Source: Eledone cirrhosa (lineage: Eukaryota). From it: 64,000 nt of DNA. The notes under the pieces were generated by a model that did no database searches, was not told the DNA's origin, and worked only from the letters and a program-made list of their open reading frames with translations. Shown here in pieces: positions 1 through 64,000 of the stretch. Within the stretch, counting starts at the first letter, position 1, and each line of letters starts with the position of its first letter. A program made the position numbers and the translations under genes. The stretch is taken from the NCBI GenBank assembly GCA_964016885.1, contig OZ024749.1, positions 17,608,001-17,672,000 of the forward strand. The letters are read 5' to 3'.

Positions 1-1342
1 ATATTGCGCTTTATCTTCAAAAATATTCTTATTAGCTGAAATTCTAGAAATACGTTGCTGCACAGAGTTTACTATAGTGTTTTTAACGGATCTGGGGTGA
101 TTGGAGTTAAAATTAACGTAGTTTAAGTTCTCGTTTAGTTTGTGAAATGGATAATAAAGACCTGTGTTAAGGTTTAAAGTTACATCTAGAAAGTTAACTA
201 TTTTATAATTATTCTCTATTTCTACTTTAAGATTAAGGTAATTAAAAAATTGTATAATTTCTTTTCTTTTCCTATTTATTTCACAGTTATTATTTTCTAT
301 AAGTAAAAGCATGTCGTCGCGATATAAACCTCCGGTATTTTCCTATGTAGAGTATTATTAATAAAAAGCCCCACAAGATCCGTTATTTGTGCGGAATCGG
401 ATGACCCCATATTGATATCAAAATTACTATCTCTGTCTGCTCTAGTCCAGAGGTGGTTGTTAAATTTAATTAATGTTTTCCGTGCAGTTAAGATAATGTG
501 CATTTCATTACTAGTTAAGTCTGTATGTTTAAATGCATATGTTAGGGCTTTATTAAGTAAATTAGGAGTGATGGATGAGTAATAATTAGCAATATCCAAT
601 TGAATAAACTTATTATTATAGCTATATTTAATGTATTTAAACCAGTCGATAACTTCATTAGTTCCTTTCCATAATTTTAAATAAGATAATTCCTTAATTT
701 GTGGTATGATTCTGTCTTAAATATTCTTGCTAAGTATGCCAAGGTCCGATTTAGATGGTGCAATCAATCTAACTGGTAATTCAATTTCAAAATTCCTTTT
801 ATGGTCCTTCATATTAATTTTTGGTTTCCTAGGCATGAAGGGTTGTGTCCTATTTTCGATGCCTAATTCCTGCATTATGTAAGTAGCTTCCGTATTCAGT
901 TTTTCAAGGTCATCGTTGGTTGTTTTTTTGTATTTCTTCCTTAATTCCTTCAATATAAGATCGTTATAAATATCCTTTTGCATTCCATAGAGATTGTTCG
1001 TTTTATCTGACATGACTAGAATTTTTTTCCGTTTTTTCAAAGCTTTCTATATTAGTTTTGAGATTTCTTAGGTAATCCTGGATTTCGAAGTTGTTTTTTT
1101 TTAAATTTAATGCTTTGAATGATAGAGATGATCTCATTTTCAAAATCCATTAGTAGTTTGTTAGAAGGTGGATTCTTTTTAGATTTGAAGATTCTATTGC
1201 GCATCAGATTTATCGAAGTGGAAAGCTCGCCACCTGAGTCTTCTTATAAATGAGTCTGATTTTTCTATTAGTTGTTTTATAAAGATTTATTCCTAGGTAA
1301 AGGTATGTCCTTTAGAGAAGAAGAGATCTTAAAGAATTCCAT
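1..1342 (-). pseudogene. Penelope-like element (Naiad-like) reverse transcriptase ORF, disrupted; continues beyond window start
   Basis: Minus-strand frames read MEFFKISSSLKDIP, FIRRLRWRAFHF, SDKTNNLY, KDHKRNF..RLIAPSKSDLG, DIANYYSSI, FDINMGSSDSAQITDLVG, GLYRDD (313-324), NFLDVTLNL and SNHP. One in-frame TAA (717-719) and frameshifts. Motif style resembles the Naiad clade (from recall, not a search). Confidence 0.85.
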
Positions 1343-1518
1343 TATTATTCAGTTATAATTTAAAGCGCTCAACAGTAAAGGAGCAACATATATGTAGAGG
1401 TTATATTTAATTTGTTGGGATACAACAAGCAAAATATTTTTTATAACTGATATAAAGCACCCAACAAATTATTGGAGTAAATATTAACAAATGTAAACTA
1501 TATTTATAAAACCATATT

Positions 1519-1584
1519 TATTTCATTATACATATTTCAAGGGCCACCAAGGCAGATTATGGTGCGCTTTCATCAGATAAAATA
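1519..1584 (-). ncRNA. Minimal type-I hammerhead ribozyme (sense to the PLE ORF)
   Basis: Reverse complement reads TATTTTAT-CTGATGA-[AAGCGCACCA..TGGTGGCCCTT]-GAAA-TATGTA-TA-ATGAAATA. Confidence 0.75.
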
Positions 1585-2102
1585 TAATATAGATTAGTTT
1601 TATAAATAAATATTGACATACCCTGAAAAATGCAACCTTCACGGTTGGTGTCTCCTGGATAGTGGAAAAAATAGATTTATCGTTGGTTTATTATGCAAAT
1701 TAGTGTCGGAAAGGTTTAAATAACAGTATATTTAAATTAAGCCGTTGGAAGAGGAGAAAGAGGAAAAGAAGTTGTTTATATCCACTTTTTGCCAGTGGGA
1801 TAGAGTAAACGTGAGTATATTTAAGTGAGAGAGAATATTAGTTATAAGGACAGCAATAGCGTAATTTTGTTTACGCTATGAGAAAAGAAGTGAAGAAATG
1901 AATATAGCATGGATGAATAATAGCCGGATTCATTATAATGATAGGTTGAACAATTTTATCTAAGGTTTAATTAATAAATTTGATTAAATGTTTAATTAAT
2001 AATTTATTAATTCAATCATTAGTTTAAAATTCAACCTATCATTAAAATTAATCCGGCTATTATTCAGGGTATGTCAATATTTATTTATAAAACTAATCTA
2101 TA

Positions 2103-2168
2103 TATTTTATCTGATGAAAGCGCACCATAATCTGCGTTGGTGGCCCTTGAAATATGTATAATGAAATA
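2103..2168 (+). ncRNA. Minimal type-I hammerhead ribozyme (inverted copy)
   Basis: TATTTTAT CTGATGA aagcgcacca..tggtggccctt GAAA TATGTA TA ATGAAATA. Confidence 0.75.
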
Positions 2169-2206
2169 AATATGGTTTTATAAATATAGTTTCCATTTGT
2201 TAATAT

Positions 2207-2247
<41 letters not shown>

Positions 2248-2481
2248 ATAATAATAAATTTGAAGACTAAAATCCAAAGAGGGCTCGATGAGGATGAATA
2301 GCAGCGATTCTTTGCTTAAACTTTAATCTGTTATTTTAATAAATATATATATATATATGTAGGTGAGTTTTATTGTAGTACAATAAAGCAATGCAGATAT
2401 CGGATAAGAAGCACTCTACAGTTTGTAGGACTGGAGTATACATAATATATAAGATCAAAAGATGGTTAAATGAGTTCCATG

Positions 2482-2552
2482 TATTTTATTATGCGCATTT
2501 CAAAAACAAATATCATCATGCAATAACATTTGTGTTTTCATCAGATAAAATA
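2482..2552 (-). ncRNA. Type-I hammerhead ribozyme with intact core
   Basis: Reverse complement: TATTTTAT-CTGATGA-long stem II-GAAA-TGCGCA (palindromic stem III)-TA-ATAAAATA, with a perfect 8-bp stem I. Confidence 0.85.
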
Positions 2553-2622
2553 GGAAAACATGATATGTTGATTTAAAACTGCACTATCCACAAGTGTTTT
2601 TAACCTTCATATCATGTCTTCC

Positions 2623-2693
2623 TATTTTATCTAATGAAAACACAAATGTTATTGCATGATGATATTTGTTTTTGAAATGCGCATAATAAAATA
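2623..2693 (+). ncRNA. Hammerhead copy with G5A core mutation (predicted inactive)
   Basis: Same fold, but the core reads CTAATGA at 2631-2637. Confidence 0.7.
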
Positions 2694-2723
2694 CATGGAA
2701 CTCATTTAACCATCTTTTGATCT

Positions 2724-2875
<152 letters not shown>

Positions 2876-3200
2876 AGAATTATGTGTGTAATAAATTATG
2901 TGTTGTAATAAATCAAGATATTTCACTTCAGATAGAAAAGTTCACAGTGTTTGTGTTGTGGTGGAAAACGAAATAATACGTACTTTAGTTTTCAAGACCA
3001 AATATAAAGTCAAGAAAAGTTAGTAAAAACTAAATGTTCCCTGATTTCTGATTAAAATAATATTTTCCTGTCCTGTAAAATGTTGAACAACCACTTCAAT
3101 ATTTAATAATGCAGGTGATAAAACAACAATTATAAGGTAAATAAGTCACCTTATGTTATTTACAAACATTAACGTTCACCTTAATATGAAATAATCACCA

Positions 3201-4134
3201 TCTATATATATAAAACTGTGGTTGTCTGTCTGTCTATCGATTTTTGGCACACATCTCCTCTTAGAATCTCTCACGGAATTGCACCGAAATTGCTATACTT
3301 GTACATTGAGCCCTAGCGAAGACATCGGAAAAAAAAATTTCAAATTGACCCACCCTATGTGACGAAATCGAATATAATATATCGATTTTTGAGCGTAAGT
3401 TATCAGTTATTTCCCTTTGTTCTGTTTACATTGAGCGTCTTACGTAAAAAATTACGCTGGCTTTAACAGTTGTCGAGCCAGCAAAATATTGACCTGCAAA
3501 ATTCATCAGTTCGAACACTAACCTTCCGTTTTGCTTCATTTCCATTTAAAAGCATTTTAAAACAATATTTTTACTTGAAAACAAGTCTATTTAAAGACTA
3601 CGTAAAACAAGCAAATATTTCGTCCTTAGGCGTGCAGACAGACAGTCGTGCAGAGAGGTGATATACGCGTGCAGACAGATAGTCGTGCAGAGAGGTGATA
3701 TAGGCGTGCAGACAGACAGTCGTGCAGAGAGGTGATATAGGCGTGCAGACAGACAGTCGTGCAGAGAGGTGATATAGGCGTGCAGACAGACAGTCGTGCA
3801 GAGAGGTGATATAGGCGTGCAGACAGACATAACTGATAATTTGGTTACGCTAATGTTTTTCTCTGCGTTGCAGTGTTTACATTTTCGATCTTTGTTAATA
3901 AATAACCAGTGCAGTTTCTATCCCCAGCATCCTCTTTTGTTATAACATTCGGGTTATCGTTATGTTTTCTTAACTTCATAAGGCATATTGTTGGTTGAGG
4001 GAATATTAATCAAAAACACCACATGCAAGTCTGCACAGTAGACACTACAGTTTTTAAGCCAAGAAAGAAACTTAACATTGTAACTTTAACACAGCTACTG
4101 AGCGACCCCGAGCAACGCCGGGCTTTACTGCTAG
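3201..4134 (+). mobile_element. Non-autonomous Helitron with internal minisatellite
   Basis: Starts TCTATATATATAAAA, ends with hairpin CCCGAGCAACGCCGGG then CTAG. Inserted between A and T with no TSD; the empty site aatcacca|taaaagataaaa is seen at ~21300 and ~41100. Confidence 0.9.
3630..3829 (+). repeat. 37-bp minisatellite, ~5.4 copies
   Basis: Unit cgtgcagacagacagtcgtgcagagaggtgatatagg. Confidence 0.95.
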
Positions 4135-4434
4135 TAAAAGATAAAATTAGATGAGGTTTAATTTGTAACAATGGAGCTGATATAAATGGTAATATTTCAC
4201 TGTCTAGTTGACACCGGTGTCATGTCTTAAAAGTCCCCTACATAATTTAATACATTCAGAAACAACTCCCGTTATGTTAATTCACACCTTCAATCGATAT
4301 GTTAGTAATTTATTCAGATTTGTATAAATAACATTATTAATGTTACATAACTGTTCATATTAAAACAAAACACAATATTAAAGGTAATAAACTAGAAATG
4401 TAAAGAACGAAAAAGGAAAACGAATGAAGCAACT

Positions 4435-4622
4435 AAAATAATTGTTTCTATTTTTGGCACAAGGCCAGCAATTGAATGAAAGGCAGTTTCATCCAAGTTA
4501 GACCCATTAAGGATGAAAGGCAAAGTTAATCTCGGCAGGATTTGAATTCTGACCGTAAAGGGACGTGACTCTATGCTGCAAAGCATGGCGTCCGACCCTC
4601 TACTCATACTGCCAATCCACCT
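4435..4622 (-). mobile_element. tRNA-derived SINE (Meta-domain-like)
   Basis: Reverse complement of the family best seen at 49959-50143. More minus copies at ~5430-5640, 6415-6595, 10860-11010, 14180-14335, 21610-21800, 33843-34015, 50290-50420 and 62510-62696. Confidence 0.8.
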
Positions 4623-6036
4623 AATGGGAGAAGGACAGACTCTATACTCCTGTGTGAGCTGTAACTCAGCCCCACCCTACAGACAAAATGGCAAAGGTGT
4701 TACCACAGAGAATAACTAGAGACACCCACTGCAACATCCACTCCACATATTTAAAGCATTTTTAAATATGAATTATTTCTAAACAAAGTCATAATATTAA
4801 CTGTGATGAAAGTACCATCCAATAAATAATAACCCTTTAATGTTTAAACCGGCCCGAATTCTCTACCTTTTTCTGTTGAAACTGGTCACTCAAACTGATG
4901 TTATGGTATTTTTCTCAAAATAAATACTTTCAAAATCTCATAGATTCGATATTATGTGAGATAATTATGTGAGATAAAGCATTTACCATTAAAATATAAT
5001 AGTATATATAGAATACTGTGGGTACTAAAGGGTTAAAGTTATAAAATTGTTTTTATTTTCTCATAAATGTGGATATTTTGTCACAAATATAAACATAAAC
5101 CAGTTAGGTATTATAAAATAAACACATAATTCTTTTATTTTGTCTGTTGAACTGATGTAGTCATAGGGGTGTCACTGTGGCCATTTGAAGTTTGGTGGAG
5201 CCCTTCACTCTCCAGGTTAGAATAGTTGATTTCTTCCAGAGAAGGAGAAAGAAATATAGAGAGGAAGACTGGTATTGTTTTTTGTGATAGACTGGTATTG
5301 TTTTTTGTCAACCTTGAATGGACAAAAGACAAAGTTGACTTCAGCAGGATTTAAACTCAGAGAGCAGAGAACGAGAACACATATGGCAGAAAGCATTATA
5401 TACATTGTTACATACATAGACATTAGATAATTGTTTCTACTTTTGACACAAGGCTGGCTATTTGAAGGAAAGAGGAATGGAACCCCAACGCATTACTGGT
5501 ACTTTATTTCATCCACCCTGTAAGGATGAAAGGCAAAGTTGACCTTGGCAGGATTTAAACAAAGAACATAAAGGGTTGTAACTATATGTCACAAAGCATG
5601 TTGTTTGATGCTCTACTAATTCTACCAAACCACCACCCACAGCAATAAAATAAGATTGCGTCTCTATAAGAAACCTTAATGACAAATAACATGAAGTAGA
5701 ACTTTCTACAGGGTGTATTTGTGGATTACGATACAAAACCTGAGAATAATTTCTAACATATTTCACCATAATAAATGTTCATTAATATATATTATTATTT
5801 CGTGGCATTCTTGAGATCATTAATCCCTACCTGAACATCCCTAGACATCTGATCTATGTAGGTCATTTTCAGTCATCCCATTAGGGTCTTGCTATGTTTT
5901 GGTATCTACCACAGGAGCCAGCTCGTTGGGTCATCCATTCATCGGTAGGAATGTCCAGGATATCTTGTCCTCGGCTCCCTAGTTATTGTGGTAATCTTTG
6001 ATATATGGCAGTTTATTTCTTCCAATTGATAGAGGA

Positions 6037-6086
<50 letters not shown>

Positions 6087-6180
6087 CACAAATTTAAATA
6101 ATTTTGAAAACCATACAAAGTACTAGAAAATTAAAATTTCCAAGATAACAATAGAATCATTACCTTAGCAAATTAAATAA

Positions 6181-6220
6181 TCCCAAATATTTTCAAGTTT
6201 AAAAACCTATTATCAAGGGA
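6181..6220 (-). ncRNA. Degenerate hammerhead-like motif (U3-A8 core variant)
   Basis: Reverse complement: TCCC-TTGATAA-t-AGGTT..AACTT-GAAA-ATAT-TT-GGGA. Cleavage triplet would be UUU and there is one extra nt after the core. Confidence 0.45.
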
Positions 6221-7956
6221 GAATTAGAATAACTTCCATTATGTTAATTCACACGTTTAATCAATATGCTAGTAATTTATTCAGATTTGTATAAATAACA
6301 TTATGAATTTTGCATGACTGTTCATATTAAAACAAAACACATTTTTAAAAGTAAAAAAATATTTAAGAAATGGAAATGTAAAGCAGAAAAACGAAAACGA
6401 ATCAAGCAACGAAAATAATTTTTTCTACTTTTGGCAGCGGGCCAGCAATTATCCCAGTGTATTACTGATTTTATCCACCCTGTAAGGATGAAAGGCAAAG
6501 TTAACCTCGGCGGGATTTGAACTCAGACCATAAAGGGTCGTAACTCTTTGCTGCAAAGCATGGCGTCCGACCCTCTACCAATACTGCCAATCCATGGAAA
6601 TGTAAAGAAGAAAAACGAAAACGTATCTAGCAACGAAAATAATGGGAGAGAGGGAGAGGGACAGACACTATATTGCAGTCTGAACTGTGATTCAGCGCCA
6701 CCCTACAGACAAAATGGCAAAGGTGTTACCATAGAGAATAGTCAAAGACACTGCAGCATACACCCCATCTCACGGGACTCCTTCCTCAAGGGGGCTGCTG
6801 TCTTTCTAATTTTGAGGAGAAAATCAGCAGTGTGGGGACAAAGATGACATGGTTAGTCAGGCCCTGGTATTTAACTATCTTCCTCTTCTCTCTATTACAG
6901 GTAGTAAAGCTTGGGTTTGTGACTGAAGTGAAAAGGTTGGAGGCAGGGAATGATCCAACCCATGCTAAACCTCCAACTAAAGCTGCTACTTGTCTTTTTC
7001 AGCTGTGGTGATTAGAGACATGTGGAATGTTGTGTCTTGCTTAAGGACACAATGTATCTCCCTGACTGAGAATTGAAAACATGATATTGCAATATGCTGT
7101 ATGACTTCACTATAAAATATATGTTTGTATACATATATATAAGTATATATTTGTGTGTATACATTGTCATATTCAATGAGAGTAACTTGGTCAGCCTATG
7201 AACTCTTCAGCCGAACATTGTATATAAATATACATGTTTGTCAGTGTGTGTGTACATATGTATATATAATGTTGTCAAAACTTCTATATACACGATATTT
7301 AATATTGTCCAATATATATAGACCATATATAATGCTGTCCGAAGGAATGGCTGAAACAGCTTGACCTCAGTGATGTCACAGCTCATCATCATTTAATGTT
7401 CAGTTTCCCTGCTAGCAAGGGTTAGACAGGTTGTCTTCAAAGACCAAGGTGGGGTTGGGGTCCTCCATTCAGTTACATATGGTCACACCTACTGGGTGTA
7501 TTTTGTTGTTGCACCAATACTAAAGTGATTGTCATGTCTTTTACACAGCAGAAGGGTCCGCTCAACCCTTTTTTTTAGCAAATTATCGATAGCTGGATGC
7601 CCTTCCTATCACCAGTATTCATCATATATATATATATGTATATATATACGTATGTATATATGCACTATACAGTCAATATATATACACTACATATATGTAT
7701 ATATATGTATGTATATATGCACTATACAGTCTATATATATACAATCCGGTACTTGGATTTTCAACAAAGAAGTCCAGCGATCTATGTTTACGCATTAAGT
7801 TCAAATCAGCGACTGGCCAGTAACATGTGCTGTATCTACTAGAAATACACACATCATACCAGCTCGTCCCAGTGGCGTGAATAGGGTTATCAACAACTAG
7901 AAACAGCAGTCAAGTCCTTTCAACAGAGTTAGCTCTAAAATTAAGGAGCCGTATTT

Positions 7957-8580
7957 ATATATCTATATCCAAAATTAAGATAAATCAAAATGAATTTAAT
8001 CTAAATCAAATTATGTGTGTCATGCCAGAAAGGCATGCGCCATATCACCCGCAAAATAAGCTCTAATATTCTAATGAATAGGTCCGAGTATTTTATAACA
8101 ACTAGAAATTGATTAACATATAAATAAACATGAATAATCACAGGAGATAATTTTTACAAGTGTGTAAGCACACATAGCTAGGTAGGTAACTAAATAAAGT
8201 TAACTAGAACTTCAAAAATAGATACCTTATAATATGATTAATCTTCCCTGTATATATTCCATTAAAGAAATATATTTCACCAATTAATTGAATGGTAAAC
8301 GGCGGATGCCGGTACTATTTTTGAAGTTCTAGTTAACTTTATTTAGTTTCCTACCTAGCTATGTGTGCTTACACACTTGTAAATTATCCCCTGTGATTAT
8401 TCATGTTTATTTATATGTTAATCAATTTCTAGTTGTTATAAAATGCTTGGACCTATTCATTAGAATCTTAGAGCTTATTTTGCGGGTGATATGGTGCATG
8501 CCTTTCTGGCATGACACCCATAATTTTGATTTAGATTAAATTCATTTTGATTTATGTTAATTTTGGATATATATATATAT
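7957..8580. repeat. Long fold-back element (~260-bp arms, ~93-bp spacer) between TA-rich tracts
   Basis: 7957-8221 is the reverse complement of 8315-8580 with few mismatches. Confidence 0.95.
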
Positions 8581-8622
8581 ATGCACTATACAGTCTATAT
8601 ATATACACTACATATATATATA

Positions 8623-8761
8623 CCGTATTTCCCATTCTCGAAGACGCACCCTAATTTTGACAACCTAAAATTTGAAAATAAAAAATAAACCTTCGGACGT
8701 ATGGTAGATTTTTACAACTTATTTTAAGAAAAAGTAGCGTATTTGACGCCGGTAAGTACAG
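8623..8761. mobile_element. Tc1/mariner (pogo/Tigger-like) MITE remnant
   Basis: TA-CCGTATTTCCC ... CGGTAAGTACAG-TA: imperfect TIRs and TA TSD. Confidence 0.55.
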
Positions 8762-8869
8762 TAGTATATATTCTATACATAAAATGTATTATGTTATCCA
8801 AAGGGAGGTCAATGGTGCCAATGTCTTCACAACTAATATATACACTATATATATATCCTCTATATATAC

Positions 8870-9410
8870 TGGCCAGTATTCTGAGCAACAGTGTCAACAT
8901 TGAGCCGAACATCAACTGCAGGGTTGTAAAGGTGATTGCGGTGTTCCAATGGATGCACTCCATCTGGTCAAACAGAGCCATCAGCATCTATTTTAAACTC
9001 TGCTTGTACACTAGCATTGTACTGCCCGTGGCCATCTCTGATTGTGAAACATGGAAACGCACTGTGAAGATGGATTGGTCTCTAAAAACTTTCCATCAAA
9101 GGAGCCTACATAAGATTCTAAAGGTCAGCTGGAGAGATGCTGTGGAGTGCAGGGTCACATCCACTGCAGGAGATCATCATGGAATGTTGGTTCCATTTTG
9201 CGGGTCACATTCTGCACCTCCCAGAAGATCACCCATCCAAAACAGCAATGACATGGATTCCCCTTGAAGGCAAGTGGAAAAGAGGCCAGCTGCAGATGAC
9301 CTGGTGGAACACGTTCCAAAATGACCCACAAACTGTCAACATCAGCTGGCATGGATGTCAATAAGCTGTCACCAACTGAAATCATTGGAGACAATTAGTT
9401 GACCTGATGG
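8870..9410 (+). mobile_element. RTE-clade LINE 3' fragment (RT C-terminus)
   Basis: KLCLYTSIVLPVAISDCETW..FHQRSLHKILKVSWRD, FAGHILHL, GKWKRGQLQMTW. Related copies at ~34190-34630, 42430-42950 and 62870-63310. Confidence 0.85.
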
Positions 9411-9822
9411 AACAATCTGGACTAAGAACTAAAGAGCTATACATACCATGTTATCGCTATATATATATTCAGTACACACAATATATATAGACTATATGAT
9501 GTTGTCCAAAGGAAAGTGAAAGGCCGATATAACTTGGAACTAGAGTTGTCACAACTTATTTTTTTCCAGCTGATTGAACTGAAGCAACATGAAATAAAAT
9601 GTTTTATTGTACAACAGAACATGCTGCCAAGCCCAGGAATTGAACTCACAAGTTTATCATTGAGTCCAACACTCTAACCAATACTCTATTACCTTTTACT
9701 CATGACTTCAAGGGATCCTGTGAAAACAAAGGCAATAATACACCATTGAGATGATCAACTGGTGAATCTATCAAATAAGATGACCATCATCATTCATTGT
9801 CTACTATCACTAAAACATAGGA

Positions 9823-10035
9823 AGACATGTAGCTTAGTGGTAAGAGAGTTGGATTGACAGCCATGAGGTTCTGAGTTCAATTCCTAGACTACGTAATGTG
9901 TTAAGTCCTTCAGCAAGACACTTTATTTCACCTTGCTCTATCTGCCAGGAGTTACAACTGGTAGATTGTAGATTACATCCTCAATTGGAAAGTCCAATGG
10001 AAACATTGTTTCCTTGGTCCAATCTGATGAGTTCC
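9823..10035 (+). mobile_element. tRNA-derived CORE-type SINE
   Basis: A-box (tagcttagtgg), B-box (gagttcaattcc) and CORE-like gtccttcagcaagacactttatttcac. Copies at ~35116, ~42177 and ~63797. Confidence 0.7.
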
Positions 10036-11203
10036 ACTCCACTTGGTAAGTAAGGTCTGAGATGTTGAGATTTGTTACAAAAAAAAAAATTACTATAATC
10101 AAGATACTGGGTTGATATAGCTACCTGGTTTGGATGTGTTGTGTTGTGGTATGATGTGTGTCTGTTGTGTGGGATGGGGTGTGTGTAGAGTGATGTAGTG
10201 TGTAGTGTATAGAGGAAATTTTACACACATAGGACATAGAAGAGGTGTGTGAGGACTCTACCCCCTACAACCCTCTCAGGAATGGGTAAAGATAAAGAGA
10301 AGGAAGTTGTAAAGTATTTTCAAATGTTAATTTATTTTAAAGTCCTAATTTGAACTGTCATGACCGTACCATCCAACAAATACTGAAGTTATAAAATTGA
10401 TTTTATTTAAACATAAATGTAGATATTTTGTCACAAATATGAATATAAACCAGTTAAGGTTTATAAAATAAACACATTAATCTTTTGTTTTGTTTTTTGT
10501 TCAAATGATGGAGTCATAGGGGTGTCACTGTGGACATTTAAAGCTTGGTGGAGCCCTTCACTCACCAGGTTGGAACAGTTGATTACTTCCAGAGAAGGAG
10601 AGAGAATGAGAGAGAGAGAAAAAGTGAGAAAGAAATATAGAGAGGAAGAACAGACCCTGTGGTAGACTGGTACTTTTTTGTTATCAACCTTGAATGGACG
10701 AAAGGCAAAGTTGACCTCAACAGGATTTAAACCCAGAGCAGAGAGCTAGAAAAAATATGGCAGAAAGCATTCTATCTATTGTTTTATAGACTTTAAATAA
10801 ATATTTCTACTTTTAACAGAAATTGGAATGGAAGGAGAAAGTTTATTAATTCAATCCCAGTGGTTTTACTGGTACTTTATTTTACTGAACCTCTGAGGAA
10901 GAAAAGTAAAGCTAACCTCAGCAAGATTTTAATACAGAATGTAAAGGGATGTAACTATATGACACAAAGCATATCATCTGAGACTCTACTGATTCTGAAA
11001 ATCCACCAGCCTCAACAATGAAATGAGATTGTGTCTCTATAAGAAAGCTTAATGACAAATAAAATGAAGTGGAACTTCCTTCAGAGTGTATTTGTGGATT
11101 ACAATACAAAACCTCTGTTCATTAATATATATCATTATCATTTATTAGGTCAGGTGGATTAGCCAGAACAATTCTACTCTCCTTTTTTAGATGTCACGAT
11201 CTT

Positions 11204-11930
11204 CTATGGCATTCCTGAGATCATTAATCTCCAGCTGGACATCATGTGGAAGGGTTTCTCTCCAGTGTGTATTGTCATATGTCTTTTCAAGTCACCACTC
11301 AACACAAAAGATTTCCCACATATTTCACAATGGTAGGGTTTTTCTCCAGTATGACTCCACATGTGGATGACAAGATTAGAATTATAAGTAAAATATTCCC
11401 CACATATTTTACAGTGGAAAGATTTTTCTCCAGTGTGTATTCTTTTGTGTTCTACAAGGTTAGAACTACGAGAAAAAGATTTACCACATATTTCACATGA
11501 ATAAGGTTTATCTCCTGTGTGTATTCTTTTGTGATCTCCAAGATGGACCTTCTGAGAGAAAGATTTCCCACATATTTCACTTGAAAAATTTTTTTCCCCT
11601 GCATGTATTCCTTTGTGTTTTACAAAATTAGCACCATGTGAAAAAGATTTTCCACATATTTCACATTGGAAGGGTTTTTCACCAGTGTGTGTTGTTTTGT
11701 TAACTCCAAGATAGGTCTTCTGAGAAAAACATTTCCCACATATTTCACAATGGTACGGTTTTTCACCAGTATAACTTCCCATGTGGATGACAAGTTTAGA
11801 ATTATCAGTGAAAGATTTCCCACATATTTCCCACTGGAAGGGTTTTTCTCCAGTGTGTATTTTCTCGTGTGAGGTTAGATTCAGTTTTGAAGGGAAAGTT
11901 TTCCTGCAAATCTCAGTTATATTCAGACAT
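11204..11930 (-). pseudogene. C2H2 zinc-finger gene, 5'-frameshifted (residual 192-aa ORF 11204-11782: 6 fingers, 4 intact)
   Basis: The paralogous start MSEY at 11930 is followed by a 2-nt deletion and stop. TGEKP linkers. The 3' end is fused to flank sequence. Confidence 0.8.
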
Positions 11931-12539
11931 ATTTCTAGCTAGTGATCTTTACATAAAGGATTCTCACCACTTTTACTTATATATTAAGAAATGTAGATAT
12001 CGTTAATATATGTTATGTTGTCTAATATACAAAGGGTCCATAAAAGACTGCAGAACTCCGCTTTCTTCTGTCACAAAGTTGTAATGTAGCATTTAGTTGG
12101 TACAAGTAATAAGATATATGACAGCCCAAGACTGATTTTCGCCGAAGAAAATTCAAGCTTATATTATATAATTCAATCAGAGAGTGGGAGAGGGGGGGGG
12201 GGAGATAGAGAGATGTGTGTGTGTAGAAATATGTGTGTACATGTTGTAATAAATCAAGATATTTCACTTCAGATAGGAAAGTTCACAATATGTGTGTTGT
12301 GATAGAAAACAAAATAATACGTACTTTAGTTTTCAAGACCAGATATAAAGTCAAGAAAAGTTAGTAAATACTAAATGTTCACTGATTTCTGATTAAAAAG
12401 ACATTTTCCTGTCCCGTAAAATGTTGAACAACCACCTCAATATTTAATAATACAGGTGATAAAACAACAACTATAAGGTAAATAACGTTATTTACAAACA
12501 TTACCGTCCACCTTAATATGAAATAATCACCATAAAAGA

Positions 12540-13120
12540 GGAAGCGGATGCATCGGCTACCGGCACCCGGGTTGCTCTCGGGATCATGAGTGGGATCTTT
12601 CGGCGCCACCTGAGGCAAGTGATGTTGACCAGCGAGGCTTGGGTGTCAGGCAAGCTCGTTGTCTCATCTGGTGGTGGGTTAGACGGCCGTGGCTGGGCAG
12701 ATGAGGCAAAGAGACAGTTTCAGCTTCTCCACGCTGCGAGGGCCACTGGAGGTTTGACGCGTCAAGCCAACACATATGAGGTGGTGGAAGCAGCTGCACC
12801 CCATCAGTTCCGGCCCCTCTCCCGTCTCTTCGTGGTGCTGCAGGGGATGGAGGATTGGGGGGGGGGGGCACCAAGCGGCATCAGGGGTGAGTGGCTGGTT
12901 GTCACCAGCCTAGGTGCTAGGCTCAACTGTGTGGGTGGAAGGGAAAATGCTGATAAGAGGGCCTCATAGCTCACCTACATCAGATATGGAGGCGTCAGAA
13001 GACAAGAGAGAAAAGAAGGGGGACACACAAGAAGGTAGAATGTTAGCAAATAAATAAATGAATGAATGTACAAAAAAGAAAACAGGGGGTTGTTCCCAGC
13101 AGAAAGACCCAGAGTTCATG
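12540..13120 (-). repeat. Unidentified GC-rich repeat (partial copy of 17165-18160)
   Basis: Shares gcatcggctaccggcac..accagcctaggtgctagg..ctcacctacatcag..agaaaagaagggggacacac with 17675-18130. Confidence 0.8.
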
Positions 13121-14849
13121 TGAGCATTTTCTCATAGAACCTTGTGGCTAAAGGTGAGTCTTTCAATCTTGAAAACATATGTGTTGTTATTATTCTCTTG
13201 TTAATAGTAGTGATAATTGTTGGTGCTACCTATATCGGCTGCTCTATCAGCTTCTGTGAGTGATGATCCAATGGCCTTCTTGACTGAAGATGCAGGTCAA
13301 TGGCTTTTAAATAAATATATTCTCTATTTTTTTTCTCTCTTTCTAATCCGATTCAATATCGTCAATTAGAAAGACCAATGGAAACATTGTTTCCTTGGTC
13401 CAATCTGATGAGTAAGAACTGGTAAGAACTGAGATGTTGAGATTTGTTACAAAAAAAAATCACTAAAATCAAGATACTGGGTTGGTATAACTACCTGGTT
13501 TGTATATGTCTGTTGTGGTGTGGTATGTGGTGTGGCATGATGTGTATATTTTGATGTGGTGTGTGCAGGGTGATGTGTAGTGTAAAGAGGAAATTTTACA
13601 CACATAGGACCTAGAAGGGGTGTGTGAGGACTCTACCCCCTATAACCCTCTCAGAAATAAATGGCTGAAGAAAAAGAGAAGTATTTTCAAATGTGAATTA
13701 TTTTTTTAAAAAGTCAAAATTTCAACTGTCATGAAAGTACCATCCAACTGTTTTTATTTACACATGTGGATATTTTGTCATAAATATAACTATAAACCAG
13801 TTAAAGTTTACAAAATAAACATATATAAACACATCAATGTTTTTTGTTTTTTTTAAATGATGTGGACATTTGAAGCTTGGTGGAGCCCTTCACTCTCCAG
13901 GTTTGAACAGTTGATTTCTTCCAGAGAAGTGAGAATAAGAGGCAGGAAGTGAGATTTTGAAATATAGAGAGGAAGAACAAACCCCAGTGATAGACTGGTA
14001 TTGTTTTTATCAACCTTGAATGGGCGAAAGAAAGTTGACCTCAGCAGGATTTAAACTCAGAGAACCAGGATAAATATGGCAGAAAGCATTCTATCTATTG
14101 TTTTATAGACTTTAAATAAATGTTTCTACTTTTGATTCAAGGCCAGCAATTTGAAGAGAAAGGGGAATGCCAATTAAACCAGGCCCAGTGCATTACTAGT
14201 ATTGCTTTTTATCAACCTTGAATGGATGAAAGTCAAAGTTGATCATGGCATGATTTAAACAACAGAACATAAAGGACAAACTTTATGACACAAAGCATAT
14301 CGTATGACACTCTACTGATTCTGCAAATCCACCACCCTCAACAATGAAATGAGATTGTGTTGCTGTAAGAGCCCTTAATGACAAATAATATGAAGAGGTA
14401 CTTTCTACAGGGTGTATTTGTTAATTACAATACAAAACCTCTGAGAATGATTTCCAACATATTTCACCATAATAAATGTTCATCAATATATATTAATATT
14501 ATTATTATTTTCTGCTAGCATGTGTAGTGTTGATATTATAGTGTGTATATAGATATGATACATCAAATAAAATCGTAATTGGCAATATATAATACATAGA
14601 AATTGAACGAAGACTGTGTTACACTCTCTTATTTAACCAGTAACGTAATCCATGGTACATTAAAAAAGACGGTATTATATATAAACTGCATTAGGAGAAA
14701 ATTAGAGACGGAAATATATGAATGTTTATTTAAGCGACGGAAGTGTTGACATTTCAGAAATTTTAAAGAAGTGAATCTTTAAATAAACAAAATATCAAGA
14801 GCCACGAAATTTAGTAGATAAATTATGTAATATTCATTCATTATTTATT

Positions 14850-15033
14850 GGTGAGTTGGCAGTATCGGTAGAGGGTTGTACACCATGCTTTGACGCATAG
14901 AGTTACGGCCCTTGCCATTCTGAGTTCAAATCCTGCCGAGGTTGACTCTGCCTTTCATCCTAACGGGGGTCGATAAAATAAAGTACAAGTAATACACTGG
15001 GTTATTGCCACCCTTGTGCCTAAAGTAGAAACA
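14850..15033 (+). mobile_element. tRNA-derived Meta-type SINE with TSD attatttatt
   Basis: ggtgagttggcagtatcggtag..gagttcaaatcc..gcctttcatcc..gtcgataaaataaagtac; the empty paralogous site is at ~36824. Confidence 0.85.
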
Positions 15034-15525
15034 ATTATTTATTCAAAGTAATGCAACTTATTTTACTAATGGGATAAAAAATTATATTAGGTCAGGTGGA
15101 TTGGCCAGAACAATTCTACTCTTCTTTTTTAGATGTCACAATCTTCCGTGGCATTCCTGAGATCATTAATCGCCAGCTGGACATCCTGAGACATCTGATC
15201 TATGTAGGTCAATCTCAGTCAACCCACTAGGGTCTTACAATGTGTAGATATCTACAACAATAGCCAGCTCATCCTACCCTCAGTAGCAATGTCAAGCATA
15301 TCTTATCCTCTGCTCCCTAGTTATTGTGGTAATCTTTGATATATGTCAGTATATTTCTTGCCTTTGATTAATGTATTAAAAAATAAAAATAATAAAATAT
15401 ATATATATACACACACACAACATATATGTTGAGATGTATAAGATTTCTCAAGCTTCACATTTTATATTCTGACTTCCAAAGTGTGTCTATATATTTGTGT
15501 TTTTCATATTTGACAGGGATAGGGT

Positions 15526-16119
15526 TTACCGCAAGTGTTGACTACGTAGGTGAACAAACTTTGACGAATTCTGATTGAAAGATTTATCACATATTTCACA
15601 TGAATAAGGTTTTGTACCAGTATGTGCTCTTTTGTTACATACAAGATGAGAACTATGAGAAAAAGATTTACGACATATATCAAAGTGGAAGGGTTTTTCA
15701 CCTGTGTGTGTTCTTTTGTGTTTTACAAGATTTGAACTATTAGAAAAAGATTTACCACATATTTCACAATGGAAGGGATTTTCCCCAGTGTGTGTTCTTT
15801 TGAGATGTTCAAGTTGAGAACTCTGAGAAAATGATTTCCCACATATTTCACAATGGAAGGGATTTTCACCAGTGTGTGTTCTTTTGTGATGTTCAAGTTG
15901 AGAACTCTGAGAAAATGATTTACCACATATTTCACAATGGAAGGGTTTTTTTCCAGTGTGACTCCGTATGTGAACGACAAGATTAGAATTATTTATGAAA
16001 GATTTACCACATATTTCACAGTGGAACGGTTTTTCTCTACTGTGTATTTTCTCATGTGAGGATAGTTTCAGTTTTGAAGAGAAAGTTTTCCTGCAAATCC
16101 CACAGCTATATTCAGACAT
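15526..16119 (-). CDS. C2H2 zinc-finger protein, 197 aa, 7 fingers (2 degenerate)
   Basis: Intact ORF of tandem CxxC..HxxxH units with TGEKP-like linkers and no effector domain. Confidence 0.85.
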   Translation of the reverse strand: MSEYSCGICRKTFSSKLKLSSHEKIHSREKPFHCEICGKSFINNSNLVVHIRSHTGKKPFHCEICGKSFSQSSQLEHHKRTHTGENPFHCEICGKSFSQSSQLEHLKRTHTGENPFHCEICGKSFSNSSNLVKHKRTHTGEKPFHFDICRKSFSHSSHLVCNKRAHTGTKPYSCEICDKSFNQNSSKFVHLRSQHLR

Positions 16120-17164
16120 ATTTCATAAAGGAATCTCACCACTTCCACTCATATATTAAGAAATGTAGCATTCAGTTGGTAAAGTAATAAGATGTGTATG
16201 AAAGCGCAAGACTGATCTTCGAAGAAGAAAAAGCAAGTGCTAATATATATATATGTGTGCAGATGTGTGTGTGTGTGTGTCTATATATATATATATATTT
16301 AATTTTGTTAAGGTGAGACAAGTTCTATTCACAATAACATCCTCAGCTCATAAAACAGACGAATAAGTCTTCATAATTTAAGGTTCTTGTTATTCAGGTG
16401 ACAAGAGAATTAATATCCATAATTTCATATTAAAACAAAACACATTATTAAAGGTATTTCCATTTAAAAAATGGAAATGAAAAAATGAAAAACAAAAACA
16501 TGAGAGAGATGTGGAATGATGTGTCTTGCTTAAGGACACAATGTACCTGCTTTTGAAAACATTATATTAAAATAGGCTGTATGACTTCACTATAAAATAT
16601 ATATATGTTTGTATACATATATATAGTATATATTTGTGTGTATACATTGTCTCATTCCATGAGAGTAACTTGGTCAGTCTATGAACTCCTCATCTGACCC
16701 TTCTATATACATATTTGTCAGTGTGTGTGTACATATGTATATAGAATATTGTCACAACTACTATATACACCACATATACACTATATATAATATTGTCCAA
16801 TATATATAGACTATATGTCATGTTGTCCAAGGGAAAGGCTGATATAGATCGGCACCAGTGACATTACAACTATTATATACACTATATCTATATATATATA
16901 TATATACTACATACACTATATATAATGTCCAGAGGAACGGCTGAAACAGCTTGACACCACCATTTATCATATATATATATATGCACTATACATACTATAT
17001 ATACACTACATATATATCATCATCATCACCATTATCGATTAACATCTATCTTCCATGGGTTACACAAGTCGTATTTTGAGGCAAGTTGTGTAGGGTGACC
17101 ATGACAGCTCATATAGGGGTGTTTCTGGCTGGATGCCCTTCCTAATGCCAACCACATTGACAAT

Positions 17165-18160
17165 GTGGTGCCTGGAGTCCCTGGATGCCCTCATACGCAG
17201 ACACCCAGTTGCACCGGACTGAACTCCTCGCCCACTTCAGGTGTTATGGACCTGCGGACCAGCTTGGCAGCCAGCCCCTGGAAGACATTGCCCACAGAGA
17301 TTGGGTCTGAGATCAGCGAGTGGTTTAGGTTGCTTGAGTCGCAGGGCAGCCAGGACCTCCTCGGTGGATTGGAGAACAGTGTCCTCTGAGGCATCACCCA
17401 TGATTATTTTGGCATTTACACGGTCACGCAAACGCTTGGTGCTGGAGGATTGGGGGCACCCGAGAGCGGGGTGTCTCGTGTCCTTAGGCATGCTTGGAAT
17501 GGGCACTTGCCCAATGGACAAAACATTGGCTTTGACAAAGGCTGCTGTCGATCGGCCGCCTCGGACAGTGCCAGAGATTGGGAGGCCTTAGGGCAAGCAG
17601 GGCGAATTAGAAGAGTCGCACCCAGTCACTGGTTTGATTGGATTCCAGGGCACTCCCAATAGAGGAACCAAGGGCATCGGCTACCGGCACTCGAGCTCCT
17701 GAGAGGGAACTACCGGCACCGCCTGAGCCGAGCGATGATGACCAGCGACGCTTGGGCTTCAGGCAAGTTTGCTGTTTCATCTGATGTGCTAGATGGCCGT
17801 GGCTGGGCAGAAGAGGTGGAGAGACAGTTTCTGCATCTCCAATATGCGAAGTGCTGAGGTGTCGACTGGTGGGGAGGGAGGATGGAGCATGGAGCACGAA
17901 GTGGCATCAGAGGTGAGTGGCTGGTTACCACCAGCCTAGGTGCTAGGCACAAATGTGTGGGTGGAAGGAAAAGTGCTAAGAGAGCCTCATAACTCACCTA
18001 CATCAGAAGACAAGAGAGAAAAGAAGGGGGACACACAAGAAGGTAGAATGTTAGCAAATAAATAAATGAATGAATGGATGAATATACAAAAAAGAAAACA
18101 GGGGGTTGTTCCCAGCGGAAAGACCCAGAGTTCAGCACGCACACATGCGAGCATGTTAGC
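17165..18160 (-). repeat. Unidentified GC-rich repeat, possibly a decayed retroelement ORF1/leader
   Basis: Abrupt GC-rich island, partly duplicated at 12540-13120; no recognisable domain. Confidence 0.6.
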
Positions 18161-19750
18161 AGTTTCTCATAAATGTGAGTCTTTCAATCCTGAAAACATA
18201 TGTGTTGTTGTTATTGTCACTGATGATGGAGTTGGCTTCTTCTTGTTAATAGTAGTGGTAGTGTTTGTTGGTAAGTTGTTGGTGTATACACATATATGTT
18301 GTTGTTGCTGCTGTCGCTGCCTTCCTCTTGTTAATAGTAGTAGTAGTGTTTGCTGGTAAGATGTTGGTGTATACACGTTTGTTAATGACACCGCTGCTAT
18401 CGCTGCCTTCCTCTTGTTGATGGTGGTGGTAGTTGAAACTGCTACCTATTCGGGCTGCCAGGCTGGCTGCTGGGGCTCGAACGCCTTCTTTAACCGAAGA
18501 TGCGGGGTTGTTATTGTCACTGTTTCTGTCGTTGCCTTCCTCTTGTTAATGGTAGTGATAATTGTTAGTGCTACCTATATCGGCTGTCAAGCTGGCTGCT
18601 ATATCAGCTTCTGCGAGTGATGCTCCAATGGCCTTCTTGACCAAAGATGCAGGTCAATGGCTTTTGGCATCGTTTGGTAACACAACAGCAAATAAATATA
18701 TTCTCTATATTATTTTCTTTCTTTCTGATCCAATTCAATATCATCAATTGGAAAGACCAATGGAAACATTGTTTCCTTGGTCCAATCTGATGAGTTCCAC
18801 TCCACTTGGTAAGTAAGAACTGAGATGAGATTTATTACAAAAAACCCCACTAAAATCAAGATACTGGGTTGGTATAACTGCCTGGTATGTATATGTCTGT
18901 TGTGGTGTGTTGTGGTGTTTTGATGTGGTGTGTGAAATAGCTGAAGAAAAAGTGAAGAAAGTTGTAAAGTATTTTCAAATGTGAATTATTTTTTTAAAAA
19001 GTCAAAATTTCAACTGTCATGAAAGTATCATCCAACAAATATTAAAGTTATGCAATTGTTTTTATTTACACATGTGGATAATTTGCCATAAATATAAACC
19101 AGTTAAGGTTTACATAATAAACATATAAACACATCAATGTTTTTTTGTTTTTAAATGATGTAGTCGTTAGTGAACATTTGAAGCTTGGTGGAGCCAAGTT
19201 TGAACAGTTGGAACAGAGAAGGAGAGAGAAAAAGAGGGAAGAAGTGAGAAAGAAATATAGAGAGGAAGAACTGACCCCAGTGATAGATTGGTATTGTTTT
19301 TTATCAACCTTGAATAGACGAAAGAGAGTTGACCTCAGCAGGATTTAAACTCAGAGAGCAAATATGGCAGAAAGCATTCCATCTACTGTTTTAAAGACTT
19401 TAAATAAATGTTTTTACTTTTGACTCAAAGCCAGCAATTTGAAGAGAAAGAGGAATGCCAATTAAGATGTCACAATCTTCCATGGCATTGCTGAGATCAT
19501 TAATCTCCAGCCGGACATCCCGAGACATCTGATCTATGTAGGTCAATCTCAGTCATCACTCTAGGGTATTACAATGTTTAGGTATCCACCACAATAGCCA
19601 GCTCATCCTACCCTCAGTAACAATGTCCAGCATAGCTTGTCCTCCGCTCCCTAGTTATTATGGTAATCTTTGATATATGTCAGTATATTTCTTCCCTTTG
19701 AGTAATGTATTGAAAAATAAAAATAATAACATATATATGTATACACACAC

Positions 19751-20249
19751 GGAGTAGGCAAACCCAGAAAAGCATGGGATGACTTGATAAATTCCGACCT
19801 CACACACTTACACCTCTCCAAGACAATGTCACTGGACCGAGATCTTTGGCACTACGCAGTAATACAGAGGACCCGCCTTACCTAAGTGCAAAGCGAAACC
19901 TACAGTCAGTATGCACCTCTTACCAAAATACACCCCCGTCCCACTACCCCCACCCCATCCACTTTCGATGTAAAGATATGTTGGTACCACAACATCCAGT
20001 CCTAAATAAATGGTCGTGTAGGTGTCACGACAAAAATATACACAGTCCACGCTGTAATGTGGTCGTGTAAGTAACACGGTAAAACACTCCCAGTCCACAC
20101 TGTAAACGTGGTTGGTGTTAGGAAGGGGATCCAGCCGTAGAAAAACCCGCCAGACAGTCCTATACGAGCAAGACAACCACTCTTGCCTCAAGTGGGAAAA
20201 TTCCCGTCCAAACCCATGCTAGCGTGGAAGGTGGACGTTAAACGATGAT
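19751..20249 (+). mobile_element. RTE-type LINE 3' end inserted in a (CA)n tract downstream of a ZNF
   Basis: GKPRKAWDDLINSDL..DRDLWHYAV; tail gtggaaggtggacgttaaacgatgat; flanked by acacacac; absent from the paralogous flanks at ~15410 and ~37220. Confidence 0.8.
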
Positions 20250-20365
20250 AACACACACAACATATATGTTGTGATGTATAAGATTTCTCAAGCTTCACAT
20301 TTTATATTCTGCCTTCCAAAGTGTGTCTATATATATATGTTTTTCATATTTCACAGTGATGGGGT

Positions 20366-20707
20366 TTACCGCAAGTGTTGACTACGTAGGTGAACAACCA
20401 GTGACGAATTCTCAATGAAAGATTTACCACATATTTCACATGAATAAGGTTTTTCACCAGTATGTATTCTTTTGTGACATACAAGAAGAGAACTATGAGA
20501 AAAGCATTTCCCACATATTTCACAGTGGAAGGGTTTTTCTCCCGTGTGACTCCGTATGTGGATGACAAGATTAGAATTATTTATGAAAGATTTACCACAT
20601 ATTTCACAGTGGAAGGGTTTTTCTCTACTGAGTATTTTCTCGTGTGAGGATAGTTTCAGTTTTGAAGAGAAAGTTTTCCTGCAAATCCCACAGCTATATT
20701 CAGACAT
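20366..20707 (-). CDS. C2H2 zinc-finger protein, 113 aa, 4 fingers (first lacks final His)
   Basis: Same N-terminal (MSEYSCGIC) and C-terminal (HLRSQHLR) fingers as its paralogs. Confidence 0.8.
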   Translation of the reverse strand: MSEYSCGICRKTFSSKLKLSSHEKILSREKPFHCEICGKSFINNSNLVIHIRSHTGEKPFHCEICGKCFSHSSLLVCHKRIHTGEKPYSCEICGKSFIENSSLVVHLRSQHLR

Positions 20708-22189
20708 ATTTCATAAAGGAATGTCACCACTTCCACTCATATAATAAGAAATGTAGCATTCAGTTGGTAAAGTTTGGTAAAGTAATAAGATGTATGAAAG
20801 CGTAAGACTGATCTTGGAAGAAGAAATATATATATATGTGCGCGCGTGTGTGTATATTTTTTTATTTTTGTTAAGGCTTCGTAATTTAAGGTTCCTGTTA
20901 TTGAGGACAGTTCAGTTGACAAGAGAATTAATATCCATAATTACAAAAGATGAAGGTTAATATATATACAGACATACAGTGTGTAAATATGAGAGAGAGA
21001 GAAATAGACGTGTGTGTAGATGTTGTAATAAGCCAAGATATTTCACTTCAGATAGAAAAGTTCACAATGTTTGTGTTGTGGTGGAAAACGAAACAATACG
21101 TACTTTAGTTTTCAAGACCAAATATAAAGTCAAGAAAAGTTAGTAAAAACTAAATGTTCACTGATTTCTGATTAAAATAATATTTTCCTGTCCTGTAAAA
21201 TGTTGAACAACCACTTCAATATTTAATAATACAGGTGATAAAACAACAACTATAAGGTAAATAAGTCACCTTATGTTATTTACACCTCAATATGAAATAA
21301 TCACCATAAAAGATAAAATTAGATGAGGTTGAAGTTGTAACAATGGAGCTGATATAAATCGTAATATTGCACTGTCTAGTTGACGCCGGTGTAATGACTA
21401 AAAGGTCCCCTACATAATTTAATACATTCAGAAACAACTTCCGTTATGTTAATTCACACCTTCAATCGATATGTTAGTAATTTATTCAGATTTGTATAAA
21501 TAACATTATTAATTTCACATAACTGTTTATATTGAAGCAAAACACATTATTAAAGGTCATAAACTAGAAATGTAAATAACGAAAAATGAAAATGAATGAC
21601 GCTACTAAAATAATTGTTTCTATTTTTGGCACAAGGCCGGCAAATATCCCATTGCATTACTGGTACTTTATTTTATCGAGCCCATCAGGATGAAAAGCAA
21701 GGTTAACCTGGGCAGGATTTGACCTCAGACCGTAAAGGGGCGTGACTCCGTGGTTCAAAATATGGCGTCCGACCCTCTACTCATACTGGTAATCCACCTA
21801 ATGGGAGAGGGACAGACACTATACTCCTGTCTGAGCTGTGACTTAACCCCTCCCTATCTTCCTCTTCTCTCTTTATACAGGCAGTGAAGTCTGGGTTTGT
21901 GGTCGCTATCAAAAGGTTGGAGGCAGAGATCCAACCCATGCTAAACATCCAACTAATTCTGCTACTTGTCTTTTTCAGCTGTGGAGATTAGAGACATGTA
22001 GAATGATGTGTCTTGCTTAAGGACACAATGTACCTCCCTAGCTGAGAATTGAACACATAATAGGATGTATAACTTCACTATATATATATATATATACACA
22101 TATATGTGTGTGTGTATAGACATTTATATATATGTGAGTGCGTATGTACATATGCATACATATGTGCTATATATATGAAACAAACAAAG

Positions 22190-25185
22190 CATTTAATATT
22201 GGCTGTTGGAACATACAGACAAGGCTTGACAGGGATTCCTCCGAACGTCCTGAACGTTGCAAAGGAGCTTCGTCGTTACGATCTTCACATCGTGGTATAA
22301 CGAGATACTGGGTTGTATGAATGTAACAAGGAGACATGGTTTGTGTGTATAATATTTAATTAACAATCATGGATGTATATAGAACAGTATAGTTGTCATG
22401 TCAAAGAAATAGATGAAAGAATGAAGCAAAGTTATTTGATTGCCAAACGAACGTGGCTGGCAGAAGACGCCTGGGATCAAGACTCCTGGCGAAAGCCAGG
22501 AGGAGCCTGACCGAAAAGGCGAATGAGAGAGTGAGAACTTTAAGTTGTTAGTTTTATAGGGTTCTGACCGGAAGTTACAGAAAGGGTTCTACTTCCTGTC
22601 TAGATGGTGTTAATCTATTGGGGTTGTGAGTGTCACAACAAGGGAGGCAACCTCCTGCTACATAACCTCCCGCCAGAATTTTAGAATATAAAAATCGAAT
22701 GAAATATGTAGCAAGTTGGCGAGAATGTTGTAACAGGCATGAAAATTACGACAAAAGAATGTTTGCAAAAATCAATGATAGATATCAAGGTAGCGAACCG
22801 CTCTTGGCCAGAGAACGACTGGACATCTATCTATCCATCACCCAAAGATACAATGTAATAAAGTAAGAGAAGAGCTCAAAGTTCAAATGTACAAAATATA
22901 GTTCACAGGTGTGCAATCACATGACAGCAGGAAAGAAAGTGTGTTCCAGAGAATGAATGCAGGTGGTTTCTGTTCTGTGGTATATCGTGAAATTTCCAAC
23001 CTCCGAATGGATTTTCTCACAGGAAGAGTGCTGCAAAAATAAATTCTCTGGCTTGTTCTGCTGGTTTTGGTTGTTGGTGAAGCTGTGTTGCTGTTGATGT
23101 TGTTGTCTCGCGGAGTGAGCGTATTCGGTGTTTAAATTCACAGTAAAAAAAAATATTTTTTTTTCAGAAAAAATGAGTTGCGCAAAGTGCTAGAAATAAC
23201 AGCCGAAGTTGATGGTCGATGTTGAGAATGCGTTGACCTGGAAGGGTCAAGAGGCCAGCGACCAAAGAAATAAGCATTCTGAATAAATGCGCAGTTTTCA
23301 ACGGCAAATAGGAGAATATAGCTTAAGGCTGAAGAATCCTTGGCGAGAAACGTTATCTCTGGCGTGCGGCTATCTCTGTGAGTCGAGAATTTGTGCTGCC
23401 TACACGTGCCAATACAAGATTAAGTTAGGTTGAAAAAATAATATTTCTAATGCGCGAGAAAATGATAGTGCAACGGGTCGTTGGCAGCCATTTTGAAAAA
23501 AATGTGTGTGTGAAAGTGACAATGATGAAAAAGAAAGGCTTCACTTAGCATAATTATTGGTGTGAAGTTTGAAAAAAAAACGAAAAAAAAAACTTGAACG
23601 ATGAAAAAAAAGGCAATGGTTCATCGAAAATAAATGTTCCTGTTGAAATGTTTTTTTAAAAAAAATATCAAATTTCTTTTTTTTTTTTTGTTTTGAAAGT
23701 GTTCGTTGTAAGAAACGAGAAACATATATATATATCGTGAAATGCGACAGTTAGTTGATGCGTGAGAGAAAAAGTCTGTCTGAACGCGAATTTCACATGT
23801 GCGTGGTGTGTTCGTTTCTTGGAGAAACATATATATATATACAGCAAACTGCGACAGTTAGTGGATGCGTGAGGGAAAAAGAGTGTCTGCACGAAAGTTT
23901 CACATGTGCGTGTGTGCGTTTCTTTGACTGAGTATTTTCATAGTTTGTCAATAAATTTGCTGTATATTCGTAATGTTACTCACACAACACCAGATTCTGC
24001 TATTTTTTTTCTTTTTTCGGGGTGACCACTTATAACAATGAACGGCTGCGTGTTCGTATCACGTCAGGGTTATGAATGTAACAAGGAGACATGGTTTGTG
24101 TGTATAATATTTAATTGACAATCATGGATATATATAGAACAGTATAGTTGTCATGTCAAAGAAATAGATGAAAGAATGAAGCATAGTTATTAGTTACCGT
24201 TTGATTGCCAAACGAACGTGGCTGGCAGAAGACGCCTGGGGTAGGACTCCTGGCGAAAGCCAGGAGGCGCCTGACATAAAAGGCGAATGAGAGAGTGAGA
24301 ACTTAAAGCTGTTAGTTTTATAGGGTTCTGACCGGAAGTTACAGAAAGGGTTCTACTTCCTGTCTAGATGGTGTTAATCTATTGGGGTTGTGAGTGTCAC
24401 AACAAGGGAGGCAACCTCCTGCTACAGTGGCTTTATCCGAGACAAGGTTAGCTAACCTGCCCCTGGTAAGCAGTACAGTGAACCAAATAAGTACGGTAAA
24501 CGACTTGGGGTAGTTGATCAGTTTGTCTATCTGGGAAGCACTGTCAATCGATACAGCAAGGATGAAGGATTCTAGAATACCGAAACAACTCTTTTATGGA
24601 GAGTTAGTTAAAGGAAAACGACCTCCACATAAACCAAAAAAGAGGTATAAGGATTCGTTAAAAGCCTCTTTGAAAGACGCTAACATCTCTGCTAATACAT
24701 GGAAAAGCCTAGCTGCTGATTGTAATAAATGGAGAAAGACTGTACATGAGGTGAAAGTTGCTTTTGAAGCATCTCGAATCGCATACGAGAAAGTAAAAAG
24801 GGATCAGAGGAAGGGTCCTCCTATGGTGCTGACATGCAGTGTCTGTGCGAGACTTTGCCTCAGCAAAGCTGGACTCGAAAGTCATCTTCGCAGTCATAAA
24901 GTAAAACCAGTTGTTGACTACCAGGCTGCTGTTGGAGATGCTACTCATCATGCCAGTCAAACAAGAGGGCTCAAACGACATGCAAAAGTACATGAAATCC
25001 AAGCACAGCCAACTATTGCCAGTTAACATTTTGGTTGCCAGCTCTGTGCAAGACATTTTAGATCATTGGCCACATTCGATCGCAACACTGTTAATTGTTG
25101 TGTGTGTATGTGTGAGTATAAATATATATATATATTTTTTTTTCGTGCAATGGCCACACCCGATAACGAGGTGGCAGCCATCATA
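22190..25185 (+). mobile_element. Internally deleted RTE (BovB-like) LINE interrupted by an LTR element
   Basis: APE start FNIGCWNIQT..RPER..AKELRRYDLHIV | VALSETRLA resumes at 24427; RIPKQLFYGEL..RYKDSLKASLK; C-terminal CSVCARLCLSKAGLESHLRSH. Copy at 52417-53210. Confidence 0.85.
22296..24426 (-). mobile_element. Non-autonomous LTR retrotransposon (TRIM/LARD-like)
   Basis: LTRs 22296-22662 and ~24071-24426, TSD GTGG on both sides, PPT (GGCGGGAGGTTA), tRNA-Trp-like PBS, no gag/pol. Confidence 0.92.
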
Positions 25186-25520
25186 TGTGCCTGTGTACAT
25201 ATATAGCAATAATTTGAGGGTTGTGTTGGTAGTTGATCGTGTTATAGTGTTGGTTCATTTCAACTTAATATGAAATAATCACCATAAAAGATAAAATTAG
25301 ATGAGGTTTAAATTGTAACAATGGAGGTGATATAAATGGTAATATTTCACTGTCTAGTTGACACCGGTGACATGACTTAAAACTCCCCTACATAATTTAA
25401 TACATTCAGAAACAACTTCAGTTATATTAATTCACACCTTCAATCCAATTTTCGTTAAACTCCATCTGATGCTGCTACTCGGCTTCTTGAGCTGTACTGA
25501 TTGGAGACACGTAAAATGAA

Positions 25521-25578
<58 letters not shown>

Positions 25579-25907
25579 CATTTCACGCGTCTCCAATCAG
25601 TTCAGCTGAAAATGATATATATATTAGCAGAAATATATGATTGAGAAAACAAAGCTCTTAAATTTTATTCTTTACACCATATTTCATCTGAAAGGGTAAC
25701 ATTCGTTTTCTGATGGAAGGAATTAAATAAGATTTATATACCTCCGTAGAAGGTATATATATATAATAATTATTATTGTTTATTCTTCAACCTTTAAATG
25801 TAAACATACCGTTAGTCCCTCGGCCCACTAAAGACCCATTAATAAGTGTAAATAGATATCGAGACCTCTATTAACAGTTTAAATCTGCCTTTGCACCTTT
25901 ATATTCA

Positions 25908-27566
25908 CATATCTGATGAGATGTCAAATAAAGCGTCGGGTCCAGTCATCTTGATTGTACCTGTAGCAGGAGTTGCCTCCCTTGTTGTGACACGCACATC
26001 ACCAATAGATTAATGCTCTCTAGATAGGAAGTAGAACCCTTTCTGTAACTTCCGGCAGAACCCTATAAAGGGAATAACTTTAAGCTCCCTACCTCTCATT
26101 TGCCTTTTCGGCCAGGCGCGTTCGCCTGGCAACCAAAACGGTAACTAATAACTTTGCTTCATTCTCTCATCTATTCATTGACATGTCAACTATACTGTTC
26201 TATATATCCACAAAGTGTTGATTAAATATTATACACACAAACCACGTCTCTTGTTATACTTGTTTTGTTATACTAAGTGAAGCCTTTCTTTCTTTTTCAT
26301 CATGGTCACTCTCACACACACATTTTTTTCAAAAAGGCTGCCAACGACCTGTTGCACTATCATTTTCGCGCCATTTTCTCGCGCAATAGAAATCTTTTTT
26401 TGTCAACTTAACCTTGTTTTGGCACGTGTAGGCAGCAGAATTCTAGACTCACGGAGATAACCACACGCCATGAGATAACGTTTCTCGCCAAGGATTCTCC
26501 AGCCTTAAGCTATATTCTCCTATTTGCCGGTTTAAAAATTTACCACGTAAATTTGCCGTTGAAAACTGCGCATTTATTCAGAATGCTTATTTCTTTGGTC
26601 GCTGACCTCTTGACCCTTCCAGGTCAATGCATTCTCAACATCGACCATCAACTTCGGCTGTTATTTCTAGCACTTAGCGCAACTCATTTTTTCTGAAAAA
26701 ATTTTTTACTGTGAATTTAAACGTTGAATACGCTCACCCCGCGAGACAACAACATCAACAGAAACACAGCTTCATCAACAACCAAAACCAGCAGAACAAG
26801 CCAGAGAATTTATTTTTGCAGCACTCTTCCTGCGAGAAAATCCATTCGGAGGTTGGAAATTTCACGTTATACCACAGAACAGAAACCACCTGCATTCATT
26901 CTCTGGAACACACTTTCTTTCCTGCTGTCATGTGATTGCACACCTGTGAACTGTATTTTGAACATTTGAACTTTGAGATCTTCTCTTACTTTATTACATT
27001 GTATCTTTGGGTGATGGATGGATAGATGTCCAGTCGTTCTCTGGCCAAGAGCGGTTCGCTACCTTGATATCTATCATTGATTATTGCAAACATTAGTTTT
27101 TTCGTAATTTTCATGCCTGTTACAACATTCTCGCCAACTTACTACATACATATTTCATTCGATTTTTATATTCTAAAATTCTGGCGGGAGGTTATGTAGC
27201 AGGAGGTTGCCTCCCTTTTTGTGACACTCACATCACCAATAGATTAACGCTCTCTAGATAGGAAGTAGAACCCTTTCTGTAACTTCCGGCAGAACCCTAT
27301 AAAGGGAATAACTTTAAGCTCCCTACCTCTCATTTGCCTTTTCGGCCAGCCGTCTTCAGCCAGGAGCGTTCGCCTGGCAACCAAAACGGTGACTAATAAC
27401 TTTGCTTCATTCTCTCATCTATTCATTGACATGTCAACTATACTGTTCTATATATCCACAAATTGTTGATTAAATATTATACACACAAACCACGTCTCTT
27501 GTTATACTTATACAACCCAGTATTCTGTTATATACCCTAACCTGATATCGAAACAATTGTAATATG
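25908..27566 (+). ncRNA. Hammerhead ribozyme split by LTR-element insertion
   Basis: CATAT-CTGATGA-GATGTCA (25908-25926) .. [insertion] .. TGATATC-GAAA-CAATTG-TA-ATATG (27543-27566). Same arrangement at 53934/56856. Confidence 0.75.
25962..27532 (+). mobile_element. Second non-autonomous LTR element of the same family, PBS region deleted
   Basis: LTRs 25962-~26260 and 27195-27532, TSD TACC, PPT ggcgggaggtta. Confidence 0.92.
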
Positions 27567-28373
27567 CCAATAAAGTTTGTACTTATACTGCAACACTGAC
27601 TTCGATTATTTTCAATCTATACTCTGTAAATTACAGCCGTAACCCTGGAATACATCCTAATCGAGACGAACTCCGTAACAGCATTGAGTCCTTCGAACGG
27701 CGCGTAACTGTAGTTACGCACCTAACTATCACATACATACACAGACTTATATTTACATATACACACGTATGGGCAAGCTGCGGCCCGCGAAGCTTTCTGA
27801 GTGGCTCGCCTAAGTCACCTAAGTGAAATATTTCAGATTTTTTAACCCAAACTTTTCAGCCGTAATTTATTTTTCTATCATTTTTATGATCGAGGAAAAT
27901 AATGCGTAAGAATCCTGAATGAACAAATCAAAACAACTTGAGTTACCGCCCCTGTTTTTTTTAATGTGGGCACGAATGTAAATTAGCGCTTGTGACACGC
28001 CTGATGAGCCATATCCCTGTGGTGGTGTGGAGGAGGTCATCGGAAGCTGGGGACGATCGACCGGAGGCGGAAGAGGGAGTGACGTGAGATGCGTACCCAG
28101 GAGCATTCATAGGCCCTGTTTCGGCTGTGACCCGCGACGGACGGACGTGCGAATTGCAAGCTGCAACTTGGCGAACGGATTATACCCACGTGGATGAGCC
28201 TTGCTCGCTGAGTGAGCTTCCAGAATTGCGGTAAGTGCAGTAGCTTTCTCATTACAAGCTATTTCGACTTACAATTGAAAAAAAACAAAAAAGGAAGAAT
28301 TTTTTTTTTAAGACAAAGCTGCCGGAAAACAGAGAGAATTCTGTTGTTTGTTACTTACCGCAGGACTAAGGAG

Positions 28374-29138
28374 ATGGCGACGAGATTATGGATGAGCGGA
28401 GAAGTAATTAGAGCTTTTACCGGTGAAGGTGACGTTGTCGCCTGGATGCGAAAGGTTCGGCTGGTCGCTGAGCTGCAAAAGATAGACGATGTAGCGGGCC
28501 TCATCGCACTCCATCTCGAAGGCGACGTGCTAGCATTGTACCTCGAGATGGATGACCTCAGCCAGAGAGACGCGCAAAACATTGAGCGGCGTATGATGGA
28601 AGCGTTCGCGGAAGGACCGCTTACCGCGTTTGCTAAACTGGTAAGGATTAGGTGGAACGGTGAGCGTGTGGATATTTTTGCAGCGGCGATAAGGCAATTG
28701 GCCATGCTAGCTGGGTTTCAGGTGGAATGCGAACATGCGGTGCGGTTGGCGTTCATAAACAGACTTCCGGATGGTATCACGGTGAAACTGCAGAAAATAC
28801 CTGGCTTCAAGGAAATGTAGATGTGTGCACTGATAGAGCAAGCCCGCATTATAGCAGAGGATGCCAAGAAGAGTGATGCGACAATAGCAGCAACGGAGAC
28901 CCGGGGCAGCCGACAGCGAAATGGAGAAAGGGAGACAAACACGGCGCGCAGTCCCCCGCGAATGTTTAGAGGTCGTTGTTTTAGGTGCCAGGGCGCGCAT
29001 ATGGCGAGAGACTGTAAAGAGTCAAGGCCGGACATAATTTGCTACCGGTGTAAGCGGCCAGGCCACATCGCTACCAGTTGCGACCAGGGAAATGGTCCAA
29101 AGGGGGCTACTGCGCCGGTAGTTACCCCTCGCGAGTAG
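28374..29138 (+). pseudogene. gag: gag with two zinc knuckles, one in-frame TAG (28818-28820)
   Basis: FTGEGDVVAW..LHLEGDVLALY; CFRCQGAHMARDC and CYRCKRPGHIATSC. Confidence 0.85.
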
Positions 29139-29698
29139 AGGCTTTGCCCGTGGTGAAAATCTTTGTGAGGGGAAAGCCATTACGAGCTCTCGTGGACACC
29201 GGCTGTACGACGACACTACTGACCTTGGTGGTGGTGCAGAAGTGGAGAGGGAAGAGTAGCGTAAAGGCAGTCGACGGTAGGAAGATTGAATGTCGAGGTC
29301 GCAGCGAGGTGGAGATGGCGGAGCGGGGGCACATCTCACCAATGGAGGCAGTGTTTTGGTACAACATGACCGCTCGGGTGGGACAGGCTGAGGAATCGGT
29401 ACCACACAGAGCAATATACAGATACGAGTGGCGGCATCCGTGCACTGTACCACAACGGCCAGTGGAGAGAGAGAACGCATTCGTACAGGTGGGCGAGGAA
29501 GTCTGGGTTAAGCCCCCAGACGCACGTTGCACATCTCAATGGGGAAAGGGAACGGTGACGGCTGTAAATTCCCAGAATAACGTGTCCGTGGACGGAATGC
29601 CAAGTCATATCCTGGATGTCCGTAGAGTCGTTGTGTTAACGGACTCCAGGGAAGAGGAAATCCAAAGCGCCGCCCCGATGTTACGGGGATCGCAATGA
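29078..29698 (+). pseudogene. pol: Truncated pol: aspartic protease N-half fused to integrase C-terminus
   Basis: ALVDTGCTTTL protease motif; FVQVGEEVWVK..W GKGTV integrase C-terminal-like; RT, RNase H and the IN core are absent. Confidence 0.8.
29087..29128 (+). promoter_or_regulatory. Predicted -1 ribosomal frameshift signal
   Basis: Slippery G GGA AAT in the gag frame, 8-nt spacer, stem GGGGGCTACT..GGTAGTTACCCC; the protease is in the -1 frame. Confidence 0.75.
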
Positions 29699-31039
29699 GA
29701 TCGATGACCGCCTGGATTGACGGCAGATTATCACATGCAGCAGTGTGAGGGGGAGATTGATCCTTGAGATCAAGGGGACATGTGGGATGGTGTGGTGGTT
29801 TGGGGGTGACCGGAAGCTGGGGACGATCGACCGGAGGCGGAAGAGGAAGTGACGTAAGATGCGTACCCAGGAGCATCCGTGAGCCCTCTTTCGGGTGTGA
29901 CCCGCGATGGACGGACGTGCGAATTGCGAGCTGCAACTTGGCGAACGGATTACACCCACGTGGATGAGCCTAGCTCGCTGAGTGAGCAGAATTGCAGAAT
30001 TGCGGTAAGTGCAGTAGTTTTCTCATTACAATCTCAAGCGGCCCGCTTCTCGAAAAAGGTTGCCCATACTTGGTATATATATATATAGATGCATATATAT
30101 ACGTTGGGTAGCACCTGTGTGTGCGTTTATGTCTCATAAGATAGTGTTTCGATTTTGAAAAATGTTCGATAAAGTATTTTAGGAGGTGATCAAATTGTTT
30201 GATAAGCAAAGCAACATTTTGATTTCTATTTTAATTTACACTCAAGAGGTGCAACACGGAATACTGAGCCAGAAATCCAGAAAACCTGAGTAGTGTCACC
30301 TATAACTAGAAATACAGTGAATTACCAGGACTTCCCTGACCGTTTCCTTACCGAACCGGTCACTTCCGAGACCGCTAGTATTCTCGGTTATCCTGGACTG
30401 TCGTTTTTCTCCATAAAATGCAGGAGAATGAAAGCCCGGTGAGATAGAGTGAATGGTGTAGCCTGTGTTGCTGGTTGTTTTCTGGAGCAATGCCTTTGCC
30501 ATGTTTTTTCTGCGAATTACAGCTGAGATACAGTGATCACTCTTCGGTCTCAAATAATCGTACCAGCCCTCATGCTTATTAATTTTTCAGATATTTTCCA
30601 ACACCCCTCTCTTATTCCAATCCAACCGCTTATCAAATTTTGCTAATTTTTCTCAGGTGAAATTTTATCTTAAGTGGTAGCATTCCTCTGATAATTTTTT
30701 TTAGTCATCAAAACCCATTATATGACAAAAAAAAGAACATACGTTATAAATTAAATAGGATGGTTTGGGGTCTCAATATGTAAACTAATCAACTAATTCT
30801 TCTGTCTAAAAAATATCAAGGGAGACAACATAGAAAAATTACCCCCCCCCCTATTATTTGGGAGCCGAGAGTAAGTGTTTCATTATGATTTATTCAAAGT
30901 ATATCATTTAAAGAATTAAACATAAAAACAAACATATTCAATATAGAAAATCTCACAATACCATGAAAAACCATGGACCTTGTATAAAGATTATTGAACA
31001 GTATCAAATTAAAAACAAAACACTATCAGAGGAAACAAA

Positions 31040-31500
31040 AAAGGGGGGAATGAAAAGGAATCGAGTAGCGAAAGAAATGGAGTGGGAAAAGAACAGACAT
31101 TAGACCCCAGTCTGAGCAGTGCCTTAGCCATGCCCCGTGGTCAAAATGGATAATACATTACCGCGGAGAATGACCAGAGACACCCACTGCACCAACCACC
31201 ACACCTCCGAGGTTCTCTCCTTAACCGGACCGCCGTCAGTTTCAATTGAAATATAAAATAATTTAAAATAAGAGAATACAGATATATCTCTGTATTTTAA
31301 TTGAAACAGATGGTGGCCTGCTTGAGGGGGGATTCCTGTGAGGTGGTGTGGCTGGTGTAGCAGGTGTCTCTGGCCCTTCTCTGCAGTAATCTATTTTCCA
31401 TTTTGACCACGGGGCACGGCTGAGCCACCATTCAGACCAGAGACTAGAATCTGTCCTCCCCACTCTCCATTTCTTTTTACTTTTCATTTCATCCCCTCCC
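31040..31500. repeat. Diverged inverted repeat (~190-bp arms)
   Basis: ccccgtggtcaaaatgga / tccattttgaccacgggg and gtttcaattgaaata / tattttaattgaaac. Copy at ~60000-60465. Confidence 0.85.
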
Positions 31501-31610
31501 CCCTTTAGTAGATCGATATAGTTGCACTTACCTAATTAGATAGATGAATTACTGCTTATCGACGTCTTTCATCAAGTCTTTCATTTTGTTGAGAATACTT
31601 TTATTTCCAA

Positions 31611-31750
31611 GGCGGTGAATTGGCAGAAAATTCCTTGTGGTATTCCTTCAAGATCTGCGCTCTGTGTTCAAATACCACCGAAGTCAACTTTGATTTTCAT
31701 CCTATCGAGATCAACAAAATAAAAGTAGCAGTTCAATACTGGGATCGATT
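31611..31750 (+). mobile_element. tRNA-derived Meta-type SINE (diverged)
   Basis: ggcggtgaattggcagaa..gttcaaatacc..ttttcatcctatcgagatc. Copy at ~60573. Confidence 0.7.
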
Positions 31751-32924
31751 CTTCCTCTATATCTCTGTATCACATACACACTCACTCTCTTGTTCCCCGT
31801 ATCTATCTATCCTTTTCTGGAAGAAATTGTCTGTGAAACCAATCCCGTCCAGGGTAGCCTCTCCTTTCATCCTTACGCTGTCTATAAAACAAAGTACTAG
31901 TAACGCACTAAGGTAGGTTTATTTTAGTCTATGAACTTTACAGCCGACCCTCATACCAAGATATTTCTATAGTAAAAATACCAGAAGTGAAAAAATATAT
32001 ATATAGTGCATCACTTCAACGAAAATATATATACACATATATGTTTGTGTGTAGAGAGACAGAACTTACCACTAAATACAAAATATGTTTGAATAGCATT
32101 CAACTGTTTTGATATGTAATGTATAAACATGTTTGACGAGATGCGAATTTCCCATACATTAATTACAATTAATTTTAGTCCTCGACCTTTCAGTAAATGT
32201 CTTTGAATTCTTCTGTACATGTTCTCCACTGATGTCAAACGTTAAACTATTTGACAATCAAGAACGATAACTCAGAATGACAACTATTATCCGTCGCTGA
32301 GTTGTTTCCCAAGGGTGTGTGTGTCTACGTGTGTTTATATATGTATACTTGTATACATACATGTTGATGGCTACAACCCGATTTCGAGTAACACCACGGA
32401 CGTAGCGTTTTAGTCCTACAAGGCACTTGCCTATGGCCAGGAAGGCCATGCATCGCAAAAATGTCACATATCACGCGATGCCTGTGCTCGAAGCTTTTTT
32501 AAGTGATGAAAGGTTTAGCAGGGGTTAAATCCCACTCTCTGAACATCGAATGTATTTAACCAAAACTTACAATTGGTCTACATCATTGGGTGCAAACGAA
32601 GTCACAAACTTTATAACAGTGTGACCTTCTAGAGAGATGTCTTAATGAAGAGCAGGAATGTGACCATTGCAACACCCACCCCACCTCACGGGGCTCCTTC
32701 CTCACGTGTGCTGCTGTCTTTCCAATAGTGTATACATAGCATCTATACAGTATACATATATATGTATAGTATATATAGGTTGAGATGACCCCTATGTAGT
32801 ATCAAAGAAATTACAAAATCTCTAGGTTTGGTGATCTACACCAAGCATGTAAAAAATGAAATGCGGCTTGCCGCCCTTTACAAGCCCACCTGAGGCCCGC
32901 ACATGTTTTTATAGCAGGAACATG

Positions 32925-33697
32925 TTTTAACATTACCTATTGAGTACACTGAGATGCAATCGTTCCTAGCAGTGATACCCTTGCTAGTTCCGTCATATTA
33001 ATATTATTATTATATATATATAAGGGCGGGGGATTGGCAGAATCGGTAGAGAGTCGGGCGCCATGCTTTCCAGCATAGTTACGTCCCTTTACGGTCTGAG
33101 TTCATGCAGGAGCATGTTTTATCTTCGTAATATAAAGTAAAGAAAAATTAGTTGTAATATGCTCAATTGGTTGTCGTGTGCGGCCCTCAGACAACACAAA
33201 TGTGACCCATATGGTCCTTGGGGTACCCTCAGTTTGACATGCCTGATCTACATGATAAAGGTTTCCAGTACATGCTTTAATGTGGGTGTGATAGGAAGCG
33301 TTTCTAATCACAGAGAGCTTACCAGAGAAGGGTTTTGAGGACCCTTTAGTTGTGTCAAGGGCATGGCAACCTCCGTAGTGTTGGGGTCTACATAAATACA
33401 CCCAGTGTGTGATGTAAAGTTGTTGGTGGTAGGGAGGGTACCCAGCCACACAAAACTCGCCAAACAAAAGGTTGGGAGGACAGTTCAGTTGTGTTGAAGA
33501 CATGACACTATCTTTAGTAATGGTGCCACAATACAATACACTCAGTAGAATGTGGGACAATATGTAAAGAGGTGTGGACCATCCACTCCATTCTGGTTTG
33601 TGAAGACCTGACCAATCCTTGTTAAAGTGGATGTTAAATGATGATGATGAGCTGTGACGTTACTGGTACCAGGCTGTTTCTGACTTTACATAGCACG

Positions 33698-33730
<33 letters not shown>

Positions 33731-34152
33731 CAAAAAAAAAATGAATTAAAACATATTTAGGATTTTGTGTTTCTCAATTAGCAAGCTCAATAGACAATAT
33801 CTAGAGCCATAATAACTAAACGAGGATATATATATATAATAATAATTGTTTCTACTTTAGGCACAAGGCCAGCAATTACGCAGTGTATTACTGGTACTTT
33901 ATTTTATCGACCCCGTAAGGATGAAAGGCAAAGTAAACCTCGGTGGGATTTGAACTCAGACCGTAAACGGACGTAACTATGCTGGACTCTACGGATACTG
34001 CCAATCCCCCGCCCTTATATATATAATAATAATATTACTGCCAATCCACCGCTCTTATATATATAATAATAATATTAATATAACGGAACTAGCAAGGGAA
34101 TCACTGCTAGGAACGATTGCATCTCAGTGTACTCAATAGGTAATGTTAAAAA
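32925..34152. repeat. Inverted repeat (~180-bp arms including a SINE head) around ~850 bp
   Basis: 32925-33104 is the reverse complement of ~33951-34152. Copy at ~61615-62834. Confidence 0.9.
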
Positions 34153-37100
34153 ACTCCCAGAGTATATTTAACATGTACTTCAAAATCAATCGATTGGATC
34201 ATTGCTCCAATGGATGCACTCGATCAAACAGAGCCCTCAGCATGTATTTCAAGCTGCGCTTTTACACTAGCATGGTACTTCCCATGGCCATCTCTGAATG
34301 TGAAACATGGAAACGCACTGAGAAGATTGATAGGTATCTAAAAGCTTTCCATCAGAGGAGCCTGCGTAGGATTGTAAAGGTCAGCTGGTAAGATCCTGTG
34401 GAAAGCAAGGTCACATACACTGCAGGAGATAATCCTGAATGTTGGTTCCATTTTGCACCTCTCAGAAGATCACCCAAAACAGCGATGACATGGATTCACC
34501 TTGAAGGCAAGTGGAAAAGAGGCCAGCCGCAAATGATCTGGTGGAACACATTCCAAAGTGTCCCACAAACTGTCAACATCAGCTGGCATGGATGTCAACA
34601 AGCTGTCACCAACTGAAATCATTGGAAACAATTAGTTAATGGTAGTGGTAGTGTTTGCTGGTAAGTTGCTGGTGTATACACATGTTGTTGTTGTTGACAT
34701 ATATTCCTGATGGAACAATCTGGACTAAGAACTAAAGAGCTATACATACCATGTTATCACTATATATATATTCAGTACACACAATATATATAGACTATAT
34801 GATGTTGTCCAAAGGAAAGTCAAAGGCCGATATAACTTGGAACCAGAGTTGTCACAACTTAATTTTTTCCAGCTGATGAAATAAAATGTTTTATTGTACG
34901 ACAGAACATGCTGCCCAGCCCAGGAATTGAACTCACAAGTTTATCATTGAGTCCAACACCCTAACCAATACTCTATTACCTTTTACTCATGACTTAAAGG
35001 GACCCTGTGGGAAAAACGGCAATAATACACCATTGAGATGATCAACTGGTCAATCTATCAAATAAAATGACCATCATCATCATCATTCACTGTCCACTAT
35101 CACTAAAACATAGGAAGACATGTAGATTAGTGGTAAGAGAATTGGATTGACAACCATGGGGTTCTGAGTTCAATTCCTTGACTAGGTAATGTGTTAAGTC
35201 CTTCAGCAAGACACTTTATTTCACCTTGCTCTATCTGCCAGGAATTACAACTGGTAGATTGTAGATTACATCCTCAATTGGAAAGTCTAATGGAAACATT
35301 GTTTCTTTGGTCCAATCTGATGAGTTCTACTCCACATGGTAAGTAAGAACTGAGATGTTGAGATTTGTTACCAAAAAATCACTAAAATCAAGATCCTGGG
35401 TTGGTATAACTACCTGGTTTGTATGTGTTGTGGTATGGTATGTGATGTGGTACGTGGTGTGGTTTACTGTGGTGATCTGGTGTGGCATGATGTGTACATT
35501 GTGGTGTGTGTGCAGGGTGATGTGTAATGTAAAGAGGAAATTTTACACACATAGGACCTAGAAGGGGTGTGTGAGGACTCTACCCCCGACAACCCTCTCA
35601 GAAATAAATGGGTGAAGAAAAAGAGAAGAAAGTTGTAAAGTATTTTCAAACGTGAATTATTTTTTTAAAAAGTCAATTTCAACTGTCATGGAAGTACCAT
35701 CCAACAAATATTAATGTGATGTAATTGTTTTTATTTACACATGTGGATATTTTGTCATAAATATAAATATAAACCAGTTAAGGATTACAAAATAAACATA
35801 TATAAACACATCAATTTTTTTTTTTTTAATGATGTCACTGTGGCATTTGAAGCTTGGTGGAGCCCTTCACTCTCCAGGTTTGAACAGTTTTCTTCCTGAG
35901 AAGGAGAGAGAATGAGAGAGAGGAAGTGAGATAGAAATATAGAGAGGAAGAACAGACCCCAGTGATAGACTGGTATTGTTTTTTATCAACTTTGAATGGA
36001 CAAAAGAAAGTTGACCTCAGCAGGATTTATATGGCAGAAAGCATTCTATCTATTGTTTTATAGACTTTAAATAAATGTTTCTACTTTTGACTCAAGGCCA
36101 GCAATTTGAAGAGAAAGGGGAATGCCAATTAAATAAGGCCCAGTGCATTACTGTTACTGTTTTTTTTTATTAACCTTGAATGGATGAAAGTTAAAGTTGA
36201 CCATGGCATGATTTAAACCTAGAATATAAAGGACTAACTTTATGACACAAAGCATATCGTATGACACTCTACTGATTCTGCAAATCCACCACCCTCAACA
36301 ATGAAATGAGATTGTGTCTCTGTAAGAGCCTTAATGACAAATAACATGAAGAGGTATTTAACAGGGTGTATTTGTTAATTACAATACAAAACCTCTGAGA
36401 ATGATTTCCAACATATTTCACCATAATAAATGTTCATCAATATATATTAATATTATTATTATTTTCTGCTAGCAAGTGTAATGTGCATATTGATATTATA
36501 CGCAGGTATATATACATGTAGATATGATACATCAAATAAAATCGTAATTGACAATATATAATACGATAAATTGAACGAAGACTGTGTTACACTGTCTTAT
36601 TTAATCAGTAACGTAATCCATGATAGATTAAAAAAGGACGATATTATATATAAACTGCATTAGGAGAGAATTAGTGACGGAAATATATGAATGTTTATTT
36701 AAGCGATGGCTAACCGGAAGTATTGACATTTCAGAAATTTTAAAGAAGTGAATCTTTAAATAAACAAAATATATTTAATCAACAGCCACAGAATGTAGTA
36801 GATGAATTATGTAATATTTATTCATTATTTATTCAAAGTGATGCAACTTATTTTACTAATAGGATAGAAAATTATAAACAGTACGCAATACTGCGCTCCA
36901 TTCTTTATTATAGTTTAGAATTATTAGGTCATGTGCGTTGGTCAGAACAATTCTACTCTTTTTTTTCACGATCTTCCATGGCATTCCTGAGATCATTAAT
37001 CTCCAGCTGGACATCCTGAAACATCTGATCTATGTAGGTCAATCTCAGATATCGCTCTAGTGTCTTACAATGTTTAGGTATCCACCACAATAGCCAGCTC

Positions 37101-37338
37101 ATCCTACCCTCAGTAGCAATGTCCAGCTTATTTTGTCCTCCGCTCCCTAGTTATTATGGTAATCTTTGATATATGTCAGTATATTTCTTCCAAAAACAAA
37201 AATAATAATATATATATACACACACACACACAACATATATGTCGGGATGTATAAGATTTCTCAAGCTTCACATTTTATATTCTCCCTTCCAAAGTGCGTC
37301 TATATATTTGTGTTTTTCATATTTCACAGTGATGGGGT

Positions 37339-40300
37339 TTACCGCAAGTGTTGACTACGTAGGTGAACAACCATTGACGAATTCACAGTGAAAGATTTCC
37401 CACATATTTCACATGAATAAGGTTTTTCACCAGTGTGCTTTCTTTTGTGACATGCAAGATGAGAATTCTGAGAAAAAGATTTCTCACATATTTCACAATG
37501 GAAGGGTTTTTCACCAGTGTGAATTCTTTTGTGATTCACAAGATGAGAACTCCGAGTGAAAGATTTCCCACATATTTCACATGAATAAGGTTTTTCACCA
37601 GTGTGCTTTCTTTTGTGACATACAAGATGAGAATTCTGAGAAAAAGATTTCTCACATATTTCACAATGGAAGGGTTTTTCACCAGTGTGAATTCTTTTGT
37701 GATTCACAAGATGAGAACTCTGAGTGAAAGATTTCCCACATATTTCACATGAATAAGGTTTTTCCCTTGTGTGCTTTCTTTTGTGATTTACAAGATTGTT
37801 CTTCTGGGTGAAAGATTTCCCACATATTTCACAGTGGAAGGGTTTTTCACCAGTGTGTATTCTTTTGTGAAGTTCACGATGAGAACTCTGAGAAAAAGAT
37901 TTCCCACATATTTCACAATGGAAGGGTTTTTCTCCAGTGTGTATTCTTTTGTGAGTTTCATGTTGAGAACTCTGAGAAAATGATTTCCTACATATTTCAC
38001 GATGGAAGGGTTTTTCACCTGTGTGTGTTCTTTTGTGATGTACAAGAATAAAATTATGAGAAAAAGATTTCCCACACATTTCACATGAATAAGGTTTTTC
38101 ACCAGTATGTATTCTTTTGTGACATACAAGATGAGAACTACGAGAAAATGATTTCCCACATATTTCACAGTGGAAGGGTTTTTCTCCAGTGTGGCTCCCT
38201 ATGTGGATGACAAGTGCAGAATTATTTATGAAAGATTTCTCACATATTTCACAGTGGAAGGGTTTTTCTCCAGTGTGACTCCGTATGTGGGTGACAAGAG
38301 TAGAATTATTAGTGAAAGATTTTCCACATATTTCACATGAATAAGGTTTTTCTCCTGTGTGCTTTCTTTTGTGCTTTACAAGATTGTACTTCTGGGTGAA
38401 AGATTTCTCACATATTTCACAGTGGAAGGGTTTTTCACCAGTGTGTATTCTTTTGTGTTTTACAAGATTTGAACTATTAGAAAAAGATTTACCACATATT
38501 TCACAATAGAAGAGTTTTTCACCAGTGTGTGTTCTTTTGTGTTTTACAAGATTTGAACTATTAGAAAAAGATTTACCACATATTTCACAATAGAAGAGTT
38601 TTTCACCAGTGTGTGTTCTTTTGTGAGGTTCAAGTTGAGAACTCTGAGAAAATGATTTCCCACATATTTCACAATGGAAGGGATTTTCACCAGTGTGTGT
38701 TCTTTTGTGAGGTTCAAGTTGAGAACTCTGAGAAAATGATTTCCCACATATTTCACAATGGAAGGGTTTTTCTCCAGTGTGACTCCGTATGTGGACGACA
38801 AGAGCAGAATTATTTATGAAAGATTTCCCACATATTTCACATGAATAAGGTTTTTCACCAGTGTGCTTTCTTTTGTGACATACAAGATGAGAATTCTGAG
38901 AAAAAGATTTCTCACATATTTCACAATGGAAGGGTTTTTCACCAGTGTGAATTCTTTTGTGATTCACAAGATGAGAACTCCGAGTGAAAGATTTCCCACA
39001 TATTTCACATGAATAAGGTTTTTCCCTTGTGTGCTTTCTTTTGTGATTTACAAGATTGTACTTCTGGGTGAAAGATTTCCCACATATTTCACATTGGAAG
39101 GGTTTTTCACCAGTGTGTATTCTTTTGTGAAGTTCAAGATGAGAACTCTGAGAAAAAGATTTCCCACATTTTTCACAATGGAAGGGTTTTTCACCTGTGT
39201 GTATTCTTTTGTGAAGTTCAAGATGAGAACTCTGAGAAAAGGATTTCCCACATATTTCACAATGGAAGGGTTTTTCACCTGTGTGTGTTCTTTTGTGATG
39301 TACAAGAATAAAATTATGAGAAAAAGATTTCCCACATATTTCACATGAATAAGGTTTTTCACCAGTATGTATTCTTTTGTGACATACAAGATGAGAACTA
39401 AGAGAAAATGATTTCCCACATATTTCACAATGGAAGGGTTTTTCTCCAGTGTGGCTCCCTATGTGGATGACAAGTGCAGAATTATTTATGAAAGATTTCT
39501 CACATATTTCACAGTGGAAGGGTTTTTTTCCAGTGTGACTCCGTATGTGGGTGACAAGAGTAGAATTATTAGTGAAAGGTTTTCCACATATTTCACATGA
39601 ATAAGGTTTTTCTCCTGTGTGCTTTACAAGATTGTACTTCTGGGTGAAAGATTTCCCACATATTTCACAGTGGAAGGGTTTTTCATCAGTGTGTATTCTT
39701 TTGTGAGGTTCAAGTTGAGAACTCCGAGAAAATGATTTCCCACATATTTCACAATGGAAGGGATTTTCACCAGTGTGTGTTCTTTTGTGAGGTTCAAGTT
39801 GAGAACTCTGAGAAAATGATTTCCCACATATTTCACAATGGAAGGGTTTTTCTCCAGTGTGACTCCGTATGTGGACGACAAGAGCAGAATTATTTATGAA
39901 AGATTTCTCACATATTTCACATGAATAAGGTTTTTCACCAGTGTGCTTTCTTTTGTGACATACAAGATGAGAATTCTGAGAAAAAGATTTCTCACATATT
40001 TCACAATGGAAGGGTTTTTCACCAGTGTGAATTCTTTTGTGATTCACAAGATGAGAACTCCGAGTGAAAGATTTCCCACATATTTCACATGAATAAGGTT
40101 TTTCCCCTGTGTGCTTTCTTTTGTGATTTACAAGATTGTACTTCTGGGTGAAAGATTTCCCACATATTTCACAATGGAAGGGATTTTCACCAGTGTGTGT
40201 TCTTTTGTGAGGTTCAAGTTGAGAACTCTGAGCAAATGATTTCCCACATATTTCACAATGGAAGGGTTTTTCTCCAGTGTGACTCCGTATGTGGACGACA

Positions 40301-40440
40301 AGAGCAGAATTATTTATGAAAAATTTCCCACATATATCACAGTGGAAGGGTTTTTCTCTACTGTGTATTTTCTCGTGTGAGGTTAGTTTCAGTTTTGAAA
40401 AGAAGGTTTTCCTGCAAATCCCACAGCTATATTCAGACAT
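37339..40440 (-). CDS. C2H2 zinc-finger protein, 1033 aa, 37 tandem fingers, single coding exon
   Basis: Uninterrupted ORF with 28-aa (84-bp) period; finger 10 has a 4-aa deletion and finger 30 a C-to-R change; no KRAB/ZAD/SET domain. Confidence 0.93.
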   Translation of the reverse strand: MSEYSCGICRKTFFSKLKLTSHEKIHSREKPFHCDICGKFFINNSALVVHIRSHTGEKPFHCEICGKSFAQSSQLEPHKRTHTGENPFHCEICGKSFTQKYNLVNHKRKHTGEKPYSCEICGKSFTRSSHLVNHKRIHTGEKPFHCEICEKSFSQNSHLVCHKRKHTGEKPYSCEICEKSFINNSALVVHIRSHTGEKPFHCEICGKSFSQSSQLEPHKRTHTGENPFHCEICGKSFSRSSQLEPHKRIHTDEKPFHCEICGKSFTQKYNLVKHTGEKPYSCEICGKPFTNNSTLVTHIRSHTGKKPFHCEICEKSFINNSALVIHIGSHTGEKPFHCEICGKSFSLSSHLVCHKRIHTGEKPYSCEICGKSFSHNFILVHHKRTHTGEKPFHCEICGKSFSQSSHLELHKRIHTGEKPFHCEKCGKSFSQSSHLELHKRIHTGEKPFQCEICGKSFTQKYNLVNHKRKHTREKPYSCEICGKSFTRSSHLVNHKRIHTGEKPFHCEICEKSFSQNSHLVCHKRKHTGEKPYSCEICGKSFINNSALVVHIRSHTGEKPFHCEICGKSFSQSSQLEPHKRTHTGENPFHCEICGKSFSQSSQLEPHKRTHTGEKLFYCEICGKSFSNSSNLVKHKRTHTGEKLFYCEICGKSFSNSSNLVKHKRIHTGEKPFHCEICEKSFTQKYNLVKHKRKHTGEKPYSCEICGKSFTNNSTLVTHIRSHTGEKPFHCEICEKSFINNSALVIHIGSHTGEKPFHCEICGKSFSRSSHLVCHKRIHTGEKPYSCEMCGKSFSHNFILVHHKRTHTGEKPFHREICRKSFSQSSQHETHKRIHTGEKPFHCEICGKSFSQSSHRELHKRIHTGEKPFHCEICGKSFTQKNNLVNHKRKHTREKPYSCEICGKSFTQSSHLVNHKRIHTGEKPFHCEICEKSFSQNSHLVCHKRKHTGEKPYSCEICGKSFTRSSHLVNHKRIHTGEKPFHCEICEKSFSQNSHLACHKRKHTGEKPYSCEICGKSFTVNSSMVVHLRSQHLR

Positions 40441-40991
40441 ATTTCATAAAGGAATCTCACCACTTCCACTCATATATTAAGAAATGTAGCATTCAGTTGG
40501 TAAAGTAATAAGATGTATGAAAGCGTAAGACTGATCTTGGAAGAAGAAAAAGCAAGTGCTAATATATATATATGTGTATGTGTGTGAATATATATTTTTT
40601 ATTTTTGTTAAGGTGAGAGAAGCTCTATTCACAATAACATCCTCAGCTCATAAAACAGACGAATAGGACTTCGTAATTTAAGGTTCAGGTGACAAGAGAA
40701 TATCAATAATTTCAAAAGACGAATGTTAATATATATACATATATATATAGACATACAGTGTGTACGTATGAAAGAGAGAAATAGACGTGTGTGTGTGTGT
40801 GTGTAGTAATATGTGTTGGTGTTGTAATAAGCCAAGATATTTCACTTCAGATAGAAAAGTTCACTTTTTTTGTGTTGTGATGGGAAACGAAATAATACGT
40901 ACTTTAGTTTTCAAGACCAAATATAAAATCAAGAAAAGTTAGTAAAAACTAAATGTTCACTGATTTCTGATTAAAATAATATTTTCCTGTC

Positions 40992-41010
40992 CTGTAAAAT
41001 GTTTAACAAC
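40992..41010 (-). promoter_or_regulatory. Putative splice acceptor for the ZNF exon
   Basis: Minus strand gttgtt(t/c)aacattttacag|gacagg is conserved in cassette copies at ~3073, ~21193 and 40992, and mutated to cgg at ~12414 (the pseudogene copy). Confidence 0.45.
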
Positions 41011-41589
41011 CACTTCAATATTTAATAATACAGGTGATAAAACAACAACTATAAGCTAAATAAGTCACCTTTAACGTCCACCTTAATATAAAATAATCAC
41101 CATAAAAGATAAAATTAAATGAGGTTTAATTTGTAACAATGGAGCTGATATAAATCGTAATATTTCACTGTCTAGTTGACACCGGTGTCATGACTTAAAA
41201 ATCCCCTACATAATTTAATACATTAAAAACAACTTCCGTTATGTTAATTCACACCTTCAATCGATATGTTAGTAATTTATTCAGATTTGTATAAATAACA
41301 TTATTAAGTTTACATAACTGTTTTTATTAAAACGAAACACAATATTAAAGATAATAAAACATTTAAAAAATGGAAATGAAAAGATGAAAAACAAAAACAT
41401 GAGAGACATGTGGAATGATGTGTCTTGCTTAAGGACAGAATGTACCTCCCTTTGAAAACATTATATTACAATATGCTGTATGACTTCACTATAAAATATA
41501 ATTGTGTTTGTATACATATATATAGTATATATTTGTGTGTATACATTGCCTCATTCCATGAAAGTAACTTGGTTAGTCTATGAACTCCT

Positions 41590-41924
41590 TGTAGCAGTTG
41601 CCTCCCTTGTTGTGACACTCACAACACCATCTAGAAAGGAAGTAGAACCCTTTCTGTAACTTCCGGTCATAACCCTATAAAACTAACAACTTTAAGTTCT
41701 CACTCTCTCATTTGCCCTTCCGGCGCCTGGCCTTAGCCAGGCGTCTTCTGCCAGCCGCGTTTGCCTGGCAATCAAAACGGTAACTACTAACTTTGCTTCA
41801 TTCTATCATCTATTTCTTTGACATGTCAACTATACTGTTCTATATATATCCATGATTGTTAATTAAATATACACACAAACCATGTCTCCTTGTTACAAAT
41901 CATACAACCCAGTACCCCGCTATA
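41590..41924 (+). mobile_element. Solo LTR of the non-autonomous family
   Basis: TGTAGC..GCTATA with TSD TCCT; empty paralogous site gaactcctcatc at ~16683. Confidence 0.92.
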
Positions 41925-44674
41925 TCCTCATCCGACCCTTCTATATGTATACACATCTTTCTCAGTGAGTGTGTACATATGTATATAGAATATTGTCACA
42001 ATTACTATATACACCACATATACACTATATATAATGAGAGGATCTCGCTTCTGTTTTCTGGAATTTCTACCTATATATATATTCTACATACAATATATGA
42101 TGTTATCCAAAGTGAGGTCAATAGCTGATATAACTTGGTGCCAGTGTCATCACAACTAATATATACCCTATATACAGACGTGTGGCTGAGTGGTTAGAGA
42201 ATTGGATTCGCAATCGTGAGGTTGTGAGATTGATTCTCCGACCGGGCGATGCGTTATGTCCTTGAGCAAGACACTTTATTTCATATTGCTCCTTCTACCT
42301 GGAGTTGCGACCGATAGATAGTATTAGCAATTGGAAAGACCAATGGAAACATTGTTTTCTCAGTCCGATTTCACTAAAGTCGATCAACTATTGATACACT
42401 AATATATACAATATATATATCTTCTATACATACTTGGGAGTACCCTGAGCAACAGCGGCAACTTTGAGATGGACACCAAATGCAGGGTTGTAAAGGTGAC
42501 TACGGTGTTCCAATGGATGCACTCAATTTGGTCAAACAGAGCCATCAGCTTGTATTTCAAGCTGCGCTTGTACACTAGCATGGTACTTCCAAAGCCCATC
42601 TCTGACTCCAAAAAATGGAAACACAATGTGAAGATGGATAGGTGTCTAAAAACTTTCCATTAAAGGAGCCTGCATAAGATTCTAAAGGTCAGCTGGTGAG
42701 ATCCTGTGGAGTGCAGGGTCACATACACAGCAGGTCATTATGGAACGTAGGTTCTATTTTGCAGGTCACATTCTGCACCTCCAAGATCACCTGTCCAAAA
42801 CGGCGATGACATGGATTCCCCTTGAAGGCAAGTGGAAAAGAAGCCGTCCGAAGATGACCTGGTGGATCACATTCCAAAATGACCCACAAACTGTCAACAT
42901 CAGCTGGCATGAATGTCAACAAGCTGTCACCAACTGAAATCATTGGAGACAATTAGTTAATGGTAGTGGTAGTGTTTGCTGGTAAGTTGTTGGTGTATAC
43001 ACATATGTTGTTGTTGTTAATGTCACCACTGCTATCACTGCCTTCCTCTTGTTGATGGTAGTGATAATTGTTGGTGCTACCTATATCAGCTATCAAGCTG
43101 GCTGCTGTATCAGCTTCTGTGATTGATGCTCCAATGGCCTTCTTGACCAAAGATGCAGGTCAATGGCTTTTGGCATCGTTTGGCAATACAACAGCAAATA
43201 AATATATTCTCTATATTTTTTTTTATTTATTTCTAATCTGATTCAATATTATCAATTGGAAAGACCAATGGAAACATTGTTTCATTCGTCCAATCTGATG
43301 AATTCCACTCCACTTGGTAAGAACTGAGATGTTGAAATTTATTACAAAAAAAAATCACTAAAATCAAGATCCTGGGTTGGTATAACTAACTGGTTTGTAT
43401 GTGTCTGTTGTAGTGTGGTATGTGGTGTGTTGTGGTGTTTTGATGTGGTGCGTGTGCAGGGTGATGTGTTGTTGTGTGTGTGTAGTGTAAAGAGGAAATT
43501 TTACACACATAGGACCTAGAAGGGGTGTGTGAGGACTCTACCCCCTACAACCCTCTCAGAAATAAATGGATGAAGAAAAAGAGAAGAAAGTATTTTCAAA
43601 TGTGAATTATTTTTTTAAAAAGTCAAAAACAACTGTCATGAAAGTACCATCCAACACATATTAAAGTTATGCAATTGTTTTTATTTACACATGTGGATAT
43701 TTTGTCATACATATAAACCAGTTAAGGTTTACAAAATAAACAAATACAAACACACAATGCTTTTTTTGTTTTTAAATGTAGTCATAAGGGTGTCACTGTG
43801 GACATTCGAAGCTTGGTGGAGCTGTTCACTCACCAGGTTTGAACAGTTGGAACAGAGAAGGAGAGAGAATAAGAGGGAGGAAGTGAGATAGAAATATAGA
43901 GAGGAAGAACAGACCCCAGTGATAGACTGGTATTGATTTTTATCAATCTTGAATGGACGAATGAAAGTTGACCTCAGCAGGATTTAAACTCAGAGAACCA
44001 GGATAAATATGGCAGAAAGCATTCTATCTATTGTTTTATAGACTTTAAATAAATGTTTCTACTTTTGAATCAGGCCAGTGCATTACTGTTACTGTTTTTT
44101 ACCTTGAATGGATGAAAGTCAAAGTTGACCATGGCATGATTTAAACCCAGAACATAAAGGACTGTAACTTTATGACACAAAGCATATCGTATGACACTCT
44201 AAGAGCCCTTAATGACAAATATTATGAAGGGGTACTTTCTACAGGGTGTATTTGTTAATTACAATTCAAAACCTCTGAGAATGATTTCCAACATATTTCA
44301 TCATAATAAATGTTCATCAATATATAACATTATTATTAATATTATTATTATTTTCTGCTAGCATGTGTAGTGTGCATATTGATATTATACGCAGGTATAT
44401 GATACATCAAATAAAATCATAATTGACAATATATAATACATAGAAATTGAACGAAGACTGTGTTACACTCTCTTATTTAATCAGTAATGTAATCCATGAT
44501 ACATTAAAAAAGACGATATTATATATAAACTGCATTAGGAGAAAATTAGTGACGGAAATATATGAATGTTTATTTAAGAAGTGAATCTTTAAATAAACAA
44601 AATATATTTAATCAACAGTCACGAAATTTAGTAGATAAATTATGTAATATTCATTCATTATTTATTCAAAGTAA

Positions 44675-44840
44675 TCGGTAGAGGGTCGGACGCCATGCTT
44701 TCCAGCATAGTTACGTCCCTTTACGATCTGAGTTCAAATCCTGCCGAGGTTGACTTTGCCTTTCATCCTTACGGGATCGATAAAATAAAGTACCAGTAAT
44801 GCACTGGGTATTTGCTGGCCTTGTGCCTAAAGTAGAAACA
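44675..44840 (+). mobile_element. 5'-truncated Meta-type SINE
   Basis: Near-identical to 49978-50143. Confidence 0.85.
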
Positions 44841-45670
44841 ATTATTTATTCACACAAGCACACAAATAAACATACATATCTTTACTTCAATAGAAAATCT
44901 CCCCAGCGAACTAACCATATTCACAGAACCAGAACAATTCTCCCAATCCCATTTCTCTTGACCACTATCTTTCCCTTGTCATAACATTCTCTATAAAGGC
45001 TACAGAATAGATTTCCAAATAAGGGCGTAAAAATGTAATGAAAACTTGTTCACGTGACAGCCAAATTTCATCTATAACCAATCAAATCACGTTTATTAAA
45101 AAAAAGCCTTCGTGATCCACCTTTTTTTTAAGTAAAGAAATTCAAACACACACACACACAACACACACAAGCACACAAGTAAACATACATATCTTTACTT
45201 TCTTTATTCAATAGAAAATCTGAATTCTGACACCCCAGCGAACTAACCATATTCACTGAACCAGAACAATTCTCCCATCCATTATCTTTCACTTATCATA
45301 AAATTCTCTAAAAAGGCTCCAGAATGGATTTCCAAATAAGGGCACGAAAATTTAATGAAAACTTGTTCACGTGACAGCCATAATTTCATTTATAACCAAC
45401 CCCAAAAAAGCCTTCGTGAGCCCCTCTTTTCAAGTAAAAAGAAATTCAAACACTCATATATGAAAAAACAACCTGTGACAACCCCCCCCCCTCTTATTTG
45501 AAGAACTATTGTAACGCGAACTGGCGCGAAATTTATTATAATTATTGACAAACCAATCAAATTACTTCTCGAAAAACCTGGCATTTCGAGCCACTTTTTC
45601 CATATAAAACAAGTAACATTCAGAGACCAACCAGATGTGAGAAAAACCACAGACCCTCCATCTCAACTCA

Positions 45671-45708
45671 CCTTTTGAAAAGCAGAAGAACTGCGAAACC
45701 GGTAAAGG
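45671..45708 (+). ncRNA. Minimal hammerhead ribozyme, U3-A8 core variant
   Basis: CCTT-TTGAAAA-GCAG aagaa CTGC-GAAA-CCGG-TA-AAGG; predicted GUA cleavage after 45704, 170 nt upstream of the ATG. Confidence 0.75.
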
Positions 45709-45874
45709 AAGCAAATAAATATATATATTTAAAAAAAAAATAAGACTCCAGTTGCATTTTCGATTTCATCTCTTTTTCTTTATACTTTCACTCGTGTAGG
45801 ACACCTCGGTTATTTTTCATTTTGTAAAAAAAAACCTCACTTTCTAATATATACCCACCACACGAAGACCGAAA

Positions 45875-48800
45875 ATGCCACCAAAGTCTCAACAAAACAA
45901 CAACTCACTGAACCAGGACATCTTAAATGAACTCAAAGAGATTTCCTCTAAACTCTCAATTTTGACCAACAAAGTGGACCAAATACACATCTATAAAAAA
46001 GGAGCCCACGAAGAAACAGAAAATACCCAAGAGACGAATATTACTCCAGTATTAACTAAGCTAATCGAAACCATTGAAACAGCAATGCTCCCAAAGCTGG
46101 AACAACCGTTAGAACCCAATCTACGAGATGTCCAATCAGTGAAAAACCCCCTAATCAACATATGGACTCAAAAGCTCACAGCCCACAAATTCGCCCTTTG
46201 GAATCTCCTAAAAATTATTGGCAAGGCAGACATATATGAAAAGTGGCTAAACTCTACCCCAATCATCCTCCCCAAAAAACTCCAAATAAAACCCATCCCG
46301 AATGAACCAGAAAACCAACAAAGACTTAGGGAAAAGATGGCATTGGAAAAATTTAAAACAGAAATAGAACTGTTGCGATTAAGAGCCAACTCCAACGAAG
46401 AAAAATTCAAGTCACTCGACCAACAGATGGACACAGAAATCTCAAAGCACTCTGAAGGCCTACTCTACAAAAAACCCTAAAACTTTGGAAAGAAAACTGT
46501 GAGGATGAAGAACTAACATCCCTCCAGCGATGTGAAAAAAACGCCACCTGGTTCAACAACTACGAAATGGACTTCAAAAATGAACAACATACAGGTAATC
46601 CATTTTTAAAACAAACTAAAACTCACACACCACATGCACAAAAATAACAAAAAAAGTAACAAAACGTCCAACATACCCCCAGCAAAACTATAACGATAAT
46701 CCCAGAAACCATAGACAAAACTATAACCCTACTAACAAAAACCAAAGATCCCCGAACACAAGGCAGGACCTGATCCGCAGATCACAACCCACACAAAACC
46801 TATTCCAAAACCGGTGACCCCTGCCCACACAGAGCCTGTTCCAAAACCGTAGATCCCAACCCACACAAAGGAACAAAATCTACAACCCGGACTATCAACA
46901 AACCGAACCTCAATACGTCCGAAACTTCTATACAAGACCACACAACAACAGGGGAAATACCATTAGATATAATAATACCATTGAAAAAACATTCCAGAAA
47001 AATCATTTTTTAGACCAAGGCTACAGGACTCACGACACCCGGTGGCACAAACCGATTTTGAAAAACCGAAAATAATTAACCTTTCAAATACAAACCTCTC
47101 AGCCCAACAAGTAAAAATTCTCTCCAAAGGACTGAAATTCACACCAACACCACAATACTCTAACCCCAATGAGATAAATGACGATATCTCACACTTCTGT
47201 AGAAAATTACGTCTCACAGAGGAATTCTTCGACAAGGAGAATAACGACGAATCAATTGTACGGAATAAAAGCAGCTACAACCCAACAAAAGGTAGAAACA
47301 GAGTTCTGGACAAATTTTGTGACCACATAGCTACCTTCCCATACCATGAACTACCGCAACCTAAACCCAAACCCAACACGAGTCGAATGGGAGATTATCC
47401 ATGAACTAAAAAACAATACGGACATTATAATTAAGGAAGCGGACAAGGGAAGTACTGTTGTCATTATGGAGGCTGAAAAATATAAAAATTCTATGTTCTC
47501 TCTCTTACAAAATACTAATTACTATGAAAGAGTAAAAAACTACCAGCAATCAAAAATAATGACCAAATTAAACACACTGATTTATCGATACCAGGAAGAC
47601 CTAACGAAAAAGGAACGCGATTATTTAACAAATGTTGAATACAAAACCAGCAACCTTTACGGACTTCCGAAGATCCACAAGTGTAAAATAATCAACGATG
47701 CCTGTAAACAATCCACCTCAGCCTGCGTGAAGACACAATACCCCACAGACCTTAAATTAAGACCAATTGTAGCGGGCCCACAATGTGAAACACACAGACT
47801 GAGCAACTTTATAGACATACTACTGAAACCAATACTGAAACACATACCTAGCCTTGTAAGAGACGATCTGGACCTCTTAAACCACCTCCCCAAACATGTC
47901 AACAACGACACTATTATTGTGTCTGTCGATGTAGTGAATCTCTACACAACGATCCCACACCAATACGGACTAGAAGCAATAGGATTCTGGCTAGAGAAAT
48001 ATCCCAATGAGATACCTGACAGAATAGAAAAAAGCTTCATCACCGAGGGATTAAAATTCATCTTACAGAACAACTTTTTTGATTTCGATGGCAATACTTA
48101 CAAGCAAATATCGGGGACTGCGATGGGTACAAAAGCCGCTCCAACTTAGTCATGGCATACTTATATGAACAGATATATGAACAGTCCAAATCAAAATACG
48201 GATTGAACTTCCACAAATATTTATCAGAGAATTGGAAACGCTACTTGGATGATTGCCTCATTCTTTGGTCCCACACACTCGACCAACTGAAGGATTTCAA
48301 AAACTTAATAAACGGCATCAATAACCACATCCAATTCACAATGGAATACAGCCAAGATCAACTCCCATTTCTGGACATCTTAATCTTAAAAAAAGACACA
48401 AATATCGAAACTGACATACACTACAAACCAACAGATTCCAAACAATATCTGCTATTCACCTCTAACCATCCAAAGCACACGAAGACGAACATTCCTTTTA
48501 ACCTAGCAAGATGAATTTGCACAATTGTCTCCAATTATGAAACGCGAAATAAAAGACTTCAAGAATTAAAGGAAATTCTACTCGAGAGAGAGTACCCACT
48601 ATTACTAATAAATAATGGAATAGAAAGGACTAAAGCAATAGGTATTGATGAATTACGGAAACAGAAACAAATTCAAGGTACGTCCAATATTCTATCATAT
48701 ATCTCAACACACAACCCAAGAAATGCGGAAGCTTACAACACTATTCACAACAACATCCCACTACTAAAACAAAACCCAAGAATGAAAAAAGCCCTAGAAA

Positions 48801-49297
48801 CACACAAAATAATCAAAAGCAAAAGACAACCAAAATCACTGAAAACATTACTCACCAATGCCAAATTACCTACCACAAACCCACAACCAAGTATCAAAAA
48901 ATGTGGTCGCTCTAATTGTGGAACCTGCACTCACCTCATTGAAGGCAACACGTATACATTTAAATCAGGACAAAATTTTACTGTAAAAAATCACTTCACT
49001 TGCTCATCAAAAAATCTAATTTATGCCATTAAATGTAAAGGATGCAATGAAGATTATATAGGACAAACTAAACTCACACTCAGAAACAGAATGACAGTTC
49101 ATCGCCAACAATTACGAGATCCAACCACGAGACAGATACCACTAAGTGCACATCTAGACATTTGCGCAAGTAATAAGACACCCAAATTCCAAGTCTTCCC
49201 ATTTTACCTTTGCGCTAACAATACAACAGAACAAATACGAATAAATAAGGAAAATACGTTTATTCAAAAATATAGACCAGCATTAAATATGGTTTAA
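45875..49297 (+). pseudogene. PLE polyprotein: N-terminal extension, RT, Cys-rich linker, GIY-YIG endonuclease; several stops and frameshifts
   Basis: LSKGLKFTPTP, LYGLPKIHK, LRPIV, DVVNLYTTI, GTAMGT, RYLDD, PFLD, CGRSNCGTC, NLIYAIKCKGCNEDYIGQT. Confidence 0.93.
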
Positions 49298-49958
49298 TAT
49301 ACATTATGTCAACACCATAATATGACATACATACACACACATAACACCTACTTTAGAAAATAAAAACCCGAACTAAATAAACCTTAACATACGTTTGCAC
49401 TGACAATACAACAGAACAAATACGAATAAGTAAGGAAAATATGTTCATTCAAAAATATTCCTACTAAAGGAATCATTTTCCTACACACACACACACACAC
49501 ACACAATATATATATATATGTATTCTCTTCATCTTAACATGTTAACCATACTCCCACACACATAACACGCATACACACACATAACACCCATATACACACA
49601 CACACAACTCCCTCCCCCATTTCTACTAATAGAATCATCTTCCAATACACACACACAAGCACACAAATAAACATACATATCTTTACTTCAATAGAAAATC
49701 TGAACTCTGACACCCCAGCGAACTAACCATATTCACTGAACCAGAACAATTCTCCCAATCCCATTTCTCTTGATCACTATCTTTCCCTTGTCATAACATT
49801 CTCTATAAAGGCTACAGAAATGTAATGAAAACTTGTTCACGTGACAGCCAAATTTCATTTATAACCAATCAAATCACGTTTATTAAAAAAAAGCCTTCAC
49901 TGAACCAGAACAATTCTCCCATCCCTTTCTCTTGACCATTATCTTTCACTTATCATCA

Positions 49959-50143
49959 GGGCGGTGGATTGGCAGTATCGGTAGAGGGTCGGACGCCATG
50001 CTTTCCAGCATAGTTACGTCCCTTTACGATCTGAGTTCAAATCCCGCCGAGGTTGACTTTGCCTTTCATCCTTACGGGGTCGATAAAATAAAGTACCAGT
50101 AATGCACTGGGTAATTGCTGGCCATGTGCCTAAAGCAGAAACA
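49959..50143 (+). mobile_element. Full-length Meta-type SINE with 19-bp TSD inside the PLE 3' pLTR
   Basis: TSD attatctttcacttatcat at 49938-49956 and 50144-50162; A and B boxes present. Confidence 0.92.
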
Positions 50144-50476
50144 ATTATCTTTCACTTATCATAAAATTCTCTAAAAAGGCTACAGAATGGATTTCCAAAT
50201 AAGGGTACGAAAATTGAATGGAAACTTGTTCACGTGACAGCCATAATTTCATTTATAACCAACCAAAAAAAAGCCTTCGTGAGCCCCTTTATTTTATCGA
50301 CCCCATAAAGATGAAAAGCAAAGTTAACCTGGGCAGGATTTGAACTCAGACCGTAAAGGGGCGTGACTCCGTGGTTCAAAACATGGCGTCCGACCCTCTA
50401 CTCATACTGGTAATCCACCTAATGGGAGACGGACAGACACTATACTCCTGTCTGAGCTGTGACTCAACCCCTCCCT

Positions 50477-52416
50477 CGCCTGACCGAAAAGTTGTTAGTT
50501 TTATAGGGTTCTGACCGGAAGTTACAGAAAGGGTTCTACTTCCTGTCTAGATGGTGTTAATCTATTGGGGTTGTGAGTGTCACAACAAGGGAGGCAACCT
50601 CCTGCTACATAACCTCCCGCCAGAATTTTAAAATATAAAAATCGAATGAAATATGTAGCAAGTTGGCGAGAATGTTGTAACAGGCATGAAAATTACGACA
50701 AAAGAATGTTTGCAAAAATCAATGATAGATATCAAGGTAGCGAACCGCTCTTGGCCAGAGAACGACTGGACATCTATCTATCCATCACCCAAAGATACAA
50801 TGTAATAAAGTAAGAGAAGAGCTCAAAGTTCAAATGTACAAAATATAGTTCACAGGTGGGCAATCACATGACAGCAGGAAAGAAAGTGTGTTCCAGAGAA
50901 TGAATCCAGGTGGTTTCTGTTCTGTGGTATATCGTGAAATTTCCAACCTCCGAATGGATTTTCTCACAGGAAGAGTGCTGCAAAAATAAATTCTCTGGCT
51001 TGTTCTGCTGGTTTTGGTTGTTGGTGAAGCTGTGTTGCTGTTGATGTTGTTGTCTCGCGGAGTGATCGTATTCGGTGTTTAAATTCACAGTAAAAAAAAT
51101 AATTTTTTTTCAGAAAAAATGAGTTGCGCAAAGTGCTAGAAATAACAGCCGAAGTTGATGGTCGATGTTGAGAATGCGTTGACCTGGAAGAGTCAAGAGG
51201 CCAGCGACCAAAGAAATAAGCATTCTGAATAAATGCGCAGTTTTCAACGGCACATTTACGTGGTAAATTTTTAAACCGGCAAATAGGAGAATATAGCTTA
51301 AGACTGAAGAATCCTTGGCGAGAAACGTTATCTCTGGCTATCTCTGTGAGTCGAGAATTTGTGCTGCCTACACGTGCCAATACAAGGTTAAGTTAGGTTG
51401 AAAAAATAATATTTCTAATGCGCGAGAAAATGATAGTGCAACGGGTCGTTGGCAGCCATTTTGAAAAAAAATGTGTGTGTGAAAGTGACAATAATGAAAA
51501 AGAAAGGCTTCACTTAGCATAATTATTGGTGTGAACTTTTGAAAAAAAAAAAAAAAAACTTGAACGATGAAGAAAACGATGAAAAAAAAGGCAATGGTTC
51601 ATCGAAAATAAATGTTCCTGTTGAAATGTTTTTTAAAAAAAAATAGCAAATTTCTTTTTTTTTTTGTTTTGAAAGTATTCGTTGTAAGAAACGAGAAACA
51701 TATATATATATCGTGAAATGCGACAGTTAGTTGATGCGTGAGAGAAAACGTCTGTCTGAACGCGAATTTCACATGTGCGTGGTGTGTTCGTTTCTTGGAG
51801 AAACATATATATATATACAGCAAACTGCGACAGTTAGTGGATGCGTGAGGGAAAAAGAGTGTCTGCACGAAAGTTTCACATGTGCGTGTGTGCGTTTCTT
51901 TGACTGAGTATTTTCATAGTTTGTCAATAAATTTGCTGTATATTCGTAATGTTACTCACACAACACCAGATTCTGCTATTTTTTTCTTTTTTCGGGTTGA
52001 CCACTTATAACAATGAACGGCTGCGTGTTCGTATCACGTCAGGGTTACCAATATAGCGTGTATGAATGTAACAAGGAGACATGGTTTGTGTGTATAATAT
52101 TTAATTAACAATCATGGATATATATAGAACAGTATAGTTGTCATGTCAAAGAAATAAATGAAAGAATGAAGCAAAGTTATTAGTTACCGTTTGATTGCCA
52201 AATGAACGTGGCTGGCAGAAGACGCCTGGGGTAGGACTCCTGGCGAAAGCCAGGCGGCGCCTGACCGAAAAGGCGAATGAGAGAGTGAGAACTTAAAGTT
52301 GTTAGTTTTATAGGGTTCTAATCGGAAGTTACAGAAAGGGTTCTACTTCCTGTCTAGATGGTGTTAATCTATTGGGGTTGTGAGTGTCACAACAAGGGAG
52401 GCAACCTCCTGCTACA
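50477..52416 (-). mobile_element. Duplicate of the non-autonomous LTR element, retaining the LTR end/PBS junction
   Basis: 5' LTR 52052-52416; PBS ..ATCACGTCAGGGTTACCA ends at 52050; 3' LTR truncated. Confidence 0.9.
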
Positions 52417-53558
52417 GTGGCTTTATCCGAGACAAGGTTAGCTAACCTGCCCCTGGTAAGCAGTACAGTGAACCAAATAAGTACGGTAAACGACTTGGAG
52501 TAGTTGATCAGTTTGTCTACCTGGGAAGCACTGTCAATCGATACAGCAAGGATTCTAGAATACCGAAACAACTCTTTTATGGAGAGTTAGTTAAAGGAAA
52601 ACGACCTCCACATAAACCAAAAAAGAGGTATAAGGATTCGTTAAAAGCCTCTTTGAAAGACGCTAACATCTCTGCTAATGCATGGAAAAGCCTAGCTGCT
52701 GATTGTAATAAATGGAGAAAGACTGTACATGAGGTGAAAGTTGCTTTTGAAGCATCTCGAATCGCATACGAGAAAGTAAAAAGGGATGAGAGGAAGGGTA
52801 TTGCTGTTGCATTTCCTGACAGCAAAGGTCCTCCTATGGTGCTGACATGCAGTGTCTGTGCGAGACTTTGCCTCAGCAAAGCTGGACTCGAAAGTCATCT
52901 ACGCAGTTATAAAGTAAAACCAGTTGTTGACTACCAGGCTGCTGTTGGAGATGCTACTCATCATGCCTGTCAAACAAGAGGGCTCAAACGACATGCAAAA
53001 GTACATGAAATTCAAGCACAGCCAACTATTGCCAGTTAACATTTTGGTTGCCAGCTCTGTGCAAGACATTTTAGATCATTGGCCATATTCGATCGCAACA
53101 CTGTTAATTGTTGTGTGTGTATGTGTATGTGTGAGTATAAATATATATATATATATTTTTTTTTTTCTTGCAATGGCCATACTCGATAACGAGGTGGCAG
53201 CCATCATATGTGCCTGTGTACATATATAGCAATAATTTGAGGGTTGTGTTGGTAGTTGATCGTGTTATAGTGTTGGTTCATTTGTTGCTGGTTCATTTCA
53301 ACGTAATATGAAATAATCACCATAAAAGATAAAATTAGATGAGGTTTAAATTGTAACAATGGAGGTAATATAAATGGTAATATTTCACTGTCTAGTTGAC
53401 ACCGCTGACATGACTTAAAACTCCCCTACATAATTTAATACATTCAGAAACAACTTCAGTTATATTAATTCACACCTTCAATCCAATTTTCGTTAAACTC
53501 CATCTGATGCTGCTACTCGGCTTCTTGAGCTGTACTGATTGGAGACACGTGAAATGAA

Positions 53559-53604
<46 letters not shown>

Positions 53605-53987
53605 CATTTCACGCGTCTCCAATCAGTTCAGCTGAAAATGATATATATATTAGCAGAAATATATGATTGAGAAAACAAAGCTCTTAAATTTTATTCTTTA
53701 CACCATATTTCATCTGAAAGGGTAACATTCGTTTTCTGATGGAAGGAATTAAATAAGATTTATATACCTCCGTAGAAGGTATATATATATAATAATTATT
53801 ATTGTTTATTCTTCAACCTTTAAATGTAAACATACCGTTAGTCCCTCGGCCCACTAAAGACCCATTAATAAGTGTAAATAGATATCGAGACCTCTATTAA
53901 CAGTTTAAATCTGCCTTTGAACCTTTATATTCACATATCTGATGAGATGTCAAATAAAGCGTCGGGTCCAGTCATCTTGATTGTACC

Positions 53988-56822
53988 TGTAGCAGGAGTT
54001 GCCTCCCTTGTTGTGACACTCACATCACCAATAGATTAATGCTCTCTAGATAGGAAGTAGAACCCTTTCTGTAACTTCCGGCAGAACCCTATAAAGGGAA
54101 TAACTTTAAGCTCCCTACCTCTCATTTGCCTTTTCGCCCAGCCGTCTTCGGCCAGGCGCGTTCGCCTGGCAACCAAAACGGTAACTAATAACTTTGCTTC
54201 ATTCTCTCATCTATTCATTGACATGTCAACTATACTGTTCTATATATCCACAAATTGTTGATTAAATATTATACACACAAACCACGTCTCTTGTTATACT
54301 TATTTTGTTATACTAAGTGAAGCCTTTCTTTCTTTTTCATCATTGTCACTTTCACACACACATTTTTTTGAAAAAGGCTGCCAACGACCTGTTGCACTAT
54401 CCTTTTCGCGCCATTTTCTCGTGCAATAGAAATCTTTTTTTGTCAACATAACCTTGTTTTGGCACGTGTAGGCGGCAGAATTCTCGACTCACGGAGATAA
54501 CCACACGCCATGAGATAACGTTTCTCGCCAAGGATTCTCCAGCCTTAAGCTATATTCTCCTATTTGCCGGTTTAAAAATTTACCACGTAAATTTGCCGTT
54601 GAAAACTGCGCATTTATTCAGAATGCTTATTTCTTTGGTCGCTGGCCTCTGGACCCTTCCAGGTCAATGCATTCTCAACATCGACCATCAACTTCGGCTG
54701 TTATTTCTAGCACTTGGCAGAACTCATTTTTTCTGAAAATTTTGTTTACTGTGAATTTAAACATTGAATACGCTCACCCCGCGAGACAACAACATCAACA
54801 GCAACACAGCTTCATCACCAACCAAAACCAGCAGAACAAGCCAGAGAATTAATTTTTGCAGCACTCTTCCTGCGAGAAAATCCATTCGGAGGTTGGAAAT
54901 TTCACGTTATACCACAGAACAGAAACCACCTGCATTCATTCTCTGGAACACACTTTCTTTCCTGCTGTCATGTGATTGCACACCTGTGAACTGTATTTTG
55001 AACATTTGAACTTTGAGCTTTTCTCTTACTTTGATTACATTGTATCTTTGGGTGATGGATGGATAGATGTCCAGTCGTTCTCTGGCCAAGAGCGGTTGGC
55101 TACCTTGATATCTATAATTTATTATTGCAAACATTAGTTTTTTCGTAATTTTCATGCCTGTTACAACATTCTCGCCAACTTACTACATACATATTTCATT
55201 CGATTTTTATATTCTAAAATTCTGGCGGGAGGTTATGTAGCAGGAGGTTGCCTCCCTTTTTGTGACACTCACATCACCAATAGATTAACGCTCTCTAGAT
55301 AGGAAGTAGAACCCTTTCTGTAACTTCCGGCAGAACCCTATAAAGGGAATAACTTTAAGCTCCCTACCTCTCATTTGCCTTTTCGCCCAGCCGTCTTCGG
55401 CCAGGCGCGTTCGCCTGGCAACCAAAACGGTAACTAATAACTTTGCTTCATTCTCTCATCTATTCATTGACATGTCAACTATACTGTTCTATATATCCAC
55501 AAATTGTTGATTAAATATTATACACACAAACCACGTCTCTTGTTATACTTATTTTGTTATACTAAGTGAAGCCTTTCTTTCTTTTTCATCATTGTCACTT
55601 TCACACACACATTTTTTTGAAAAAGGCTGCCAACGACCTGTTGCACTATCCTTTTCGCGCCATTTTCTCGTGCAATAGAAATCTTTTTTTGTCAACATAA
55701 CCTTGTTTTGGCACGTGTAGGCGGCAGAATTCTCGACTCACGGAGATAACCACACGCCATGAGATAACGTTTCTCGCCAAGGATTCTCCAGCCTTAAGCT
55801 ATATTCTCCTATTTGCCGGTTTAAAAATTTACCACGTAAATTTGCCGTTGAAAACTGCGCATTTATTCAGAATGCTTATTTCTTTGGTCGCTGGCCTCTG
55901 GACCCTTCCAGGTCAATGCATTCTCAACATCGACCATCAACTTCGGCTGTTATTTCTAGCACTTGGCAGAACTCATTTTTTCTGAAAATTTTGTTTACTG
56001 TGAATTTAAACATTGAATACGCTCACCCCGCGAGACAACAACATCAACAGCAACACAGCTTCATCACCAACCAAAACCAGCAGAACAAGCCAGAGAATTA
56101 ATTTTTGCAGCACTCTTCCTGCGAGAAAATCCATTCGGAGGTTGGAAATTTCACGTTATACCACAGAACAGAAACCACCTGCATTCATTCTCTGGAACAC
56201 ACTTTCTTTCCTGCTGTCATGTGATTGCACACCTGTGAACTGTATTTTGAACATTTGAACTTTGAGCTTTTCTCTTACTTTGATTACATTGTATCTTTGG
56301 GTGATGGATGGATAGATGTCCAGTCGTTCTCTGGCCAAGAGCGGTTGGCTACCTTGATATCTATAATTTATTATTGCAAACATTAGTTTTTTCGTAATTT
56401 TCATGCCTGTTACAACATTCTCGCCAACTTACTACATACATATTTCATTCGATTTTTATATTCTAAAATTCTGGCGGGAGGTTATGTAGCAGGAGGTTGC
56501 CTCCCTTTTTGTGACACTCACATCACCAATAGATTAACGCTCTCTAGATAGGAAGTAGAACCCTTTCTGTAACTTCCGGCAGAACCCTATAAAGGGAATA
56601 ACTTTAAGCTCCCTACCTCTCATTTGCCTTTTCGGCCAGCCGTCTTCGGCCAGGAGCGTTCGCCTGGCAACCAAAACGGTGACTAATAACTTTGCTTCAT
56701 TCTCTCATCTATTCATTGACATGTCAACTATACTGTTCTATATATCCACAAATTGTTGATTAAATATTATACACACAAACCACGTCTCTTGTTATACTTA
56801 TACAACCCAGTATTCTGTTATA
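53988..56822 (+). mobile_element. Tandem LTR-int-LTR-int-LTR structure (1249-bp period)
   Basis: LTR starts at 53988, 55236 and 56485; outer TSD TACC. Confidence 0.93.
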
Positions 56823-57308
56823 TACCCTAACCTGATATCGAAACAATTGTAATATGCCAATAAAGTTTGTACTTATACTGCAACACCGTCTTCGATTATT
56901 TTCAATCTATACTCTGTAAATTACAGCCGTAACCCTGGAATACATCCTAATCGAGACGAACTCCGTAACAGCATTGAGTCCTTCGAACGGCGCGTAACTG
57001 TAGTTTCACACCTAACTATCACATACATACACAGACATTTATTTACATATACACACGTATGGGCAAGCTGCGGCCCGCGAAGCTTTCTGAGTGGCTCGCC
57101 TAAGTCACCTAAGTGAATTCTTTCAGATTTTTTAACCCAAACTTTTCAGCCGTAATTTATCTTTCTATCATTTTTACGATCGAGGAAAACAATGCGTAAG
57201 AATCCTGAATGAACAAATCAAAACAACTTGAGTTACCGCCCCTGTTTTTTTAATGTGGGCACGATGTAAATTAGCGCTTGTTACACGCCTGATAATGAGC
57301 CATATCCC

Positions 57309-58990
57309 TGTGGCGATGGTGTGGGGGTGTGGAAGAGGTCATCGGAAGCTGGGGACGATCGACCGGAGGCGGAAGAGGGAGTGACGTGAGATGCGTACCC
57401 AGGAGCATTCATAGGCCCTGTTTCGGCTGTGACCCGCGACGGACGGACGTGCGAATTGCAAGCTGCAACTTGGCGAACGGATTATACCCACGTGGATGAG
57501 CCTTGCTCGCTGAGTGAGGTTCCAGAATTGCGGTAAGTGCAGTAGCTTTCTCATTACAAGCTATTTCGACTTACAATTGAAAAAAACAAAAAAGGAAGAA
57601 TTTTTTTTTTAAGACAAAGCTGCCGGAAAACAGAGAGAATTCTGTTGTTTGTTACTTACCGCAGGACTAAGGAGATGGCGACGAGATTATGGATGAGCGG
57701 AGAAGTAATTAGAGCTTTTACCGGTGAAGGTGACGTTGTCGCCTGGATACAAAAGGTTCGGCTGGTCGCTGAGCTGCAAAAGATAGACGATGTAGCGGGC
57801 CTCATCGCACTCCATCTCGAAGGCGACGTGCTAGCATTGTACCTCGAGATGGATGACCTCAGCCAGAGAGATGCGCAAAAAATTGAGCGGCGTATGATGG
57901 AAGCGTTCGCGGAAGGACCGCTTACCGCGTTTGCTAAACTGGTAAGGATTAGGTGGAACGGTGAGCGTGTGGATATTTTTGCAGCGGAGATAAGGCGATT
58001 GGCCATGCTGGCTGGGTTTCAGGTGGAATGCGAACATGCGGTGCGGTTGGCGTTCATAAACAGACTTCCGGATGGTATCACGGTGAAACTGCAGAAAATA
58101 CCTGGCTTCAAGGAAATGTAGATGTGGAGGGGAAAGCCATTACGAGCTCTCGTGGACACCGGCTGTACGACGACACTACTGACCTTGGGGGTGGTGCAGA
58201 AGTGGAGAGGGAAGAGTAGCGTAAAGGCAGTCGACGGTAGGAAGATTGAATGTCGAGGTCGCAGCGAGGTGGAGATGGCGGAGCGGGGGCACATCTCACC
58301 AATGGAGGCAGTGTTTTGGTACAACATGACCGCTCGGGTGGGACAGGCTGAGGAATCGGTACCACACAGAGCAATATACAGATACGAGTGGCGGCATCCG
58401 TGCACTGTACCACAACGGCCAGTGGAGAGAGAGAACGCATTCGTACAGGTGGGCGAGAAAGTCTGGGTTAAGCCCCCAGACGCACGTTGCACATCTCAAT
58501 GGGGAAAGGGAACGGTGACGGCTGTAAATTCCCAGAATAACGTGTCCGTGGACGGAATGCCAAGTCATATCCTGGATGTCCGTAGAGTCGTTGTGTTAAC
58601 GGACTCCAGGGAAGAGGAAATCCAAAGCGCCGCCCCGATGTTACGGGGATCGCAATGAGATCGCTGACCGCCTGGATGGACGGCAGATTATCACATGCAG
58701 CAGTGTGAGGGGGAGATTGATCCTTGAGATCAAGGGGACATGTGGGATGGTGTGGTGGTTTGGGGGTGACCGGAAGCTGGGGACGATCGACCGGAGGCGG
58801 AAGAGGAAGTGACGTAAGATGCGTACCCAGGAGCATCCGTGAGCCCTCTTTCGGGTGTGACCCGCGATGGACGGACGTGCGAATTGCGAGCTGCAACTTG
58901 GCGAACGGATTACACCCACGTGGATGAGCCTAGCTCGCTGAGTGAGCAGAATTGCAGAATTGCGGTAAGTGCAGTAGTTTTCTCATTACA
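57309..58990 (+). mobile_element. Duplicate Gypsy element with an extra ~340-bp deletion
   Basis: LTRs 57309-57558 and 58741-58990; zinc knuckles and frameshift site removed at ~58125. Confidence 0.92.
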
Positions 58991-61900
58991 ATCTCAAGCG
59001 GCCCGCTTCTCGAAAAAGGTTGCCCATACTTGGTATATATATATATAGATGCATATATATACGTTGGGTAGCACCTGTGTGTGCGTTTATGTCTCATAAG
59101 ATAGTGTTTCGATTTTGAAAAATGTTCGATAAAGTATTTTAGGAGGTGATCAAATTGTTTGATAAGCAAAGCAACATTTTGATTTCTATTTTAATTTACA
59201 CTCAAGAGGTGCAACACGGAATACTGAGCCAGAAATCCAGAAAACCTGAGTAGTGTCACCTATAACTAGAAATACAGTGAATTACCAGGACTTCCCTGAC
59301 CGTTTCCTTACCGAACCGGTCACTTCCGAGACCGCTAGTATTCTCGGTTATCCTGGACTGTCGTTTTTCTCCATAAAATGCAGGAGAATGAAAGCCCGGT
59401 GAGATAGAGTGAATGGTGTAGCCTGTGTTGCTGGTTGTTTTCTGGAGCAATGCCTTTGCCATGTTTTTTCTGCGAATTACAGCTGAGATACAGTGATCAC
59501 TCTTCGGTCTCAAATAATCGTACCAGCCCTCATGCTTATTAATTTTTCAGATATTTTCCAACACCCCTCTCTTATTCCAATCCAACCGCTTATCAAATTT
59601 TGCTAATTTTTCTCAGGTGAAATTTTATCTTAAGTGGTAGCATTCCTCTGATAATTTTTTTTAGTCATCAAAACCCATTATATGACAAAAAAAAGAACAT
59701 ACGTTATAAATTAAATAGGATGGTTTGGGGTCTCAATATGTAAACTAATCAACTAATTCTTCTGTCTAAAAAATATCAAGGGAGACAACATAGAAAAATT
59801 ACCCCCCCCCCTATTATTTGGGAGCCGAGAGTAAGTGTTTCATTATGATTTATTCAAAGTATATCATTTAAAGAATTAAACATAAAAACAAACATATTCA
59901 ATATAGAAAATCTCACAATACCATGAAAAACCATGGACCTTGTATAAAGATTATTGAACAGTATCAAATTAAAAACAAAACACTATCAGAGGAAACAAAA
60001 AAGGGGGGAATGAAAAGGAATCGAGTAGCGAAAGAAATGGAGTGGGAAAAGAACAGACATTAGACCCCAGTCTGAGCAGTGCCTTAGCCATGCCCCGTGG
60101 TCAAAATGGATAATACATTACCGCGGAGAATGACCAGAGACACCCACTGCACCAACCACCACCACACCTCCGAGGTTCTCTCCTTAACCGGACCGCCGTC
60201 AGTTTCAATTGAAATATAAAATAATTTAAAAGAAGAGAATACAGATATATCTCTGTATTTTAATTGAAACAGATGGTGGCCTGCTTGAGGGGGGATTCCT
60301 GTGAGGTGGTGTGGCTGGTGTAGCAGGTGTCTCTGGCCCTTCTCTGCAGTAATCTATTTTCCATTTTGACCACGGGGCACGGCTGAGCCACCATTCAGAC
60401 CAGAGACTAGAATCTGTCCTCCCCACTCTCCATTTCTTTTTACTTTTCATTTCATCCCCTCCCCCCTTTAGTAGATCGATATAGTTGCACTTACCTAATT
60501 AGATAGATGAATTACTGCTTATCGACGTCTTTCATCAAGTCTTTCATTTTGTTGAGAATACTTTTATTTCCAAGGCGGTGAATTGGCAGAAAATTCCTTG
60601 TGGTATTCCTTCAAGATCTGCGCTCTGTGTTCAAATACCACCGAAGTCAACTTTGATTTTCATCCTATCGAGATCAACAAAATAAAAGTAGCAGTTCAAT
60701 ACTGGGATCGATTCTTCCTCTATATCTCTGTATCACATACACACTCACTCTCTTGTTCCCCGTATCTATCTATCCTTTTCTGGAAGAAATTGTCTGTGAA
60801 ACCAATCCCGTCCAGGGTAGCCTCTCCTTTCATCCTTACGCTGTCTATAAAACAAAGTACTAGTAACGCACTAAGGTAGGTTTATTTTAGTCTATGAACT
60901 TTACAGCCGACCCTCATACCAAGATATTTCTATAGTAAAAATACCAGAAGTGAAAAAATATATATATAGTGCATCACTTCAACGAAAATATATATACACA
61001 TATATGTTTGTGTGTAGAGAGACAGAACTTGGCTACAACCCGATTTCGAGTAATGCCATCGCTTGATACTTAAGTATAAACACCACGGACGTAGCGTTTT
61101 AGTCCTACGAGGGACTTGCCTATGGCCAGGAAGGCCATGCATCGCAAAAATGTCACATATCACGCGATGCCTGTGCTCGAAGCATTTTTAAGTGATGAAA
61201 GGTTTAGCAGGGGTTAAATCCCACTCTCTGAACATCGAATGTATTTAACCAAAACTTACAATTGGTCTACATCATTGGGTGCAAACGAGTCACAAACTTT
61301 ATAACAGTGTGACCTTCTAGAGAGATGTCTTAATGAAGAGCAGGACTGTGATCATTGCAACACCCACTCCACGTTACGGGGCTCCTTCCTCACGTGTGCT
61401 GCTGTCTTTCCAATAGTGTATACATAGCATCTATACAGTATACATATATATGTATAGTATATATAGGTTGAGAGGACCCCTATGTAGTATCAAAGAAATT
61501 ACAAAATCTCTAGTGTTGGTGATCTACACCAGGCATGTAAAAAATGAAATGCGGCCTGCCGCCCTTTACAAGCCCACCTGAGGCCCACACAAATGTTTTT
61601 ATAGCAGGAACATGTTTTAACATTACCTATTGAGTACACTGAGATGCAATCGTTCCTAGCAGTGATACCCTTGCTAGTTCCGTCATATTAATATTATTAT
61701 TATATATATATAAGGGCGGGGGATTGGCAGAATCGGTAGAGAGTCGGGCGCCATGCTTTCTAGCATAGTTACGTCCAGGAGCATGTTTTATCTTCGTAAT
61801 ACAAAGTATAGAAAAATTAGTTGTAATATGCGCAATTGGTTGTCGTGTGCGGCCCTCAGACAACACAAATGTGACCCATATGGTCCTCGGGGTACCCTCA

Positions 61901-64000
61901 GTTTGACATGCCTGATCTACATGATAAAGGTTTCCAGTACATGCTTTAATGTGGGTGTGATAGGAAGCGTTTCTAATCACAGAGAGCTTACCAGAGAAGG
62001 GTTTTGAGGACCCTGCAGTTGCGTCAAGGGCATGGCAACCTCCGTAGTGTTGGGGTCTACATAAATACACCCAGTATGTGATGTAAAGTTGGTGGTGGTA
62101 GGGAGGGTACCCAGCCACACAAAACTCGCCAAACAAAAGGTTGGGAGGACAGTTCAGTTGTGTTGAAGACATGACACCATCTTTAGTAATGGTGCCACAA
62201 TACAATACACTCAGTAGATTGTGGGACAATATGTAAAGAGGTGTGGACCATCCACTCCATTCTGGTTTGTGAAGACCTGACCAATCCTTGTTAGCAGGGA
62301 AAGTGGATGTTAAATGATGATGATGAGCTGTGACGTTACTGGTACCAGGCTGTTTCTGACTTTACATAGCACGATGTGTAATATATATATATATACAAAA
62401 AAAAAATGAATTAAAACATATTTAGGATTTTGTGTTTCTCAATTAGCAAGCTCAATAGACAATATCTAGAGCCATAATAACTAAACGAGGATATATATAT
62501 ATATAATAATAATTGTTTCTACTTTAGGCACAAGGCCAGCAATTACGCAGTGCATTACTGGTACTTTATTTTATCGACCCCGTAAGGATGAAAGGCAAAG
62601 TAAACCTCGGTGGGATTTGAACTCAGACCGTAAAGGGACGTAACTATGCTGGAAAGCATGGCGTCCGACTCTACGGATACTGCCAATCCCCCGCCCTTAT
62701 ATATATAATAATAATATTACTGCCAATCCCCCGCCCTTATATATATAATAATAATATTAATATGACGGAACTAGCAAGGGAATCACTGCTAGGAACGATT
62801 GCATCTCAGTGTACTCAATAGGTAATGTTAAAAAACTCCCAGAGTATATTTAACATGTACTTCAAAATCAATCGATTGGATCATTGCTCCAATGGATGCA
62901 CTCGATCAAACAGAGCCCTCAGCATGTATTTCAAGCTGCGCTTTTACACTAGCATGGTACTTCCCGTGGCCATCTCTGACTGTGAAACATGGAAACGCAC
63001 TGAGAAGATTGATAGGTATCTAAAAGCTTTCCATCAGAGGAGCCTGCGTAGGATTGTAAAGGTCAGCTGGTAAGATCCTGTGGAAAGCAAGGTCACATAC
63101 ACTGCAGGAGATAATCCTGAATGTTGGTTCCATTTTGCACCTCTCAGAAGATCACCCAAAACAGCGATGACATGGATTCACCTTGAAGGCAAGTGGAAAA
63201 GAGGCCAGCCGCAAATGATCTGGTGGAACACATTCCAAAGTGTCCCACAAACTGTCAACATCAGCTGGCATGGATGTCAACAAGCTGTCACCAACTGAAA
63301 TCATTGGAAACAATTAGTTAATGGTAGTGGTAGTGTTTGCTGGTAAGTTGCTGGTGTATACACATGTTGTTGTTGTTGACATATATTCCTGATGGAACAA
63401 TCTGGACTAAGAACTAAAGAGCTATACATACCATGTTATCACTATATATATATTCAGTACACACAATATATATAGACTATATGATGTTGTCCAAAGGAAA
63501 GTCAAAGGCCGATATAACTTGGAACCAGAGTTGTCACAACTTAATTTTTTCCAGCTGATGAAATAAAATGTTTTATTGTACGACAGAACATGCTGCCCAG
63601 CCCAGGAATTGAACTCACAAGTTTATCATTGAGTCCAACACCCTAACCAATACTCTATTACCTTTTACTCATGACTTAAAGGGACCCTGTGGGAAAAACG
63701 GCAATAATACACCATTGAGATGATCAACTGGTCAATCTATCAAATAAAATGACCATCATCATCATCATTCACTGTCCACTATCACTAAAACATAGGAAGA
63801 CATGTAGATTAGTGGTAAGAGAATTGGATTGACAACCATGGGGTTCTGAGTTCAATTCCTTGACTAGGTAATGTGTTAAGTCCTTCAGCAAGACACTTTA
63901 TTTCACCTTGCTCTATCTGCCAGGAATTACAACTGGTAGATTGTAGATTACATCCTCAATTGGAAAGTCTAATGGAAACATTGTTTCTTTGGTCCAATCT

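Follow-up and report, generated by a model that had tools for sequence, protein, structure and literature searches.

The 64,000-nucleotide stretch of DNA analysed here (the window) lies in a cluster of C2H2 zinc-finger (ZNF) genes, and some of its ZNF cassettes lack the coding exon. Penelope-type elements (PLEs) or hammerhead sequences are found at some of these positions, raising the question of whether PLE insertion removes ZNF genes. An earlier note on this DNA proposed that PLE insertion, often at TA or CA microsatellites bordering the exon, drives or accompanies ZNF loss. Our analysis indicates that PLEs do contribute to ZNF turnover, though to a minor extent, and act through known kinds of process.

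Cassettes and ZNF exons in the window

Self-BLAST and a map of the cassette parts confirmed that a unit of 3' flank, ZNF exon and 5' block recurs about seven times, as noted earlier. The ZNF exons are on the minus strand. Exons A (11204-11938) and B (15526-16122) each contain 4 strict C2H2 motifs and exon C (about 20365-20716) contains 2. Exon D (37339-40443) is an open frame of 1034 aa with 34 strict C2H2 motifs, and its duplicate D', with 15 fingers, lies just right of the window. The 3' end of exon A is fused into the flank through a PLE-free deletion. Another PLE-free break, absent from the earlier note, borders an orphan 5' block at 25258-25445 (plus strand; self-BLAST and part map), which has a second copy at 53304-53483. 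Among full-length proximal 3' flanks, 24 of 28 carry at least (TA)4.

The three exon-less positions singled out earlier (sites 1 to 3) are real, with no ZNF present left of 2820, at 6030-6230 or at 44851-50288. They do not, however, amount to three separate gene losses driven by PLEs. The window has type I hammerhead motifs at 1576 (minus), 2111 (plus) and 2544 (minus), compared with none in any of 20 resampled 64-kb sequences; their folding z-scores are only -0.5 to -1.2. An Rfam scan of the window (E<=1) returned 33 matches, which are AT-repeat miRNA/snoRNA noise, and no hammerheads.

PLEs at the three exon-less positions

At site 1, a broken PLE occupies 1-2206 (minus strand) and extends to ~4.8 kb left of the window. 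It consists of ORF remains (1-1380), a pseudo-LTR (1388-1995) and an inverted pseudo-LTR piece (1984-2206). Each pseudo-LTR has a canonical type I hammerhead motif, the candidate motif at 1514-1587 (minus) and its inverted copy at 2100-2172 (plus). In three-frame translation, the endonuclease remains are C-terminal, after the RT, and the linker has CxCX5C and no CCHH, as in Hydra. The element also has RWR and DKT motifs (RWK and DKT in the Hydra definition) and TA repeats at both ends. Judged by these motifs, not by a tree, it is a Hydra-type PLE. Its earlier label, Naiad, is refuted by the C-terminal endonuclease and the canonical hammerheads, since Naiad has an N-terminal GIY-YIG and no canonical hammerhead. 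A Nematis-like reading was also dropped, the motifs fitting Hydra.

The hammerhead palindrome reported left of 2825 was borne out. It is formed by a second hammerhead-bearing repeat at 2437-2738, with 143-nt arms that are 95% complementary; the hammerhead core is intact in the minus arm and altered in the plus arm. The site 1 breakpoint is a (TA)n(GA)n microsatellite at 2724-2825. The same Hydra joint occurs again 86 kb to the left and lacks the palindrome there, suggesting that the palindrome nested in the TA repeat after the site 1 joint had formed. To the right lies an orphan 5' block (2820-4745, plus strand) without ZNF. The 3' flank is absent as well, so site 1 does not have the two flanks once attributed to it. 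Off-chromosome paralogues of this block on C8, C18, C23 and C28 have kept the ZNF to their left in 4 of 4 cases.

At site 2, the 3' flank of an empty cassette (5033-6025, plus strand; part map) is followed by a (TA)n at 6038-6082, a PLE piece at 6083-6227 (to ~6230; minus strand) whose 3' end lies at this repeat, and the distal part of the 5' block (6228-7140, plus strand), which is joined to the PLE piece. The region 6030-6230 was thought to hold a hammerhead-like remnant. A search of 6083-6230 for the non-permuted type I form (CUGANGA and GAAA cores with stems I-III) gave no match on either strand, nor did Rfam; the sequence is instead the 5'-truncated 3' end of a pseudo-LTR that belongs to a third family of PLEs, one whose GIY-YIG is C-terminal. 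This 148-bp piece lies downstream of the PLE endonuclease end in 11 of 12 loci, and a reading as a MITE arm was rejected on this ground. Its pseudo-LTR has inverted (palindromic) copies, a one-ended 35-nt tail and a TA target. A GIY-YIG fragment near one 148-bp copy belongs to a different family. The site 2 joint is present in 6 copies on six contigs, which go back to a single old joint. The PLE piece fills the entire interval, and its truncated end abuts host DNA directly in 5 of the 6 copies (those read).

At site 3, the 3' flank of the empty cassette E (43252-44672, plus strand) recurs 27 kb to the right with 99.6% identity, likewise without ZNF. Next to it is a tRNA-type SINE in a hot spot (44674-44853, plus strand), whose right target-duplication copy is cut by the 5' joint of the PLE. 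This SINE is also found, with 97.8% identity and at equal offset, in another exon-less cassette 271 kb to the left. The PLE itself (44851-50288, plus strand), reported as Neptune, is real and Neptune-type by its motifs, which Nematis shares. Its pseudo-LTRs are in partial tandem, and a broken ORF (45848-49297) includes a GIY-YIG endonuclease (PF01541, E 8e-8). CCHH and CX2-5CxxC linker motifs, found in Nematis too, are present in ORF 48515-49297. The frameshifted pieces gave no match to an RT in Pfam. The hammerhead at 45671-45708 is degenerate, with its stems present and its core altered, and another SINE lies in the last pseudo-LTR (49955-50148).

The sequence from 50288, previously taken as a 5' block remnant, does not belong to E's own block; here begins a tandem duplicate of the region that opens in the 5' block of cassette C. 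The segment 50288-50476 (plus strand) is 95.8% identical to 21667-21855 and 98.9% identical to a C-type paralogue 57 kb to the left, and the pseudo-LTR meets this block over 2 shared bases. The first copy of the 27-29 kb duplication spans 21666-50288 (plus strand), and the second runs from 50288 to ~13.4 kb right of the window. The PLE and the E flank are 99% identical between the copies; outside the finger array, substitutions amount to 0-2.8% per 500 columns, with many indels. The right joint of site 3 is a gene gain (an extra 15-finger gene), not a loss. After the second PLE copy come (TA)n and pieces of RTE and Gypsy elements, and a 5' block is absent. A 3' transduction by the PLE was rejected as the source of the duplication, other sequence being found after the second copy. 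In a tree of 51 distal flanks, mostly unresolved with 7 of 46 forks starred, E is placed beside an exon-bearing C8 cassette with weak support (91/77). Among the pieces compared, short-read contigs of other samples yielded no bridging contig over 43300-51000 or the 50288 joint, a comparison deprived of power by repeats and given no weight here; 11 public sequencing runs are listed, none containing half of the query words, with no RNA run among those listed as matching.

Exon-less joints across the cluster and a four-copy palindromic series

The genome has roughly 500 candidate cassettes (475-579). A census of 1.46 Mb and 43 further loci, using a home-made and incomplete PLE library to which the four-copy palindrome family described below was added afterwards, counted 88 flank-ZNF-block cassettes (at most 4 counted twice) and 42 exon-less joints. 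A PLE lies at the break in 6 of the 42 joints, and 35 have no PLE in the gap. Counts of empty cassettes overstate the number of events: a single joint without PLE is found 74 times across the genome, compared with 6 for the site 2 joint. The joints were curated by hand into 19 types, 5 of which are PLE-bounded against a background of 6-11% (p 0.004-0.05). This count excludes palindrome descendants on C8 and C12, found through an element search, and 3 of the 5 types were the earlier note's own picks. The remaining two lie outside the window and give 2 of 16 types, which is no enrichment (p 0.23-0.54). The excess over background across all 19 types leaves room for a larger PLE role. Insertions in cassettes coincide with loss in 5 of 9 cases for PLEs and in 11 of 42 for other elements (p 0.12), and three PLE insertions in exon-keeping cassettes are clean. 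PLE pieces nest in TA repeats across the spacers. Within the 1.46 Mb, the joints of sites 1 and 2 were never seen without their PLE, and no copy combining a site 1-3 insertion with an intact exon was found. The earlier proposal holds in that PLEs land at TA microsatellites beside the exon and bound some of the losses. A role as their driver is not supported, in view of the 35 joints with no PLE in the gap, the 74 copies of the PLE-free joint, the 2 of 16 unpicked types, the clean PLE insertions and the gene gain at site 3.

A 413-bp insert 121 kb to the left deletes a ZNF stop codon. It is high-copy and TA-targeting, has no ORF or hammerhead, and was excluded from the counts.

One hammerhead repeat has 1811 candidate copies, and its palindrome centre occurs four times in the genome, in every case at the same TA repeat within a cassette. 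The ZNF is intact with start and stop at the copy on C9 141.6 kb to the left, and 3'-truncated at that on C8. At C9:16.99 Mb it is lost together with the 5' block, and on C12 it is absent for 15 kb past the arm. The four copies descend from a single palindromic insertion but differ in the fate of the ZNF, so the loss likely followed the insertion there, contradicting simultaneous deletion. Compared with two others, the C8 descendant has a right arm that is longer by 55 nt, and a single-origin history therefore needs one extra step. Two more pieces of the family, which may share this origin, lie 27 kb and 187 kb to the left, and no ORF was found beside the element in 10 loci.

Explanations for the exon loss and related systems

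The explanation we consider probable is a duplicating C2H2 cluster that loses exons by varied deletions and duplication joints. PLEs bound a minority of these, likely through their TA preference and by supplying break points, either at insertion or later through palindromic ends. In this process, the PLE endonuclease would target a (TA)n beside the ZNF exon. Host sequence on the 5' side of the element would then be lost, possibly at insertion at sites 1-3, or by later breakage at an inverted repeat, which is favoured for the four-copy series. The damaged cassette may subsequently be copied along with its neighbours, making one event appear many times.

A more direct role, in which PLE insertion itself deletes the exon from the TA target to a distant second break and is a main route of ZNF death, appears decidedly unlikely. 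In its favour, a TA repeat borders the 3' end of the element at both site 1 and site 2, host DNA being missing on the element's 5' side, and the second PLE copy of site 3 ends at (TA)n. Sites 2 and 3 lack a target duplication and miss host DNA at the joint, as in insertion-mediated deletion, and both the 5 of 19 joint types and the 5 of 9 insertions lean the same way. The former excess, however, depends on types picked in advance, the 74-copy joint is PLE-free, one descendant in the four-copy series keeps its exon, and clean PLE insertions exist. Conversely, PLEs may be passengers that landed in leftover TA repeats after the exon had gone, or that patched a foreign break. This is quite unlikely, although the nesting of PLE pieces in spacer TA repeats, the younger age of the 2437-2738 palindrome relative to the site 1 joint, and the SINE shared with the exon-less cassette 271 kb away would fit. 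On the far side of the E gap lies a Gypsy element with no target duplication, to which that break could belong. At site 2, however, the PLE piece fills the interval and meets host DNA directly; PLE-free versions of the site 1 and site 2 joints were absent from the 1.46 Mb, and the pairing of E with an exon-bearing cassette, weak as it is, points the same way.

An assembly error joining two haplotypes in tandem at site 3 is very improbable. The patchy divergence and many indels between the copies are allele-like, but the joint connects unrelated sequences over 2 bases with no homologous overlap, and the cluster has many older tandem duplicates spanning several cassettes. It is possible, but unlikely, that head-to-head Penelope/hammerhead insertions at exon-bracketing TA repeats act as recurrent sites of fragility, at which exons are removed and tandem duplications start. 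One class of retroelement would then power both the death and the birth of genes in cephalopod-type zinc-finger clusters, and a single genome would preserve a natural series of intact, truncated and lost exons. Should PLE palindromes prove to be weak spots, they would offer a concrete, datable route of turnover for a large family of invertebrate transcription factors. The order of insertion first and loss later can be checked directly in the four-copy series, across haplotypes and species. Full-text and title searches, with most subscription journals outside reach, found no description of a Penelope link with the octopus C2H2 cluster.

The locus resembles octopod C2H2 clusters in its clustered, tandemly duplicated genes on several chromosomes (PMC9795677); exon loss and PLEs, treated here, are not treated in the relevant part of that account. 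Hydra, Naiad and Neptune PLEs prefer TA targets (Craig et al., 2021; PMC8557442). Our elements share with the Hydra and Neptune clades a C-terminal GIY-YIG, pseudo-LTRs, inverted 5'-truncated copies, a one-ended tail and (TA)n targets. By the definitions given there, the left element has Hydra motifs and the right one a Neptune-type linker with CCHH, a placement by motifs and not by tree. Host gene loss, described here, is not mentioned in the corresponding part of that paper. The four-copy element is like non-LTR retrozymes, non-autonomous PLE derivatives (Li et al., 2026; bioRxiv 10.64898/2026.07.22.740005), in being a short non-coding type I hammerhead repeat related to PLE pseudo-LTRs, but differs in its arrangement, a head-to-head palindrome instead of a tandem array. 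In patients with SVA insertions at NF1, deletions of near 1 Mb arose concurrently with insertion (Vogt et al., 2014; PMC4229983). There, as here, a retroelement lies at the deletion joint and host DNA is missing, whereas our PLEs are at TA repeats, with deletions of a few kb and a timing that is later or unproven. Palindrome-mediated breakage and deletion (PMC7999016) likewise involves closely spaced AT-rich inverted repeats that break at the centre or arms; the palindromes described here differ in coming from head-to-head PLE-type insertion and in being known from a paralogue series rather than an assay.

Exon-less joints across the cassette family

Self-comparison and part mapping revealed a repeated order in the window of 3' flank, minus-strand C2H2 zinc-finger (ZNF) exon and 5' block, hereafter a cassette. 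The family has ~475-579 candidate loci, spread over many contigs of the 3.0-Gb animal genome. Using five reference parts, all from cassette D, we mapped 1.464 Mb of cluster DNA from C9, the contig carrying the window at 17608001-17672000, and from contigs C8, C18, C23 and C28, together with 43 of 60 short loci; the other 17 already lay within those regions and were dropped. Coordinates beyond the window are counted from its first base. This sample contains 88 cassettes with the flank-ZNF-block order, up to four of them counted twice where loci overlap. It also contains 42 joints at which a 3' flank runs directly into a 5' block.

An earlier note proposed that insertion of Penelope-like elements (PLEs) drives or accompanies ZNF loss. 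The observation largely holds, but the causal claim survives only as a minor route. No PLE was found in the gap at 35 of the 42 joints. A PLE lies within 200 bp of a break at six (five copies of site 2, 6030-6230, and site 3, 44851-50288), and at one joint PLE pieces lie deep inside an 8.8-kb gap. The most frequent PLE-free joint, with 74 matches across the genome, may represent a deletion after short tandem duplication, or a flank inserted into a 5' block.

Reduced by hand to 19 types, the joints are PLE-bounded in five, and in two of the 16 types that the note had not named (one with a hammerhead piece at 271 and 245 kb left, the other with such a piece at C9:16.99 Mb). As background, 5.7% of positions have a known PLE piece no more than 100 bp away, a value doubled because each joint has two breaks; the incomplete PLE library biases background and hits downwards. 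The enrichment expected from the proposal is seen across all 19 types (p 0.004-0.05) but not among the 16 held-out types (p 0.23-0.54). PLE pieces also occur in cassettes that keep their exon: the exon is left in place in 4 of 9 PLE insertions inside cassettes, versus 31 of 42 non-PLE insertion groups (p 0.12).

Several variants were observed alongside. At the PLE-free joint L193:2130-2173 a short stretch of flank is repeated in templated fashion, a pattern similar to the signature of polymerase-theta repair. At L222:8675-9075, a TA-targeting repeat (4412 candidate copies), in which neither ORF nor hammerhead was seen, replaces the stop codon and 3' flank of a ZNF. The 5' block stands alone in tandem on contig C1 (L178, L179; ~985 bp per copy, no exon), and on C18 three 2.2-kb mini-cassettes form an array in which every unit has a short ZNF that looks intact (L065-L066).

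The three exon-less positions in the window

The site 3 element has a GIY-YIG domain (domain search), Neptune-type linker motifs and tandem pseudo-LTRs, its terminal repeats. A SINE is older than this element, whose 5' joint interrupts the SINE's target duplication. A second copy of the cassette E flank and PLE lies 27 kb right (99% identical), and the stretches 22.5-50.3 kb and 50.5-77.4 kb are collinear, with 0-2.8% substitutions outside the finger array. Past 50288 comes a C-type 5' block, which shares two bases with the pseudo-LTR at the junction; 50288 is therefore a tandem-duplication joint, and the supposed 5' block remnant is the start of the duplicate. The duplication added gene D', which has 15 fingers where D has 34. 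The second PLE copy stops at (TA)n; beyond it lie RTE and Gypsy pieces, after which normal spacer resumes. Comparison with an intact E-type paralogue 21 kb left shows that ~3.4 kb has gone, the E exon with it, so the exon loss is real; it could be attributed to either the PLE or the Gypsy element.

D (37339-40443) and D' (L017, ~66.1-67.4 kb) are recent duplicates, 19 fingers apart with flanks only ~1-2% different. The Gypsy-type element at 80375-85536 (L018-L019) cuts the tail of an RTE, has 92% identical LTRs without a target duplication, and is possibly a recombinant of two copies. A tRNA-type SINE occupies a hot spot at the distal 3' flank end (14849, 44672 and paralogues), lying at the motif ATTATTTATTCAAAGT in 12 of the 49 flanks listed and showing seven or more distinct 5' joints; it is tandem twice and follows an inverted duplication twice, and its 3' end is similar to the target. 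A Helitron-like insert (3202-4134; TC...CTAG, subterminal hairpin) lies between A and T, its empty site visible at 41103/41104. Short MITE-like inverted repeats surround a (TA)n run at 25487-25610 and 53536-53625.

At site 2, flank and block are indeed joined without a ZNF, but the remnant read as hammerhead-like is a 148-bp PLE piece in which no hammerhead motif was found. The piece is a high-copy repeat (1429 genome candidates); of 12 loci retrieved with upstream sequence, 11 have the end of a PLE endonuclease upstream of it. At site 2 its 3' end adjoins the flank's (TA)n, and its 5' end, which is truncated, meets the distal 5' block. The joint has six genome copies, one each on C8, C9, C14, C18, C23 and C28 (five fully read), and is a single old event copied along with the cluster.

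At site 1, left of 2820, the closest ZNF lies 6-8 kb beyond the window's left edge and is a diverged gene that has a 5' block of its own. Neither exon nor 3' flank was found between it and 2820; the interval is filled by a PLE carrying nested inserts, a pseudo-LTR piece in inverted orientation and a second hammerhead palindrome. Because a ZNF precedes the homologous block in all four paralogous clusters (C8, C18, C23, C28), the exon is absent here, as had been suspected, but the 3' flank is missing too. Site 1 may therefore have arisen by rearrangement and not by a simple deletion. The joint has a duplicate 86 kb to the left in which only the pseudo-LTR palindrome stands against the microsatellite; the palindrome at 2437-2738 is thus younger than the joint. 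The element, previously called Naiad, shows on sequence reading a C-terminal endonuclease, a CxCX5C linker, RWR and DKT motifs and canonical hammerheads; no CCHH motif was found in it. These features match Hydra and exclude Naiad, as far as the descriptions in Craig 2021 (PMC8557442) extend.

A palindrome and its probable descendants

A non-coding hammerhead repeat (1811 candidate copies) makes head-to-head palindromes. One palindrome centre has exactly four genome matches (none in a reversed control), all at the same cassette TA repeat. One copy keeps an intact four-finger frame and has lost the left flank; in another the right arm is joined into the exon. The third breaks off at the centre and continues into spacer, with exon and 5' block lost, and in the fourth the exon is absent for 15 kb beyond the arm. 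The simplest reading of these sequences is that one insertion was duplicated and that the copies were then eroded by separate deletions starting within the palindrome; one arm-length difference would require an extra step. Palindromes are known break sites (PMC7999016).

Another hammerhead-bearing repeat, at 25754-25943 and 27535-27940 (copy at 53780 and 56825), is split within stem II by an LTR element; its family also bounds the exon-less cassette 271 and 245 kb left.

Relation to known processes

Our literature search found no published link between PLEs and these ZNF clusters; the supplements of Craig 2021 may list the elements. The component processes of this cluster are all of known kinds: TA-targeting PLEs (Craig 2021, PMC8557442), retroelement-associated deletion (PMC4229983), palindrome fragility (PMC7999016) and tandem C2H2 expansion (PMC9795677).
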